59,189 bases of DNA from Spirochaetota bacterium (GCA_026398635.1 JAPLSM010000045.1:1-59189); one strand, 5' to 3'; shown: positions 1 through 59,189, counted from the stretch's first letter. Program-made: numbers and translations. Notes: generated from the sequence alone by a model not told the origin.

Positions 1-291
1 AACATCTTCGCCAGCCTCATGGATGCCCGGGCCTCGATCGTCAGCAACAACCTCAACGTGCTGATGAAGACCCTGAACCTCATCACGATCGCCATCATGG
101 TACCGACCCTCGTCGTGAGTATCTTCTCGATGAACGTCCGCATCCCCTTCGCGGAGCGGTCGCTGGGGTTCTGGATCATCGTCGGTCTGGCCGCCATCTC
201 GTCGGCGGCCTTCGCGGTGGTCTGGCGACTGTTGAGCGCCGCGCGCACCACCGTCGAACCGCGCCCCCGGCGCCGGCGCCGGCACCCCTAG
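1..291 (+). CDS. corA: CorA-family Mg2+/Co2+ transporter, C-terminal part (5' truncated by window)
   Basis: NNLNVLMKTLNLITIAIMVPTLVVSIFSMNV matches the CorA TM1/GMN-type signature (here SMN), followed by a second TM helix; frame is open from base 1. Confidence 0.85.
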   Translation, partial: NIFASLMDARASIVSNNLNVLMKTLNLITIAIMVPTLVVSIFSMNVRIPFAERSLGFWIIVGLAAISSAAFAVVWRLLSAARTTVEPRPRRRRRHP

Positions 292-812
292 CGGTACTCG
301 ATCGAGAGTACCTTCAGCCGGGTGGGCCCCGCCGGAAGCTCGCAGCGCACCGTGTCGCCGACCCGCGCACCCATAAGCGATTTCGCGATGGGTGAGATCC
401 AGCTCACGTTTCCCGACCCCGGCTCCGCCTCGTCGACGCCGACGATGCGCACCCGCCGCTCGCCCTCAGGCGTTTGCCGCACGGTGACGGCGGCCCCGAA
501 CCGGACCCGGTCCGAACGCTGGACGGCGGGATCGACGACTTCGAGCAGGCTCTGCATCCGGGAGAGGTAGGCGATCCTCCGGTCGCACTCGCCGAGGGCA
601 CGGAGAGCCGGGCCCGGTGACGGCTCGGCAGCGGCTTTCGCGGCGAGGGCCGGGCGCCGCTCGAGCTGCAGTTTCCGCAGCTCGGCCGCCTGCCGGGCAA
701 CGCCTTCAGGGGTCATGAAGTTGCGGGTGCCCGGGGGCAGGGGTAGCTTCAGCGGCGCCACTTCCTCGCCCCGTCCGGAGGCGGCGTCCTCGTCGACGAA
801 TGCCCTGCTCAT
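288..812 (-). CDS. GreA/GreB family transcription elongation factor
   Basis: MSRAFV start, coiled coil, VRFGAAVTV...RIVGVDE...VSWISPIAKSLMGARVGD C-terminal GreA/B domain. Confidence 0.85.
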   Translation of the reverse strand: MSRAFVDEDAASGRGEEVAPLKLPLPPGTRNFMTPEGVARQAAELRKLQLERRPALAAKAAAEPSPGPALRALGECDRRIAYLSRMQSLLEVVDPAVQRSDRVRFGAAVTVRQTPEGERRVRIVGVDEAEPGSGNVSWISPIAKSLMGARVGDTVRCELPAGPTRLKVLSIEYR

Positions 813-824
813 GAGCGTATCATA
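813..824 (-). promoter_or_regulatory. -10 box TATGAT 6 nt upstream of the Gre-factor ATG (leaderless-type)
   Basis: minus strand TATGAT-acgctc-ATG; no Shine-Dalgarno. Confidence 0.55.
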
Positions 825-898
825 CCCCGGTTCCCTGCCGCGGGAAAGCGGCAGCAGGGAGGGGTGATCGGCCGGACCAGCTCGCGCGCTGCAACGGC

Positions 899-934
899 AA
901 AATGATGCGGGCCGGGGAAGGCCCCGGCCCGCAT
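899..934 (-). terminator. intrinsic terminator of the ytr-like operon
   Basis: 13-bp stem ATGCGGGCCGGGG/CCCCGGCCCGCAT with 4-nt loop, followed by CATTTT on the minus strand. Confidence 0.6.
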
Positions 935-963
935 GCCGTACGATGTTTACCTCCGGCCGCGCC

Positions 964-1056
964 TCAGATGACCACGCCGATGATCACCACGACCGCCACC
1001 GCGATCAGCGCGAGGACGCCGAGCGCGCTCCAGAGGGCGATGGTGCTCTTCTTCAT
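964..1056 (-). CDS. 30-aa single-pass membrane peptide MKKSTIALWSALGVLALIAVAVVVIIGVVI (not in ORF track)
   Basis: AAGGAG RBS; ATGA overlap with the GntR stop; basic N-terminus then a fully hydrophobic helix; GC-rich third codon positions. Confidence 0.7.
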   Translation of the reverse strand: MKKSTIALWSALGVLALIAVAVVVIIGVVI

Positions 1057-1436
1057 GACGACTGCTCCTTTCCGTTGCCCCGGCCGCGGGCCTCGTGCAG
1101 GCCGCGCAGCTCGTCCATGCCCATGCCGAGCAGGTCCATGGTCCGGAAGACCCGCGGCAGGTCGCGGCTGACGAACGTCCGCCGCATCAGCTCCCGGGTC
1201 ACCTCGGGCGCGCGCTCGGCCACGAAGTAGCCGAGGCCGCGCTGGTTCTGAATGATTCCCTGGTCCTGCAGGTACGCGTAGGTGCGCACCACGGTGTTCG
1301 GATTGACCTCGGTCTCGCCGGCCAGCTCGCGCACGCTGGGGACCCGGTCGCCGGGCCGCCAGGCGCCCGAGAGCACGTTTTCGCAGGCGAGGTCCGCTAT
1401 CTGCAGGTAGATCGCCTCGTTCTGCCGGAACTCCAT
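1053..1436 (-). CDS. GntR family regulator, YtrA subfamily
   Basis: IYLQIAD...PGDRVPSVRELAGETEVNPNTVVRTY...RGLGYFV winged HTH; short C-terminal domain; co-operonic with an ABC transporter. Confidence 0.92.
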   Translation of the reverse strand: MEFRQNEAIYLQIADLACENVLSGAWRPGDRVPSVRELAGETEVNPNTVVRTYAYLQDQGIIQNQRGLGYFVAERAPEVTRELMRRTFVSRDLPRVFRTMDLLGMGMDELRGLHEARGRGNGKEQSS

Positions 1437-1438
1437 GG

Positions 1439-2251
1439 CTACACCTCGATGTCCCGGAGCCGCAGCCAGCCGATCAGCCAGCACACGGGCGCCGTCCCGG
1501 CCAGGAACACGATCTTCAGTACACGATCGATCTCGACGAGCGGTCCGTAGCCCGCCACGGTCTGGCTCATCAGCCCGGCCCAGCCGGGGACGTCACCGAT
1601 GTCCAGGAGGCAGCCGTGGAAGTACTCCCGGAAGACGATGCGCGCCGTGATGCCGGCCACCACGGCCACTCCGACCGCGACGGCCTGGATCGTCAGAACG
1701 GTCTTCAGGAACGCGAGCTTCCGCCACCACACCGACCCAAGCAGGAAGACGGACTGGGCCACGAGGTAGTAGCCGAGCGCCTGGAGCACGCCGGTGTCGA
1801 ACGGGTTGAAGAACGCGTTGCCGAACCCGAAGATCAGCCGGTTGATGCCCTCACTCGCCGCCGCGACGGCCGTGTAGAAGACGGCGCTGCCCAGCGCGTA
1901 CCCGACCGACGTCGAGATGAGCTTGCTCGCGTACTTCTCCAGCGCGGAAGCGGGAAGGGTGAGGTAGAAGATTCCCCCGCCGTTCTGCCGAATCTCCCGG
2001 AACGCGAGGCTCGAGACGATGAATCCGCCGAGGAACAGCAGGTTGTTGTACAGGTTGAAGTGGAAGTTCGACGCGCCCGCGTGCCGGCCGGAAAGCTGCA
2101 TGCCGAGCACGGTGAGACCCGAGATGAGGATGACGGTGCCTGCAACCGCGGCCATGGCCACGAGCATGCTCCGGTAACCGCCCGTCAGGTCCCTCAGCAG
2201 GAGCTGGGCGAACCGGCTTGGCTTGAACACCTTGTTCAGACTGGGAGCCAT
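1439..2251 (-). CDS. ABC-2 type permease (Ytr-like membrane subunit)
   Basis: about 6 hydrophobic helices, YLTLPAS.LEK motif, downstream of the ABC ATPase. Confidence 0.75.
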   Translation of the reverse strand: MAPSLNKVFKPSRFAQLLLRDLTGGYRSMLVAMAAVAGTVILISGLTVLGMQLSGRHAGASNFHFNLYNNLLFLGGFIVSSLAFREIRQNGGGIFYLTLPASALEKYASKLISTSVGYALGSAVFYTAVAAASEGINRLIFGFGNAFFNPFDTGVLQALGYYLVAQSVFLLGSVWWRKLAFLKTVLTIQAVAVGVAVVAGITARIVFREYFHGCLLDIGDVPGWAGLMSQTVAGYGPLVEIDRVLKIVFLAGTAPVCWLIGWLRLRDIEV

Positions 2252-2252
2252 G

Positions 2253-3107
2253 TCACGCCCCCTTTCCGGCGGCAGCGCCGCCGAACACTTCGCGCACCCT
2301 GTCCCGGTTGGCGATCACGGTGTTGAAGAGGGTCTCCAGGTCCACGCGGTTCTCCGCGCCGGCCGCGTTCTCGCGCACGACCACGTACCCTCCCAGCGTC
2401 TTGTCCGAGTAGATCACCCCGCCGTCGGTCGGCTGCTCGCGCTCCATGCTCACGCAGAGCCGCCGCGCGGTCTCCTCGAGGGACTCCTGGAAGATCACTT
2501 TTCCCTCGTCGAGGATGATGATGGGGTCGATTAGGTTCTCCATGTCCCGCACCTGGTGCGTGGAGATCAGGACGAGCTGGTCCCCCGCGGTCGAGCGGGC
2601 GAGCGCGCTGCGGAACTGGCTCTTCGAGGGGATGTCCAGCCCGTTGGTCGGCTCGTCCAGCAGCAGCAGGCGGGTCCGGGAGGCGAGCCCGAAGGCGAGC
2701 AGGAACTTCTTCTTCTGCCCGTAGGAGAGCTCGGTGAGCTTCTTCGACCCGTCCAGCTCGAAATCTCGCAGGTGCTCGACAAACACCGCGTGGTCGAACC
2801 GGGGGTAGAACGGCGCGTACAGCCGCTCGAAGAACACCGGCGTGACTGGGGGCACATGCAGGTCCTCGCTGATGAGGCAGGTGTCCTCGAGCAGGCCTGC
2901 AGGCCGATTCTGCGGCAGGTAACCCAGCACCCGGCACTCGCCCGCCTGCGGGAAGCGCAGTCCGCAGATGAGCTTAAGCAGGGTGGTCTTGCCTGCCCCG
3001 TTCTTGCCGAGCAACCCGTAGATGTTGCCCGGTTCCAGGTAGAGGTCGAGCCCTTCGAAGAGCTTCTGCCTCTTGTACCCGAATGCCATTCCCTTGATCT
3101 CGATCAT
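2253..3107 (-). CDS. ABC transporter ATP-binding protein (YtrB-like)
   Basis: Walker A GKNGAGKTT, signature LSYGQ, Walker B LLLLDEPTNGLD, H-loop STH; RBS AGGAGG before ATG 3107. Confidence 0.93.
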   Translation of the reverse strand: MIEIKGMAFGYKRQKLFEGLDLYLEPGNIYGLLGKNGAGKTTLLKLICGLRFPQAGECRVLGYLPQNRPAGLLEDTCLISEDLHVPPVTPVFFERLYAPFYPRFDHAVFVEHLRDFELDGSKKLTELSYGQKKKFLLAFGLASRTRLLLLDEPTNGLDIPSKSQFRSALARSTAGDQLVLISTHQVRDMENLIDPIIILDEGKVIFQESLEETARRLCVSMEREQPTDGGVIYSDKTLGGYVVVRENAAGAENRVDLETLFNTVIANRDRVREVFGGAAAGKGA

Positions 3108-3119
3108 CCTTCCCCTCCT

Positions 3120-3151
3120 GATTAGTGTACTATTCAACTAATACACTAATC
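3120..3151. promoter_or_regulatory. YtrA-type operator (inverted repeat)
   Basis: GATTAGTGTA-N12-TACACTAATC, a perfect 10-bp inverted repeat resembling the AGTGTA-Nn-TACACT YtrA box; lies just downstream of a minus-strand TTGACA (3179-3174)-N17-TACAAG promoter. Confidence 0.75.
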
Positions 3152-3300
3152 TTGTAACACATGGAATGGCGCGTGTCAATACCAATTTAATGTGTAGGAC
3201 ATAAAAAAGGGGATTGTATGGAGAACTCGAAAGGCATACGCTGACGCTGCAATATATCACGAAATAGTGGCAGTTCTCTGCGAGTTCAGGAGGAAGAAGC

Positions 3301-4578
3301 ATGACGAGAATCGATCAGCTGCTCTTCCATCGAGAAATCAAGGCACTTCAGATCGTGATCGTCTTCAGGCTGCTGTTCCTCTTCTCAATGATGTTCGGCA
3401 CCCCATTCGGGGGCAAGAGCGTCCTGGAGACGACCCTGGTCGCCGGACTGTGCGGGCCCACGCTGCTGTTCAGCATCTGGTCTATATTCCAGCTGCGCAG
3501 AGAGAAACGGGTGCGCATGGTGGGCACCATCGGCGCGATCCTCGACATCATCATCATCACCGCCCTGCCGGTCATCTGGTATTTTTCCGTCGGTGGCCCC
3601 GCCGTGCCCCCCGCCTACCTGATCAAGGGGCCATTCTACCAGGCCTTCCTCTGGGCGATTCTCGTCGTCAACAGCTTCGCCATCCAGCCGCTGTACCTGT
3701 TCATCGTCATCGGCGGGGGATTCCTCAGCGTAAGCGCGCACCTGCTGTATCTGGTCATCGACGGAAGGACCACGTTCACCGCGGATTTCATTGCGCATAA
3801 CCTCTCCAGCGTGGTCACCCCGTATTTCGTGATCACCTCGCTCCTGATGTTCGTGATCGTCGGTGTCGGCCTCGTGATTTTCGTGCGCAGGATCAAGGCC
3901 ACCGTGCATTCCGCCGCGAAGAGCGAGATCGCCGTGAACCAGCTCAGCAGGTTCTTCTCGCCCAGGATACGGGACGAGCTGATCGCGGAACACAACCAGT
4001 TCGCATCGGACCGCGGCAGGCTGCAGGACGTGGCGGTTCTCTTCAGCGACATCCGCAATTTCACGTCCATGTGCGAATCGCTGCCGCCGGAAGACGTGGT
4101 TTCCTTCCTGAAGGAGTACCACGCCCGCATGGTGGACATCATCTTCCGGCACGACGGCACGCGGGACAAGTTCATCGGCGACGGCATCATGGCGACCTTC
4201 GGAACGCCGAGTCCGACGAAGGATGACGCCCGCAACTCCGTCCTGGCTGCCATCGACATGCAGCGATCCCTCGCGGACCTGAACGCGCTCCGGATCGCGG
4301 ACGGGAAAGAGCCCATCCGCATCGGCATCGGAATCCATTACGGGCAGGTCGTCGTCGGAAACGTGGGCAGCGAGAACCGGCTCGAATACACGGTGATCGG
4401 GGACACGGTCAACACCGCGAGCAGGCTCGAAAGCGCGACGAAGGAGCTGCATCAGCCCATCGCGTTTTCGGAAGACGTGCGCGGGCGGATGGGAGACGAC
4501 ATCCCCGCGATCATGATCGGGGATATCCAGCTTCGGGGGAGGGCGAAAGGAGTCCGGGTGTACACGGTCGCAGCGTGA
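3301..4578 (+). CDS. membrane-bound class III adenylate/guanylate cyclase
   Basis: about 6 N-terminal TM helices; FSDIRNFT, DKFIGDG, GIGIHYG, YTVIGDTVNTASRLE motifs (Lys suggests ATP specificity). Confidence 0.9.
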   Translation: MTRIDQLLFHREIKALQIVIVFRLLFLFSMMFGTPFGGKSVLETTLVAGLCGPTLLFSIWSIFQLRREKRVRMVGTIGAILDIIIITALPVIWYFSVGGPAVPPAYLIKGPFYQAFLWAILVVNSFAIQPLYLFIVIGGGFLSVSAHLLYLVIDGRTTFTADFIAHNLSSVVTPYFVITSLLMFVIVGVGLVIFVRRIKATVHSAAKSEIAVNQLSRFFSPRIRDELIAEHNQFASDRGRLQDVAVLFSDIRNFTSMCESLPPEDVVSFLKEYHARMVDIIFRHDGTRDKFIGDGIMATFGTPSPTKDDARNSVLAAIDMQRSLADLNALRIADGKEPIRIGIGIHYGQVVVGNVGSENRLEYTVIGDTVNTASRLESATKELHQPIAFSEDVRGRMGDDIPAIMIGDIQLRGRAKGVRVYTVAA

Positions 4579-4718
4579 TGCTCGGACGCAGCGGAATCCG
4601 GCGCGGGATCCCGCAGCACCAGCGGGAGCAGTCCGTGCGATCGGCTTACGAGGCTTCGACCTTCAGCTTCAGCCGGCGAACCGGGCTGTCCATTTTTCCA
4701 GGCAGAGCGCTCTGAGTC

Positions 4719-6395
4719 TCATCCCCCCGGCTTCCCGAAGTAGTGCGGGCCCTTCGGGTTGTAGATTACGCGCAGGGCTTTGGGCAGGATGTCGATGTCG
4801 TAGCGCTTCGCGAAGGTGACCTCACCGTCGAGGTGGGCGGGCGCCTCCGCTTCGAACTCGAACGTCGCCTTGTTCACCTGGTAGTAGTGCACCACGGGGT
4901 CGGAGAGGTGGGTCTGGTGCTGGAATGAGATGAGTTCCTTGAAGCGCATCGGCACCGAGAGGGGATCGGTCATGCACACGTCGAGCAGGCCGTCGTCGGC
5001 AAAGGCCTTCGGCGTGATGTGGATACCCGCGGCCATCCGGCGGCCGTTCGCGATGGTGTTGAGGAAGCTGCGCTGCTCCACGGTCCGGCCCTCGATCGTC
5101 ACCCGCATCGATTTCTCATGATAGAACAGGATGTTCTTCACGATCATCCAGGTGTACTTCGCCTTGCTGCCCTTCTTGACCTCGCCGCCGTTCTCCATGT
5201 GGAAGTTGTCCATCGCCACCTGCGCGTCGAAGCCAAGACCCATGCCGTTGATGAAATACTTGCCATTGCACCGGCCCACGTCCATGCCGGTCTCGGCAGC
5301 CTGGAACAGCGCGTCCCAGTGCTCCGGCGCGAACCGCTCGGGGAAGCCGAGGATGGCAATGAAGTCGTTGCCCGTGCCCGCGGCGACGGCGCCGAAAGTG
5401 ACGCCGTCCCGGCCGACCAGGGCCTGGGCCATCTCGCTCAGCGTGCCGTCGCCGCCCACTCCGACAATCCTCTTCGCGCCCCTGGCAGCGTGCTCGGCGG
5501 CCAGTTCCGTAGCGTGGCCCTTGCCGCGCGTCAGCACCACCTCGCCGTCGGCGCCGTGCCGGGCCATCATCTCCTTCACGGTCGGGACGAGGGAGGCCGC
5601 GAAGCCGTTTCCTGCGATCGGGTTCACAATGAACACCCATCCATCGGTGCGTTTCATGCGGGTTGCTCCTTGTTCTTCACGATGTGCCTTGATCTGACGC
5701 CGGACCAGCTCGACGATCTCGTCGTCGGGCAGGTTGGCGAGTTGGTCGTAGGCGATGGGCGGGTGCACCGTCACCTCGATGCGCTCGCGCGGGTCCATGT
5801 ACCAGCGGTCCTTCGGCTTCAGAGCCCAGGTTCCGTCGATGCGCAGGGGCAGCAGGTCGAGCCGGCCCTCGCGCAGCACGCGCACGAACCCCCGCCTCAG
5901 CCGCTGCACCTCGCCATCCAGGGTGCGGGTTCCTTCGGGGAACATACCGACCGACAGGCCCACCCGCGCGCGCTCGATCGCCTCGCGCAGCGCTTCCGCG
6001 GCCTTGCGGAGGTTGTCCGTTTCCACGGGGATGTAGTGGATGCACCGCAGGAAGAAGCCGAACAGGGGGATGCGGAGGAGTTTTTCCCGGCCCATGATCG
6101 CCAGGCTGGGCAGCACCGCGAGCATGGCCGGGATGTCGTACATGCTCGAGTGGTTGGCCAGAACGAGGTAGTGTCCTGACCGGGCGATGCGCTCGCGGTT
6201 CCGGATGTGCAGTCTCCTCCCCACGAACAAGAATGGTACGCGCGCCCACGCGGCCACCAGGCCGGTCAGCACGCCGCGCAGGCCGAGAATCGCGGCCACG
6301 CAGGCCGCGCTGACCATCAGGAAGGTGATGAGATAGACGAACAGGTAAGTCGAGAGCGTGGCGAGCGCCGCTCGGCAGGTTGAGAGGATACCCAC
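4719..6395 (-). CDS. in-frame fusion of a PlsC lysophospholipid acyltransferase and a DAGK/YegS-family lipid kinase
   Basis: NHSSMYD and FPEGTR (PlsC); NPIAG, GGDGT, GTGNDF, DDGLLDV, DGE (DAGK); likely GTG start at 6395 with GGAG RBS; internal AAGGAG-ATG at 5657. Confidence 0.8.
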   Translation of the reverse strand: MGILSTCRAALATLSTYLFVYLITFLMVSAACVAAILGLRGVLTGLVAAWARVPFLFVGRRLHIRNRERIARSGHYLVLANHSSMYDIPAMLAVLPSLAIMGREKLLRIPLFGFFLRCIHYIPVETDNLRKAAEALREAIERARVGLSVGMFPEGTRTLDGEVQRLRRGFVRVLREGRLDLLPLRIDGTWALKPKDRWYMDPRERIEVTVHPPIAYDQLANLPDDEIVELVRRQIKAHREEQGATRMKRTDGWVFIVNPIAGNGFAASLVPTVKEMMARHGADGEVVLTRGKGHATELAAEHAARGAKRIVGVGGDGTLSEMAQALVGRDGVTFGAVAAGTGNDFIAILGFPERFAPEHWDALFQAAETGMDVGRCNGKYFINGMGLGFDAQVAMDNFHMENGGEVKKGSKAKYTWMIVKNILFYHEKSMRVTIEGRTVEQRSFLNTIANGRRMAAGIHITPKAFADDGLLDVCMTDPLSVPMRFKELISFQHQTHLSDPVVHYYQVNKATFEFEAEAPAHLDGEVTFAKRYDIDILPKALRVIYNPKGPHYFGKPGG

Positions 6396-6505
6396 GTGGA
6401 CTCCAGGCCGCACGGCGTGGCGAACCATGATTGCTACCCTTCTACAATGATTTCCAGTACGATTTCCAGCCCCCCGGCTACCCCCTCCAGCCTCATCACG
6501 GTTGC

Positions 6506-6558
6506 GGCGGCTGTCGACATCCCTATCTACGCCGCCCTACGGCGTCCGTGCCTTGGGG
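6506..6558 (+). repeat. palindromic repeat family B, copy 1
   Basis: GGCGGCTGTCGACATCCCTATCTACGCCGCCCTACGGCGTCCGTGCCTTGGGG, closely similar to 38351-38403 and 43562-43662. Confidence 0.75.
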
Positions 6559-7020
6559 AGGCATTGGGGACACCCTGGCCGCTCCCTCCTTCGCCAGATG
6601 CCGTTGCGTTGCGTCGATCGACTCACCGAACACATCAAAGGGTTTGAAGGGCGGTAGGAAGAAGCACACGAGGGTGAGGCAACTCGTCGGGCTGGGATTG
6701 ATGCATTCATGCCACACGCCTCGCGGGGCTGTCACGATGCCTTCGCCGGCCAGATCGTAGTCCTCGCTGTCCAGGCGCACCTTCGCCGGCCCTGAAAAGT
6801 AAATGATCTCGTCGCTCTCCTCGTGCACGTGCCCGTTCGAGATGCCCTTGGGGTCGAGGATCACATGGGTGACCAGGTAGCGCTCGTCACCGGTCGTGTA
6901 GGGCGACAGGGGCAGCCGCACCTGCCTGCGCGGTTCTGGGTCGCGGTATACGAACGGCAGGCTGCGAATGTCGACGACACAGCTTCGGTATTTCTCCGCC
7001 ATCGGATCCTCCGTCGCCAT
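6523..7020 (-). CDS. cupin domain protein
   Basis: HVHEESDEIIY and APRGVWHECIN cupin metal motifs; C-terminus runs into repeat B. Confidence 0.8.
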   Translation of the reverse strand: MATEDPMAEKYRSCVVDIRSLPFVYRDPEPRRQVRLPLSPYTTGDERYLVTHVILDPKGISNGHVHEESDEIIYFSGPAKVRLDSEDYDLAGEGIVTAPRGVWHECINPSPTSCLTLVCFFLPPFKPFDVFGESIDATQRHLAKEGAARVSPMPPQGTDAVGRRR

Positions 7021-7023
7021 CGG

Positions 7024-8526
7024 TTACAGCTCGTACTCTTCGGACTTCACGAAATCCGTAAGATCGTCGAGGGGATAGATGGGCCTCCGTACTTTCTGGA
7101 AACCGTGGAGCGCTAGGTCTCGCGCCGTCGGGCCCGGCGTGTCGACGTACTCGCACGCGTTCATGATGTCCCGGTAGGCGGGTTTGAAGAGATGGTGCGA
7201 CTTCTGGATGATCAACGCCGCCCGTGACGGCTCGCACCCCATTGATCGATATGCCTCCGGATCGTGCAGGAAGGCGGTGTGCTGGGCGACGAGCAACCGG
7301 ATGGTGCCGATCTCGAGGAGCGCGCGCCAACCTGCGTTCACGGTGAATCCGCTGAGCGCCGGGCCCTTCGGGGTGAACGGCTTGTCCGTCACGCGCAGGA
7401 CCCGGGCTTTCACGCGAGTTTGGGCGTTGTAGCCTCGGGACGCGCTTCCGAGTTCCACGTCCACCACGCTTCCCGCTGCGGCCGCGCGTGCGACCTCAAC
7501 GGCGCCGGGATCGACGATGGTGATCAGGGCATTGGTGGTCACCCGGTTCTCGAGCAGTTTCCTGAGGAGGAAGGTGCTGTCACCGGGCCCCCCGGCGGTG
7601 ATGACGTCGCCGAGGTCGACGGCACAGACCGGCGCGGCGAGCGACGCCAGCCCTACCATGAATCCAGTGAAGTCCGCAACGGGCACGGTGTACGCGTGCC
7701 GGCTCTCCCAGATGAACCGGAGCACGTCGTCCCGCTTCGCGGCGAGGTCCTGCAGGTCGGCGTCCTCGTCGCAGCAGACGAGGAGGGAGGTGCCATGGCC
7801 TTCCACATCCAGCCATGGCTGGGTCATCGAGTGGACGACGGTGAGAACTCCGGCGGCGCCGTCCAGACGGGAAAGCATGCCCACGACAGCGGCGGAAGGA
7901 TCGGTGTCGGTGGAACAATGCTCGACGGGGACGATCAGGGGCACGCGCGCGAAGAGTTTCCGCACCCTTCTCCCGTGCGACAGGAGGCGGAGCATGCATT
8001 CCGCTGCCCGCCTGCCCGTGTCGGCGAGATCGGTGTGAGGATAGGTTCGATACCCGACGAAGGCGTCCGCGTGCATCAACATCCGTCGGGTCATGCAGGC
8101 GTGCCAGTCCAGCGAGACGACGATCCTTACCGCGTCGCCGACGAGGGCGCGCACATTTTGTAGAAGGAGGCCTTCGCAATCATCATCGCCATCGGCGACC
8201 ATGGCGCCGTGGAGCGAGAGGTAGACTCCGTCGAGCTTTCCCGCCACCCGTATGCCGGCATACAGGCGGTGCGCCAGCGCGCGGAAAGTTTCGTCGGTCA
8301 CTTTTCCACCGGGGACACCCCACGTGACGAACCCCGGGACGACCGAGATGCCTTCGTGCCGATCCATGGCCGAATAAAAGCCGCCGACCTCGACATTGGC
8401 GCCGATGAGACCCCGTGTCTCTTCTCCCTCGGCCAGGTAGGTGTTCTGGAATGCCTCGAGATCGGTGCGCAACGGGCTCGATGTGTTCGCCTCGAAGAGC
8501 AGACAGCCCACGTAGAGGCGCTTCAT
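7024..8526 (-). CDS. M81 family metallopeptidase (MlrC-like)
   Basis: EAN(T)SSP, LHGAM, DCEG.LL, SLDWHA, YRTYPHTD, KS..HF motifs of the MlrC family. Confidence 0.88.
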   Translation of the reverse strand: MKRLYVGCLLFEANTSSPLRTDLEAFQNTYLAEGEETRGLIGANVEVGGFYSAMDRHEGISVVPGFVTWGVPGGKVTDETFRALAHRLYAGIRVAGKLDGVYLSLHGAMVADGDDDCEGLLLQNVRALVGDAVRIVVSLDWHACMTRRMLMHADAFVGYRTYPHTDLADTGRRAAECMLRLLSHGRRVRKLFARVPLIVPVEHCSTDTDPSAAVVGMLSRLDGAAGVLTVVHSMTQPWLDVEGHGTSLLVCCDEDADLQDLAAKRDDVLRFIWESRHAYTVPVADFTGFMVGLASLAAPVCAVDLGDVITAGGPGDSTFLLRKLLENRVTTNALITIVDPGAVEVARAAAAGSVVDVELGSASRGYNAQTRVKARVLRVTDKPFTPKGPALSGFTVNAGWRALLEIGTIRLLVAQHTAFLHDPEAYRSMGCEPSRAALIIQKSHHLFKPAYRDIMNACEYVDTPGPTARDLALHGFQKVRRPIYPLDDLTDFVKSEEYEL

Positions 8527-9786
8527 GTTCCTTGCCTGCGGTAATGACCGAGTACCTTGGCGATGGCTGCTCCCATGGTGCGTGCCATGGGCGGGGTGAT
8601 CTTCTCATTCCACTGCATGAATATTCCCGTGCTGCAGCAACGTTGCATTCCGGGACACGACACCGTCCGATAATCCATCTTGCCGTGGTAGTACGGGCAC
8701 TCGAGGGGGCAGCGCGTCTCATTGTACATCTTGACGTTGGCCAGGAAATCGTACTCGTAGAGCGGCTTGGGAAGGTAGCTCGGCAGGACACCCACTCCTT
8801 CGGCTCGTATCGCCTCGACCAGGCGATCCCTGCCGACCGTGAACTTCCCGGGATCCACGGTGAACTGGTAGGCGAAATAGGTGTACCGCGCCCACGGAAC
8901 CTCGGGCGGCAGCGTGACGCCGGCCGATTCACCGATGGCGGATGAGAGTGCCATTGCGGACCGGCGCCTCGCCTCGACCATCGGGTCGAGCTTTCGCAGC
9001 TGCGCCAGGGCCACGGCAGCCTGGAGGTCTGAAAGATGGTAGTTGGGTGCCAGGAAGAGGTGCTCCCGGTACTGTTCCCGCGGCCAGCCCTTGTCGGCAC
9101 ACAGCTGCAGTTTCCGCCCGCGCAGCGAATCCGCGCGCGCGATCACCATGCCGCCCTCCCCAGCGGTCACGTGCTTCGTCTGCTGGAAGCTGAAGCATCC
9201 CACGTCGCCTATCGATCCGCACTTTCTTCCCTTGTAAAGCGTCGCGTGCGCCTGCGCGCAATCCTCCACCACTATCAGGTTGTGCTTCCCCGCGATCGCC
9301 ATGATTCGGTCCATGTCGGCGGGAAACCCGAACATGTGCACGGGGATGACCGCATTGCTGCGCGGCGTGATTTTGCCTTCCAGATCGTCCGGATCGAGGT
9401 TCATGGTGTCCGGCTGAACGTCGACGAACACCGGAATCGCGTTCTGGAGAAGCACGGCGATGACGGTTCCCATGTCCGTTGCGGCAGGAATCAAGGACCT
9501 CGTCACCGGGGCCCATGCAGAGAAAGATCATCGCGGCGTGCAGTGCTGAAGTGCCGCTGTTCGTGGCGACGGCGACCGGCACGCCGAACGCTGCCGCCCA
9601 TTCCTTCTAGAGCTGCTTGACCTTCTCGCCGTTCACCATGCCGAGGTGCCCGGAGTCCAGGACCTCGAGCACGAGCTTGCGTTCCTCCCTCCCCATGCTG
9701 CGGCCGGTGCGGTCATCCCATTGGGGTATCCGGAATCGCACGGCGGGAGAGCCTCCCTCGAGGGCGAGCCGATCGTGTTCAGGCAT
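8523..9786 (-). pseudogene. DegT/DnrJ/EryC1/StrS PLP aminotransferase disrupted by an in-frame TAG (9607-9609) and a +1 frameshift (~9493)
   Basis: three consecutive pieces: MPEHDRLALEGG...KVKQL*; KEWAAAFG...NSGTSALH...GPGDEV; then a frame change to IPAATDMGT...EDCAQAH...FSFQQTKH..GEGG. Confidence 0.85.
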
Positions 9787-9848
9787 GCCGCATGGTGCGG
9801 TCGACGCGAGGGCGCTGTCAAGTTTTGATGATGCGCGAGGTGCCTGTC

Positions 9849-9878
9849 TTGACCAACGCCGCACGCCCTCCCCACACT
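9849..9878 (+). promoter_or_regulatory. sigma70-like promoter for the GH38 gene (leaderless-type)
   Basis: TTGACC-N18-CACACT, ATG 7 nt after the -10 box, no SD. Confidence 0.5.
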
Positions 9879-9885
9879 CCGGACC

Positions 9886-12744
9886 ATGAATGAGATGATC
9901 GCACAGCTCAGCAGGTTGAAAACCCGTGCGAAGGGCTACTGGGCGGAACGCATCAACGCGGAACTGGAATACGCCACGAGGCTCTCCAGGATGGAAGGTC
10001 GCCGGCACGACACGCTGCTCCGGTCGGTCATTGCCTCCCTCGAGTCCGAGGCCGACGAGGCCGGGGCCGTCACGCGCGAGATCGTCGAGGAAACCGAAGG
10101 GAAGCTCGGCTCCCTGGGGGCCGAGGCGAAGGGGTACACCCTGGTGTGCGCGGCCCACGCGCACATCGACATGAACTGGCTCTGGCGCTACGACGAGACG
10201 GTCTCCCTGACGCTGGACACCTTCCGGACCATGCTCGACCTGATGAACGAGTACCCGTCGTTCACCTTCTCGCAGTCGCAGGCCTCGGTCTACCGCATCG
10301 TCGAGGAGCACGACCCGGAGCTGTTGAAGGAGATCCGCCGGCGCGTGAAGGAGGGCCGCTGGGAGGTGACGGCTTCCACGTGGGTCGAGTCGGACAAGAA
10401 CATGCCCTGCGGCGAGAGCCTGGCCCGGCACGTGCTGTACACCAAGCGGTATCTCGCGCGCCTTTTCGACCTCGCGCCCGAGCGGCTCGCGATCGACTTC
10501 GAGCCCGACACCTTCGGCCACAGCCGCAATGTGCCCGAGATCCTGACCCAAGGCGGCGTGCGGCACTACTACCACTGTCGGGGATACGACGAGCACAATC
10601 TGTACCGGTGGCAGGCGCCCTCGGGCTCCGAGGTGCTCGCCTACCGGGACCCGTTCTGGTACAACGCGGAAATCTCCCCCGACATGGCCGCTCCCGTGCC
10701 CGAGTTCTGCCATCGTCACGGGATGGACACCATGCTGCGTTCCTACGGCGTGGGCGACCACGGCGGCGGGCCCACGCGCCGGGACATCGAGCGCATCATC
10801 GACATGGACACCTGGCCCGTGTTCCCCCGTGTGCGATTCGGGACCTTCGCCGGGTACTTCGCCCTTGCCGAGAAGGTCCGCGAGCGCCTGCCCGTGGTGA
10901 ACAGGGAGCTGAACGTCGTCTTCACCGGCTGCTACACGACCCAGACCCGGATCAAGGCTGCCAACCGAACCGTCGAGGCGCGCCTCGCGGAGGCCGAGGC
11001 TTTCTCGGGCGTCGCGGCCCTCGCGGCCGGGGGGCAGTATCGCGCTGATGTCTTCGGCCGCGCCTGTGAGAAGGTGCTCTTCAACCACTTCCACGACATC
11101 CTGCCCGGCTCGGGCATCGTGGACACCCGGGAGTACGCGCTTGGCCAGTTCCAGCAGGCGATGGCATCAGCCACAACCGAGCAGACCCTCGCGCTGCGCC
11201 GGATCGCCGCGCAGGTCGACACCGCGGATCTCGCCGATCCGCGCGCGGCCGTGGCCGCTGCACCCTGGGACGAATCCCGGGCCAGCACCTCCGAGGGCGC
11301 GGGGGTCGGCTGGGGCATAGACGGTTTCCAGGTGGCTGCGGTCGACCGGGGCAGGGGCCGCACTCGTATCTTCCACGTCTTCAATGCGCTGGCGCACGCC
11401 CGGTCCGGCACCGCCGAGCTCGTCGTGTGGGACTGGGAGGGCGATCCGAAACAGCTGGTGGTGAAGGACGCGTCAGGGACGGTGATCGCGCACCAGATCC
11501 TGCCGGCGGAGCCCTATCTTTTCTTCAAGGCGGGGGAATACTGGGGGCACAAGTACCTCCGCGTGATCGTTCCGGTGCAGGTACCCGGCCTCGGATACAC
11601 CACTTGCACGCTCTCTGAAGCCGTGCCGTCCGAGATGGACCTGCCCGCGCCGAACGATCCCCGGGTCGAGCGGCCCGACACGTTCGTGCTCGAGAACGAG
11701 CGCCTGCGCGCGGAGTTCGACACCGTGACCTGCGCCGTGCGTTCGATCGTCGACAAGTCCTCGGGCGAGGAGCTGCTTGGCCGCTCGGGCGCCGCTTTCC
11801 GCCGCGTCGACGAGGACGACGCGAAGGGCATGACCGCGTGGACGGTCGGCCGGTGGATGAGCGTGCGGAGCCTGCGCGAAGGCGTGCGCGTCGCTCCCTG
11901 CGGCCTGGTGAAGGGACCGGTGCGCCAGTCCCTCTCCTACGAGATTGCCTTCGACTCATCCAGGCTCAAAGCCGTCGTTTCGCTGGACAAGGCGAGCCCG
12001 GTGCTGCGATGGAGCGTGGAATGCGAGTGGCTGGAGGTGGGCAGGAAGGGAGTCTCCGTGCCCCAGCTCAACTTCCACCTTCCCCTGGCCTTCGAGTGCA
12101 AGTCATACCGGTATGATGTGCCGTTCGGCACCGTCGACCGCGTTCCGGTGGCGCAGGACATGCCTGCCTCGAGCTGGGCGGCGGCCGTGTCGAAGAAGGC
12201 CGGCCGCCGGACCGTGATGCTGGTGGCCGGGCAGAAGCACGGCTTCCGGTGCGTGGACGACTCGCTCTCGCTCACCCTCATCAGGAGCTCCTACGATCCC
12301 GATCCCTTCCCCGAGCTGGGCGTGCACCGGTTCGACTTCGGCATCTCGCTCGGCGAGGGAGGCTCGTCGGCCGGGCTCATCAGGACGGCAGCCGAGTACA
12401 ACCACGGGTTCAGCGTCGTCTCCGCTGCCCCGCACCCGGGAACGCTGCCGAAGGCGCACGGCTTCGCGGAGCTCGAGACGGGGTCCGTCGTCCTGGCCGC
12501 GATGAAGATGGCGGAGGACGGCGGCCGGCACCTGGTGCTGAGGCTGCACGAGGCTGACGGGAAGGAAGCGACCGCGGTCCTGCGCTTCTTCAAGGCGCCC
12601 ACTGCCGCGTGGCTCGCCGACCTGAACGAGCACCGGCTCGAAGCCGGGGCGTCCGTGCGCATCGACGGCCTGGCGGTGAGCGTGGCGGTGGCGCCGCATT
12701 CCTTGGTCACCCTGGTCGTGGAGTTCCCGGGAGCAACAGCCTGA
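9886..12744 (+). CDS. glycoside hydrolase family 38 (alpha-mannosidase-like)
   Basis: HAHIDMNWLW Zn motif, WVESDKNMPCGES, PDTFGH nucleophile motif, YGVGDHGGGP, NHFHDILPGS. Confidence 0.95.
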   Translation: MNEMIAQLSRLKTRAKGYWAERINAELEYATRLSRMEGRRHDTLLRSVIASLESEADEAGAVTREIVEETEGKLGSLGAEAKGYTLVCAAHAHIDMNWLWRYDETVSLTLDTFRTMLDLMNEYPSFTFSQSQASVYRIVEEHDPELLKEIRRRVKEGRWEVTASTWVESDKNMPCGESLARHVLYTKRYLARLFDLAPERLAIDFEPDTFGHSRNVPEILTQGGVRHYYHCRGYDEHNLYRWQAPSGSEVLAYRDPFWYNAEISPDMAAPVPEFCHRHGMDTMLRSYGVGDHGGGPTRRDIERIIDMDTWPVFPRVRFGTFAGYFALAEKVRERLPVVNRELNVVFTGCYTTQTRIKAANRTVEARLAEAEAFSGVAALAAGGQYRADVFGRACEKVLFNHFHDILPGSGIVDTREYALGQFQQAMASATTEQTLALRRIAAQVDTADLADPRAAVAAAPWDESRASTSEGAGVGWGIDGFQVAAVDRGRGRTRIFHVFNALAHARSGTAELVVWDWEGDPKQLVVKDASGTVIAHQILPAEPYLFFKAGEYWGHKYLRVIVPVQVPGLGYTTCTLSEAVPSEMDLPAPNDPRVERPDTFVLENERLRAEFDTVTCAVRSIVDKSSGEELLGRSGAAFRRVDEDDAKGMTAWTVGRWMSVRSLREGVRVAPCGLVKGPVRQSLSYEIAFDSSRLKAVVSLDKASPVLRWSVECEWLEVGRKGVSVPQLNFHLPLAFECKSYRYDVPFGTVDRVPVAQDMPASSWAAAVSKKAGRRTVMLVAGQKHGFRCVDDSLSLTLIRSSYDPDPFPELGVHRFDFGISLGEGGSSAGLIRTAAEYNHGFSVVSAAPHPGTLPKAHGFAELETGSVVLAAMKMAEDGGRHLVLRLHEADGKEATAVLRFFKAPTAAWLADLNEHRLEAGASVRIDGLAVSVAVAPHSLVTLVVEFPGATA

Positions 12745-13604
12745 GGCAGATCGAGCTGATCGCGGACTACGCCTGCCTGACGGGGGAGAATCCGCTCTGG
12801 CACCCGATGGAGAAGCGCCTGTACTGGCTCGATATCCCTCGGGGCCGGATGTTCCGCTACGACCCCGCGACCGGGAAGCACGAGCAGTGCCACCAGGGCG
12901 AGCAGGTCGGCGGGTTCACCGTCCAGGCTGACGGCGGCCTGCTCATGTTCGGCACTCACGGCTCGATTCGCGTCTGGCGCGAGGGCATCGTGCGCACGAT
13001 CGTGGAAGAGATCCCCGAGGAGCTTGAGTCGCGGTTCAACGATGTGATCGCCGACCCGTCGGGTCGCGTTTTCTGCGGCACCATGCCGAAGCCCGATGGC
13101 AGCCCGGGTAGCCTGTACCGGCTCGACCGTGACGGGACGCTCACGCGCCTGTTCGGCGGCATCGGGTGCTCCAACGGCATGGGCTTCACGCCCGACCGGA
13201 AGCGCATGTACCACACCGACTCGAAGCCCCGGGAGGTGTACACCTTCGCATACGACGAGCGGACGGGCTCGCTCGCCGATCGGCGGTTGTTTCTCCGCCT
13301 GCCGGAGGGCAGCACCCCCGACGGCATGACCGTGGATGCTGAGGGTTTCGTATGGTGCGCGATCTGGGGGGGCAGCTGCGTCATCCGCTTCAGCCCGGAG
13401 GGGTGGGAGATGGAGCGCATCGAGCTGCCCGCCAGGCTCTGCGCGAGCCTCACCTTTGCCGGCCCGGACCTCTCGGACCTCTACGTCACGTGCGCTGGCG
13501 GAGACGACAGGCAAACGAACGGGCCGGGCGCCGGCGGCCTCTACCGGGTGCGCGGCACCGGGCACCGGGGCGCACCGGAGTTCGTCTCCCGCGTAATGCT
13601 CTAG
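12741..13604 (+). CDS. SMP-30/gluconolactonase/LRE family sugar lactonase (probable CTG start)
   Basis: GENPLW, RFNDVIADPSGR, SNGMGF, PDGMTVDAEG motifs; GGGAG RBS 7 nt before a CTG that overlaps the GH38 stop (CTGA). Confidence 0.9.
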   Translation: MRQIELIADYACLTGENPLWHPMEKRLYWLDIPRGRMFRYDPATGKHEQCHQGEQVGGFTVQADGGLLMFGTHGSIRVWREGIVRTIVEEIPEELESRFNDVIADPSGRVFCGTMPKPDGSPGSLYRLDRDGTLTRLFGGIGCSNGMGFTPDRKRMYHTDSKPREVYTFAYDERTGSLADRRLFLRLPEGSTPDGMTVDAEGFVWCAIWGGSCVIRFSPEGWEMERIELPARLCASLTFAGPDLSDLYVTCAGGDDRQTNGPGAGGLYRVRGTGHRGAPEFVSRVML

Positions 13605-13626
13605 CCCGGCTCCGTCCGCAGCTCTT

Positions 13627-14658
13627 TCAGAAACACCACTCCTCGAAGCATGCGCAGATCTCCTCGATGTTCTGCATCGGCACCTCGCCCCAGATGCTCG
13701 CGGCCAGGCCGAACCCGCCGCGCGGGTCGTGCATCACGTCGATCACCCGCCGGATCTGGTCGCGGATCTCCCCTGGGCTCATGAAGGAGAAGCCCTGCCG
13801 GTCGAGATCGACATTGGCGAAGAGTTTCCCCTTGTAGGCCTTCGCGATCCCCTCGAGGGTCGTGGCGCGCAGCTGCGGGTCGTGCGCCTGCATCCCGCAT
13901 TCGACGAGGTCGTCGACGATGCCCGCGATGTTGCCGTCCGACGAGAGGTACACGAGGCTGCCCGCGTCGCGCACGGCCTGGAACAGGGCGCGGAACATCG
14001 GCTTCACGTGCCTGCGGAACGCGGCGGGGCTGATCATCGTCGACTGCTGGGTGCCGATGTCGGTGTGGAAGCTGATCATGTCCACGCCGATCTTCCGCCA
14101 TTCCGCGACAACCGAGAGCTCGTGTTCCGTGAGCGCCGCGATGAGCCGGTCCAGCTCGGGCGGCTCCTCGGCGAAGTCCATCATGAGATTGTCGAAGCCC
14201 CGGAGGAAGTAGAGCCGGTCGAACAGGCGCCCGGCGTCGCCGTGCGTGAGGAGGCCCTTCGCCGTGCGGGCCTCCATGTCGCGGCGGATGACGAGCCAGT
14301 CCCGGGTGCCCCGCTCGGTCTGCGTCAGGGGATCGGGCGGATGCCAGGTCTTCAGCGCCTGCCAATCCGCAAGGGGATGCTCGACCACCTGTCCCTCGAG
14401 CCCTTCCTGGAGGTTGTACCAGACGCAGCCCCAGTTGTCCCGGTAGCGTTCCCCCTGGCGGTAGGCGGGCGGCATCTCGTCGCAAAAGTCGAACGTTGCC
14501 GGATCGTACTCGGGGAAGATCCGGGGGTGGTCGCGCATCAGCCGGTCCAGCTCCGCCTTGTGCCGGTGCAGGGTGATCGGCGCGAAGCCGATCTCGCACG
14601 GAATGCGCTCGGGGCTCCTGAAGGTTACGGCCCGGATCCAGTTCTCACGGTCGGTCAT
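13627..14658 (-). CDS. uroporphyrinogen decarboxylase (URO-D)/MtaA-CmuA superfamily protein
   Basis: MTDREN start, D.WG..W, HPLADW, LRGFDNLMMD, DIGTQQSTMISP..FR...KP, SDGNI. Confidence 0.85.
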   Translation of the reverse strand: MTDRENWIRAVTFRSPERIPCEIGFAPITLHRHKAELDRLMRDHPRIFPEYDPATFDFCDEMPPAYRQGERYRDNWGCVWYNLQEGLEGQVVEHPLADWQALKTWHPPDPLTQTERGTRDWLVIRRDMEARTAKGLLTHGDAGRLFDRLYFLRGFDNLMMDFAEEPPELDRLIAALTEHELSVVAEWRKIGVDMISFHTDIGTQQSTMISPAAFRRHVKPMFRALFQAVRDAGSLVYLSSDGNIAGIVDDLVECGMQAHDPQLRATTLEGIAKAYKGKLFANVDLDRQGFSFMSPGEIRDQIRRVIDVMHDPRGGFGLAASIWGEVPMQNIEEICACFEEWCF

Positions 14659-14669
14659 GGTGGGAGGAG

Positions 14670-15053
14670 CTAGAGCGTTCCCGGATATTCGGCGAGCTTG
14701 TCCATCACGAGGTCGGCGATGTCCGGGTCGAGGCGCTTCGATGCCTCCCGGAAGCGCTCGCTCACGCTCGCGCTGTCGAAGGCACCGTCGGCCACGAGGA
14801 TCGGTGTCGACTTCATGCCGCCCCATCCGTCTTCGCCCGTGTCGACCTTCTCGTGCGAGAACCCGCGGGCGCGCCTCCAGGTGAGCGCGCGCTCACCGCC
14901 CCCCTTGCCGTAGCAGAGCTGGAAACCGCTGATGGCCGTGCGACGGGGCTTGGGACCGTCGTACCAGACGATCAGGTCGAAGTACTCGTCCGAAAACCAG
15001 CGGCGGTGACCTTCTCCGCGAATCTGCCGCACGTTCCTGTATTCGACCAGCAC
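14670..15053 (-). CDS. conserved hypothetical protein
   Basis: GGAGGAGG RBS before GTG; RRWFSDEYFDLIVW...GFQLCY pattern; coding-like codon bias. Confidence 0.7.
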   Translation of the reverse strand: MLVEYRNVRQIRGEGHRRWFSDEYFDLIVWYDGPKPRRTAISGFQLCYGKGGGERALTWRRARGFSHEKVDTGEDGWGGMKSTPILVADGAFDSASVSERFREASKRLDPDIADLVMDKLAEYPGTL

Positions 15054-15171
15054 CCGCGGCCTCCTCCCCCCCATGGTAGCACCACGATCTTGTGAAAGAA
15101 AGCGTCGGCCCGGCTCGTCATTCCGATGGTTCCCGGATCGAAGGCCGCGTCCAGCCGGCGGCTGGCGGGGG

Positions 15172-17034
15172 TCAGCGGAGCGCCCGAGTCGCGTTGAGGA
15201 TCGCGGCCAGCGCCACCCCCATGTCTGCGATCACGGCCTCCCACATCGTGGCCACCCCGAGGGCTGCGAGGAGAAGGAACGCGGCTTTCACGCCCAGGGC
15301 CAGGGCGATGTTCTGGACCACGATGGACCGGGTGCGCCGGCCGCGCCGAACGGCCTCGGCCACCAGCGAGGGGTGATCCATCATAAGCACCACGTCCGCG
15401 GTCTCGACCGCCGCGTCCGCGCCGTAACGCCCCATGGCAATGCCCACGTCGGCCCGCGCGAGGACCGGCGCGTCGTTGATGCCGTCGCCGACGAACGCAG
15501 TCGGGCCGCGGCCGTTTCCGGCCATGATCCGTTCGAGATGCGCGAGCTTGTCCTCCGGCAGGAGGTCGCCGTGGACCTCGTCCACGGCGAGGGAGCGGCC
15601 GAGCGCCGCGGCCACGTCCGCCCCGTCGCCGGTCAGGATCGCGATCCTGCGCACACCGAGGGAGCGAAGCTCCGCCACCCCCCGTGCCGCGTCGTCCTTC
15701 GGCTCGTCGGCGATGACGAGGTAGCCGGCGTAGCGACCGTCCACGGCTACGTGCACCACCGTCCCCTCCACGGAGCAGGTGTCGTGCGCGATGCCTTCGT
15801 CGTGCATCAACAGGTCGTTGCCGGCCAGCACCTGACGCCCGGCCACCACGGCGGCCACGCCCCGGCCGCCGATTTCCCGGTGGTCCGCCGACTCGGAGCT
15901 GCCGGGCGGCTCCCCGGTTGCTGCGGCCTGCTGCGCCTCGCGGATGGACTGCGCGATCGGATGGTTCGAGTGCGCCTCCGCGGCCGCCGCCAGTCCGAGC
16001 AGCTCGCCGCACGTGAAGTCGTCGGCGGCCACGCACCGCGTCACCCGGAAGACCCCCTTCGTGAGCGTGCCGGTCTTGTCGAAGACCACGGTTCCGAGGC
16101 CGGCCAGCGTGTCCAGGGACGCGGCGTCCTTCACGAGGATGCCCCGGCGTGCGGCGCCGCCGATCCCGCCGAAGTAGCCGAGAGGCACGCTCACCATCAG
16201 CGCGCACGGGCAGGAGATGACGAGCATGATCAGGGCCCGGTAGACCCAGTCCCCGAGCCGGGCGCCGGGCGTGATGAGCGGGGGCACGAACGCGATGAGG
16301 GCCGCGACGGCAACCACCGCGGGCGTGTAGAACCGGGCCAGGCGCGTGATCAGGCGTTCGGTGGGCGCCTTCGCCCGTGAAGCGCCCTCCACCATCGCGA
16401 TGATGCGGGCAGCCGACGACTGGTCGGCCGGCCGTTCCGCCCGGACGGTGAGCACGCCGTCGAGCGGCACCGTGCCGGCGAGCGCCGGGCTGCCCGGCGA
16501 CACCCGCCGGGGCACCGGCTCGCCAGTGAGGGCAGCCGTGTTCACGAGCGCGGCCCCATCCACGACGGTGCCGTCGAGCGGGATGCGCTCCCCGGGCTTC
16601 ACGAGGATCTCGGCGCCGACGGGCACCTCCTCGGGTCGCACGGTCCGCCAGCCATCGGGTGACCGTATCCGGGCACTGTCGGGCCGCAGCTCGAGCAGCG
16701 CCCAGATGGATCTCCGTGACCGGCCGATGGCTGCCGACTGGGCCAGCTCGCCGAGTTTGAAGAAGAGCATGACACCCACCGCCTCCTCGAGCGCGTGCAC
16801 GGCGAAGGCGCCGAGGGTGGCGATGGTCATGAGGAGGCTCTCGTCGAACGGCCGGCCGCGGAGGATGTTGCGGCCTGCGGCGGCGACCACGTTCCAGCCG
16901 GCCGCAAGCCAGGCAGCGCCGAAGATCACATATTCCAGCCACGGGAAGGGCGAGGAGTGCAGGCGCGGCTCCAGGAGCACCCCGGACGCGCCGAGGGCCA
17001 GCGACAGGCCGGCGAGCAGGGCGTCACGGAGCAC
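15172..17034 (-). CDS. cadA: P1B-2 heavy-metal (Zn/Cd/Pb) translocating P-type ATPase lacking an N-terminal metal-binding domain
   Basis: LTGEP, ISCPCAL, FDKTGTLT, HPIA, GDGINDAP, TM7 Lys and TM8 ADMG; AAGGAGG RBS before GTG 17034. Confidence 0.92.
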   Translation of the reverse strand: MLRDALLAGLSLALGASGVLLEPRLHSSPFPWLEYVIFGAAWLAAGWNVVAAAGRNILRGRPFDESLLMTIATLGAFAVHALEEAVGVMLFFKLGELAQSAAIGRSRRSIWALLELRPDSARIRSPDGWRTVRPEEVPVGAEILVKPGERIPLDGTVVDGAALVNTAALTGEPVPRRVSPGSPALAGTVPLDGVLTVRAERPADQSSAARIIAMVEGASRAKAPTERLITRLARFYTPAVVAVAALIAFVPPLITPGARLGDWVYRALIMLVISCPCALMVSVPLGYFGGIGGAARRGILVKDAASLDTLAGLGTVVFDKTGTLTKGVFRVTRCVAADDFTCGELLGLAAAAEAHSNHPIAQSIREAQQAAATGEPPGSSESADHREIGGRGVAAVVAGRQVLAGNDLLMHDEGIAHDTCSVEGTVVHVAVDGRYAGYLVIADEPKDDAARGVAELRSLGVRRIAILTGDGADVAAALGRSLAVDEVHGDLLPEDKLAHLERIMAGNGRGPTAFVGDGINDAPVLARADVGIAMGRYGADAAVETADVVLMMDHPSLVAEAVRRGRRTRSIVVQNIALALGVKAAFLLLAALGVATMWEAVIADMGVALAAILNATRALR

Positions 17035-17464
17035 GCCGGGCCCCCTCCTTAGGGCGGCGCTCCCGCGACCCGCTGCGCGGCTCGCTGCCGCGCCAGTGGG
17101 CCGCCGCATCGCCCCTAGGGCGGGCCACCGCACCGCCTTCGGCGAGGTGCACCCGCGCCGCATCGACGAGCTGCCGGACGTGCCGGTCGCAGAGCCCGTA
17201 GTACACCGACCGACCGGCCCGGCGCGCCTTCACCATACGTGCGCGGCGCAGCAGCGCGAGCTGGTGACTCGTCGCCGACTCGCTCATGCCCAGCGCTTCG
17301 CTCAGGTCCCGGACGCACAGCTCGCCGGGCGCAAGCGCGTGGAGGATGCCGAGCCGGGTCGGGTCGCCGATGAGCTTGAAGAAGTCGCCGAGCGCCGCGA
17401 GCGGTTCCGGCGCTGGCACCGACTCCCGGGCCTTCCTCACGGCGTCCGCAGGACGGGAGCTCAT
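17024..17464 (-). CDS. ArsR/SmtB metalloregulator
   Basis: GDPTRL.IL..L...ELCVRDL...SESATSHQL; alpha5 site DRH-x10-H-x2-E. Confidence 0.92.
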   Translation of the reverse strand: MSSRPADAVRKARESVPAPEPLAALGDFFKLIGDPTRLGILHALAPGELCVRDLSEALGMSESATSHQLALLRRARMVKARRAGRSVYYGLCDRHVRQLVDAARVHLAEGGAVARPRGDAAAHWRGSEPRSGSRERRPKEGARRAP

Positions 17465-17507
17465 GAGGGCGTACCACGGCCCCGAGGATTCACGCGCGGA
17501 ATCTCTT

Positions 17508-17569
17508 CATTCATGAACAGTTGAGCAATCATTCAAATGAAAGATAACGGCCGACGCGGGCGGGGTCAA
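17508..17569 (-). promoter_or_regulatory. promoter and SmtB/CadC-type operator of the arsR-ATPase operon
   Basis: TTGACC(17569-17564)-N17-TATCTT(17546-17541), followed directly by the AT-rich imperfect repeat TTTGAATGATTGCTCAACTGTTCATGAATG resembling TGAA-N6-TTCA boxes. Confidence 0.65.
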
Positions 17570-17677
17570 GGCGCAGGCGGGGGGGCAGGACATGCACGGG
17601 CAAAGCAGCGCGCGTTCACGGTCCGTTCACACAGCTGGAGTAGGTTCCTTAGCAGCATCGGGTACGAGGAGGTACAC

Positions 17678-18367
17678 ATGCATCGTTCCTTGAAGGCGGC
17701 CGCGGTGATTGCGGCCATGAGTCTCCTGGCAGCGGCTTCCATCGGAGCAGCGCCCCGCGGGGCGGGCCAGGGCATGATGGGCGGCAGGGAGTTCGACGAC
17801 GGCTTCGGCCCCGGCATGATGCGCGGAGGCTGGAACACCGTCCCCGGGTGGGAGGATCTGAAGAAGCTCGACAAGGCGCTCACGGTCGAGACCGCGAAGG
17901 AGCGCGTCGTGTCCGCGCTGAAGGACTGGGGGTACGCCGACCTCGTGGTCGACACGGTTACAGAGTACGACAACGGGTTCTACGCCCTCGTGAAGGAGAA
18001 GGTGTCGGGCAAGCCCGCGCTGGAGACCTTTGTCGACCCGACGTACGGCACCGTTTCCGCCGGGCAGGGTCCCGAAACGAGCTGGAACACGAAGTACGGC
18101 CGGGCTCTGAACTGGCCGCTGCCGTCGGGGAAGACCATCACGGCCGACGAGGCGAAGAAGCTCGTCCAGCAGTGGCTCGACCGCAGCCGCGACAAAACGG
18201 CGTACGAGCTGAAGGTCGTGGAGCTGCCGGGGTACTTCTCGGTGCAGCTGCAGAACGGCGGCAAGCTCGCGGGCGTTGCGGCGGTCAATGCCTACACGAG
18301 CCAGGTGTGGTATCGTGGGGGGCGCGGCGGCAGGCTCGCCGTCTCCGACGGATCCGACGCCGGCTGA
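17678..18367 (+). CDS. secreted protein with a Gly/Met-rich N-terminus and two PepSY-like repeats
   Basis: GAGGAGG RBS; signal peptide; GMMGG/GPGMMRGG; WNTKYG; two T.E.AK...W repeats ending VDPTYG/VNAYTSQVWY. Confidence 0.65.
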   Translation: MHRSLKAAAVIAAMSLLAAASIGAAPRGAGQGMMGGREFDDGFGPGMMRGGWNTVPGWEDLKKLDKALTVETAKERVVSALKDWGYADLVVDTVTEYDNGFYALVKEKVSGKPALETFVDPTYGTVSAGQGPETSWNTKYGRALNWPLPSGKTITADEAKKLVQQWLDRSRDKTAYELKVVELPGYFSVQLQNGGKLAGVAAVNAYTSQVWYRGGRGGRLAVSDGSDAG

Positions 18368-18390
18368 CGGTGCTCTGAAGGAGGCAGCAC

Positions 18391-18678
18391 ATGCAGGGAC
18401 AATTCGACGGTCTGGTTCAGTTCACTCGGGACTTCGGGTACGGGCTGCGCGGCGGCGGGCCCGGCTTCCCGGTCCACGGTTGGGGATTCCCGATCGGGTT
18501 CGTCATCGCAGCGCTGATCTTCGCGGGCCTCGTGGCCGCGGTGATCATCCTCTCCGTACGCCTGGCCCGCCGTGACCGGCGCCGGACGAGCGAGAGCATC
18601 GAGATCGTCAAAGTCCGCTACGCGAAGGGCGAGATCTCGAAGAACGAGTTCGAAGAGCTGAAGGAGGACCTTTCCTGA
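18391..18678 (+). CDS. SHOCT-domain membrane protein
   Basis: one TM helix then EIVKVRYAKGEISKNEFEELKEDL. Confidence 0.85.
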   Translation: MQGQFDGLVQFTRDFGYGLRGGGPGFPVHGWGFPIGFVIAALIFAGLVAAVIILSVRLARRDRRRTSESIEIVKVRYAKGEISKNEFEELKEDLS

Positions 18679-18781
18679 TCCACCGGTGACGGGCCGCCCG
18701 GGGCGCAGGCCCCGGGCGCCTGCCCGGTATGCGCTCCCGCCTCGACCGCGGTCGGGGCAGGGGCACCGCGTGCGGGGGAAT

Positions 18782-19495
18782 ATGGCAACGGTGCTGATCG
18801 CCGACGACGAACCGAAGATCGTGCGCCTCGTGGCCGGGTACCTCGAGCGGGAAGGCCACCGGACGCTGCACGCCGCGACGGGTCGGCAGGCCGTCGAGCT
18901 GTTCCGCGCGCACCACCCCGACCTCGCGGTTCTCGACGTCATGATGCCCGACCTCGACGGCATCGAGGCCGCGCGCGCCATGCTCCGCGAGGCGGACCTC
19001 CCGATCATCTTCCTCACCGCCCGGGCCGGCGAGGCCGACCGGGTCGCCGGCCTGGAGCTCGGCGCCGACGACTACGTGGTGAAGCCGTTCAGTCCCCGCG
19101 AGCTCGCGGCCCGGGTGCGCTCCGTGCTGCGCCGCACTCGCCGCGGGATCTCGGGAGCGCGGCCCCCGGTCGACGGGCCGGTGCGCATCGAGATCGGCGG
19201 CCTCGCCGTCGAGCCCGTGAAGCGCGCGGTACGCGTGGACGGGGCGCCGCGTGCGCTCACGGCCGTGCAGTTCGATCTGCTGGCCGCCCTCGCGCGTGAG
19301 CCGGGCAGGGTCTTCACCCGGGAGCAGCTGCTCGAAGCGATTCACGAGGACGCGAGCGAGGGCTACGAGCGGACCATCGACGCCCACGTGAAGAACCTGC
19401 GCCGGGCGCTCGGCGATCGCAGCGTGCGGCCCCGCTTCATCGCCACCGTGCGCGGCGTGGGCTACAAGCTCCTGGAGCCCGAGGCCGGCCCGTGA
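18782..19495 (+). CDS. OmpR-family response regulator
   Basis: IADDE, LDVMMP, FLTAR, GADDYVVKPFSPREL, RTIDAHVKNLR, TVRGVGYK. Confidence 0.95.
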   Translation: MATVLIADDEPKIVRLVAGYLEREGHRTLHAATGRQAVELFRAHHPDLAVLDVMMPDLDGIEAARAMLREADLPIIFLTARAGEADRVAGLELGADDYVVKPFSPRELAARVRSVLRRTRRGISGARPPVDGPVRIEIGGLAVEPVKRAVRVDGAPRALTAVQFDLLAALAREPGRVFTREQLLEAIHEDASEGYERTIDAHVKNLRRALGDRSVRPRFIATVRGVGYKLLEPEAGP

Positions 19496-20937
19496 GCCTC
19501 CGCACGAGGCTGCTTCTCCTGCTCACCGGCGTCGTGGTCGGCGCGGCGCTCGCCAGCATGGGGGCGGTACGCTTCGCGGCCGGAGCCCGGTTCCGAACCT
19601 TCGTGAGCGCGGGGGACGCGCAGCGGGCCGAGGAGTACGCGCTCCTGCTCGCGGCGTTCTACGACATGCATGGCTCATGGGACGGCGTGCAGGACATTTT
19701 GGGCGAAATGGGCCCGGGCGGACGCGCGGGCATGGGCGGGATGATGCGCGAACCGCGGATGGGCGGCCCCGGCCGGCTCGGCTCCCCGATGGCCGGCGCC
19801 CGGTCGCGCCTCGTCCTCCTGGACCGTGACGGCACCGTGGTCGCCGACAGCCTCCGGGAGCTGCTCGGAAGCCGGCGCCCGGCCACCAGCGCGTCTGCGG
19901 GTGTCGCGGTCGTGGGCCGCGAGGGCACGGTGGGCACCCTGTTCGTGGGCACCATGCTGGAGCCCGGTCTGGCCGCCTCGGACGCTGCGTTCCTCGCCTC
20001 GGTCACGCGGGCGATCGTCGCGGCCACCGTGCTCGCGGCGGCCGCCGCCCTCGTGGCCGGCCTCTTCGCGGTTCGCCGACTTACGCAGCCCGTCGCCGAG
20101 CTGACCCGGGCGGCCGAGCGCGCCGGGGCCGGCGACCTCGACGTGCGGGTGGCCGTGCGCGGCCGCGATGAGATCGCCCGGCTCGCCGGCACCTTCAACC
20201 GGATGACCGAGGCCCTCCGGGACCAGGAGGAGGGCCGACGGCGCATGATCGCGGACTCGGCGCACGAGCTGCGCACGCCGGTCAGCCTCATCCAGGGCAC
20301 GGTGGAAGCCATGCTCGACGGCGTCTACCCGCCCGACCGGTCGACCCTCGAGGGGCTGCACGAGGAGACCCTCCGCCTCTCGCGGCTCGTGGAGGATCTG
20401 AACGAGCTGTCGCTGCTCGAGTCCGGTACCTTCGCGCTGGCGATCGAGGACACCGATCTCGCCGAGATTGCGCGAAGCGAGGCCGGGCGCTTCGCGGCCA
20501 GGGCGGCGGAGCAGGGCGTGTCCGTCGCGGTGGAATCCGCGGCCAGCCTGCCGCGCGTGGCCGTGGACCGCCTGCGCATCGGCCAGGTGATCGCCAACCT
20601 GCTCGGCAACGCGCTCCGCCACACGCCGCGCAGCGGAGCGATCGCGGTGCGCCTCGAGGCGCCGGGGGGCGGCCGGCTCAGGCTGGCCGTCGAGGACTCC
20701 GGTCCCGGCATCCCCGAAGCCGAGTGGGCGAGGGTGTTCGAGCGCTACTACCGTGTGGACAGGGCCCGGGCGGCGGCCGAGGGCGGGCGTGGGCTGGGCC
20801 TGGCGATCGCGGCGGGCATCGTAAAGGCGCACGGAGGCACGATGCACGCCGGCGCCTCTGCGGCTTTGGGCGGAGCCATGGTCGTCATGGAACTTCCGGC
20901 TCCCCGCCTTGACGCTGCGGCGCCCGCACCGTTATAG
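19492..20937 (+). CDS. HAMP sensor histidine kinase (BaeS-like)
   Basis: 2 TM helices, HAMP, AHELRTP, NLLGNALRH, DSGPGIP, RVFERYYR, GLGLAI; GTGA overlap with the regulator stop. Confidence 0.95.
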   Translation: MSLRTRLLLLLTGVVVGAALASMGAVRFAAGARFRTFVSAGDAQRAEEYALLLAAFYDMHGSWDGVQDILGEMGPGGRAGMGGMMREPRMGGPGRLGSPMAGARSRLVLLDRDGTVVADSLRELLGSRRPATSASAGVAVVGREGTVGTLFVGTMLEPGLAASDAAFLASVTRAIVAATVLAAAAALVAGLFAVRRLTQPVAELTRAAERAGAGDLDVRVAVRGRDEIARLAGTFNRMTEALRDQEEGRRRMIADSAHELRTPVSLIQGTVEAMLDGVYPPDRSTLEGLHEETLRLSRLVEDLNELSLLESGTFALAIEDTDLAEIARSEAGRFAARAAEQGVSVAVESAASLPRVAVDRLRIGQVIANLLGNALRHTPRSGAIAVRLEAPGGGRLRLAVEDSGPGIPEAEWARVFERYYRVDRARAAAEGGRGLGLAIAAGIVKAHGGTMHAGASAALGGAMVVMELPAPRLDAAAPAPL

Positions 20938-20938
20938 T
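20909..20938 (+). promoter_or_regulatory. near-consensus sigma70 promoter for the 21016 gene
   Basis: TTGACG-N18-TATAGT. Confidence 0.6.
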
Positions 20939-21015
20939 CCGTCCGTCACGCGGGGCGTGGCCGCCCGCGCCGGGTCGCGGAGAGGTCGCCTGCCCCCCGG
21001 GCCCCAGGAGGAACC

Positions 21016-21294
21016 ATGTCGAAAGGCCATCGCGGGAAGGGCATCAAGAGCCTCGTGAAGCACGGGCGCGCCGCCTGCCCCGTGTGCAAGAGGACCGCGG
21101 TGAAGGTGCTCTACGAGGTCACGATCAAGGAGAAGACGGTCAAGGTCTGCAAGACCTGCAAGGCCGCCCTCGCGAACGGCACGTTCAAGAAAAAAGCCGA
21201 CGCCCCCGTTCCCGCGCCCGCACCGGAATCCGCGCCCGCCCCCGTTCCCGCGCCCGTTCCCGCACCCGCACCGGAATCCGCACCCGCGACCTAG
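21016..21294 (+). CDS. small basic zinc-ribbon protein (CxxC-x20-CxxC) with a Pro/Ala-rich tail
   Basis: AGGAGG RBS; CPVC and CKTC; Lys-rich; tail built from tandem CCCGTTCCCGCG/CACCGGAATCCGC repeats. Confidence 0.8.
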   Translation: MSKGHRGKGIKSLVKHGRAACPVCKRTAVKVLYEVTIKEKTVKVCKTCKAALANGTFKKKADAPVPAPAPESAPAPVPAPVPAPAPESAPAT

Positions 21295-21325
21295 CGCCGA
21301 CCCCGTCCGACAGCGCCCCGCGGCT

Positions 21326-21523
21326 TTAGTCCCGTCCCGTTTTGTCGGGCCCGTCGCCGCCGTGCGTGCGGCCCCGGCCGAAGAGGCGCGCCACGAGCCA
21401 CGCGACCCTCGCAATCGACGAGACGAAGCCGGCTGCAGCGCCCACGGCTGCGAGCACGACGAGGAACGCGATGCCGATCTTTGCCGCAATGGAGAGGGAG
21501 TCGAACCAGGCGGAGAGGGTCAC
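21326..21523 (-). CDS. small membrane protein (65 aa)
   Basis: GTG start 18 nt after the RHH stop; one long hydrophobic segment. Confidence 0.5.
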   Translation of the reverse strand: MTLSAWFDSLSIAAKIGIAFLVVLAAVGAAAGFVSSIARVAWLVARLFGRGRTHGGDGPDKTGRD

Positions 21524-21541
21524 GGCGGACCCGCCGTCGCG

Positions 21542-21856
21542 CTACGCCTTGGTCTTCGACGTGCGGGGAGAAGCGCTGCCCCGTGCCGTGCGCGCCGGCC
21601 GACGGGCGGCCTTCCCCGTCGTCTTCCGCGGGGATTTCTTCAGGCTCTTTTTCGCGCCCTTCTTCCCCCCCCGCTTCGCGGACGCTGCGCGACGCTTCGC
21701 GCCGGTCGTACGCGGCCTGCCGCGGCGACCCTCGCCGACCTCGCGCGCGAGCAGTCGGACGATGGCTTCCTCCATGCTGACCTTGCGGTCGCGGCATGCC
21801 TGCTTGAATTTCCGATGCACCCCACCGGGAACCTTGCGAATGAGTATGCTTCCCAT
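21542..21856 (-). CDS. FitA/Arc-like ribbon-helix-helix protein with an AT-hook and a Lys/Arg-rich histone-H1-like tail
   Basis: MGSILIRKVP..VHRKFKQAC.....SMEEAIVRLL RHH pattern; RRGRPR; KKGAKKSLKKSPRK. Confidence 0.75.
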   Translation of the reverse strand: MGSILIRKVPGGVHRKFKQACRDRKVSMEEAIVRLLAREVGEGRRGRPRTTGAKRRAASAKRGGKKGAKKSLKKSPRKTTGKAARRPARTARGSASPRTSKTKA

Positions 21857-21948
21857 GCTTAGCATGGTAGCATGGGACCGCGTGACCGTCAAGCACCGCG
21901 CGGGGCTGCCCGCCGCTGCTTAGCATCGTTCGCGTTGATGCTAAGCAG
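21854..21948 (-). promoter_or_regulatory. leaderless promoter and TGCTTAGCA palindromic operators of the RHH gene
   Basis: TTGACG(21892-21887)-N17-TACCAT(21869-21864)-7nt-ATG; CATGCTTAGCATG covers the start; perfect 12-bp inverted repeat CTGCTTAGCATC-N9-GATGCTAAGCAG at 21916-21948. Confidence 0.7.
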
Positions 21949-22521
21949 TCACGCCGGGTATCGGTCGATGCACGCCAGCTCGTCCGCGGGCCTCCGCTGC
22001 GGCCGCACGAGCTCGCCGGCCCGCTGCTTTTCGGAGAGCAGCGGCGACGGTTCGGCGGACCGGCGGCCCACGATGACCAGGCTGACGACGGACATGCCCT
22101 CGGGCGCTCCCACCGCCTCCGCGGCCGTGCTCTCGGAGTAGCCGGCGATGGGATGGGCCACGAGGCCCGCTTCGGTCAGCAGCAGCTGCAGGTACGCCGT
22201 GGCCATGCCCGTGTCGAAGAGGAAGTACTCGCGGGCCGGACGGTCCGGGGATTCGGTGACGCAGTCGAGGTCGCGCCGGCTTAAGACCGCCACGATCATG
22301 GGCGCCGCCTGCGCCCACGCGTTGCCCCTGCTCAGCGCGGCTTTCACGGCCGCGAGCGGCCCGGCCGAGCGGACGAACACGAACCGCCAGGGCTGGTTGT
22401 TGAAACACGAGGGCGCCAGGCGCACCCGCTCCATGACGTCATGTACCAGCGTCTCGGGAACGGGGTCCGGATCGAACGAGCGATAGGCGCGCCTCGCGTC
22501 GATGGCTTCTTTCAGCTCCAT
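21949..22521 (-). CDS. nitroreductase family protein
   Basis: AIDARRAYRSF, LAPSCFNNQPWRFV, FDTGMA...LQL...GL.AHPIAGY; promoter TTGACC-N17-TACGCT 8 nt upstream. Confidence 0.92.
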   Translation of the reverse strand: MELKEAIDARRAYRSFDPDPVPETLVHDVMERVRLAPSCFNNQPWRFVFVRSAGPLAAVKAALSRGNAWAQAAPMIVAVLSRRDLDCVTESPDRPAREYFLFDTGMATAYLQLLLTEAGLVAHPIAGYSESTAAEAVGAPEGMSVVSLVIVGRRSAEPSPLLSEKQRAGELVRPQRRPADELACIDRYPA

Positions 22522-22640
22522 GGGCACGGAGCGTACGGACGGCACAGGGTCCGGTCAAGGCCAGCCCAGCCCTGCTGGTCGGGCCGGGCGTCGTCTGCTA
22601 CACTCGGCGCAAGCCGGATCCCCCGGACCCGGAGGTGTCG

Positions 22641-22802
22641 ATGCTGCGTGCAGAGGTTATCGTGCCCATGGAGATTCCCTTCGTTGGAGACGATGCCCGT
22701 GGCGACCGGGCCGGCTTCGGCTTGTGCACCGGAGGCTGGCCTGAAACGTACGAGGGCTGGCGACGGCTAGCCTGGACCATGGGCAGGGAGGTGACGGAAT
22801 GA
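22641..22802 (+). CDS. 53-aa small protein MLRAEVIVPMEIPFVGDDARGDRAGFGLCTGGWPETYEGWRRLAWTMGREVTE (not in ORF track)
   Basis: GGAGGTG RBS; TACACT -10 upstream (~22599-22604); ATGA overlap with the 22799 gene. Confidence 0.55.
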   Translation: MLRAEVIVPMEIPFVGDDARGDRAGFGLCTGGWPETYEGWRRLAWTMGREVTE

Positions 22803-23251
22803 CCGAGCCCGTGTTCGTAGCGCTGCTTATAGCCGACCGGGTCATCAGCGAGGACAACGGCAAGAAGGGAATCATCGGCACCTTCACGCAGTTCAATGCA
22901 TTGCAGTTCCCCGCGAGGTTCCCGCCCTGGTTCGTCTACGCGGCGGTCACCAATCTCGTGGACGACCACTCGTTCTCGCTGAACATGGTGAACGACGAGA
23001 CGCAGCAGGTCGTGTTCTCCGCAGCGGGGCAGTTCAAGGTGGACCAGCCGCGCAAGGTGGTGGAGCTGGTGGTCCCGATGCTGAACGTCGTGTTCCCGGC
23101 CCCCGGCACCTACAACCTGCTCTTCAACGTCGACGGCGCGCAGATCGGGTCGCGCCTGCTCGAGGCCGCGAAGGTCGAGGCGCCGCAGCATCCGGGGATG
23201 CCGGGGCAGCCGTTCGGCCCGCAGCCGGGACCGCGGACGGACGGGAACTGA
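22799..23251 (+). CDS. DUF6941-like conserved protein
   Basis: LLIADRVI..DNGK.GIIG.F....FPA.FP and NVVFPAPGTY...VDG pattern; GGAGGTG RBS. Confidence 0.7.
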   Translation: MTEPVFVALLIADRVISEDNGKKGIIGTFTQFNALQFPARFPPWFVYAAVTNLVDDHSFSLNMVNDETQQVVFSAAGQFKVDQPRKVVELVVPMLNVVFPAPGTYNLLFNVDGAQIGSRLLEAAKVEAPQHPGMPGQPFGPQPGPRTDGN

Positions 23252-23436
23252 CCGGTTCGGCAGGACACCGCGCCGCAGCCGTGCGATCTTGAAGTTCCTG
23301 ATGCCGAAGCCCCGGACGTCGAAGGAGAACCCGACGGCCTGCCCGGTTCGATCCGTGACAGGAGCCGGGCGCGGCGCTCCAGCAGCGCCAAGTATTGACA
23401 AAAGGACCGCCTTTGTACATATTTATTTTCCGCGCG

Positions 23437-23510
23437 GTGGGTGTAGTTCAATTGGTTAGAGCGCCAGACTGTGGATCTGGAAGTTGTGGGTTCAAGTCCC
23501 ATCACCCACC
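23437..23510 (+). tRNA. tRNA-His(GTG)
   Basis: GTGGGTG/CACCCAC acceptor stem, G-1 and C73, anticodon arm CCAGA-CT-GTG-GA-TCTGG, GTTCAAGTCC T-loop. Confidence 0.95.
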
Positions 23511-23575
23511 CATGGCCGGCGCTCCTGAGCACCCGCGGAGGCGGAAGCCGGGCGGGGCGGGGGGACCGCTCCGAT

Positions 23576-23649
23576 GCGTCCGTAGCTCAGCTGGATAGAG
23601 CGCCGGGCTTCGAACCCGTAGGCCGCAGGTTCGAGTCCTGCCGGACGCG
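23576..23649 (+). tRNA. tRNA-Arg(TCG)
   Basis: GCGTCCG/CGGACGC stem, anticodon loop CTTCGAA, GTTCGAGTCC. Confidence 0.95.
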
Positions 23650-23662
23650 CGTTTGACAACAC

Positions 23663-23735
23663 GGGCCGCTAGCTCAGTTGGTAGAGCAGAAGACTCTTAA
23701 TCTTCGGGTCGCAGGTTCGAGTCCTGCGCGGCTCA
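23663..23735 (+). tRNA. tRNA-Lys(CTT)
   Basis: GGGCCGC/GCGGCTC stem, GAAGA-CTCTTAA-TCTTC anticodon arm. Confidence 0.95.
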
Positions 23736-23790
23736 AGGCGATGGGCTCCGGTCAGCTTGACGGTGCCGAAGGGCCCATGCTACTTTCCTG

Positions 23791-23873
23791 GCGAGAGTGG
23801 TGGAACCTGGCAGACACGCCAGACTTAGGATCTGGTGCCGAAAGGCTTGAGGGTTCGAATCCCTTCTCTCGCA
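23791..23873 (+). tRNA. tRNA-Leu(TAG)
   Basis: GCGAGAG/CTCTCGC stem, CCAGA-CTTAGGA-TCTGG, long variable arm GCCGAAAGGC; own promoter TTGACG-N18-TACTTT at 23757-23786. Confidence 0.95.
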
Positions 23874-23887
23874 TTGGGAGAGGTTGT

Positions 23888-23960
23888 GCGGGAATAGCTC
23901 AGTTGGTAGAGCTCCACCTTGCCAAGGTGGACGTCGCGGGTTCAAGTCCCGTTTCCCGCT
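23888..23960 (+). tRNA. tRNA-Gly(GCC)
   Basis: GCGGGAA/TTCCCGC stem, CCACC-TTGCCAA-GGTGG. Confidence 0.95.
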
Positions 23961-23965
23961 CGTGG

Positions 23966-24001
23966 AAAGGCGACCAGGATCGGCTCCGGGTCGCCTTTTT
24001 T
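23966..24001 (+). terminator. intrinsic terminator after the tRNA cluster
   Basis: AAAGGCGACC...GGTCGCCTTTTTT hairpin plus U-tract. Confidence 0.8.
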
Positions 24002-24033
24002 AGCGTTCAGCGACAATCGACGAGGTGGCCGGA

Positions 24034-25380
24034 GTGAACACGACCAGGGAAGTGACGCTGCTCGACAACGCGCAGGTGAGGATGCGCATCACCGTGCCGG
24101 GCGACGAGGTGCGCCGGGAGTACGATGCGATCGTGCGCGAGTACTGCGAGCACGCGCACCTCAAGGGGTTCCGGAAGGGGCGGGTGCCCGCCGACGTCAT
24201 GATCCGCAAGTTGGGCCCTTCTCTGGCCGACCAGACTAGAGCCCAGGTGCTCGAGAAGGCCGTCCAGGAGGCCTTCGAGCACGCCGAGCAGAAGCCGTTC
24301 CCCTACGCGAACCCCGACGTAAAGGCGGACGAGGCGATCGAGCCGGGGAAGGACTGGATCTTCGAAGTCATCTACGACACGTTCCCCGTGGTCGAGCTCG
24401 GCCCCTACACGGGCCTCGAGATCGAAGAGCCGTCCTGGCAGGTGGACGACGAGGACATCGGCCGCGAGCTGAAGTCGGTGCAGGAGCAGAACGCGCTGTT
24501 CACGGACAAGGAGCCGGCCGTTATCGCGAAGGGCGACATCGCGAACATCGACCACGTGGAGTTCGAGGCCGGGGCCGAAAAGACGGTCACCCGGCGGCAG
24601 GCGTTCGTGTTCGAGGTCGGCACGGGCTACAACTACTACCGCATCGACGACGAGATCGTCGGCATGGCGAAGGGCGAGACCCGGGACATCACGAAGGTCT
24701 ACCCCGCGGACGCGGAGAACACGGACCTCACGAACCGCAGCGTGACGCTCCGCGTCACGGTCAACTCGGTGAAGGAGAAGCGCCTGCCCGAGCTGAACGA
24801 CGAGCTCGCCCAGGACATCAGCGAGAAGTTCAAGACCCTCGACGACCTGAAGGCCGACATCCGCGCGAAGCTCGAGGCAGCGGTGAAGGCAACGCTCCGC
24901 GCCGCCTCGATCAACACGGTGCTCTCCCGGGTGGTGGAGTCCTCGAAGATCCCCCTGCCCCGGAGCCTGGTTGAGTACCAGCTCGACTCGATGTGGCGCG
25001 ACTACGTGCGCGAGACCCGGCTCGACGAGCGGCGCCTCGTGGAGCTGCTCGCCGCGCAGGGCCGGGACCCCGCGGCGATGCGCACCGAGATGACCCCGGC
25101 AGCGGAGCAGCGCGCGCGCCTCCAGCTCGTGATCAGCGAGGTCTCGAAGCGCGAGCAGGTCGGCGTGGAGGAGGCGGAGGTCGAGGCCGAGATCGGCCGG
25201 CTGGCCGAAGCCCGGCGACTCGAGGTGAAGGAGCTGAAGGAGAACCTCGCGAAAAACGACCTCATCGACACCCTGGCGGGCAACCTTCGCCTGGAGAAAC
25301 TCTACGACCACATCCTGTCGAAGTCAGTCACGAAAAAAACGGGGACGAAGAAAGTATTGGACATCCTGCGGGGCGCTTGA
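24034..25380 (+). CDS. tig: trigger factor
   Basis: GFRKGRVP ribosome-binding motif, FKBP-like middle, [11 protein letters not shown]; start GTG 24034 (alternative 24025). Confidence 0.95.
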
Positions 25381-25409
25381 GTATGCTTGGAGCAGGGGAT
25401 CCCCGGGAT

Positions 25410-26030
25410 ATGGACGAGAAATCAAGCGGCCTCGTGCCGATCGTCATCGAGCAGACCGGCCGGGGCGAGCGCAGCTACGACATCTTCTCGCGCCTGCTGA
25501 AGGACCGCATTGTGTTCGTCGATGGCGAGATCTACGACGTCACGGCGGACCTCGTGGTGGCGCAGCTGCTCTTCCTCGAGAGCCAGGACCCCGAGAAAGA
25601 CATCCACCTCTACATCAATTCGCCGGGCGGCAGCGTCACGGCCGGCCTCGCCATCTACGACACGATCCAGTACCTGAAGCCGGCCGTGCAGACCATCTGC
25701 CTCGGCCAGGCCGCCTCGATGGGCGCGTTGCTGCTCGCCTGCGGCACCCATGGCAAGAGAGCCGCGCTGCCCTCCGCGCGCATCCTCATCCACCAGCCGT
25801 GGGGTGGCGTCTCGGGTCAGGCCGTCGACATCGGCATCCAGGCCCGGGAGCTCGTGAGGATCAAGCGCCTGATCGTGCAGTACTTCGCCGAGCACGCCGG
25901 AAAGTCGCCCGAGAACGTCGAGCGGGACCTGGAGCGGGACTTCTACATGTCCGCCGAAGAGGCGCTGCAGTACGGGATCATCGACAAGATCCTCAAGCGG
26001 GTGAAGAATGGCGAAGTCGCCAAAAAGTGA
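25410..26030 (+). CDS. clpP: ATP-dependent Clp protease proteolytic subunit
   Basis: [37 protein letters not shown]. Confidence 0.97.
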
Positions 26031-27264
26031 CCCGGGCTTCAAGGTCTGCTCGTTCTGCGGCAAGAGCGCGGACGTGGCGCGCCGGCTCATCGCCGGGCCC
26101 GGCGTGTTCATCTGCGACGAGTGCGTGCACGTCTGCAAGAAGATCCTCGACGACGAGGAGGAGCACCTCAGCGTCGAGTTCACCGAGGACATCCCCAAGC
26201 CGCGCGAGATCAAGGCGTACCTCGACGGCTACGTGATCGCCCAGGAGCAGGCCAAGCGGACGCTCTCGGTGGCGGTCTACAACCACTACAAGCGGATCGC
26301 CCTCGGGCACAAGGTGGCCGACGAGGTGGAGCTGGAGAAGTCGAACGTCCTGCTGATCGGGCCGACCGGCACGGGGAAGACCCTGCTCGCGCGCACGCTG
26401 GCGCGGAAACTCCGGGTGCCGTTCGCCATCGCCGACGCCACCACGCTGACCGAGGCCGGCTACGTGGGCGAGGACGTCGAGAACATCCTCCTGAAGCTCA
26501 TCCAGAACGCGGGCAACAGCATCCCCGCGGCCGAGCGCGGCATCGTCTACATCGACGAGATCGACAAGATCGCCCGCAAGACCGGCGACAACCCCTCGAT
26601 CACCCGCGACGTCTCGGGCGAGGGCGTGCAGCAGGCGCTGCTGAAGATCATCGAGGGCACCGTGGCCTCGGTGCCGCCGCAGGGCGGGCGCAAGCACCCC
26701 AACCAGGAGATGCTGCGCATCGACACCTCGAACATCCTCTTCATCTGCGGCGGCGCCTTCGTCGGCCTCGAGAAGGTGGTGGAGGCGCGCACGGTGGTGC
26801 ACCCCCTCGGCTTCGGCGCGGACGTGAAGGGCGCGAAGGAGAAGAACCTCGTCGAGCTCTATGCCCAACTGCAGCCCGACGACCTGATCAAGTACGGCCT
26901 CATCCCCGAGTTCGTCGGGCGCCTCCCGATCGTGGTTGCCCTCGAGGAGCTGGACGCGGACGCGCTGCGCCGCATCGTCAGCGAGCCGCGCAACGCCATT
27001 CTCAAGCAGTACCAGGCCTCGTTCAAGCTCGACCATGTGGAGCTGGAGTTCACCCCGGCGGCCGTGGAGGCCATCGCCCGGCGCGCCATGGACATGAAGA
27101 CCGGGGCGCGCGGCCTGCGCGCCATTGTCGAGGCGCTCATGATGGACGTGATGTTCGACATCCCCTCGCTCTCGGACGCCCGGCGCGTCCTCGTGACCGA
27201 GGAGGTGGTGCTCCAGACCGCCAAGCCTGAGATCGTCTTCGGGAGCCAGAAAAAGACCGCATGA
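26008..27264 (+). CDS. clpX: ClpX ATPase
   Basis: CSFCG..ICDEC Zn finger, [30 protein letters not shown] loop. Confidence 0.97.
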
Positions 27265-29981
27265 AGATCCAGCTGCGGCGCCACGAGCTTTTCATGGTCC
27301 CGCTGAAGGACCTCGTGGTGTTCCCGCACATGGTCGTACCGTTCTTCGTCGGCCGGCGCCGCTCGGTGCGCAGCGTCGAGGCGGCCATGACCCAGGGACG
27401 GCTCCTCTTCCTCGTCCCCCAGAAGAAGGGCGGCGTGGAGGAGCCGGGCGAGGCGGATTTCCACCCCGTGGGCACCGTGGCGCGCATCCTGCAGCTCTCG
27501 AAGCTGCCCGACGGCAAGCTGCGCCTGCTCGTCGAGGGCGAGGAGCGCGCCGCGGTCGTGCGCTTCACCGACACCACCGATGCCTTCCGGGTGCAGGTCC
27601 GGCCGCTGAAGGCAGCGCGCGAGGTGACCCCGCAGCTCGCTGCGCTCAGCCGTTCAGTCCGGCGGGCGTTCACCCAGTACCAGGAGGTCTCCCGCAAGGT
27701 TCCGCCCGAGGTGCTCGCGGCCGTCGAGGCCGCGGACGATCCGGACCGGCTCGCCGACCTCGTGGCCGGCGGTCTGCCGCTGTCGGCGGAGCACAAGCTC
27801 GAGCTCCTCTCGCTCGAGGACACCGCGGGGCGCCTCGAGCGCCTCGTGGCGTTCCTGTCCGCGGAGACCGAGCTCGCAGGCCTGGAGCAGGAGATCGCCT
27901 CCCGGGTGAAGCGCCGGGTCGAGAAGTCGCAGAAGGACTGGTTCCTCACCGAGCAGATGAAGGAGATCCAGCGCGAACTCGGAGCCGAGAGCGACGACCC
28001 GACTGGCGCGAAGGAGCTCGAGGAGAAAATGAAGGCCTGCGGCCTGAGCGCCGAAGCGCTCGAGAAGTGCCAGCGCGAGCTGAAGCGCCTCGCGCGGATG
28101 CAGCCGATGTCACCCGAGAGTGCGGTGCTGCGCACCTACCTCGAGTGGGTCACGGACCTGCCGTGGCGCGAGACCACCGCGGACAACCGGGACATCGAGC
28201 GCGCGCGCGTGATCCTCGACGAGGACCATTACGACCTGAAAAAGGTGAAGGAGCGCATCCTCGACTTCATCGCGGTCCGGCAGCTCAAGGGTCGGGTCAA
28301 GGGGCCCATTCTCTGCTTCATCGGCCCTCCGGGCACGGGCAAGACCTCGCTCGGCCGCTCGGTGGCCCGGGCGCTCGGCCGCACGTTCGTGCGCATGTCC
28401 CTCGGTGGGGTGCGCGACGAGGCGGAGATCCGGGGACACCGCAAGACCTACGTCGGAGCCCTCCCGGGCAAGGTGCTCCAGGCGATGCGCAAGGCCGGCA
28501 CCCGCAACCCCGTCTTCCTGCTGGACGAGATCGACAAGATGAGCTCCGACTGGCGGGGCGACCCGGCCTCGGCGCTCCTGGAAGTGCTCGACCCCGAGCA
28601 GAACGCCACGTTCCTGGACCATTACCTCGAGGTGCCCTACGACCTGTCGGACGTGATGTTCATCACCACGGCGAACTCCGCGCACAACATCCCGTTCCCG
28701 CTGCGAGACCGCATGGAGGTGATCGAGATCTCGGGCTACACGGATCTCGAGAAGCTCGAAATCGCCGATCGGTTCCTCGTGCCGAAGCAGCTGGGCGAGA
28801 ACGGCCTCGCGTGGGCGGACATCCGGTTCCAGCGCTCGGCGATCCTCAAGCTCATCCGGTCGTACACCCTCGAAGCGGGGGTGCGCAACCTCGAGCGCGA
28901 GATCGCCAATGTGCTGCGCAAGATCGCCCGGGACGCGGTGAAGCGGGGACTGATGCCGCCGCTACCCGAGCCCGAGCCGGCAGCTGCGGTCGAGACGGCG
29001 CCCGAAGCGCCGGCGGAGCCGGCTGCGGCCCCCGACGAGGCCGCGGTCGCTACCGCGGACGGGGCGCCGGCCCCTGCAGCGCCCGAAGCGCCGGCTGCAC
29101 CCGCCGTCGATGCCCCCGCACCGGCGGCCGCCGCCCCGGCGCCGGCTGAGGCGGCCGCGGCACCGGCCCCCGCGCTCGAGCTGCGCGTGACGGTCACCGG
29201 CCGTTCCGTGGCCTCGTACCTCGGCAAGGTGAAGTTCATCGAGAGCTCGTTCGCCCGGGAGGTGAAGCCCGGCCTGGCCTACGGCCTCGCGTGGACCGAG
29301 CTCGGCGGACAGCTCCTGCCCGTGGAGGTCGCGATCCTCGTCGGCAAGGGCGAGCTGCTGCTGACGGGCAGCCTCGGCGACGTGATGAAGGAGAGCGCGC
29401 AGGCCGCCCTCTCCTTCCTGCGCGCCCGGCACGCCGAGCTCGGCATCCCCGCGGATTTCGCGAAGGACCGGGACATCCACGTGCACGTGCCCGAGGGCGC
29501 CATTCCCAAGGATGGCCCCTCGGCGGGCATCACGCTCGTGGCCGCGATGCTGTCGGCGGTGCGGGGCGTGGCCTCGGCCAGCGGCTTCGCCATGACCGGC
29601 GAGATCACCCTGACCGGGCGCCTGCTGCCGATCGGCGGGGTCAAGGAGAAGGTGCTCGCCGCACACCGGTACAAGATGACCCGGGTGCTCCTGCCCCGAC
29701 AGAACGAGAAGGACCTCGAGGACATCCCCGAAGAGGTGCGCGAGGCACTGAGCTTCGTGTTCGCCGACTCGGTCACCGACGCCCTGGCGATCCTGTTCCC
29801 ACCGGCCGACCGCGCCGGGGAGCCGGCTGCGGCGGACGGACTGTCCTCCGACGCGCGACCCACAGCGGGGATCGGGGAAACCCGGGTGCCGGGTGAACCT
29901 GCCGTGCCCGTAGATCCTGCAGCCTTCATCGAGCCTTCCGTGCCGGTCGAACCGGTCCAGGACGCGCCGCCGCCGAGCTGA
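27261..29981 (+). CDS. lon: Lon protease with an internal Ala/Pro-rich insertion
   Basis: N-terminal LON domain, [22 protein letters not shown] catalytic Ser, GGVKEK. Confidence 0.97.
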
Positions 29982-30003
29982 TCCCCCGCGCGAGGAGGGC
30001 ACC

Positions 30004-30774
30004 ATGGCCTTCATTCAATGCAGCTTCCGCAGCTCGATGCTCGACATCGCCGCGGGCATGAACGTCGTCCTGCCCCAGCGCGACGACCTCACGGACCGCC
30101 GGCCGTTCCCGTGCCTGTTCCTGCTGCACGGTCTTTCCGACGACCACACCATCTGGAGCCGCCGCACGTCCATCGAGCGATATGCGGAGGCCCATGGCAT
30201 CGCGGTGGTTATGCCTGCCGGCGGCAGAGGCTGGTATGTGGACAATGCCGAGGGGCCCCGGTGGGGTGCCTTCGTTGCCGACGAGTTGCCCGCCGCCGCA
30301 CGCGCCTTCTTCCCCCTGTCCCACCGGCGCGAGGATACGTTCGTCGCCGGCCTCTCCATGGGTGGGTACGGGGCTTTCCGGATCGCACTGGCACACCCCG
30401 ACCGGTTCGCCGCTGCGGGGAGCTTTTCGGGCGCGCTGGACGTGGCCCGTAGGCCGGCGGACGCGGAGCCGGCCTGGACCACGGAGCTCACCCGTGTTTT
30501 CGGCGACCTCGGCGCCCTGCCGGGCTCGACGGACGACCTCTTCGAGCTGGCGCGCCGGCTGGACCCGGCCGACCGCCGACGTCTGCGCCTCTTCCAGTGC
30601 TGCGGCACCGAGGATTTTCTGTACGACGCCAACGTGCGCTTCCGCGACCACAGCCGTTCCCTGGGCCTCGACCTGACCTACGAGGAAGGCCCGGGCACGC
30701 ACGAGTGGGGATTTTGGGACGCGGCGGTGCGTCGGTTCCTGGACTGGCTGACCGGGCCGGGTCCCGCCGCCTGA
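30004..30774 (+). CDS. alpha/beta hydrolase, esterase family (acetyl/tributyrin esterase-like)
   Basis: LLHGLSDDH, GLSMGGYGA, CGTEDFL, GTHEWGFWD. Confidence 0.9.
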   Translation: MAFIQCSFRSSMLDIAAGMNVVLPQRDDLTDRRPFPCLFLLHGLSDDHTIWSRRTSIERYAEAHGIAVVMPAGGRGWYVDNAEGPRWGAFVADELPAAARAFFPLSHRREDTFVAGLSMGGYGAFRIALAHPDRFAAAGSFSGALDVARRPADAEPAWTTELTRVFGDLGALPGSTDDLFELARRLDPADRRRLRLFQCCGTEDFLYDANVRFRDHSRSLGLDLTYEEGPGTHEWGFWDAAVRRFLDWLTGPGPAA

Positions 30775-30853
30775 CGGTCAGCCCAGGGCACATGAACGCT
30801 CCACGGCCCGCTTTCCTTGACGCCCCTCGGGGCCGATCGTAGACTCCCCGTTC

Positions 30854-31990
30854 ATGACCGACCGCGAACGTCGGATCAGTACGCTCGCCTTCGGCAGCCC
30901 CGACCGGGTGCCGCTCGAGCCCGGCTACGGCAGGGAGTCGACGCTGAAGCGCTGGCACGCCGAAGGCCTGCCCGTGGACCTCACCGGTGGCGACGAAATC
31001 GCGGCGTTCGCCTACCGGGCCGCGGGCGGACGCGAAAAGCTGCCGGTGGTGGGCGACGGATTCCCCGTGAATATTCGCATGATCCCGCAGTTCGAGGAGA
31101 AGGTGTTGGAGCGCCGGGGCGACACGCAGGTGGTCCAGGACTGGAAGGGCAATGTCTGCGAGATCGGCTCGGAGTTCGACGTGAGCTACCTGTCGAACGC
31201 CGTCGACTTCGTTACGCGCCGCTGGATCCGCTGCCCGGTGGAGTCCCGGTCGGACTGGCTGGACATCGCGCGGCGCTACGATCCCGCCGACCCGTCGCGC
31301 CTGCCCGGCGACGCGGCCGAGCGCGCCCGGCGGCTCGCCGGCCGGGAGTGGACGGTCAGTCTCGACATCCCCGGTCCCTTCTGGCAGCTGCGCGAGTGGC
31401 TGGGATTCGAGCGCCTGTGCATGCTCTTCTACGACGATCTGCCGTTCCTCAGGCACATGATCGGGTTCTGGTCGACGTTCGTGGCCCTCGTGCTCGAACG
31501 GACCTTCGCGGTGTTCGTGCCCGACGAGATCCACCTCAGCGAGGACATGGCCTTCAAGGGCTTCTCGATGGTCTCGCCCGCAATGGTGCGCGAGCACCTC
31601 CTGCCGGTGTGGGCCCGGTGGGGGAAGCTCATCCGCGAAGCCGGCTGCCCCGTGTACGCCATGGACAGCGATGGCTTCGTCGGCGAGCTCATCCCGCTGT
31701 GGATCGAGGCGGGCATCACCGTGTGCGATCCCGTGGAGGTCGCTGCGGGAAACGACATCGCGGCCTTTCGCGCCCGATTCGGCAGGCGCATGGCCTACCG
31801 GGGCGGCGTCGACAAGCGTGCCATCTCGAAGGGCGGGACGGCGATCGAGGAGGAGATCGCGCGGGTCCGGCCCGTCATCGCCTCGGGCGGCTACATTCCC
31901 GGCTGCGACCACGGCGTGCCGGCGGACGTGTCCTGGCCGGACTTCGTGCGCTACGTGGGGCTGCTCGCCCGGGCCACGGGCTGGATGTGA
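30854..31990 (+). CDS. URO-D/MtaA-CmuA superfamily protein
   Basis: MTDRER start, FWQLREWLGFE, EDMAFK...MVSP, DSDG, GGYIPGCDHGVP; promoter TTGACG-N17-TAGACT 8 nt upstream. Confidence 0.85.
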   Translation: MTDRERRISTLAFGSPDRVPLEPGYGRESTLKRWHAEGLPVDLTGGDEIAAFAYRAAGGREKLPVVGDGFPVNIRMIPQFEEKVLERRGDTQVVQDWKGNVCEIGSEFDVSYLSNAVDFVTRRWIRCPVESRSDWLDIARRYDPADPSRLPGDAAERARRLAGREWTVSLDIPGPFWQLREWLGFERLCMLFYDDLPFLRHMIGFWSTFVALVLERTFAVFVPDEIHLSEDMAFKGFSMVSPAMVREHLLPVWARWGKLIREAGCPVYAMDSDGFVGELIPLWIEAGITVCDPVEVAAGNDIAAFRARFGRRMAYRGGVDKRAISKGGTAIEEEIARVRPVIASGGYIPGCDHGVPADVSWPDFVRYVGLLARATGWM

Positions 31991-33900
31991 GATGCCAGGT
32001 TCAGCAGGCCGCCAGCCGCGAGGATAGCCCGGTCGCGCGCGGAAGCGTCGAGCCGGGTCCTGATCCGTCGCCCGCCCGTTACCGCGACGATCTCGGCGGC
32101 GCCGTCGATGATGGCGCGCCGGATGCCCGGGAACCGCACTATGTCGCCCTGGTGCAGCGTCGCCCAGTCCGCCGGGTCGGCGAACACGAGCGGTACGATG
32201 CCGAAGTTGACCAGGTTGGCCTTGTGGATCCTGGCGAATCCCTTCACCAGCTTCACCCGCACGCCGAGGAAGCGCGGCGCGATGGCCGCGTGCTCGCGGC
32301 TCGAGCCCTGGCCGTAGTTCTCACCACCAACCACCATGCCGCTGCCGCGCTCCTTCGCCCGCTTCGGGAACTCCGGGTCCACCTGGTCGAAGACGAATCC
32401 GCTGATGGCGGGGATGTTGCTGCGGTAGGGCAGGACCCGGTTGCCCGCGGGCATGATGCGGTCCGTGCTGATGTTGTCGCCGACTACGAGCAGCACCTCG
32501 AGTTCCAGGTCGTCCTCGAGCGCGGCGAACGTCGGGAACGGCTGGATGTTCGGCCCACGCCGGATCTCCACCCGCGAACCGTCCGACGGGGGCTGCACGA
32601 ACCACTCGGTCCTCCACGCGAAGCGTTTCGGCCATGGCACCTGCGGGCACTTCCCGAGGGTCCGAGGATCCGTGATCCGTCCGCGCAGTGCCGAGGCGGC
32701 GGCCGTCTCGGGCGAGCACAGGTACACGGCGTCATCCGCGGTGCCGCTGCGGCCCTTGTAGTTGCGCGGGAAGGTCCTGAGCGAGTTGGTGCCCGTTGCC
32801 GGCGCCTGGCCCATGCCGATGCAGCCGAGGCAGCCCGCCTCGTGGATCCGTGCCCCGGCCTCGACCAGGGGGGCGAGGCCGCCCATCTCGGTGACGGCCC
32901 GCAGCGTCTGCCGGCTGCCGGGGTTGATCTCGAAGCTCACCTCCGGGTGCCGCATCCGGCCCGCCACCGCGAGCGACGCGATCATCAGGTCCCGGTAGTC
33001 GCCGTTCGTCGACGAGCCGATCACGACTTGATGCACGGGAACATCGGCGAGCTCCTCTGCCGTCTTCACGTTGTCGGGGTTCGACGGGAAGGCCACCATG
33101 GGCACCAGGGAGCCGAGATCGATCTCCGTCACCGTGTCGTACCGCGCGCCATCTTCCGCGGCGAGCTCCACCCAGGCGTCGCGCCGGCCGTTCAGGCCGA
33201 GCCAGTCCCGGGTGACCCGGTCGGAGGGGAACACGCAGGCCGTGGCGCCCATATCGACGCTCATGTTGGCGATGGTGGCCCGCGCCGGCAGGTCGAGCGC
33301 CGCCACCCCGGGCCCGAAGAACTCGAGCACCCTGCCCGTGGCACCCTTCGCCGAGAACCGGCGTAGCAGCTCCAGGATGAGGTCCTTGCCGGACACCCAC
33401 GCCGGAAGCGTGCCGGTCACCCGGATGCCCCACACCTCCGGTGTCAGGAGCCGGTAGGGCTCGCCGGACATCGCCATCGCGACCTCCAGGCCGCCCGCGC
33501 CCATGGCGAGCATGCCGATGCAGCCGCCCGTAGTGGTGTGGCTGTCCGACCCCAGCAGCGTGAGGCCGGGCCGGCCGAAGCGCTCGCGGTGGACGTGGTG
33601 GGAGATGCCGTTCCCCGGCGGCGAGAAGACCGCGCCGAATCGCGCGGCCGCGGACTGGAGGAACCGGTGGTCGTCCGCGTTGCGGAAATCGGTCTGGATG
33701 ATGTTGTGGTCCACGTAGCTCACGCTCAGGCCGGTGCGCACCCGGGGGATGCCCATCGACTCGAACTCGAGGTACGTCATGGTGCCGGTGGCGTCCTGCG
33801 TGAGGGTCTGGTCGATGCGCAGGGCGATCTCGCCTCCGCGCCCGATCTCGCCCCCCACGAGGTGGGCGCGGATGAGCCGCTCCGTCAGGGTCCCCTTCAT
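31951..33900 (-). CDS. aconitate hydratase (short, archaeal/Aquifex-type)
   Basis: DQTLTQDATGT, YVDHN, GSDSHT, GCLGCIGMG, ISTD.IMPAG, NYGQGSSREHA; the first cluster Cys of GSCTN reads GSSTN here. Confidence 0.88.
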   Translation of the reverse strand: MKGTLTERLIRAHLVGGEIGRGGEIALRIDQTLTQDATGTMTYLEFESMGIPRVRTGLSVSYVDHNIIQTDFRNADDHRFLQSAAARFGAVFSPPGNGISHHVHRERFGRPGLTLLGSDSHTTTGGCIGMLAMGAGGLEVAMAMSGEPYRLLTPEVWGIRVTGTLPAWVSGKDLILELLRRFSAKGATGRVLEFFGPGVAALDLPARATIANMSVDMGATACVFPSDRVTRDWLGLNGRRDAWVELAAEDGARYDTVTEIDLGSLVPMVAFPSNPDNVKTAEELADVPVHQVVIGSSTNGDYRDLMIASLAVAGRMRHPEVSFEINPGSRQTLRAVTEMGGLAPLVEAGARIHEAGCLGCIGMGQAPATGTNSLRTFPRNYKGRSGTADDAVYLCSPETAAASALRGRITDPRTLGKCPQVPWPKRFAWRTEWFVQPPSDGSRVEIRRGPNIQPFPTFAALEDDLELEVLLVVGDNISTDRIMPAGNRVLPYRSNIPAISGFVFDQVDPEFPKRAKERGSGMVVGGENYGQGSSREHAAIAPRFLGVRVKLVKGFARIHKANLVNFGIVPLVFADPADWATLHQGDIVRFPGIRRAIIDGAAEIVAVTGGRRIRTRLDASARDRAILAAGGLLNLASHIQPVARASSPT

Positions 33901-33965
33901 GTGCGTGGTGTACCACGGGCCGCCGGTCCTTGTCATGCCCCGGGCTTTGTTCTATCTTTGGCGTG
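33901..33965. promoter_or_regulatory. overlapping divergent promoters, both leaderless-type
   Basis: plus: TTGTCA-N17-TATCTT-7nt-ATG(33966); minus: ATGACA-N18-TACACC-6nt-ATG(33900). Confidence 0.55.
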
Positions 33966-34583
33966 ATGCTGGTTCCCGCCGAGGTCTGGACGGTGGCGAA
34001 AGCCGAACAGCAGGGGAACGCCGTGCTCGTGCGTCCCCTGGGGCTGGAGGTCGCCGTGCCCATCTTCATCGCTCCGCTGGAGGCCCAGTCGATCCTGATC
34101 GGCCTCGGCAACGTGAAGATGCCCCGGCCTCTGACCCACGACCTGTTCCTCTCCGTGCTCGAGAGCCTCGAAGCCTCCATCAACCGGGTGGAGATCATCT
34201 CGCTGAAAGAGGGCACCTTCTTCGCCAAGCTCGTGCTCGACGCCTCGGGATCGGAGATCGCCATCGACGCCCGACCGTCCGACTGCCTCGCGCTCGCGGT
34301 CCGGGTGAAGTGCCCGATCTACATCGACGAGTCGGTCGTGGACGAAGCGGGGATCTCCGTCAAGATGGTAGAGGAGCGGCGCGGCGACATCCGGCAGGAG
34401 GAGTCCGCGGCCCAGGGCATGGAGCAGGCCCAGGCCCCGGCTCCGGCGTCCGGGATGCCCCATCTCCTGCACGACGCGGAACTGGCCACGCTGAAGAAGA
34501 AGCTCGAGAGTGCCCTCGAGGAGGAGAACTACGAGGAGGCGGCACGCCTGCGCGACCGCATCCGCGAGCTCGAGTCCTCCTGA
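33966..34583 (+). CDS. bifunctional nuclease (DUF151) with a C-terminal UVR domain
   Basis: PIFI...EAQSI, PRPLTHDL, IDARPSD..ALA; ALEEENYEEAARLRDRIREL. Confidence 0.9.
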   Translation: MLVPAEVWTVAKAEQQGNAVLVRPLGLEVAVPIFIAPLEAQSILIGLGNVKMPRPLTHDLFLSVLESLEASINRVEIISLKEGTFFAKLVLDASGSEIAIDARPSDCLALAVRVKCPIYIDESVVDEAGISVKMVEERRGDIRQEESAAQGMEQAQAPAPASGMPHLLHDAELATLKKKLESALEEENYEEAARLRDRIRELESS

Positions 34584-34593
34584 TCCCGTCCGC

Positions 34594-35547
34594 ATGAACC
34601 CCGATCCTTACGCCCCCTGCCTCCTGTGCCCCCGCGTCTGCGCGGTCGACCGCACACGCGGCGAGACGGGCTTCTGCGGCGAGACCCGGGCCGTGCGTGC
34701 CGCGTGCGCGTGCCTGCACTTCGGCGAGGAACCGCCCGTGACCGGCCCGCGCGGTTCGGGCACCGTGTTCTTCACCGGCTGCACGCTGCGCTGCCGGGCT
34801 TGTCAGAACGCTCAACTGAGCCGCAATGGGCTCGGAGCCGAGCTCTCCGTGGACGACCTGGCGGGGATCTTCCTGCGCCTCCAGCGGGAAGGCGCGGGAA
34901 ACGTGAACGCGGTGACGGGCACGCACTTCCTGCCGGGCATCCTCGAGGCCTGGCAGGCGGCCTGCGCGCGGGGCCTCGCCATCCCGCTCGTGTGGAACTC
35001 CTCGGGCTACGAGACCGTCGATACCGTGCGGATGCTCGCGCCCCACGTCGCCTTCTTCCTGCCCGACCTGAAGACCCTCGACCCCGCGCTTGCTGCCTAT
35101 TGGTTCAAGGCGCCGGATTACCCCCGGAGAGCGGCAGAGGCCCTGCCCGCCATGGCCGAAGCCCGGCCCCTCGAGCGCGGGCCGGACGGCCTGCCGACCA
35201 GGGGCGTGATCGTCCGGCACCTCGTGCTCCCGGGCAGGATCGATGCCACTCGCGAGGTGCTCGCGTGGTTCTCCGAGCACCTGGCCGGTCGGGCGCTGCT
35301 GTCGCTGATGTCCCAGTACACCCCGATTCCCGGCCAGCCCCTTGAACCGCCGTTCGACCGGGGCCTGACCCCCGGGGAGTGGGACGCAGCGCTCGCGACG
35401 CTCGAGGAGCTGGGCATCGAGGACGGGTACGTGCAGGACCTCGAGCCCGGCACCGAGTGGCTGCCCGACTTCTCGCGCGAGCGGCCGTTTTCCGCGGAGT
35501 TGTCGCGCATGGTCTGGCACGCACGTGACGGCGCTCCGGCGGGCTGA
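34594..35547 (+). CDS. radical SAM protein, PflX-like
   Basis: CLLCPRVC, HFGEEP....GSGTVFF, CTLRCRACQN, WNSSGYE, RHLVLPG, MSQYTP. Confidence 0.88.
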   Translation: MNPDPYAPCLLCPRVCAVDRTRGETGFCGETRAVRAACACLHFGEEPPVTGPRGSGTVFFTGCTLRCRACQNAQLSRNGLGAELSVDDLAGIFLRLQREGAGNVNAVTGTHFLPGILEAWQAACARGLAIPLVWNSSGYETVDTVRMLAPHVAFFLPDLKTLDPALAAYWFKAPDYPRRAAEALPAMAEARPLERGPDGLPTRGVIVRHLVLPGRIDATREVLAWFSEHLAGRALLSLMSQYTPIPGQPLEPPFDRGLTPGEWDAALATLEELGIEDGYVQDLEPGTEWLPDFSRERPFSAELSRMVWHARDGAPAG

Positions 35548-35565
35548 TGCCGGACCGCGCCCAGC

Positions 35566-36261
35566 TCAGGCGGGGCCTATCGTGGTACCGATGAAGGGCC
35601 GGCCCTCGAGGATGGATGCGAGGTTCGCGAGGTCACGCCCGTCCGCGAAGATGACCCGCAGGCGCGCCGCGGCGGCAGCTTTCGTCGCCGCGGGATCGAA
35701 CGGGGTGTTCCTGCCCGGCGACCATTCCTCGCCGACGATCTTCCGGAATTCCGGCCACGACACCGTGTCGAGGGGCCGGGCCGACGGGTCCTTCTTCGGA
35801 TCCGCGGTGTACACCTTCGCGATGTTCGACAGGTTGACCAGGGTGTCCGCCGCGAATCGCCGGGCGAGGATGACCGCGTCGTTGTCCGTGGAGAAGCCGG
35901 GCTTCCACCCCGCGGCAACCAGGACGCGTCCCGCGAACTTCCGGGCCGCGGTCGGATCGGTCAGCACCCCGCTGCCGCACAGGCTGCCGAACATGCGGCG
36001 CACCAGCTCGGCGTTGACGCGCGTGGCCGCGATCCCGATCCAGTCGAGGTCGTCGTTCGATGCCGACGGTGCGAGTTCCCGGAAGGCTGCCTGGTAGCGC
36101 CGGGCGAGGCCGCCGCCGCCGCAGATCACGATCAGCTTCCTCCGTCGGTCGGCCTCGAGGTGGCCGAGCGCGAGCCGGTGAAACGACGCCAGGAACGCGG
36201 TGTCCACCGCGTCCGGGGCGATGAGCGATCCGCCCAGGGAGATGACCGTCGCGTCCGCCAT
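35566..36261 (-). CDS. pyrH: UMP kinase, archaeal-type
   Basis: VISLGGS, GGGGLARRYQ, DWIGIAATRVNA, GWKPGFSTD, VYTADPKKD, PFDP; TATAGT 6 nt upstream of ATG. Confidence 0.92.
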   Translation of the reverse strand: MADATVISLGGSLIAPDAVDTAFLASFHRLALGHLEADRRRKLIVICGGGGLARRYQAAFRELAPSASNDDLDWIGIAATRVNAELVRRMFGSLCGSGVLTDPTAARKFAGRVLVAAGWKPGFSTDNDAVILARRFAADTLVNLSNIAKVYTADPKKDPSARPLDTVSWPEFRKIVGEEWSPGRNTPFDPAATKAAAAARLRVIFADGRDLANLASILEGRPFIGTTIGPA

Positions 36262-36410
36262 GCGGTCACTATACCCGGTTCGCCGGCGCCAAGCCAGAAG
36301 CCCCCGCGCCCTCATGGGGCTTCCCGCAACCGTGGGTGCGGGTGGCGCAGCGCCCCGGACCCCTTCCCATGTAACTTGCATAATTATGCACCGGGAGCTA
36401 AACCTGCCCC

Positions 36411-37367
36411 ATGGCGAAGATGAAGGTGTTCGTGGCGGATTCGATCGCGAAGGAGGGCATCGCCGAGTTCGGCCGGTTCCCCGAGCTGGAGCTGGTGGTG
36501 AAGACGGGTCTGCCTCCTGCGGAGCTGGCGGCCGCCCTGGGCGACGCGGCGGGCCTCGTGGTGCGCTCGGCCACGCAGGCGAGCCGCGCGGTGATCGAGG
36601 CGGGGAAGGCGCTGAGGGTGATCGGCCGGGCCGGAGCCGGCGTCGACAACATCGACGTGGCAGCCGCCACCGAGCGGCGGATCCTCGTGACGAACACCCC
36701 CGGCGGCAACGCCGAGGCGGCTGCCGAGCTCGCGGTCGGCCTGATGTTCGCCCTCGCCCGGGAGATCCCCCGCGCGGACGCCTCGATGAAGGCGGGCACG
36801 TGGGACAAGAAGAGCTTCTCGGGCTCGGAGCTGCTGGGCAAGACCCTCGGCCTGGTGGGCATCGGCAACGTCGGAGGCGCGGTCGCGCGCATGGCCCGGG
36901 GCCTCGGCATGGCCGTGGTGGCGTACGACCCGTACGCGCGGCCCGACAAGGTCGCCTCGCTCGGCGTGCTGCTCGCGGGGCTGGACGAGGTGCTCGCCTC
37001 CGCGGATTTCATCTCGGTGCACGCCCCGAAGACCGGCGAGACGAAGAACCTCCTCGACGCGAAGGCGTTCGCGAAGATGAAGACCGGCGTGTTCGTGGTG
37101 AACTGCGCGCGCGGCGGGATCGTGGTGGAGAAGGACCTCGTCGCCGCCCTCGACGCGGGGAAGGTGCGGGGCGCGGCCGTGGACGTCTACGACAAGGAGC
37201 CGCCTGCGGACTGGACCCTCGCGAAGCACCCGAAGGTGATCGCCACGCCCCACCTCGGGGCGACCACCGGGGAAGCCCAGGTGAACGTCTCGGTGATGAT
37301 CGCCCGGCAGATCGGCGCGTACCTCACCAAGGGCGAGGTGATCAACGCGGTCAACACGGTGACCTGA
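36411..37367 (+). CDS. serA: D-3-phosphoglycerate dehydrogenase (short form, no ACT domain)
   Basis: VRSAT, GRAGAGVDNID, GIGNVG, NCARGG, TPHLGATTGEAQ. Confidence 0.85.
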   Translation: MAKMKVFVADSIAKEGIAEFGRFPELELVVKTGLPPAELAAALGDAAGLVVRSATQASRAVIEAGKALRVIGRAGAGVDNIDVAAATERRILVTNTPGGNAEAAAELAVGLMFALAREIPRADASMKAGTWDKKSFSGSELLGKTLGLVGIGNVGGAVARMARGLGMAVVAYDPYARPDKVASLGVLLAGLDEVLASADFISVHAPKTGETKNLLDAKAFAKMKTGVFVVNCARGGIVVEKDLVAALDAGKVRGAAVDVYDKEPPADWTLAKHPKVIATPHLGATTGEAQVNVSVMIARQIGAYLTKGEVINAVNTVT

Positions 37368-37398
37368 CCGCCAAGCGCCCGCCGTCCCGAGGGAACGC

Positions 37399-37448
37399 GG
37401 GCTCTCGCCTTCGCGCGCCAAAAGCGCGCTAGGGCTGCCGCCCTAGGG
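37399..37448 (-). repeat. 50-nt three-hairpin element A, copy 1
   Basis: CCCTAGGGCGGCAGCCCTAGCGCGCTTTTGGCGCGCGAAGGCGAGAGCCC on the minus strand. Confidence 0.85.
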
Positions 37449-37532
37449 CTGTCGGCGTCGCCACCTCGTACGTGGCTGGGCACCTTGTCGCCGCGCTCGC
37501 GTGGCGCTACATTGTGCGTGGAGGGGACGCCC

Positions 37533-38315
37533 GTGAACGGTGACATCACCGACATTCTCAAGGGCTGGGAGTTCGACTCGGACAACCAGATACGCATCAT
37601 CCAGGCTGACGACGGCCGGCAGGTGCTCCAGGTGCGCCAGCCCCTCGGCATCGAGCAGTACGAGCTCGACGGGCGGCCGGACGGCCGGGAACCCTTCGGC
37701 CGCGCGACCATGCTCGACGAGATCCGCGCGCGCCTCGAGAGCCACCGCAGCGCGCGGGGCTCCGACGAGGGCTTCGCCATCGCCCACGACGACTTCACGG
37801 CCCTGCAGAACGAGGGCCTGCTCTTCTATTTCCGCTACCTCGTCCTGTTCCAGATCGGCGACTTCGTGCGCACGAGCCGGGACACGGAGCACAACCTGGC
37901 CCTCTGCGAGCTCGTGGAACGCTTCGCTGAGAGCGACGAGGACCGCAAGGAGCTGCTGCAACATCGGCCGTACATATTGCGGATGAATGCGATCTCCCGG
38001 GCCATGATCTCGCTGCACAAAGAGATGAAAGCCGCCGCCGAGGAGATTCTCGCGGGGGCGATCAGCGCCATCGAGGGCATGGAGGAGATCGACACCCCGG
38101 CGTTCCAGTTCGAGCGCATGCGGTCGCTGAACTACCTGAAGGCCACGCTGAAGCAGATCCACGACAAGCAGTCGTCGCCCGTCGATGGCCTGAAGGCCGA
38201 GCTCGCCACGGCCGTGGACGAGGAGGACTACGAGCGCGCCGCGTCCCTGCGCGACCGCATCCACGATCTCTCGGCCGACGTCGATGTCGAGACCGGCGGG
38301 TTCGGGGACTCCTGA
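37533..38315 (+). CDS. conserved protein with a C-terminal UvrB/UvrC (UVR) motif
   Basis: LQVRQPLGIEQYELDGRPDG, YFRYL..F, RDTEHNL; AVDEEDYERAASLRDRI. Confidence 0.8.
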   Translation: MNGDITDILKGWEFDSDNQIRIIQADDGRQVLQVRQPLGIEQYELDGRPDGREPFGRATMLDEIRARLESHRSARGSDEGFAIAHDDFTALQNEGLLFYFRYLVLFQIGDFVRTSRDTEHNLALCELVERFAESDEDRKELLQHRPYILRMNAISRAMISLHKEMKAAAEEILAGAISAIEGMEEIDTPAFQFERMRSLNYLKATLKQIHDKQSSPVDGLKAELATAVDEEDYERAASLRDRIHDLSADVDVETGGFGDS

Positions 38316-38327
38316 CCGCCCAGCCGA

Positions 38328-38404
38328 CGGCTGTCGACATCCATGCCCAAGGGCGGCTATCGACGTCCTTGTCTACGCCGCCCTCGGGCGTCCATGCCCA
38401 AGGC
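38328..38404 (+). repeat. palindromic repeat family B, copy 2 (partial plus full unit)
   Basis: CGGCTGTCGACATCCATGCCCAAGGGCGGCTATCGACGTCCTTGTCTACGCCGCCCTCGGGCGTCCATGCCCAAGG; internal 13-nt direct repeat TCCATGCCCAAGG. Confidence 0.8.
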
Positions 38405-38452
38405 TTGGCGCCTTCCCCCCTTCCTGCTATCCTCGCTCGGGAGTCCAAGGTA

Positions 38453-38800
38453 ATGGTGAAACCCGGTACGAAGATGGAGCGCGAGATCCGCGAGCGGATG
38501 CGCGGCGGAGCGGGATCCGTGGAGATCCTTCACGTGTTCCGCCAGGAGGAGCTTGGCGGCGCCGCGCGCCTGTTCGCCCGCATGCGCCTCCCGCCGGGCT
38601 CGTCGATCGGCCACCACGTGCACGATGCGGAGGAGGAGGTCTTCTATATCCTCTCGGGCAGAGGCGTCGTCACCGAGGACGGCGTCGCGACCGGCGTAGG
38701 CCCCGGCGACGCGGTGCTCACGGGCGGCGGCGCGGGGCATGCCCTCGAGAACCGGGGCGGCGAGCCGCTCGAGTTCATGGCCGTCATCCTCCGCCGCTGA
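38453..38800 (+). CDS. cupin domain protein
   Basis: MRGGAG, PPGSSIGHHVH..EEEVFYILSG, G.GHALEN. Confidence 0.88.
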   Translation: MVKPGTKMEREIRERMRGGAGSVEILHVFRQEELGGAARLFARMRLPPGSSIGHHVHDAEEEVFYILSGRGVVTEDGVATGVGPGDAVLTGGGAGHALENRGGEPLEFMAVILRR

Positions 38801-38814
38801 CCGGGCCGCCGCGC

Positions 38815-41229
38815 ATGCTTCGACTCCCCTTCTTCGGGGCGCGCCGCGCGTCCCGCCGCATCGCGACCGGTTTCGGACCTCTCTCGGGCAGGCCCTTCGC
38901 CGAGGCTGACAGCCCGGCCTACACGGCACGGTACGAGCGCGGCGCCTACCGGCTCGAGGTGCGCCGGACCGGATACTTCGCCTGGGAGCCCCTCGCCGGG
39001 GGAAGGGCCTTCGGCGATGCTGTCATCGAGGCGGAGGTGGAGGGAGACCCCGCGAACGGGCACTCGGCCGCGGGACTGCTCTTCCGCCGGGCGAGCGACG
39101 AGAACTACTACTGCCTGCTCGCCGGCAGCCGGGGCACGTGGCGGTTCGATCTCGTGTTCAACAACCACCAGATGCCCCTGGTCGGCTGGACCCCGATGCC
39201 CGAACCCTCCGGTCCGACCCGGCTCCTGCGCGTCGTGGCCCACGGGACGCGGTTCACCGTGACCGTCGACGGGGAGTGGGTCGGGGAGATCGAGGACGAG
39301 ACGCTGGCAGAGGGGGCGGTCTGCTTCGCGGCGCAGAACTACGAGGAGCGGCCGGACGCGCTCTTCCGGCTGCACCGCATCGCGGTGGACGCCCGGCCGG
39401 TCGAGGTCGAGCGCGAGCACCTGCGCCTGTCATACTACTTCCCCGTCCAGCCCGCCGCGCGGCTCGCGCTGGCCGAGACCCTCTTCGCCCAGGGAGGCCA
39501 CGGGGCGGCCGCGGTGCAGCTGCGCAAGGCGCTGCGCGGCCGGGAGGGCACCCCGCGCGAGCGGTTCCTGCTCGCCGAGTGCTATGCCCGGATGGGCGCC
39601 AATCCCCTCGCCCTCGAAGAGCTGGACCGGGTGCTCGCCGCCGAGCCGGCCCACAACGAGGCCCGGCTCGAGCAGGCGGGGGTGCTGTACCTCTCGAACC
39701 GGTTCCTCGAAGCGCGCGACCGGACCGCGGCCCTGCTCGCCGACCCCGGCTACGCTTCCGGTTCCGCGGCGTGGAACCTGCTCGGCAACGCGGAGTACGC
39801 GCTCGGCAACTGGCGCCGGGCTGCGGACGCGTACCTGCGGGCGGTCGCTCTGGAGCCCGGCATGCCGCTGCTGCTTCGCAACGCCGCCCGGGCCCTGGAG
39901 CTTGCGGGCGACCGGTCCGAGGCGCTGCGCCGGTACCTCGAGGCCGCGCGCCTCTTCGACCGGGAGGATGCGCGCGACGAGCTCTCGTTCATCACGTCCC
40001 GGGTGCAGGCCCTCGAGCCGGCGAACCGCGAGGTTCGGGAGCTCGCGGCCCGCGCGCTCTGGCGGGAAGGCCGGCACGACGATGCCCGGCGCGAGCTCGA
40101 GGCACTGGCCGCTGAGGGCTCGACCGACGCGGAGGTGCACCACCTCCTCGGCCTACTCGCGGTCGAGGCGGGCGACCGGGCCGGCGCGCTGCCGCTGTTC
40201 GAGCGCGCGGCGGCCCTCGAACCGGATGCCGCTGCGTACCAGCTGCGCCTCGCCGAGACGCTCCACCTGCTGGGCCGCGACCCCGGCCCGGCCATGGAAC
40301 GCGCGCGCGAGATCGCGCCCGCCGACCCGTGGCTCGCGAACCTCGAGGGATTGCGCCTGCTCGCCGCGGGCGATGCCGCGTCAGCCGCCGACCGGTTCGC
40401 CGCGGCGCTCGCGGCCGCGCCGCGCGAGGTCGACATACGGCTGAACCTCTCGGAGGCCCTTTCGCGCGCGGGCCGGCTCGAGGAGGCGATGGCCGCGGTG
40501 GAAGGGGAGGACGACTCCCGGATCCTCAACCAGCGCGGAACCCTGCACACCCGGGCGGGCCGGTTCGACGCGGCCGTTCGGGACTACGAGGCGGCCATCC
40601 GCGCCGACCCGCAGAACCGCGCTTACCGCGAGAACTGCGCCGCGGCATGCCTCGAGATCGACCTCGTGAGCCGGGCGGAGGAGCTGCTGGCGGCTCTCGC
40701 CCGCGAGCAGCCGACCGCGTCGGTGTACAACCTGCTCGGCAACGTGGCGGGCCTGCGGGGCGAGCGCCAGCGCGCCATGATCGCATGGGCGGCCGGCCTG
40801 GCCCTGGACCCCGGCAGCCCGGACATCCGGGCCAACCTCGCGGCGATGCACCTGGACCGGGGCAACTGGCAGCGGGCCCGGGAGCTCGTCGACGAGGCCC
40901 TCACGCTCGCTCCCGCTCACGCGCACGCCGCCCGCCTCGACGCGCGCATCAAGGCCGCGCACGAGAGCCGCTGCGACTGCGACGGCTGCGGGCGGACGTG
41001 GTGGGCGCCGCGGGAGCTCCCGCCGCAGCCGGGGTTCCAGGCGCGCGGCGAGCCGCCGGGGGATGCGCCCGCCGGCCGGTGCGAGCGCTGCGGGAGGCTC
41101 TACTGCGTGGCGTGCGCCTCGGCGCACGTGGTCGACGGCCGGCTCACCTGCGCCGACTGCGGCGGCCGGTTGAAGCTGTCCGACGACGCGCTGCGCTGGC
41201 TGTTCAACCGCAGCGTGGGTCGCGGGTAG
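38815..41229 (+). CDS. TPR protein with an N-terminal beta-sandwich (DUF1080-like) domain and a C-terminal Cys-rich Zn-finger
   Basis: AAGLLFR....NYY, many TPR repeats (AWNLLGNA, NQRG, YNLLGN), CDGC/CERC/CVAC/CADC. Confidence 0.75.
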   Translation: MLRLPFFGARRASRRIATGFGPLSGRPFAEADSPAYTARYERGAYRLEVRRTGYFAWEPLAGGRAFGDAVIEAEVEGDPANGHSAAGLLFRRASDENYYCLLAGSRGTWRFDLVFNNHQMPLVGWTPMPEPSGPTRLLRVVAHGTRFTVTVDGEWVGEIEDETLAEGAVCFAAQNYEERPDALFRLHRIAVDARPVEVEREHLRLSYYFPVQPAARLALAETLFAQGGHGAAAVQLRKALRGREGTPRERFLLAECYARMGANPLALEELDRVLAAEPAHNEARLEQAGVLYLSNRFLEARDRTAALLADPGYASGSAAWNLLGNAEYALGNWRRAADAYLRAVALEPGMPLLLRNAARALELAGDRSEALRRYLEAARLFDREDARDELSFITSRVQALEPANREVRELAARALWREGRHDDARRELEALAAEGSTDAEVHHLLGLLAVEAGDRAGALPLFERAAALEPDAAAYQLRLAETLHLLGRDPGPAMERAREIAPADPWLANLEGLRLLAAGDAASAADRFAAALAAAPREVDIRLNLSEALSRAGRLEEAMAAVEGEDDSRILNQRGTLHTRAGRFDAAVRDYEAAIRADPQNRAYRENCAAACLEIDLVSRAEELLAALAREQPTASVYNLLGNVAGLRGERQRAMIAWAAGLALDPGSPDIRANLAAMHLDRGNWQRARELVDEALTLAPAHAHAARLDARIKAAHESRCDCDGCGRTWWAPRELPPQPGFQARGEPPGDAPAGRCERCGRLYCVACASAHVVDGRLTCADCGGRLKLSDDALRWLFNRSVGRG

Positions 41230-41275
41230 GCTCTCGCCCTCGCGACGTTCTGCAAAGCGGGACGTCGCTGGGTTG
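41229..41275 (-). repeat. degenerate copy of element A
   Basis: minus strand ACCCAGCGACGT-N13-ACGTCGCGAGGGCGAGAGCC retains the middle stem and the GGC-GAGA-GCC hairpin. Confidence 0.5.
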
Positions 41276-41310
41276 ACAAAGCTCCGTGCCCGGCTACACT
41301 GGGGCCAGCC

Positions 41311-41997
41311 TTGAGCGCTAAAACCCTTCCGATCATCGGCATCCTCCTCGTGCTCGCGGCCGGCGCAGCCGGCTCGCAGGAGATACTGTCCGCCGAGAAA
41401 TTCCTCGACGCGGTCAGCAAGCAGTTCGGGGCGGTGACCGACCTGGAGGCGGACATCGCCTTCACGCAGGGCACGAACAGCACCTGGCGGGGCACCCTGT
41501 CCTACCGCACGCCCCTTTACCTGCGGATCGACTTCACCACCCCCAAGGGCCAGTTCATTGCCATCGACGCCGAGCAGCTGGTAATCTACGTGCCCAGCCT
41601 GAACGTGGTGATGGTGCAGGCACTGAAGAAGCGCTCGTCGGGGCAGCTTGCCGAGATGGTCACCGCCAAGGGCCTCGGGATGCTGACCCGCAACTTCTCG
41701 GTCGCCTGGTCGACGGGTCCCGACCCGGTGCCGCTCGACGACGGGTCGCCCGAGATGGTCTACAAGCTGAAGCTTACGCCCCGGGTCGCCTCGACCGGCT
41801 TCCGCAGCATGACGCTGTCGGTCACCCGCGACCGCGCGTTCCGCCGCCTCGAAGGCGTGCGCGCCGACGGCGAGCGGCAGGTCCTGGACTACCTCAGCGT
41901 GCGGACGAATCAGAACCTGCCCGACCAGCGCTTCCGCATCGACACGCCGGCGGACGCCAATATCATCCCCGACTTCCTGTTCGATCCCGAAGAGTGA
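41311..41997 (+). CDS. lolA: outer-membrane lipoprotein carrier LolA-like protein
   Basis: signal peptide, LRIDF..P.GQ.I..D...L.IY.P; promoter TTGACA-N17-TACACT at 41273-41300; precedes rodZ-rimO. Confidence 0.75.
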   Translation: MSAKTLPIIGILLVLAAGAAGSQEILSAEKFLDAVSKQFGAVTDLEADIAFTQGTNSTWRGTLSYRTPLYLRIDFTTPKGQFIAIDAEQLVIYVPSLNVVMVQALKKRSSGQLAEMVTAKGLGMLTRNFSVAWSTGPDPVPLDDGSPEMVYKLKLTPRVASTGFRSMTLSVTRDRAFRRLEGVRADGERQVLDYLSVRTNQNLPDQRFRIDTPADANIIPDFLFDPEE

Positions 41998-42004
41998 GCG
42001 CGGC

Positions 42005-43144
42005 ATGGAATCGATCGGCGAGAAGCTGAGGCTCGCGCGGGAGCAGCACACCTACACCCTGGACCAGGTCGCCCGGGATACGCGCGTGGCCCGCCGCTTC
42101 CTCGAGGCCCTCGAGGCGGAGGACTTCTCCGCCTTCCCCGGCGAGACGTACGCCATGGGCTTCCTCCGCACCTACGCGGAGTACCTCGGCCTCGACGCCG
42201 ACGAGCTCATCGGGCTGTTCCGCAACCTGCAGATCCAGGAGCAGCCCCTCCCGATGAACGAGCTCCTGGACACGCGGCGGCATATCCCGCCCCGGCTGCT
42301 GTACCTCGGCGGCGGGGCCGCGGTGGTGGTGCTCGCGATCGTCGCCCTCGTGCTGTGGCAGGTCCTGTCCCCGCGCACGGGCGGCGCCCGCGCGCCGCTC
42401 GCCGCCCGCGGCGCGGCCGAGGAGTTCGTGTTCCAGGACCAGGTACGCACGCGCTGGTTCACGCGCGGCGACGCCATCGTGGTGCCGGCCGCGGACCGCA
42501 GCTACCGGCTCGTGGTGACCGCGATCGGCGACACGCTCATCCTCACGGTGCCGGGCGGCACGGTCGAGATGGGCATCGGCAAGGAACGCCTCATCGACCT
42601 CGACGGCGACGCGAGAGCCGATCTCCGCGTGGTCTGGAACGACGTCGACCGCACCGCGGCCGAGCGCCGGGTCAACCTGGGCCTCTACCGGGTCTCCCTC
42701 GCTGCGGTCGAGACCTCCCCCGCAGCGGCCGGGACATCGACGGAGACGGCCGCACCCGTGACCGATGGCGCGACAGGGTCCGCCACGGCGGGTTCCGCGG
42801 CACCGCCGATGCGCCAGGCCTCCTTCAAGACGCTCGCAGCTGCCCGGGCCGAGGCCGCAGAGGAATTCACCGTGAAGTTCCGGTTCCGCAGCTACTGCCT
42901 CTTCCGCTTCCTCGTGGACACGAAGGAACGCGAGGAGCGCTTCTTCCAGCAGGACGAGACATTCGCGCTCGACGCGAAGAGCCGGATCACTCTCTGGCTG
43001 TCGAACGCCGGCGCGGTCAAGGCGACGGTCGGCGGCACGGAGTACGACCTGGGGCGTTCCGGGGAGGTCGGCACGCGCACGATCGCCTGGCGCAAGGACT
43101 CCGGCTCGGGCGCCTATGTGCTGGAGATCGCGCCCCTCTACTGA
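42005..43144 (+). CDS. rodZ: RodZ-like HTH membrane protein
   Basis: IGEKLR.ARE...LEALE.EDF..FPGETY..GFLRTYAEYLGLD, TM helix, C-terminal W.SNAGA (DUF4115-like). Confidence 0.8.
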   Translation: MESIGEKLRLAREQHTYTLDQVARDTRVARRFLEALEAEDFSAFPGETYAMGFLRTYAEYLGLDADELIGLFRNLQIQEQPLPMNELLDTRRHIPPRLLYLGGGAAVVVLAIVALVLWQVLSPRTGGARAPLAARGAAEEFVFQDQVRTRWFTRGDAIVVPAADRSYRLVVTAIGDTLILTVPGGTVEMGIGKERLIDLDGDARADLRVVWNDVDRTAAERRVNLGLYRVSLAAVETSPAAAGTSTETAAPVTDGATGSATAGSAAPPMRQASFKTLAAARAEAAEEFTVKFRFRSYCLFRFLVDTKEREERFFQQDETFALDAKSRITLWLSNAGAVKATVGGTEYDLGRSGEVGTRTIAWRKDSGSGAYVLEIAPLY

Positions 43145-43225
43145 GCGCAGCTCAGAACGAACTCGGCCCGAAGGGCGTCGATGAGTACTGACCGCCGTCC
43201 GACGCGCGACGCCCGATCAAGCCGG

Positions 43226-44725
43226 ATGGCCCGCACCTTCCACGTCGAGAGCCTCGGTTGCGCGAAGAACCAGGTCGATGCCGAGGTGATGATCGCCGCC
43301 CTCGAGCGCGCGGGGTGGACGTTCGCGGGAGCCCCCGACAACGCGGAAGTCCTCATCGTGAACACCTGCGGCTTCATCGACGCGGCCCGCCGGGAGTCCA
43401 TTGACACCAGCCTCGCGCTGCGGGCCCGGTTCCCTGCGAGCCGCCTGTACCTCGTCGGCTGCCTGTCGGAGCGCTACGCAGCGGAGCTCGCCGTGGAAAT
43501 GCCGGAGGTCGACGGGTTCCTCGGCAACCGCGACCCCTCGCGGATCGTGGACCTCGTGGAGGGGCGGCTTCCGACGTCCCTAGGGCGGCAGCCCAAGCAC
43601 GCCTCCGGCGTGCGAAGGCGGAAGCCCCTGTCTCCGCCGCCCTTGTGCGTCCTTGCACAGGGAAGGGCAGGACCTGGTGAGTCGCCCGGGCCGGGCGTAG
43701 CGCGGAACACCGCCGTCCCGGCGACGGCCGCGCCCTCCAGTCCGCGTCGCGTGCGACTGCTCTCCTACCCGGGCAGCGCGTACCTCAAGGTGGCCGAAGG
43801 ATGCGCCAATCGCTGCTCGTACTGCGCCATCCCGCTCATCCGGGGTGATCTCGCGAGCCGGCCCCGGGCGGACGTCGTGGACGAGGCGCGCGGCCTGCTC
43901 GCGGCCGGTGCGCACGAGCTGGTCCTCATCGCCCAGGATCTCGGGTCGTACGGGCTCGACCGGGGCGCCGCGGAGCTCCCGGCCCTGCTCGTGGACCTCT
44001 CGGCGCTGCCCGGCAGCTTCTGGGTCCGCCTGCTGTACGTGCACCCCGACCACTTCCCCCCCGACGTGCTGTCGGTCATGCGCGACGACCCCCGGTTCCT
44101 GCGCTACCTCGACGTGCCGTTTCAGCACGCGTCCCCGGCGATCCTGGCTGCCATGGGACGGAAGGCCGACCCCGACGCCAACCTCCGGCTCGTCGAGTGG
44201 ATTCGCGCGACGCTGCCCGGCGTCGTGCTGCGCTCGACGTTCCTCGTCGGCTTCCCGGGCGAGACCGACCGGGACGCCGAACGCCTGGCCGACTTCCAGG
44301 AGGAGGCCGCGCTCGACTGGGTTGGCGTGTTCACGTATTCGCGCGAGGAGGGCACCCGCGCTCACGGCCTGCCCGGCCGGGTTCTGCGCCGCACCGCGGA
44401 CGCGCGCCGCGCGGCGGTCGAGGAACGGCAGGTGCCGATCACGTGGCATCGGCTGGACCGGCACCTCGGAGCGGAGCTCGACGTGCTGGTCGAGGAGCGG
44501 GTGGAAGGGGAGGAGCTCTCGCTCGGCAGGGCGTACCTGCAGGCGCCCGACGTGGACGGCCTCACGGTGGTGCGCGCAGCCTGCGCCCCGGGAAGCCTGG
44601 TGAGGATCCGCATCGAGCGCCGCAACGGCTTCGACCTCGAGGGGGCGCCGGTCGCGGACCACGGCCGGCCGGAAACGGCCCGGACGGGGGACGCGGCGGA
44701 GTCCGCGCGTCCGGACACGGCATGA
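43226..44725 (+). CDS. rimO: ribosomal protein S12 methylthiotransferase
   Basis: SLGCAKNQVDAE, NTCGFI, YLKVAEGCANRCSYCAIP, W.RLLY.HP, YSREEGT, TRAM domain QAPDVDG. Confidence 0.95.
   Translation: MARTFHVESLGCAKNQVDAEVMIAALERAGWTFAGAPDNAEVLIVNTCGFIDAARRESIDTSLALRARFPASRLYLVGCLSERYAAELAVEMPEVDGFLGNRDPSRIVDLVEGRLPTSLGRQPKHASGVRRRKPLSPPPLCVLAQGRAGPGESPGPGVARNTAVPATAAPSSPRRVRLLSYPGSAYLKVAEGCANRCSYCAIPLIRGDLASRPRADVVDEARGLLAAGAHELVLIAQDLGSYGLDRGAAELPALLVDLSALPGSFWVRLLYVHPDHFPPDVLSVMRDDPRFLRYLDVPFQHASPAILAAMGRKADPDANLRLVEWIRATLPGVVLRSTFLVGFPGETDRDAERLADFQEEAALDWVGVFTYSREEGTRAHGLPGRVLRRTADARRAAVEERQVPITWHRLDRHLGAELDVLVEERVEGEELSLGRAYLQAPDVDGLTVVRAACAPGSLVRIRIERRNGFDLEGAPVADHGRPETARTGDAAESARPDTA
43562..43662 (+). 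repeat. family B palindrome with nested element A (43578-43627) inside the rimO coding sequence
   Basis: GGGCGGCTTCCGACGTCCCT[AGGGCGGCAGCCCAAGCACGCCTCCGGCGTGCGAAGGCGGAAGCCCCT]GTCTCCGCCGCCCTTGTGCGTCCTTGCACAGGG. Confidence 0.85.
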
Positions 44726-46803
44726 GCGATCCCGCCTACCTGTCGGCGCTCAACCCCGAGCAGCGCCGGGCCGTGGAGCACTTCGGGGCGCCGCTCCTGA
44801 TCCTCGCGGGCGCGGGATCGGGCAAGACCCGGGTGATCACCACCAAGATCGCGCTCCTCGTGGAACGCGGGCTGGCGGACGCGCGGTCGATCCTCGCGGT
44901 CACCTTCACCAACAAGGCCGCCAACGAAATGAAGGGCCGCGTGCTCGCGCTCGCGCCGCATGCGGGGGCCGTCATGGTCCGGACCTTCCACTCTTTTGGT
45001 GCGTGGCTGCTGCGCGTGAACGCCGCGGCCGCCGGGCTCGAGCCGGGCTTCCTCATCTACGACGAGGACGACTCGCTCGGCCTCCTGCGTGTCGAACTCG
45101 GCGGCGAGCCGGACCGGGGTACCCTGCGAAGGCTCCTCGAGGGCATCTCGCGTGCCAAGGACCTCGGCCTGTCCCCGAGCGACGCACCGGAGGACCTCGC
45201 CGCGGCCGGCTGCGATCCCGCCGCGTACGCGGCCTACGAGCGCCGCCTGCGCGCCACCGGCAACGTCGATTTCGGCGACCTCATCCTGATGCCCCTGCGC
45301 CTGCTTCGGGAGCGCTTGGAAGTGAAGGCGCGCACGCAGGACCGGTTCCGCGTGGTGTTCGTCGACGAGTACCAGGACTCCAACGTCGCGCAGTTCCGGC
45401 TCCTGCACGAACTGCATCGCAGCGACGGCTACCTCTGCGTGGTAGGCGACGACGACCAGTCCATCTACCGGTTCCGAGGCGCCGAGGTCGGCAACATCCT
45501 GTCGTTCCCGGACGCGTTCCCGGGCACCGAGATCGTCCGCCTGGAGCGCAACTACCGTTCCACGCAGGCCATCCTCGACGTGGCCGCGGCGGTCGTCAGC
45601 CGCAACACGGGACGACTGGGCAAGACCCTGTGGACGGAGGCGGCCGGTGGGGAGCCGGTCAGCCTGAGCCGGCTCGTCGACCAGGACGACGAGGCCGCGT
45701 GGTGCGCCCGGCTCGTGACCCGGGGCGGCGCGATGGATACCGCCATCCTCTACCGGACCAACGCGCAGTCCCGGCCGTTCGAGGAGCTGTTCTTCCGGCT
45801 CGGAATCCCGTACCGGGTGGTGGGGACCGTCCGGTTCTACGCGCGCGAGGAGGTGAAGGACGCGATCGCCTGGCTCGCGTTGCTCGCCAACGGCCGGGAC
45901 GAGGTCGCGTTTCGCCGGGTGGTGAACCGGCCCCCCCGGGGGGTGGGCCGCTCGAGCGTCGAGCGGATCGTCGACTCCTGGCGGGAGGGCGGCGGTACTC
46001 TCTGGGACGCCTGCCGGAGGGTCGGTCCCCGGCTCACCTCGAAGGCGCGGGCGGGCCTCGCGGACTTCGTCGCTGCGCGGGACGACATGGCCGGCCTCCT
46101 GGACTCCTTGCCCCTGGGTGCGCTGCTCCAGGCGGGTCTCGAGCGCACGGGCCTCAAAGCCCTCTACGCGGAACGGGACCGGGCCGACGGCACCTCCAAG
46201 GCCGGCAACCTCGAGGAGCTGGTCAACGCCACCGCGGGGTACGCGCCGGGCGTCGAGGGGCTTACACGTTTCCTCGAGCATTGCGCCCTGAACGCCGCGC
46301 CCGAAGAAGCGGATGACGGCGGGGCGGGGGCGGGGCGGGTGACGCTGATCACGCTGCACAACACCAAGGGCCTCGAGTTCGACCGGGTCGTCGTGACGGG
46401 GCTGGAGGAGGGCATCTTTCCCTACGAATCGGGCCTCCACGACCCGGACGAGGTCGAGGAGGAACGGCGCCTGTTCTACGTGGGCGTCACCCGCGCCCGC
46501 GAACGCCTCCATTTAACCTGGTGCGCGCGCCGGCAGCTCTTCGGCCGGTGGCAGGAGCGCGAGCCGTCGCGGTTCCTCGCCGAGATCCCCGCGCGCCTCC
46601 TCGCCCTCGAGGAGACGGAGGAGGCGGCCGACGGCGGGTGGCCGCTCGGGGCAGGGGTCTTCCACGAGGAGTACGGCACGGGTACCATCACCGGCCGGTC
46701 GGCCTCGGGCGGGAACCTCGTGCTCCAGGTGCGCTTCCGCTCGGGCCGCACGGCCCGGTTCCTCCCGAAGTACGCGCGGCTGGAACGGGTGAGCGAGGAG
46801 TGA
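44722..46803 (+). CDS. pcrA: UvrD/PcrA superfamily I DNA helicase
   Basis: AGAGSGKT, TFTNKAA, DEYQD, VGDDDQSIY.FRGA, NYRS, KGLEF, EERRLFYVGVTRAR. Confidence 0.95.
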   Translation: MSDPAYLSALNPEQRRAVEHFGAPLLILAGAGSGKTRVITTKIALLVERGLADARSILAVTFTNKAANEMKGRVLALAPHAGAVMVRTFHSFGAWLLRVNAAAAGLEPGFLIYDEDDSLGLLRVELGGEPDRGTLRRLLEGISRAKDLGLSPSDAPEDLAAAGCDPAAYAAYERRLRATGNVDFGDLILMPLRLLRERLEVKARTQDRFRVVFVDEYQDSNVAQFRLLHELHRSDGYLCVVGDDDQSIYRFRGAEVGNILSFPDAFPGTEIVRLERNYRSTQAILDVAAAVVSRNTGRLGKTLWTEAAGGEPVSLSRLVDQDDEAAWCARLVTRGGAMDTAILYRTNAQSRPFEELFFRLGIPYRVVGTVRFYAREEVKDAIAWLALLANGRDEVAFRRVVNRPPRGVGRSSVERIVDSWREGGGTLWDACRRVGPRLTSKARAGLADFVAARDDMAGLLDSLPLGALLQAGLERTGLKALYAERDRADGTSKAGNLEELVNATAGYAPGVEGLTRFLEHCALNAAPEEADDGGAGAGRVTLITLHNTKGLEFDRVVVTGLEEGIFPYESGLHDPDEVEEERRLFYVGVTRARERLHLTWCARRQLFGRWQEREPSRFLAEIPARLLALEETEEAADGGWPLGAGVFHEEYGTGTITGRSASGGNLVLQVRFRSGRTARFLPKYARLERVSEE

Positions 46804-46810
46804 GGGGACG

Positions 46811-47584
46811 ATGAAGGACGTGCAGGCGGAACCCGACCGGCGCGGGGTGCCCATCGAGAAGGTGGGCATCCGCAACATCCGCTACCCCATCACGGTGCGC
46901 GACCGCAGCGCGGAGCGGCAGCACACCGTGGCCAGCGTGAGCCTGAGCGTCAACCTGCCCCACACCTACCGGGGCACCCACATGAGCCGGTTCGTCGAGG
47001 TGCTGGACCGGCACGCGAGCGAGGTGAGCTACCACACCCTCGGGGAGATCCTCGGGGAGATCCGGCGCTCCCTCAATGCCGAGGAGTCCCACATCGAGGT
47101 GGCCTTTCCGTACTTCATGCGCCGGCGCGCACCGGTCTCGGGCCTCGAGGCGACGATGTCCTACGACTGCACGATCTCGGCCACGCTGGCCGGCTCGCTC
47201 GAGATCGCGGCCCGGGTCGAGGTGCCCGTGCACACCCTCTGCCCGTGCTCTCGTGAGATCTCCTCGGTGTCGGCCCACAACCAGCGGGGCCTGGTGACCA
47301 TGACGGTGGGCATGACCCGGTTCGTCTGGATCGAGGATCTCATCGGCATCGCCGAGGAGTCCGGCTCCAGTCCCCTGTTCGCGCTGATGAAGCGCGAGGA
47401 CGAGAAGTTCGTCACCGAGCGGGCGTACGCGAATCCCCGGTTCGTGGAGGACGTGGTGCGCGAGGCGGCGCTGCGCCTCGACCGCCTTTCGGGCCTGCGC
47501 TGGTACACGGTCGAGGCCGAGAACTTCGAGAGCATCCATAACCACAGTGCGTACGCGGTGATCACCCGGAGGAAGGATGGCTGA
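46811..47584 (+). CDS. folE2: GTP cyclohydrolase I type 2
   Basis: DVQ....R, GTHMSRF, TLCPCS.EIS...AHNQR, KREDEK.VTE.AY.NP.FVED, ESIHNH. Confidence 0.95.
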   Translation: MKDVQAEPDRRGVPIEKVGIRNIRYPITVRDRSAERQHTVASVSLSVNLPHTYRGTHMSRFVEVLDRHASEVSYHTLGEILGEIRRSLNAEESHIEVAFPYFMRRRAPVSGLEATMSYDCTISATLAGSLEIAARVEVPVHTLCPCSREISSVSAHNQRGLVTMTVGMTRFVWIEDLIGIAEESGSSPLFALMKREDEKFVTERAYANPRFVEDVVREAALRLDRLSGLRWYTVEAENFESIHNHSAYAVITRRKDG

Positions 47585-48386
47585 GCGAGAGCTGCGGGAC
47601 GAGGTGCCCCGGATACGCCGAGCCCGGGGCTTCCGCCTGTACGACGTCACGGGCCGGCGGCTCCTCGACCTCTGGCAGGCCTGCGGCGAGGCCATCCTGG
47701 GCCACCGAACCGCCCACGCGGGGTCGGCCCTGAAGGCCGCGCTGGACCGCGGTCTCGCCGCGCCGCTGCCTACGGCGTGGGAGTCGCGCCTCATCTCCTC
47801 GCTCGCGGCCCGGTTCCCTTCCTACCGGTCGTTCCGGCTCTTTACCACCCGTGAGCGCGCCCTCGAGGCCGCATCGCGCGTGCTCGGCGCGCCCGTGACG
47901 GTCGACGACGTGGCGGACCCGGGGCTCGGGACGCGCGGCGCCGGCCAGGCAGGCTTGTGGCGGCCGTTCCTCGGGGAGGAGCCGGATTGGCCGGTGCTCC
48001 TGCCCGTGCTGCCGTTCACCCTCGGCGGTTCGCCCGCGGCCGCCTGCTTCCGGGTTGCTCTCCCGGACGATGCGGAACCGTCAGACAGCGTGCCGGGCGT
48101 CGCGGCGGTCGCGGCGCTGCGCGGCCTCGCCGGCCTCGCCCGGGCAAGGCCGGTCGACCCGTTCGGCCCGCGTGACCTCGAGGGAGCCCCGGGCTGGGAA
48201 CGCCGGGGACCCTACGTCCGGCCCGTGTTCGCCGCCGGGGCGTACCCGCAGGTGTTCCGCACCTTCCTCGCACGCGGCGTGCTCCTCTCGCCGTTTTACC
48301 CCGGACCGTCGATACTTCCAGGGGAAGCGTCGGAGGGTGAGCGGCGCCTCGTCGCCTCGCTGTTCCATTCCATTCCGGGAGGTTGA
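47577..48386 (+). CDS. degenerate PLP-aminotransferase-like protein
   Basis: RRARGFRLYDVTGRRLLDL......ILGH resembles the class-III aminotransferase N-terminus; short, with no recognisable DE/PLP-Lys motifs. Confidence 0.55.
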   Translation: MAERELRDEVPRIRRARGFRLYDVTGRRLLDLWQACGEAILGHRTAHAGSALKAALDRGLAAPLPTAWESRLISSLAARFPSYRSFRLFTTRERALEAASRVLGAPVTVDDVADPGLGTRGAGQAGLWRPFLGEEPDWPVLLPVLPFTLGGSPAAACFRVALPDDAEPSDSVPGVAAVAALRGLAGLARARPVDPFGPRDLEGAPGWERRGPYVRPVFAAGAYPQVFRTFLARGVLLSPFYPGPSILPGEASEGERRLVASLFHSIPGG

Positions 48387-48390
48387 TCGC

Positions 48391-48690
48391 ATGGGCATCC
48401 AGGACTTCGTGGCCGAGTCGTTGCACCTGCTCTTCGGCGCGTTCGCGACGTTCTGCGCCATACTGTTGTGGTCGAGGACCCGGGACATGGCATGGACGTT
48501 CGTGATCGTGGGCACCATCATCTCGTACGCGGGCATCATGTATGGCACGCTCGCGACCTTCGGCATCATCGACGAGGCGGCCTTCGCCCTGCGGGGCGTG
48601 CCCGTGGTGCGGATCGCGCTCGCGGATCTCCCGCCGCTGTTCCTCGGGATCGGCTTCGTCATCGCCGTGTCCCGGCGGAGGGCCCCCTGA
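48391..48690 (+). CDS. small membrane protein (3 TM)
   Basis: GGAGG RBS; hydrophobic; AI.LWSRTRD.AW. Confidence 0.7.
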   Translation: MGIQDFVAESLHLLFGAFATFCAILLWSRTRDMAWTFVIVGTIISYAGIMYGTLATFGIIDEAAFALRGVPVVRIALADLPPLFLGIGFVIAVSRRRAP

Positions 48691-48691
48691 C

Positions 48692-50197
48692 ATGGTCCCT
48701 ATCCGGATCGTGCCGGCGAGCGACGAGGAGCACGTCCACCGCAAACTCGTCACGCTGCTGCTCGCCGCGGTGGTGGAGAAGCCCGACCTGGTGGTGTCCG
48801 TGTTCGCCGGCACTCCGGCGTTCGGGCTCTACCGGCTGCTGACCGAGCGTGCGGCGGCCGAGGAGGTGGACTTCGGCCGGGTGCGATTCGTGGTGTTCGA
48901 CGAGCTGACGGGAACGGCGACGGACGCGCCTCCGCCATCGGCACGCCACCGCGCCGCCGAGGCGCCGTTTCGGACGGTGCTGCAGGAGCGACTGTTCGGG
49001 CCGCTCGGCGTGCCGGCCTCCCGGGTCGTGGCCTTCAATCCCGCAGCCGACCCCGCGGCCGAGACCGCTCGCATCCGGAGCTGGCTCGACCTCGCCGGCG
49101 TGGACATCGCGCTGCTCTCCGTGGACTCGCGCGGTCACGTCGGCTTTCACACGGCGGGCGCCGCGCTCGACTCGGCCGCCGGACTGGTGAACGTGGAGAA
49201 CCGCGCCCGATGGGGCGCGGACCGCGCGTTCAGCCTCGGCCTCGCGGACCTCGGACGGGCGTCGCACGTGCTGCTGTTCGCATGCGGCAAGAACCTCGCC
49301 GAGGTCGTGCAGCGGCTCACCGAGGGCAGCTTCGACCCCGACCAGCCGGTCTCGGTGCTCCAGCGCCACCCCCACGTGACGCTCGTGGCCGACCGGGGCG
49401 CGCTGTCGCAGGTGAACCAGGTCGAGCGGATCTCGGGATTCCACGCGGGCTTCTACATCCTCGACGCCGCAGCTCCTCCGACTGGCCGCATCGTTCTCGT
49501 GGTGTCGCCGCACCCCGACGACGCGGCCATCAGCGCGGGCGGGACAATGGCGCTGCTCGCGCCTTCCAACCGGGTCGTGACCGCCGTCATGACCACGGGC
49601 CACCGATCGTTCATCCCGAATACCCGGCGCGAGGAGCGGATTGCGATCCGTGAGCGCGAGGCAGCGCAGGAGGCCCGGGTGCTGGGTTCCGAGCCACGGT
49701 TCCTGCACCTGCCGTTCTACGACGCCGATTCCGAGGTGACGGACCGGGACGTGGACATCGTGGCTGCGCTGCTCGTGGAGATCCGCCCGGACTGGCTGTT
49801 CATCCCCCACCGGAAGGACGGCCATCCCGCCCACCAGGCGAGCCGCCGGACCGTGCTGCAGGCGGTGCGCCGCGCAGTGCCGGGCGGGGGCGTCGAGGTG
49901 TGGAGCTACGAGGGCCCCTGGGCGCTGTTCGGCCGGGGCGACTTCGACACGATCGTGCCGCTACCGCGCCCGGCCTTCGAGAAGAAGGCGGAGGCCATCC
50001 GCGCGCACGCGTCGCAGGTGAGCCGCACCCCCTTCGACGTGGCGGCCGAATCGCTCGCCCGCCTGCGGTCCGCGCTCGTGCCCGAGTCCGAGCTCGCGGG
50101 TTTCGGCGCCCGGCCGCCGCGCCTCGAGCCCTGGGTGGAGCTGTTCCGTCGTGAGGGGTCCCGTTCCGACGCGTCGCCGGCCGGCGACGGGGAATAA
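48692..50197 (+). CDS. NagB-like (glucosamine-6-P deaminase fold) plus PIG-L/LmbE deacetylase fusion
   Basis: VDF..VRF..FDE, GHVGF, G.NLAE.V, P.SVLQ.HP; then PHPDD, R..EA..EA..LG, DGHPAH, AIRAH.SQ. Confidence 0.8.
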   Translation: MVPIRIVPASDEEHVHRKLVTLLLAAVVEKPDLVVSVFAGTPAFGLYRLLTERAAAEEVDFGRVRFVVFDELTGTATDAPPPSARHRAAEAPFRTVLQERLFGPLGVPASRVVAFNPAADPAAETARIRSWLDLAGVDIALLSVDSRGHVGFHTAGAALDSAAGLVNVENRARWGADRAFSLGLADLGRASHVLLFACGKNLAEVVQRLTEGSFDPDQPVSVLQRHPHVTLVADRGALSQVNQVERISGFHAGFYILDAAAPPTGRIVLVVSPHPDDAAISAGGTMALLAPSNRVVTAVMTTGHRSFIPNTRREERIAIREREAAQEARVLGSEPRFLHLPFYDADSEVTDRDVDIVAALLVEIRPDWLFIPHRKDGHPAHQASRRTVLQAVRRAVPGGGVEVWSYEGPWALFGRGDFDTIVPLPRPAFEKKAEAIRAHASQVSRTPFDVAAESLARLRSALVPESELAGFGARPPRLEPWVELFRREGSRSDASPAGDGE

Positions 50198-50219
50198 AAA
50201 ACCCGGCCGGGGGCCGGGT
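50196..50219 (-). terminator. intrinsic terminator of the ferredoxin gene
   Basis: ACCCGGCC-CCC-GGCCGGGT followed by a T-tract on the minus strand. Confidence 0.7.
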
Positions 50220-50254
50220 CGCGGGTGCGGTGCGCGGGGCGCCGCCGGACGCTC

Positions 50255-50440
50255 CTACGAGAAGAGGATCGCCTCCGCAGGGCAGTCGCTCGCCGCGTCC
50301 TTCACCGCGCCCTCGATGTTCGCGGGCACGTCCGCCGCGATGACCTCCGCCACGTCCTTGCCCATCTTGAAAACCTGCGGCACGCTGTCGGTGCACAAGC
50401 CGCATGCCGTGCAGAGGTCAGCATCTATCTTGACCTTCAT
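50255..50440 (-). CDS. single-cluster ferredoxin
   Basis: CTACGLC...VP.VF...CPAEAI; GGAGG RBS. Confidence 0.92.
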   Translation of the reverse strand: MKVKIDADLCTACGLCTDSVPQVFKMGKDVAEVIAADVPANIEGAVKDAASDCPAEAILFS

Positions 50441-50624
50441 GAAAGTTCCTCCCCCCGTGGTGTTCGGCGGCCGGCTGAAGGCAAAACGCCGCCGCCACGC
50501 ACCATACCCCGGATCGCCCGCCGAGCGCAAGATCCGCGGTGTGTGTCTGCGGTGTGTGTCCTTGACAGCCTCCCTTTTTCCTCCTATCTTTCGACGGAAA
50601 CCACAGACGGATCGGAGGCCAACC

Positions 50625-50876
50625 ATGATCGCGTTGACAATAGGCGTCCTGCTCGTCCTTTTCGCCGTGTACGCCGTGCTGCCAGTGTCCTGGGGTCTGC
50701 AGTGGTGGCCCGACGTGGTCCAGTTCCTCAAGGGCGGGGCGCCCATCCTCGCGCTCTTCATCGGCCTGATCGCGTTCTTTGTCGGGGTGGCCGACATGAA
50801 GGACAAGGCCGAGGCGAAAAAGGAAGAGGAAGAGGAGAAGAAGGAGAGCACGAAAGGGGAGAAGCCGGGCACTTGA
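50625..50876 (+). CDS. small membrane protein with a charged C-terminal tail
   Basis: GGAGG RBS, promoter TTGACA-N17-TATCTT (50562-50590), 2 TM helices, FLKG..P. Confidence 0.75.
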   Translation: MIALTIGVLLVLFAVYAVLPVSWGLQWWPDVVQFLKGGAPILALFIGLIAFFVGVADMKDKAEAKKEEEEEKKESTKGEKPGT

Positions 50877-50932
50877 CACGCGGGCTGACCGCGTGCCATC
50901 TTCTTCCTTCCGTTATACAGAGTGAGAGGGCA

Positions 50933-51364
50933 ATGAAGACACTGTTCGTGAAACCCGTCGACGTTGAGCGGAAGTGGTACCTCGTCGACGCAGAAGGCAA
51001 GGTGCTCGGCAGGCTCGCTTCACGGGTGGTCGCGCTCCTGCGCGGCAAGAACAAGCCTGTGTTCGCGCCGCACTGGGACCTCGGCGACTCGGTCATCATC
51101 GTGAACGCGGGCAAGATACGCCTGACGGGCCGCAAGCCGGCGCAGAAGATGTACTACCGGCACTCGGGCTACCCCGGCGGCTTCCGGGTGGAGCCGTTCG
51201 AGAAGCTGATCGTACGCCGGCCCACGGCTCCCCTGGAGCGGGCCATCCGCGGCATGCTGCCCAAGGGACCGCTGGGGCGCCAGATGTTCCAGCACCTCAA
51301 GGTCTACCCCGGCGCGAACCACCCCCACGCCGCCCAGCAGCCCATCAAGATCGATCTGTCGTGA
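50933..51364 (+). CDS. rplM: 50S ribosomal protein L13
   Basis: RKWYLVDA...LGRLAS, YYRHSGYPGG, GMLPKG.LGR, HPHAAQQP. Confidence 0.98.
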   Translation: MKTLFVKPVDVERKWYLVDAEGKVLGRLASRVVALLRGKNKPVFAPHWDLGDSVIIVNAGKIRLTGRKPAQKMYYRHSGYPGGFRVEPFEKLIVRRPTAPLERAIRGMLPKGPLGRQMFQHLKVYPGANHPHAAQQPIKIDLS

Positions 51365-51375
51365 GAGGTCAACCC

Positions 51376-51768
51376 GTGGTCAAGAATCTTTCCGTCGCGA
51401 CGGGCAAGCGCAAGACGTCGGTGGCCAGGGTCTTCCTGCGGGACGGCTCGGGCGCCATCACCGTGAACGGCAAGCCCATGGAGCAGTACTTCGCCGGGCT
51501 CGAGACGGCGTCGTCGGTGCGCGCCCCCCTGGACGTCACCAACAACACCGGCAAGTTCGACGTGCTCATCAGCGTCCGGGGGGGCGGCCCCTCGGGGCAG
51601 ATCGAGGCGTGCCGGCACGGCATCGCACGGGCCCTCACCGCGCACGACGAGACGAACAGGCCCGCCCTGCGCGCCAACGGCTACCTGACCCGCGACTCGC
51701 GCATGGTCGAGCGCAAGAAGTACGGACAGGCAGGTGCCCGGCGGCGGTTCCAGTTCTCCACGCGCTGA
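51376..51768 (+). CDS. rpsI: 30S ribosomal protein S9
   Basis: TGKRKTSVARV, GGG.SGQ, RHGIARAL, LTRDSRMVERKKYG...ARRRFQFSTR. Confidence 0.98.
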   Translation: MVKNLSVATGKRKTSVARVFLRDGSGAITVNGKPMEQYFAGLETASSVRAPLDVTNNTGKFDVLISVRGGGPSGQIEACRHGIARALTAHDETNRPALRANGYLTRDSRMVERKKYGQAGARRRFQFSTR

Positions 51769-52438
51769 GCCCAGCGGCCCGAACCGCGAGCCCGGGGACG
51801 AGCGCCGCGCCGTAGCCGGCGATCCCCCTCGGACTATTCTCTCCATCGAACTTCGTGGAGCCGGAGGCGAGACTGCGACCGTGCGTCTCTCCGACGGCTC
51901 TTCTTTTATCGCCCCGGCAGAGATCGTGTCCGGCGAAGGTCTCTCCACCGGTGCGGCGATCGACGACGACCGTCTCCAATCGCTTCAGTCCCGGTCCGAG
52001 TTCGTGCTCGCCCGCTCCCGGGCGCTCTCTCTTCTCTCGCGCTCGGCGCACACCCGGAGCGGGCTCGCGCGCAAGCTCGAGGCCCGAGGGTTCAGTCCCG
52101 GGGCGGTGAAGGCGGCCATCGACCGGATGGCGGAGCTCGGGTACCTCGACGACCGTGCGTTCGCCCTCGACTGGGCCCGCGCGCGGATCGCCGGCCGAGC
52201 CGAGGGGTGGAAAGCCGTCTACCGTGGGCTCCTCGGGAGGGGGGTCCCGCGGTCGATCGCCGGGGAAACCGCGACCGAGGTCTGCTCCGACGAGGCTGAG
52301 CTGGAGATGGCCCGCCGGCTGGCCGGGAACCTGCCGCCCCGCACGGCTGCAAGCCGGCTCGCAGCCCGAGGATTTCGGGCCCGGACCATCGCCCATGTGC
52401 TCAGGGAGATCGATGGCCGCCGATCGGCGCCGCCTTGA
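51734..52438 (+). CDS. recX: RecX regulatory protein (start uncertain)
   Basis: ALSLLSR..H....L.RKL..RGF, GYLDD..FA, L..RGV, RLAARGF repeats. Confidence 0.85.
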   Translation: MPGGGSSSPRAEPSGPNREPGDERRAVAGDPPRTILSIELRGAGGETATVRLSDGSSFIAPAEIVSGEGLSTGAAIDDDRLQSLQSRSEFVLARSRALSLLSRSAHTRSGLARKLEARGFSPGAVKAAIDRMAELGYLDDRAFALDWARARIAGRAEGWKAVYRGLLGRGVPRSIAGETATEVCSDEAELEMARRLAGNLPPRTAASRLAARGFRARTIAHVLREIDGRRSAPP

Positions 52439-53084
52439 AGCCGTAGCGCCATTCCAGTGCATGGCGGGGGAGGTCGAGTACCTTCGCCGCACTGTCCAGC
52501 ACCACCGAATCCGAAGAGGCGACGATCCCCTGGTAGCGCTTCAAGGGCCAGTCTGCGCTGGCCGCGAGCGCCACGGCGCACGCTGCGCCCGGCACCGCCT
52601 GCCCGATGCGGCTGCGCAGCTCGGCCGCCAGCTCGCCCGAGAAGGCGACGGGTGAATCGAGGAATACGTCGATCCGGCTAGGCCCGATGCGCTCGAGCGC
52701 CGAGACAATGGCGTCAGTCGCCGGCCCGGTCACCGGGGACCGACGCCAGCTGCCGTGCACGGCTGCGGCGTCGCGGGTCACCCCGTCGTCTGCCAGGAAG
52801 AGCACCCCGCCCTTGAGGTATGTCTCGGCCGTGATCAGCACGTTGTACCAGTCGATGCCGAGGCTGGAGCCGCGCGCCCCGTCAGGAAGGACCATTTTCC
52901 GGCGCCGGGTTTCCGCTGTCTCGTCGTCGACGATACCCCTGAACAGGCAGTTCCGCTCGATCCGCGAGAGGCGATGCCTGTCCCCCACCAGTTTGAGCGC
53001 TGCTTTATCAGGATACCCCTTGGAAAGCAGGTATCGGTATTCATCGCACGCTTCTAGCGTTATTGGTCTTGAAGTTATGGACAT
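52401..53084 (-). CDS. DUF434 domain protein
   Basis: YLLSKGYP...ALKLVGDRH.L, ID.YNVLIT, DDG..RD, FLDSPVAFSGELA, VASSDSVVLD. Confidence 0.85.
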   Translation of the reverse strand: MSITSRPITLEACDEYRYLLSKGYPDKAALKLVGDRHRLSRIERNCLFRGIVDDETAETRRRKMVLPDGARGSSLGIDWYNVLITAETYLKGGVLFLADDGVTRDAAAVHGSWRRSPVTGPATDAIVSALERIGPSRIDVFLDSPVAFSGELAAELRSRIGQAVPGAACAVALAASADWPLKRYQGIVASSDSVVLDSAAKVLDLPRHALEWRYGFKAAPIGGHRSP

Positions 53085-53097
53085 ATTGGATATAATA
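53069..53097. promoter_or_regulatory. overlapping divergent promoters for DUF434 and the response regulator
   Basis: plus TTGAAG-N16-TATAAT; minus TATTAT 7 nt upstream of the DUF434 ATG. Confidence 0.5.
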
Positions 53098-53155
53098 CAG
53101 GTAAGAGAAAGCTATTGATCATGACGCGGGTATCCGGAGCCACAGGATAATCAAG

Positions 53156-53776
53156 ATGGCAAGGAATGAGAAGCAGGTGCGGATTTATTCGGCGCTCGAA
53201 GCTGCGCGCATCTGCGGCGTGGTCAACCAGACCGCGATCAACTGGATCAAGAATGGCCATCTCAAGGCATTCCAGACACCCGGCGGGCAGTACCGGGTGT
53301 ACGAGGAGGACCTGGTCTCATTCCTCACCTCGCGGGGCATGCGCGTGCCTGCGGACCTCACAACCGGCGAGGAGTTGCAGCCCGACCGGGACCTGGTCCT
53401 CATCGTCGACGACGACCCGCAGATCAACACGCTGCTGATGCGGTTCCTCCTGAAAAAGAACCCGACCCGGCGGATCCTGCAGGCCTTCGACGGCTTCGAG
53501 GCGGGGCGCCTCATCTCCGATCGACGGCCCGAGGCTGTCATCCTCGACATCGGGCTGCCCGGTCTCGACGGGCACAAGCTGTGCCGGCGGATCAAGCAGG
53601 ATATCGGGCTCGCGCGGCCGGTGATCGTGGCGATCAGCGGGCTGGACCAGGGCGTGGACGGCGCTGTCATCATTGAAGAGGGTGCCGATGCCTTCTTCGC
53701 CAAGCCGCTGGATCTCGAGCAGCTCGAGGCGCGCCTGCGCGAGCTCGTCTCGGTCCGCCGCGGCGGGGGAGGGTGA
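53156..53776 (+). CDS. response regulator with an N-terminal excisionase-type HTH (HTH_17) and a REC domain
   Basis: YSALEAARICGV..QT..NWI..G.LKA..TPGGQYRV; IVDDD, LDIGLPGLDG, KPLD. Confidence 0.9.
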   Translation: MARNEKQVRIYSALEAARICGVVNQTAINWIKNGHLKAFQTPGGQYRVYEEDLVSFLTSRGMRVPADLTTGEELQPDRDLVLIVDDDPQINTLLMRFLLKKNPTRRILQAFDGFEAGRLISDRRPEAVILDIGLPGLDGHKLCRRIKQDIGLARPVIVAISGLDQGVDGAVIIEEGADAFFAKPLDLEQLEARLRELVSVRRGGGG

Positions 53777-54135
53777 ATCGTGTGAGCGAACGACCCGTGA
53801 TACTGGTGGTGGAGGACGAGGACTCGATCCGCCTGACCCTGCGCGACTACCTCCGGCGGAAAGGCTACGAGGTGGTCGTCGCTTCCGACGGCGTCGGCGC
53901 CATCAAGCAGATCCTCGACCATGCCGTCGACCTCATCGTCACCGATTACCGCATGGAGGTGTTCGGCGGCGACTACTGGATCCGGTTCCTCAAGGATTTC
54001 TGCGGCAACCGCCGGGTGATCATCACGAGCGGTTTCCTGCAGCCTGAGTTCCCCATCCCGTTCCCCGTCGTGTACAAGCCGTTCGAGTACGGCGACCTCG
54101 AGGCGCTGATCCGCAAGACGCTGCAGGGGCCCTGA
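53773..54135 (+). CDS. single-domain response regulator
   Basis: ILVVEDE, VTDYRM, ITSG, KPF. Confidence 0.88.
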   Translation: MNRVSERPVILVVEDEDSIRLTLRDYLRRKGYEVVVASDGVGAIKQILDHAVDLIVTDYRMEVFGGDYWIRFLKDFCGNRRVIITSGFLQPEFPIPFPVVYKPFEYGDLEALIRKTLQGP

Positions 54136-54136
54136 G

Positions 54137-54424
54137 GTGCCCGACGCCGGGCCGCGCGCGTTCCGGGCCCGGGTGACCGGGAGGGTGCAGGGCGTAGGCT
54201 TCCGCTGGTCGGCCGTCCGCGAGGCCAGGAGGCTCGGACTGCGGGGCTGGGTGCGGAATGCCGACGACGGCAGCGTGGAGGTCGAGGCCGAGGGCGCGCC
54301 CCCCGCGCTCGAGGACTTCCTCGCGTGGCTGCGCAGGGGACCTGCGGGCGCGTTCGTGAGCGACGTGGAGGTCCACCCCGTGTCGACGGGGGGGGCACGC
54401 GGGGATTTCGACGTCGAATTCTAG
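54137..54424 (+). CDS. acyP: acylphosphatase
   Basis: GRVQGVGFR, GWVRNADDGSVEVEAEG, GP. Confidence 0.95.
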   Translation: MPDAGPRAFRARVTGRVQGVGFRWSAVREARRLGLRGWVRNADDGSVEVEAEGAPPALEDFLAWLRRGPAGAFVSDVEVHPVSTGGARGDFDVEF

Positions 54425-54443
54425 GACGCGCCGCGATCGCCAT

Positions 54444-54493
54444 CCCTAGGGCGGCAGCCCTAGCACGCCTCTGGCGTGCGGGGGCGAGAGCCC
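54444..54493 (+). repeat. 50-nt three-hairpin element A, copy 3, in a GCCATCC.TGGC hairpin loop
   Basis: CCCTAGGGCGGCAGCCCTAGCACGCCTCTGGCGTGCGGGGGCGAGAGCCC flanked by GCCAT...GTGGC. Confidence 0.85.
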
Positions 54494-54507
54494 GTGGCCT
54501 GACCGAC

Positions 54508-55854
54508 TCAATCCACCGTAAAGGACACGTCGTTGTCGGCGGGCTCGAGGTCGGTGCCGATCGCATCAAGGAGCTGCCGCGCGGCCGCCTCGGCGAGGCG
54601 GGACCACGGACCCAGCACCGACCGGTCCACCGGTGCGACCGGCCCTGGTTCGTCCCCCGCAAAAAAGGCGGAGAAGGCCACGACCACCCTGCGGGCGATG
54701 GCAAGCGCCGGCTCCCCGTGGACGCCCCGGCGCGCCAGCAATGCCAGGGCCTCGTCCCGCAACCCTTCGGCGAGCCGCAACTCCGCGTGGGAAGCGAACG
54801 TTGCGCCCCGGGACGGGGTGACCGTCACCCGCCGGCTCGAGATCCTGACCGCCGCGCCGGGACCGACCTCGACGAGCCGCCAAGGATTCGGCCACGACAC
54901 GAGCGAGCCCGTCTCCACGTCCCAGACCGGGCCCTCCGCGGTCGTGCCCCGGACGATGTCCTGCGCATGGACGTGCCCCGTGAAGGCGAGGTGGACCCCC
55001 GCGCCGGCCAGGAACCGTGCCGCGGCATCGTGACCGTCGAGCAGGTAGGCGTCGAGCCATCTCTCCATGCCTGCGAAGTGCGGTATCACGGCGTGGTGGA
55101 GGAACACGATCGTCGCGGCCCCGTCGGCTCGCGCGCGCGCGAGCACTCGAACCGCCCATGCCCGGGTCGCCCGCGGCAGCCTCCCGTCGGTCCGCGGACT
55201 GCCCGGCTCCCCGAGGTACCGGCACGCGTCGAGCGCGAGCACGCGCAGGCCGGGCACCGGTTCGGCGACGTAGCTGAGCGAGGCGGGATCCCGCTCGAGC
55301 GCCTCCCGGTAGCCGAGGTCTGCGTGGATGGCCGCGAAATCTTCCGGCGTGACACCGGCGACCGGCTCGGCTGTCTCGCCCGAGAAACGCGCGGCCCGGG
55401 GATTGAGCACGTCGTGATTCCCCGGCACCACGAGCACCGGTACACCCGCCGCGTCGAGCCTGCCGAGCATCGCCGCGGCCAGCTCGTGCGCGGAACGCTC
55501 CCCATCGTGGGTGAGGTCGCCGCAGACGAGGAGGAAGTCCGGGCGCTCGGCCGCGATGTCGGCGAGAGCCTGCGCGAGGATCTCCCGGCTCTCGGCGTAG
55601 AGCTTCATGTCGGAGTCGACGGCCCGGTCGAACGCCGGACCGGGCGAGCTCGTGGTGACGTCGAACAGGTGGGGGTCCGCGATCACCGCGAACCGGATGG
55701 CTGGATAGCCGACGGGTGCCGGAGACGGCCCGGCGCCCGGCCCGGCCGTCGCGCATCCCGCGAGGAGCGCGGCAAGCGCCAGGACAGCCGCGGGCAGGGC
55801 GCGACGCCGCCCGGTCTCGGACCTGACCGTACCCCCCGCCGTCTGCCCTTTCAC
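54508..55854 (-). CDS. calcineurin-like metallophosphoesterase lipoprotein
   Basis: lipobox LLAGC; DPH, GDLT, PGNHD, HH, TGHVH; GGAGG RBS before GTG. Confidence 0.88.
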   Translation of the reverse strand: MKGQTAGGTVRSETGRRRALPAAVLALAALLAGCATAGPGAGPSPAPVGYPAIRFAVIADPHLFDVTTSSPGPAFDRAVDSDMKLYAESREILAQALADIAAERPDFLLVCGDLTHDGERSAHELAAAMLGRLDAAGVPVLVVPGNHDVLNPRAARFSGETAEPVAGVTPEDFAAIHADLGYREALERDPASLSYVAEPVPGLRVLALDACRYLGEPGSPRTDGRLPRATRAWAVRVLARARADGAATIVFLHHAVIPHFAGMERWLDAYLLDGHDAAARFLAGAGVHLAFTGHVHAQDIVRGTTAEGPVWDVETGSLVSWPNPWRLVEVGPGAAVRISSRRVTVTPSRGATFASHAELRLAEGLRDEALALLARRGVHGEPALAIARRVVVAFSAFFAGDEPGPVAPVDRSVLGPWSRLAEAAARQLLDAIGTDLEPADNDVSFTVD

Positions 55855-55910
55855 CCGGCGCCTCCCTTGCCTGCCGGCCCTGTTGTCCCTTACCCTGCGG
55901 GGAACGGCCC

Positions 55911-55980
55911 GGCGACGCTCGCGACATCCATGTCGGCGTCGCCCTCCGCCCATCCGTGGGCTAGGGGCGACGCGGCGATC
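55911..55980 (+). repeat. family B-like palindrome
   Basis: GGCGACGC..GACATCCATGTC.GCGTCGCC..GCCCATCCGTGGGC: same two RTCCNT-loop hairpins with different stem sequences. Confidence 0.55.
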
Positions 55981-56044
55981 GTTCCCCAGCGTGCCGGCCT
56001 TGTCAAGCGAGCGGTGCGGTCTCAGGCGCCGGGGAGGACTCACC

Positions 56045-57868
56045 ATGTGTGGGATTTTCGGGTACGCGGGCGAGGGCGTGACGTCCGCGGTGCTCGTCGA
56101 GGGCATCAGGCGGCTCGAGTACCGCGGTTACGATTCCTGGGGGCTCGCCCTGGCCTGCGACGACGGGATCGCCCTGCTGCGCCGGGTGGGCAGGATCGGC
56201 AGCGCGGAGGACACGGCCCTCGACGGCTGCTCGTGCCGGGCCGGCGTGGCGCACACCCGGTGGGCCACCCACGGCGCCCCCACGGAGGAGAACGCGCACC
56301 CCCACCGCGACTGCACGGGGCGCATCGCGGTCGTCCACAACGGCATCATCGAGAACCACGCCGCGCTGCGCGCGCGCCTCCAGGGACTCGGGCACGTCTT
56401 CGCGAGCGAGACCGACACCGAGGTGATCCCGCACCTGATCGAGGAGATGTGGAAGACCGAGCCGGATTTCGGCGAGGCGTTCCTCGCTGCGGTGCGCCTG
56501 CTCGTGGGCACCTTCGGCATCGCGGTCGTGCAGGCGGACGCTCCCGACCGGCTCTGGGCCGCCCGGCTCGGCAGCCCGATGGTGCTCGGCCTCGGGAAGG
56601 GCCGGACCCTGCTCGCGAGCGACCCTGCGCCCCTCGTCGCGCATACCCGGGAGGTGATCTACCTCGACGACGGCGAGATCGCCGTCCTCACGAGCGACGG
56701 GTTCGAGACCCGCACCCTCGAGGGCGGCACCGTGACCAAGCCGGTCCAGCGGATCGCCTTCGACCTCCCCGCCATCGAGCGCGGCGGCTTCCCGCACTTC
56801 ATGCTCAAGGAGATCCACGAGCAGCCGGAGAGCCTCCGCAACGCCTTCCGGGGGCGGATCGTGCGCGCGGAGGGCACGGCGAAGCTCGGCGGCGTCGAGC
56901 CGCACCTGCTGCGGTCGGCGAAGCGGTGCCACATCGTCTCCTGCGGCACGTCGCTCAACGCGGGGCTCATCGGCAAGTACCTCCTCGAGCAGCTCGCGCG
57001 CCTGCCGACCCAGGTGTCCAACGGAGCCGAGTTCCGCTACGCGCAGCCGGTGGTCGAGCCGGACACGCTCGTCATCGCGATCAGCCAGTCGGGCGAGACC
57101 GCGGACACTCTCGGCGCCGTGCGCGAGGCCAAAATGCAGGGCGCCTCCGCCGTGGGCATCTGCAACGTGGTCGGCTCGACGATCGCGCGCGAGTGCGGGC
57201 AGGGAGTCTACATCCACGCGGGCCCCGAGATCGGTGTGGCCTCCACCAAGGCGTTCACGAGCCAGCTGGTGGTGCTGGCCCTGCTCGCGGTGCACCTCGG
57301 CCGCATGCGCGGCCTGAGCCTCCGCGCGGGGCTCCAGTACCTCGACGCCATCGAGTGCCTGCCCGCGCAGGCCGCCCGCATCCTCGAGCGCGAATCGGAG
57401 CTGGCCGAAATGGCGGGCCTGCTCGCGCGCGCGAGCCACGTCCTCTACTGCGGACGGCTCTACGAGTGGCCCGCGGCGCTGGAGGGCGCGTTGAAGCTGA
57501 AGGAGATCTCGTACATCCACGCCGAGGGCGTGCAGGCCGCCGAGCTCAAGCACGGACCCATCGCGCTGGTGGAGCCCGACGTGCCCGTCGTGGTACTGGC
57601 CGCGCAGGCGGCGGTGCGCGCGAAGACCCTCGGGAACATCCACGAGATACGGGCCCGGGGCGGGCGGGTGATCGCGCTGATCCGGGAGGGCGACGGCGAG
57701 GCAGCCGCGCTCGCCGAGCGGTCCTTCGCCGTACCCTCGACCCTCGACCCGCTTCTGCCCGTGCTCGAGGCCATCCCGCTGCAGCTGCTCGCCTATCACG
57801 CCGCGGTCGCGCTCGGCCGTGACGTGGACCACCCCCGCAACCTCGCGAAGAGCGTCACGGTGGAATGA
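56045..57868 (+). CDS. glmS: glutamine--fructose-6-phosphate aminotransferase
   Basis: MCGIFG, LEYRGYDS, HTRWATHG, HNGIIEN, SQSGETADT, GVASTKAFT, PRNLAKSVTVE. Confidence 0.97.
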   Translation: MCGIFGYAGEGVTSAVLVEGIRRLEYRGYDSWGLALACDDGIALLRRVGRIGSAEDTALDGCSCRAGVAHTRWATHGAPTEENAHPHRDCTGRIAVVHNGIIENHAALRARLQGLGHVFASETDTEVIPHLIEEMWKTEPDFGEAFLAAVRLLVGTFGIAVVQADAPDRLWAARLGSPMVLGLGKGRTLLASDPAPLVAHTREVIYLDDGEIAVLTSDGFETRTLEGGTVTKPVQRIAFDLPAIERGGFPHFMLKEIHEQPESLRNAFRGRIVRAEGTAKLGGVEPHLLRSAKRCHIVSCGTSLNAGLIGKYLLEQLARLPTQVSNGAEFRYAQPVVEPDTLVIAISQSGETADTLGAVREAKMQGASAVGICNVVGSTIARECGQGVYIHAGPEIGVASTKAFTSQLVVLALLAVHLGRMRGLSLRAGLQYLDAIECLPAQAARILERESELAEMAGLLARASHVLYCGRLYEWPAALEGALKLKEISYIHAEGVQAAELKHGPIALVEPDVPVVVLAAQAAVRAKTLGNIHEIRARGGRVIALIREGDGEAAALAERSFAVPSTLDPLLPVLEAIPLQLLAYHAAVALGRDVDHPRNLAKSVTVE

Positions 57869-57872
57869 CCGC

Positions 57873-59117
57873 ATGAAAACCCGCATCGTGCTGTTCGAGG
57901 ACCAGTTCCTTCCCGACATGAGCCCCGTCACCCTGACCCGCCCGGCGTTCGCCGTCACGTGCGCCTGTCTCACGCTGTGGGAGGTCGCGTCGGCGGCGGG
58001 GGAGGCGTCCTGGCTGGTGCGGGGCCACCTCGAGAAGATCGCCGCGCGCCGCTTCGGCGCTGCAGCGGCGTTCCGCGGAGGCGAGATCGGACAACCGACG
58101 CTGTTCCTGAACGCATCGGTCGTCCCCGACGCGCGCTACGCGCCGCGCATCGGCGAGCTCGCCGACGCCGGCAGGCCGTTCGTCTGCACGGCCGGCCGGC
58201 GGGTGTCGGCCGCCCTCGTACCCGCCGGCACAAGGGCGCCCGATCCCCTGACCGCCGAGGCGGTCACGCCGTGGCTGCTCGAGCTGAAGCTCCCGCTGTC
58301 GCCGGAGGAGACGTTCCGGACGCTCGACCACACGTTCGAGCTGGTGAAGCATCTCGAGGAGCTTTTTCCCGGCAATCTCGCCTTCCGGATAGGCCGGGAC
58401 GGGTTCCGGGAGGTGCGGCCCGGCGTGTTCGCCGCGGAGGGCGTCACGATCGCCGACACGGCCGTGTTCCACGTGAAGGCCGGCCCGGTGGTGCTCGACC
58501 GGGACGCGGTGGTCGGGGACTTCTCCTACTTCGAGGGGCCCGTCTACGTCGGTCCCCGGGCCCGGCTGATCGAGCGGGCGTCGCTCAAGGGCTTCGTGTG
58601 CGTGGGCGCGGTGTGCAAGATCGGCGGCGAGATCGAGGCGAGCGTGATCGAGCCGTACACGAACAAGCAGCACCACGGGTTCCTCGGCCACTCGTGGATC
58701 GGTTCGTGGGTCAACCTCGGCGCGGGCACCAGCAACAGCGACCTCAAGAACACCTACGGCGAGGTGCGGATCGAGTTCCCCCACCGGCGGGTGGACACGG
58801 GCATGCAGTTCCTCGGGTGCATCGTCGGCGATTTCGCCAAGAGCGCGATCAACACCAGCATCTTCACCGGCAAGGTGATCGGCGTGGCGAGCATGCTCTA
58901 TGGGTTCGTCGGCTCGAGCGTGCCGAGCTTCTGCAACTACGCCCGGTCGTTCGGCCAGATCACCGAGTGCCCCCTGGAGCAGGCGCTGCTGATCCAGAAG
59001 CGCATGTTCGCCCGGCGCGGGATCGAGCAGACCCCTGAGGACGTGGAGCTGCTGCGCGCGGTGTTCGAGATGACCCAGGGGGAGCGGCTCCTGTCCGACG
59101 AGCCGCCGTCGCTGTGA
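57873..59117 (+). CDS. GlmU-related sugar nucleotidyl/acetyltransferase-like protein (NTP_transf_4 plus left-handed beta helix)
   Basis: LFED....P.T.TRP, hexapeptide repeats, CKIGGEIE.S, NKQHHGFLGHS.IG.WVNLGAGTSNSDLKNTYG. Confidence 0.8.
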   Translation: MKTRIVLFEDQFLPDMSPVTLTRPAFAVTCACLTLWEVASAAGEASWLVRGHLEKIAARRFGAAAAFRGGEIGQPTLFLNASVVPDARYAPRIGELADAGRPFVCTAGRRVSAALVPAGTRAPDPLTAEAVTPWLLELKLPLSPEETFRTLDHTFELVKHLEELFPGNLAFRIGRDGFREVRPGVFAAEGVTIADTAVFHVKAGPVVLDRDAVVGDFSYFEGPVYVGPRARLIERASLKGFVCVGAVCKIGGEIEASVIEPYTNKQHHGFLGHSWIGSWVNLGAGTSNSDLKNTYGEVRIEFPHRRVDTGMQFLGCIVGDFAKSAINTSIFTGKVIGVASMLYGFVGSSVPSFCNYARSFGQITECPLEQALLIQKRMFARRGIEQTPEDVELLRAVFEMTQGERLLSDEPPSL

Positions 59118-59189
59118 ACCCGGCCCCCGCTGCGGCCCTGCTCGAGCGCATCGCCGGGGCGGTCGTCGCCAACGCCGCCGAGGGCCGCG
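59114..59189 (+). CDS. start of the next gene in the glmS operon (3' truncated, product unknown)
   Basis: GTGA overlap with the previous stop; open frame VNPAPAAALLERIAGAVVANAAEGR to the window end. Confidence 0.45.
   Translation, partial: MNPAPAAALLERIAGAVVANAAEGR

Follow-up and report, generated by a model that had tools for sequence, protein, structure and literature searches.

A lineage-specific family of small hairpin elements, probably mobile as DNA, in uncultured spirochaetes

The window under study, a stretch of 59,189 nt from a Spirochaetota bacterium, contains three copies of a short hairpin element. All three measure 48 nt from CTAGGGC to GCCC, in keeping with the equal length given in a preliminary description of this sequence, and they are located at 37446-37399 (minus strand; copy 1), 43580-43627 (plus strand; copy 2) and 54446-54493 (plus strand; copy 3). 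Copy 1, an nhmmer match with a score of 71.3 bits against R1, the covariance model that we built for the 48-nt element, lies between two plus-strand genes and is antisense to both. It comprises CTA and the P1 strand GGGC, a loop GGCA, P2 (GCC), a CTA/GAA loop, P3, a loop GAGA and the P1' strand GCCC. The left flank previously noted for it, GACAGCC, directly precedes it and is the 5' half of a degenerate family member, so that copy 1 represents a nested insertion. The 5' half of the outer unit that it splits, which we term type B (37447-37478, minus strand), was recognised by its sequence and by the same arrangement at other loci; the unit reads CAGC, the hairpin CACGTACGAGGTG, GCGA and then CGCC-GACA-GCC. 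Beyond it, a sigma70-like promoter was identified by eye on the plus strand (-35 at 37485-37490, -10 at 37508-37513).

Copy 2 (69.2 bits) is embedded in sense orientation in the reading frame of a rimO-like methylthiotransferase gene (43181-44725, plus strand), whose product carries UPF0004 (residues 20-115), Radical_SAM (204-372) and TRAM_2 (430-491) domains. Its host is a hairpin repeat, family B (43562-43660, plus strand), composed of GGGCGGC..GAC-GTCC|CT-GTC..GCCGCCC (the bar marks the junction) and a second RTCCNT hairpin; empty paralogues exist at C196, C434, C402 and, in the window, at 38351-38384. Copy 3 (74.6 bits) occupies the loop GCC-ATCC|GT-GGC of a host hairpin situated between convergent genes. 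Uninterrupted family B hairpins are found on the plus strand at 6506-6552, by sequence comparison, and as a cluster just past the end of a gene at 38315-38410, which provides an empty-site comparator and in which one sequencing run displays a 26-nt deletion variant at 38340. A fourth family member, absent from the preliminary description, was detected at 17057-17093 (minus strand; 51.1 bits against R2, our second covariance model for the wider family); it has the canonical 37-nt form and reads GCGC-GGCA-GCGAGCCGC-GCA-GCGGGTCGC-GGGA-GCGC. The unit at 41275-41229 (minus strand), formerly listed as a degenerate copy, is a different hairpin and not a copy of the 48-mer: by its sequence it is a type B unit without an interior to its second hairpin (CAGC-GACGT..ACGTC-GCGA, then GGGC-GAGA-GCC(T)), matched neither by nhmmer nor by R1 or R2.

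The source bin of the window, G000, comprises 3.94 Mb in 491 contigs (94.6% complete, 7.4% contamination). The repeats break assemblies, and many copies are located at contig ends. Iterated nhmmer searches of G000 (E<=1e-3) yielded 31 matches to the 48-nt element, far above chance, and R1 yielded 40, namely 30 close copies scoring at least 56 bits and 10 variants. The 30 copies are near-identical. R2 returned 68 matches in G000 (E<=0.01), by which about 60 relatives of 37 nt come on top of the 40 R1 matches. A regular expression for the tetranucleotides GRCA/GRGA flanked by perfect 4-bp P1 and P2 helices matched 73 times in G000 versus 9-34 times for five control loop pairs. The 48-mer is one branch, the most expanded one, of a larger structure-defined family of about 100 hairpins in this genome, whose stems differ and to all of which the internal loop is common. 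Its members range from 32 to 50 nt, the canonical 37-nt form having a 9-bp P2 and a GNA triloop. Intergenic positions prevail, with convergent genes on either side of 11 of 40 copies, and the copies occur singly or as same-strand tandems (C300, C487, C280, C144); inverted doublets of the REPIN/BIME type were not found. The large family is of recent date in one genome and of long standing in the sister genomes.

Covariation favours a single long hairpin as the fold of the element over the three consecutive hairpins of the preliminary description. In the long hairpin a 4-bp P1 would be followed by a 4x4 internal loop with the conserved, asymmetric strands GRCA/GRGA, then by P2 and by a tip that varies freely. 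P1 (GGGC/GCCC) closes the entire 48-nt element, with 96.7% pairing and compensatory changes in three of its four pairs. Hairpins 1 and 3 of the three-hairpin form cannot be built in 5-6 of 30 copies and lack any compensatory support, although this form is the DNA minimum-energy fold of all three window copies; the long hairpin is the RNA minimum-energy fold of two of them. The supposed GNRA loops GGCA and GAGA are, in the long hairpin, the two strands of one internal loop. The covariation claimed for the middle stem holds to the extent of one compensatory pair (G-C in 17 of 30 copies, A-U in 12), but its third example has to be dropped because the stem of 41275-41229 is not homologous to the middle stem. 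Across the subfamilies P1 and P2 both covary and take many sequences around an internal loop that does not change; P2 always begins with a G-C pair, and the tip may be any hairpin. The notion of a structured single strand gains from this fold, as a conserved, non-complementary internal loop argues for a folded strand over duplex inverted repeats. A.C mismatches versus G.T pairs, counted by eye in the copies of the 48-mer, are too few to assign the strand. The K-turn, the loop E/sarcin-ricin motif, the symmetric loop of the SRP RNA and attC were considered and set aside because the loop is a symmetric 4x4 one with other bases.

The interruption of hairpin loops described for two of the window copies was confirmed: at 43580 and 54446 exactly 48 nt are placed inside RTCC|NT, and uninterrupted paralogues of the host hairpins exist. 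Of 40 copies genome-wide, 8 can be set beside an uninterrupted paralogue of the host hairpin that matches both flanks across RTCC|NT with 88-100% identity, the best pair being identical at 44 of 44 positions (C385:27337, filled; C352:1801-1844, empty). What had been read as a repeat of CCCT/CCGT at the junction is a 2-nt (CC) ambiguity of placement and not a target duplication. The inserted unit is CTN plus hairpin, located directly 3' of CC and itself ending in CC. A bias towards such sites was apparent along with the empty paralogous and orthologous sites: in 47 of 98 copies P1 is preceded by CC at a distance of exactly 3 nt, versus 10% at random positions. The junction CC|CTN-P1 is common to host-repeat, non-repeat and nested sites. 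The hosts are varied and include at least five hairpin subfamilies, one terminator-like hairpin that has a T-run (C278:33662), a long unique hairpin with convergent genes on its two sides (C405), other family members (copy 1, C426), pseudogenes that are presumably IS91-like, to go by neighbouring Y2_Tnp matches and by motifs, and spots beside a second hairpin just upstream of promoters. Entry into the loops of hairpin repeats is precise, as had been proposed, but the data do not support family B as the specific target; what the target sites have in common, as judged from the sequences, is a CC that is unpaired and precedes P1 by 3 nt. In the IS91-like pseudogenes, whose short C-terminal pieces gave no Pfam match, the copies stand at different positions in G000 and in its relative G008, and the inserts of 35 and 40 nt shift the frame of these non-essential genes. 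Among the joints listed from contigs of four DNA sequencing runs (36500-55500), none skips 48 nt at the three window sites, which carries little weight since the unitigs end within the repeats. Two sequencing studies show the rimO copy as filled. Collectively, the paralogous filled/empty pairs and the empty orthologous sites in rimO and in the nrdJ intein support the mobility of family members as DNA, in line with the non-autonomous mobile element initially suggested.

Few of the approximately 100 copies are coding. Copy 2 contributes 16 codons to rimO, in frame and free of stops; AAG replaces the TAG that the consensus would place in this frame, whereby a translational stop is avoided, and the 3' strand of the internal loop is GGAA instead of GRGA. 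Together with its host repeat, copy 2 adds about 40 residues to the linker between the UPF0004 and Radical_SAM domains of RimO. These are missing from 12 of 12 aligned orthologues, and searches for orthologues returned, in most relatives, two adjacent matching pieces with the middle of the query unmatched. The nrdJ intein of G000 contains 34 extra residues in frame between FPGKxL and PxxREE, corresponding to 102 nt (a 54-nt host repeat and the 48-nt element, antisense); this insert is absent from three orthologues that keep both flanks (G022, G006, G016). Since both insertions are composites, they are in themselves insufficient to demonstrate that the 48-mer moved alone.

Profile searches revealed no mobilising enzyme in the window, as stated before, and none adjoining any copy in G000. 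The gene for a RAYT, TnpA(Y1) or IS110 recombinase flanked by the element that the preliminary description had proposed to look for was not encountered in this fragmented genome. A RAYT was not found in G000, where the sole PF01797 (Y1_Tnp) match is an IS200-like fragment that lies at the end of a contig and has no copy as a neighbour. In relatives, all Y1_Tnp matches are of the IS200 type with IS ends unrelated to the hairpin; such genes are present in 14 of the 24 sister genomes and missing from motif-bearing G012, G013, G002, G007, G015, G022 and G023. IS200-type copies fetched from relatives carry no frame-like motif at their ends, and those of the G003 copy are unrelated to the hairpin. 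G000 furthermore contains one partial IS110 match above cut-off at a contig start and a weak one, neither beside a copy, one truncated RVT_1 ORF (group II intron-type by eye from its motifs), an IntI-like C-terminal fragment with no copy nearby (C390:1-294; 148 bits with a cut-off of 265) and no match above cut-off to the TnpB zinc-ribbon family. Y2_Tnp is represented by an intact gene (C362) and two fragments, none adjoining a copy; Y2 (IS91-type) genes do not track the motif, given that G005 and G014 possess eight and seven frames, respectively, without a Y2 match, and eight fetched Y2 loci (L205-L212, most with long open frames) contain neither a frame nor an R2 match. An ORF flanked by an inverted pair of copies (G014:C9) looks by eye like a membrane transporter, and nothing transposase-like was seen there. 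As G000 is a fragmented bin, an enzyme gene flanked by repeats could be absent from the assembly.

We compared G000 with 24 sister genomes, 67 genomes from other families of the order and 150 genomes sampled across the phylum. The exact frame pattern was present in 19 of the 24 sisters and in 3 of the 67 (a reversed-pattern control gave two matches overall), and R2 found no match in the 150. By these searches the family is lineage-specific and, but for those 3 of 67 genomes, confined to one family of uncultured spirochaetes. Six loci from Reyranella and other alphaproteobacteria that match the 22 fixed bases, with a hairpin between them, were set aside as a cross-phylum link; they look orthologous and hence count as one event, and chance is possible in 596 Gb. 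Rfam 15 gave no family match to the element, neither in the window (five tRNAs only at gathering score) nor at 50 loci (20 and 10 at E<=1, 20 at gathering score). No prior description of the element was found in the literature covered, namely parts of PMC12306157, PMC3333891 and PMC10969869 and otherwise titles.

The orientation of the copies, where scored, is non-random. The 23S-5S spacers contain 13 sense and 0 antisense frames, in 10 of 20 spacers from 18 genomes (controls: 0-3), copies in three tRNA clusters lie on the same strand as the neighbouring tRNA genes, and in gaps between co-directional genes 10 copies are antisense versus 3 sense (rough gene calls). Two-hairpin units abut an opposite-strand promoter (TTGAC-N16-18-TAnnnT) in 9 of 30 cases versus 0.3-0.4% of random windows, and they sit where the terminator of the upstream gene is expected. 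The orientation bias in the spacers and gaps fits a role at the RNA level at least as well as purely selfish DNA.

These data lend themselves to a model that we consider somewhat better than an even bet: the hairpins are lineage-specific, REP-like, non-autonomous elements, of which the 48-mer is the most expanded branch, transposed as a folded single strand by a putative HUH-like enzyme. The comparisons show that members, CTN plus hairpin, are copied as DNA to new sites; they land directly 3' of CC where the DNA is unpaired, for the most part in the RTCC|NT apical loop of a further REP-like hairpin family. From the insertion traits and from the tetranucleotide that is conserved, yet not complementary, at the hairpin foot, we infer that a nuclease-ligase of the HUH kind, specific for structure and acting in trans, may transpose the folded single strand, by analogy with REP/RAYT and IS200/IS605. 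In essential genes only landings that are in frame and stop-free survive, as in rimO and the nrdJ intein. Older copies appear to be kept for function: those in 23S-5S spacers are all sense, and others form two-hairpin units that separate the end of a gene from the promoter that follows. A bolder version, for which we see a possible but rather doubtful case, regards all hairpins with the asymmetric GRCA/GRGA loop as an undescribed class of mobile DNA set apart by shape and not by sequence, recognised as folded single strands and pasted 3' of CC into the loops of other hairpins by an enzyme that is neither RAYT nor IS200/IS605, with copies domesticated as sense structures of pre-rRNA spacers and as terminator-promoter modules.

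It is rather unlikely, in our estimation, that the hairpin serves primarily as a functional RNA motif of this bacterial family, its GRCA/GRGA loop marking a site of protein binding, processing or termination, and that selection keeps the copies while their copy-and-paste spread in G000 is a side effect. The strand preferences in spacers and tRNA clusters, the promoter-abutting units in terminator position, the invariance of the loop amid covarying helices and the RNA minimum-energy fold of two window copies would all suit it, as would the mutated loop (GGAA) of the sole sense copy within an essential mRNA, that of rimO. Yet copies are found in either orientation with respect to genes and also inside coding sequence, the filled/empty pairs are precise, 30 near-identical copies are expected from recent copying and not from convergent selection, and Rfam offers no match; confinement to one bacterial family moreover excludes universal machinery as the reader. 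A less probable alternative holds that the RTCCNT host hairpin is the mobile unit and the 48-nt insert its passenger, or one spread by gene conversion between host repeats. The composite insertions in rimO and the nrdJ intein, the 20-40 nt of host-repeat flank common to four filled copies (C105, C278:2701, C86, C385:27337) and the 26-nt deletion, which attests to recombination between repeated modules of the host cluster, speak for it; against it stand the different flanks in at least five host subfamilies, the insertions in non-repeat hairpins (C278:33662, C405), family members (copy 1, C426) and IS91-like pseudogenes (G000, G008), and the same junction CC|CTN-P1 in all hosts. Equally improbable to us is a classical double-stranded MITE moved by DDE cut-and-paste. 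Its terminal inverted repeats would be the P1/P2 arms of the palindromic element, the CC ambiguity can be read as a 2-bp duplication, and G000 has a fragment of an IS110-type gene. In every subfamily, however, the arms differ at four conserved positions (GRCA versus the complement of GRGA), a difference for which a symmetric transposase that binds duplex DNA would have no need; helix sequences vary freely, the unpaired CTN is found at the 5' end only, and no parent IS with such ends was found.

The preferred reading, single-strand transposition of a REP-like hairpin, builds on resemblances to REP/BIME/REPIN sequences and their RAYTs (Y1 HUH transposases). Both kinds of element are lineage-specific, short (about 30-40 nt) imperfect palindromes that number in the tens to hundreds and lie chiefly between genes, at gene ends; in both, a tetranucleotide is conserved at the hairpin's 5' foot, the stem always contains unpaired bases and the junction is at ..CC|. 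According to PMC3333891, TnpA-REP of E. coli acts on single-stranded DNA only, needs a tetranucleotide 5' of the hairpin foot, GTAG (GT[AG]G), as well as a stem mismatch, and cleaves at ..CC|T... The spirochaete element, in contrast, conserves GRCA (5') and GRGA (3'), occurs mostly as single copies and not as inverted doublets, has helices that covary freely between subfamilies and enters the loops of other hairpins with precision; a RAYT gene did not turn up in G000, and in relatives the distribution of Y1 genes does not follow that of the motif. With IS200/IS605, as portrayed in the same part of PMC3333891, it has in common the lack of usual terminal inverted repeats and target duplication, an insertion site marked by a short fixed sequence on its 5' side, a 3' end that resembles the target, a hairpin with guide-like foot bases and, as proposed here, a single-strand mechanism. 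It differs in its single hairpin, where the IS has two subterminal ones, in its length of only 32-50 nt, in the unrelated ends of the IS200-type copies of this bacterial family and in the presence of both orientations within 20 kb of the window. PATEs are gene-less derivatives of IS200/IS605.

Rickettsia palindromic elements (RPEs) are palindromic repeats that reside in frame in unrelated protein genes, to which they add a peptide segment (PMC10969869, in part). The insertions in rimO and the nrdJ intein are similar, but RPEs are about 150 bp long and frequent in genes, whereas the spirochaete copies are rarely coding; given the differences in size, sequence and taxon, this is a likeness and not membership. 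Correia and other bacterial MITEs include some with promoter elements and some whose transcripts are cut by RNase III, according to the relevant part of PMC10969869. They likewise are small non-autonomous repeats near genes, and the two-hairpin units described here abut sigma70-like promoters. A classical MITE is recognised by terminal repeats in duplex form, by a duplication of its target (TA in the case of Correia) and by a DDE parent; the spirochaete element is without such repeats and duplications, and no DDE parent was found. Integron attC sites possess R''/R' boxes with AAC/GTT and form cassette arrays beside intI; we rejected this candidate, as P1 has no GTT/AAC and the copies are dispersed. 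The SDRs of heterocystous cyanobacteria, which Elhai and colleagues are said to have described in 2008, reportedly are mobile repeats of 21-27 nt, some of them nested, with an unexplained mechanism; they resemble the present family in being very small and nested and differ in sequence, structure and phylum.

For annotators of these genomes, broken assemblies and peptide segments inserted into essential enzymes call for caution. The family offers a clear natural example of small hairpins being added at the tips of existing hairpins. The hairpins so extended lie in coding linkers, in inteins and in rRNA spacers, and perhaps also in 5S rRNA genes. This pattern parallels the inferred growth of structured RNAs by hairpin addition, a process for which we know of no mechanism. 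Because the recognition feature is sharply defined, a 4x4 loop between free helices, the putative enzyme should be approachable by experiment.

The three window copies of the element lie at positions 37446-37399 on the minus strand and at 43580-43627 and 54446-54493 on the plus strand; each consists of CTA followed by a hairpin and measures 48 nt, so that the equal length noted in the preliminary description is borne out, as are the positions. A degenerate copy proposed at 41275-41229 was recovered by no search and apart from its context, shares no more than the final dozen bases with the 48-mer. In the source genome (3,941,784 bases in 491 contigs, the window being contig C375; 67% G+C, 94.6% complete, 7.4% contamination), iterated nhmmer searches at E<=1e-3 yielded 30 full-length matches and a partial one, 31 altogether, and many of these lie close to contig ends. 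A covariance model built on 30 copies, R1, found 40 matches in this genome, thirty of which scored 56-79 bits; the remaining ten (32-38 bits) have the outer part of the 48-mer in common with it and carry a different tip. No Rfam family falls on the element, and no prior description of it was found in the literature searched.

The 48-mer had been read as three successive hairpins. This fold did not withstand the 30-copy alignment, in which hairpins 1 and 3 are unpaired in 5-6 copies with no compensatory change. In a single long hairpin, the outer helix formed by GGGC with the terminal GCCC is 96.7% paired in the same alignment; in 3-4 copies it shows GC to CG changes, and one copy has an A-U pair. 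The thermodynamics of the 48-mer subfamily leaves the choice of fold ambiguous: DNA folding prefers three hairpins for all three window copies (-15.7 to -18.4 kcal/mol), and RNA folding prefers the long hairpin for two of the three. This ambiguity is gone in the relatives of the element because members with other outer (P1) and inner (P2) helices cannot form the three-hairpin fold. These members keep the internal-loop strands GRCA (5') and GRGA (3'), with P1 reading, for instance, GCGC, CGGC, CCGC, AGGC, CCCC or CGCC and with unrelated P2 helices. The pattern N4-GRCA-N4...N4-GRGA-N4 with perfect helices occurs 73 times in the source genome, as compared with 9-34 times for five controls with permuted loops. 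An alignment of twenty-four 37-nt members, 17 from the source genome (one of them in the window) and 7 from sister genomes, has ten invariant columns. Among these are the two pairs that close the helices and, of the eight bases in the internal loop, all but the two R positions, which vary. Both-sided changes affect 10 of the 13 pairs; as the rows were chosen by a pairing pattern, the percentage paired is a product of construction, but the variety of pair types is not. The canonical element is therefore built from a 4-bp P1, a 4x4 loop, a 9-bp P2 and a GNA triloop, and the 48-mer, which has a 3x3 loop in addition, is derived from it.

For each of the 40 R1 matches, the 22 nt of left and right flank were joined and sought in the source genome; junction-spanning matches of 88-100% identity were obtained for eight. 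The best pair combines the filled site C385:27337-27373 with the empty site C352:1801-1844 (44/44). Host hairpins belong to several subfamilies with one architecture, in which a GC-rich outer stem leads through an asymmetric T-rich loop to a stem of 3-4 bp and the loop RTCCNT; with a 4-bp stem, such hairpins number 174 in the source genome versus 55-147 for control loops. The insert comprises CTN and the hairpin and sits between CC and NT. A tetranucleotide repeat (CCCT/CCGT) reported at the junction comes down to a two-base (CC) freedom of placement, and nothing is duplicated. Among 98 hairpins (40 from R1 and 58 from R2, a second model that also finds 37-nt members), CC stands exactly 3 nt before P1 in 47, compared with 10% at random, and GCRA precedes eighteen. 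The filled and empty pairs thus uphold the proposed insertion into RTCCNT loops, but such loops are not the only hosts. At C278:33662 the host is a hairpin with a T-run after it, at C405 it is a long hairpin between convergently oriented genes, and at C300:1038 a host hairpin is occupied in its internal loop. Window copy 1 and C426 each follow GACAGCC, in the 5' half of another family member. In a cluster of RTCCNT hosts in the window, a 26-nt deletion variant (38340-38366) between two similar modules is present in one contig of run X1 at a depth of 11.4 of 14.4. On the reverse strand, the host loops read ANGGAY (window 6506-6552 and 38315-38410, and genome-wide) and in this recall the GGA-loop hairpins that are bound by CsrA-type proteins.

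In two genes, the orthologous sites of relatives are empty. Copy 2 lies within an ORF of 514 residues (43181-44725) that encodes a RimO-type methylthiotransferase (UPF0004, Radical_SAM, TRAM_2), and GC3 is high on either side of it in one reading frame. Together with its host repeat it occupies the inter-domain linker, and in the rimO frame it has AAG at the consensus TAG. About 40 residues of this RimO are missing from 12 of 12 aligned orthologues; in most relatives searched, the orthologue aligns as two neighbouring segments that leave the middle of the query uncovered. No empty rimO allele was listed, and the filled site is bridged by contigs of two studies. An antisense 48-nt copy is found inside the class II ribonucleotide reductase gene nrdJ as identified by Pfam (locus L107, C455:8244-12347, minus strand), within an intein-like insert (Intein_splicing 18.8 bits, under the cut-off). 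Between FPGKHL and PSLREE, this gene has 34 extra residues (102 nt = 54 + 48), which the orthologues of three sister genomes (G022, G006, G016), continuous across the site, do not possess. The G016 orthologue has a LAGLIDADG_3 domain (56 bits); this homing-endonuclease domain is lost in the insert of the source genome, and the host hairpin repeat and the 48-nt element are found in its place.

The source genome has 28 occurrences of the exact frame, GGCGGCAGCC-N4-34-GGCGRGAGCC. Of 24 sister genomes, 19 contain it, with 1-9 occurrences each; among 67 genomes from other families of the order, three contain one or two. The reversed-pattern control gave 2 matches in all. R1 detected small numbers of copies in 11 of the 40 further genomes that were searched, and subtypes sharing a tip turn up in more than one genome. 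A phylum-wide sample of 150 other genomes, to which stricter filters were applied, gave no R2 match; the source genome has 68 (E<=0.01). Scanning the genomes of 185,579 species with the strictest pattern retrieved 44 loci. Seventeen of them belong to Spirochaetota/Spirochaetia MAGs, and most of these vary in their hairpin tip. At such loci, one sister genome is identical in sequence to a named Spirochaetota MAG, which assigns the family to that phylum. Six other loci, from Reyranella and further Alphaproteobacteria (L052, L053, L074, L075, L084, L088), are apparently orthologous to one another, with the common locus GGGCGGCAGCC-hairpin-GGCGAGAGCCC; they may represent chance or a distant relative. 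The hairpin preceding this locus has the same loop (TGCAGCGAAGCGAA). In most of the remaining loci, no hairpin was apparent between the fixed parts.

The lack of a mobilising enzyme was already remarked upon for the window, and none was found next to a copy elsewhere in the source genome. This genome has an IS200-like Y1 fragment, a partial IS110 gene plus a weak match, an intact IS91-type Y2 gene adjoining a tyrosine recombinase, one reverse-transcriptase ORF, which is truncated, and an IntI-like fragment, and no copy lies beside any of them. The IntI-like fragment (L182, C390:1-294, plus strand) is the C-terminal part of a tyrosine recombinase of integron-integrase type and begins its contig; it scores 148 bits over 98 residues, the family cut-off being 265, and no cassette array is visible downstream. 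Y1 genes and Y2 genes are each present in 14 of 24 relatives, and the motif is tracked by neither. Divergent IS91-like (Y2_Tnp) pseudogenes are unusually rich in family hairpins at positions that differ between genomes: three in G008:C21 and one in G008:C112 of a sister genome, and four copies in the source genome between VYEVDL and LVCPRC. The loci concerned are L125 (G008:C21:1-1300), L134, L202 (C312 of the source genome), L203 and L204. The inserts of 35 or 40 nt shift the reading frame, and eight Y2 loci taken for comparison contained no family hairpin. Neutral DNA or single-stranded intermediates may account for this richness.

Insertion is precise, proceeds without duplication and occurs 3' of CC in unpaired loops. 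The element itself ends in CC, its conserved asymmetric loop lies at the foot of the hairpin, its helices are free, and both orientations occur; in genes, copies survive only when in frame. We infer that a structure-specific nuclease-ligase would recognise the folded single strand. The closest worked example is TnpA-REP, which, according to PMC3333891, binds single-stranded REPs only, depends on the tetranucleotide at the hairpin foot as well as on a mismatch in the stem, and cuts between CC and T. The element would work in the manner of REP/RAYT or IS200/IS605 derivatives, and in genes it behaves like the RPEs described in PMC10969869. However, it has no GTAG, makes no duplication and matches no IS ends, no RAYT was found, and its size differs from theirs.

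By gene calls of our own that rest on GC3, ten copies are antisense and three sense between co-directional genes, and eleven lie between convergent ones. Three tRNA clusters contain a copy on the tRNA strand, and in a fourth it is antisense upstream of two tRNAs; the window has five clustered tRNA genes (23437-23960, plus strand; Rfam) and, at 21201-21287, a C/G-rich 39-nt unit directly repeated, with overlap, at a spacing of 12-18 nt, probably a repetitive coding segment. In one sister genome, the sole 5S rRNA match (L171, G009:C247:5739-5906; 57 bits) spans 168 nt instead of 114, with extra small hairpins with GTACTC-type loops within the helix III/IV regions; this may be a pseudogene, or a different mini-hairpin family may have invaded a 5S gene. 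A 5S-rRNA-like 3' fragment that Rfam does not call follows an ORF in another (L092/L126, G003:C1 around 3193921), ends in a T-run and carries an antisense 52-nt family member at the expected position of the helix IV loop.

About 30 type B units in the source genome consist of a first hairpin, CAGC-stem-GCGA, directly followed by a family hairpin. Nine of 30 abut an opposite-strand TTGAC-N16-18-TAnnnT, as against 0.3-0.4% of random windows, with the -35 just past the first hairpin, 2-4 nt away. Read along the strand of the genes, the end of one gene is followed by the reverse-complement element, the hairpin, the promoter and the next gene; such sigma70-like promoters are found on contigs C417, C278, C477, C26, C464, C302, C60 and C121. 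Because some -10 boxes lie under 10 nt from the ATG, leaderless mRNAs are suggested by sequence. Directly downstream of one such promoter is a TPP riboswitch (54.7 bits; L026, 348-466, C417). Twenty stretches upstream of 5S genes in 18 genomes, most starting at the 23S 3' end, hold 13 frames in 10 spacers, all on the rRNA strand and none on the other (controls 0-3), and their P1 and P2 vary between genomes. Spacer copies confined to the sense strand, together with the units next to promoters, suggest a secondary use at the RNA or DNA level.
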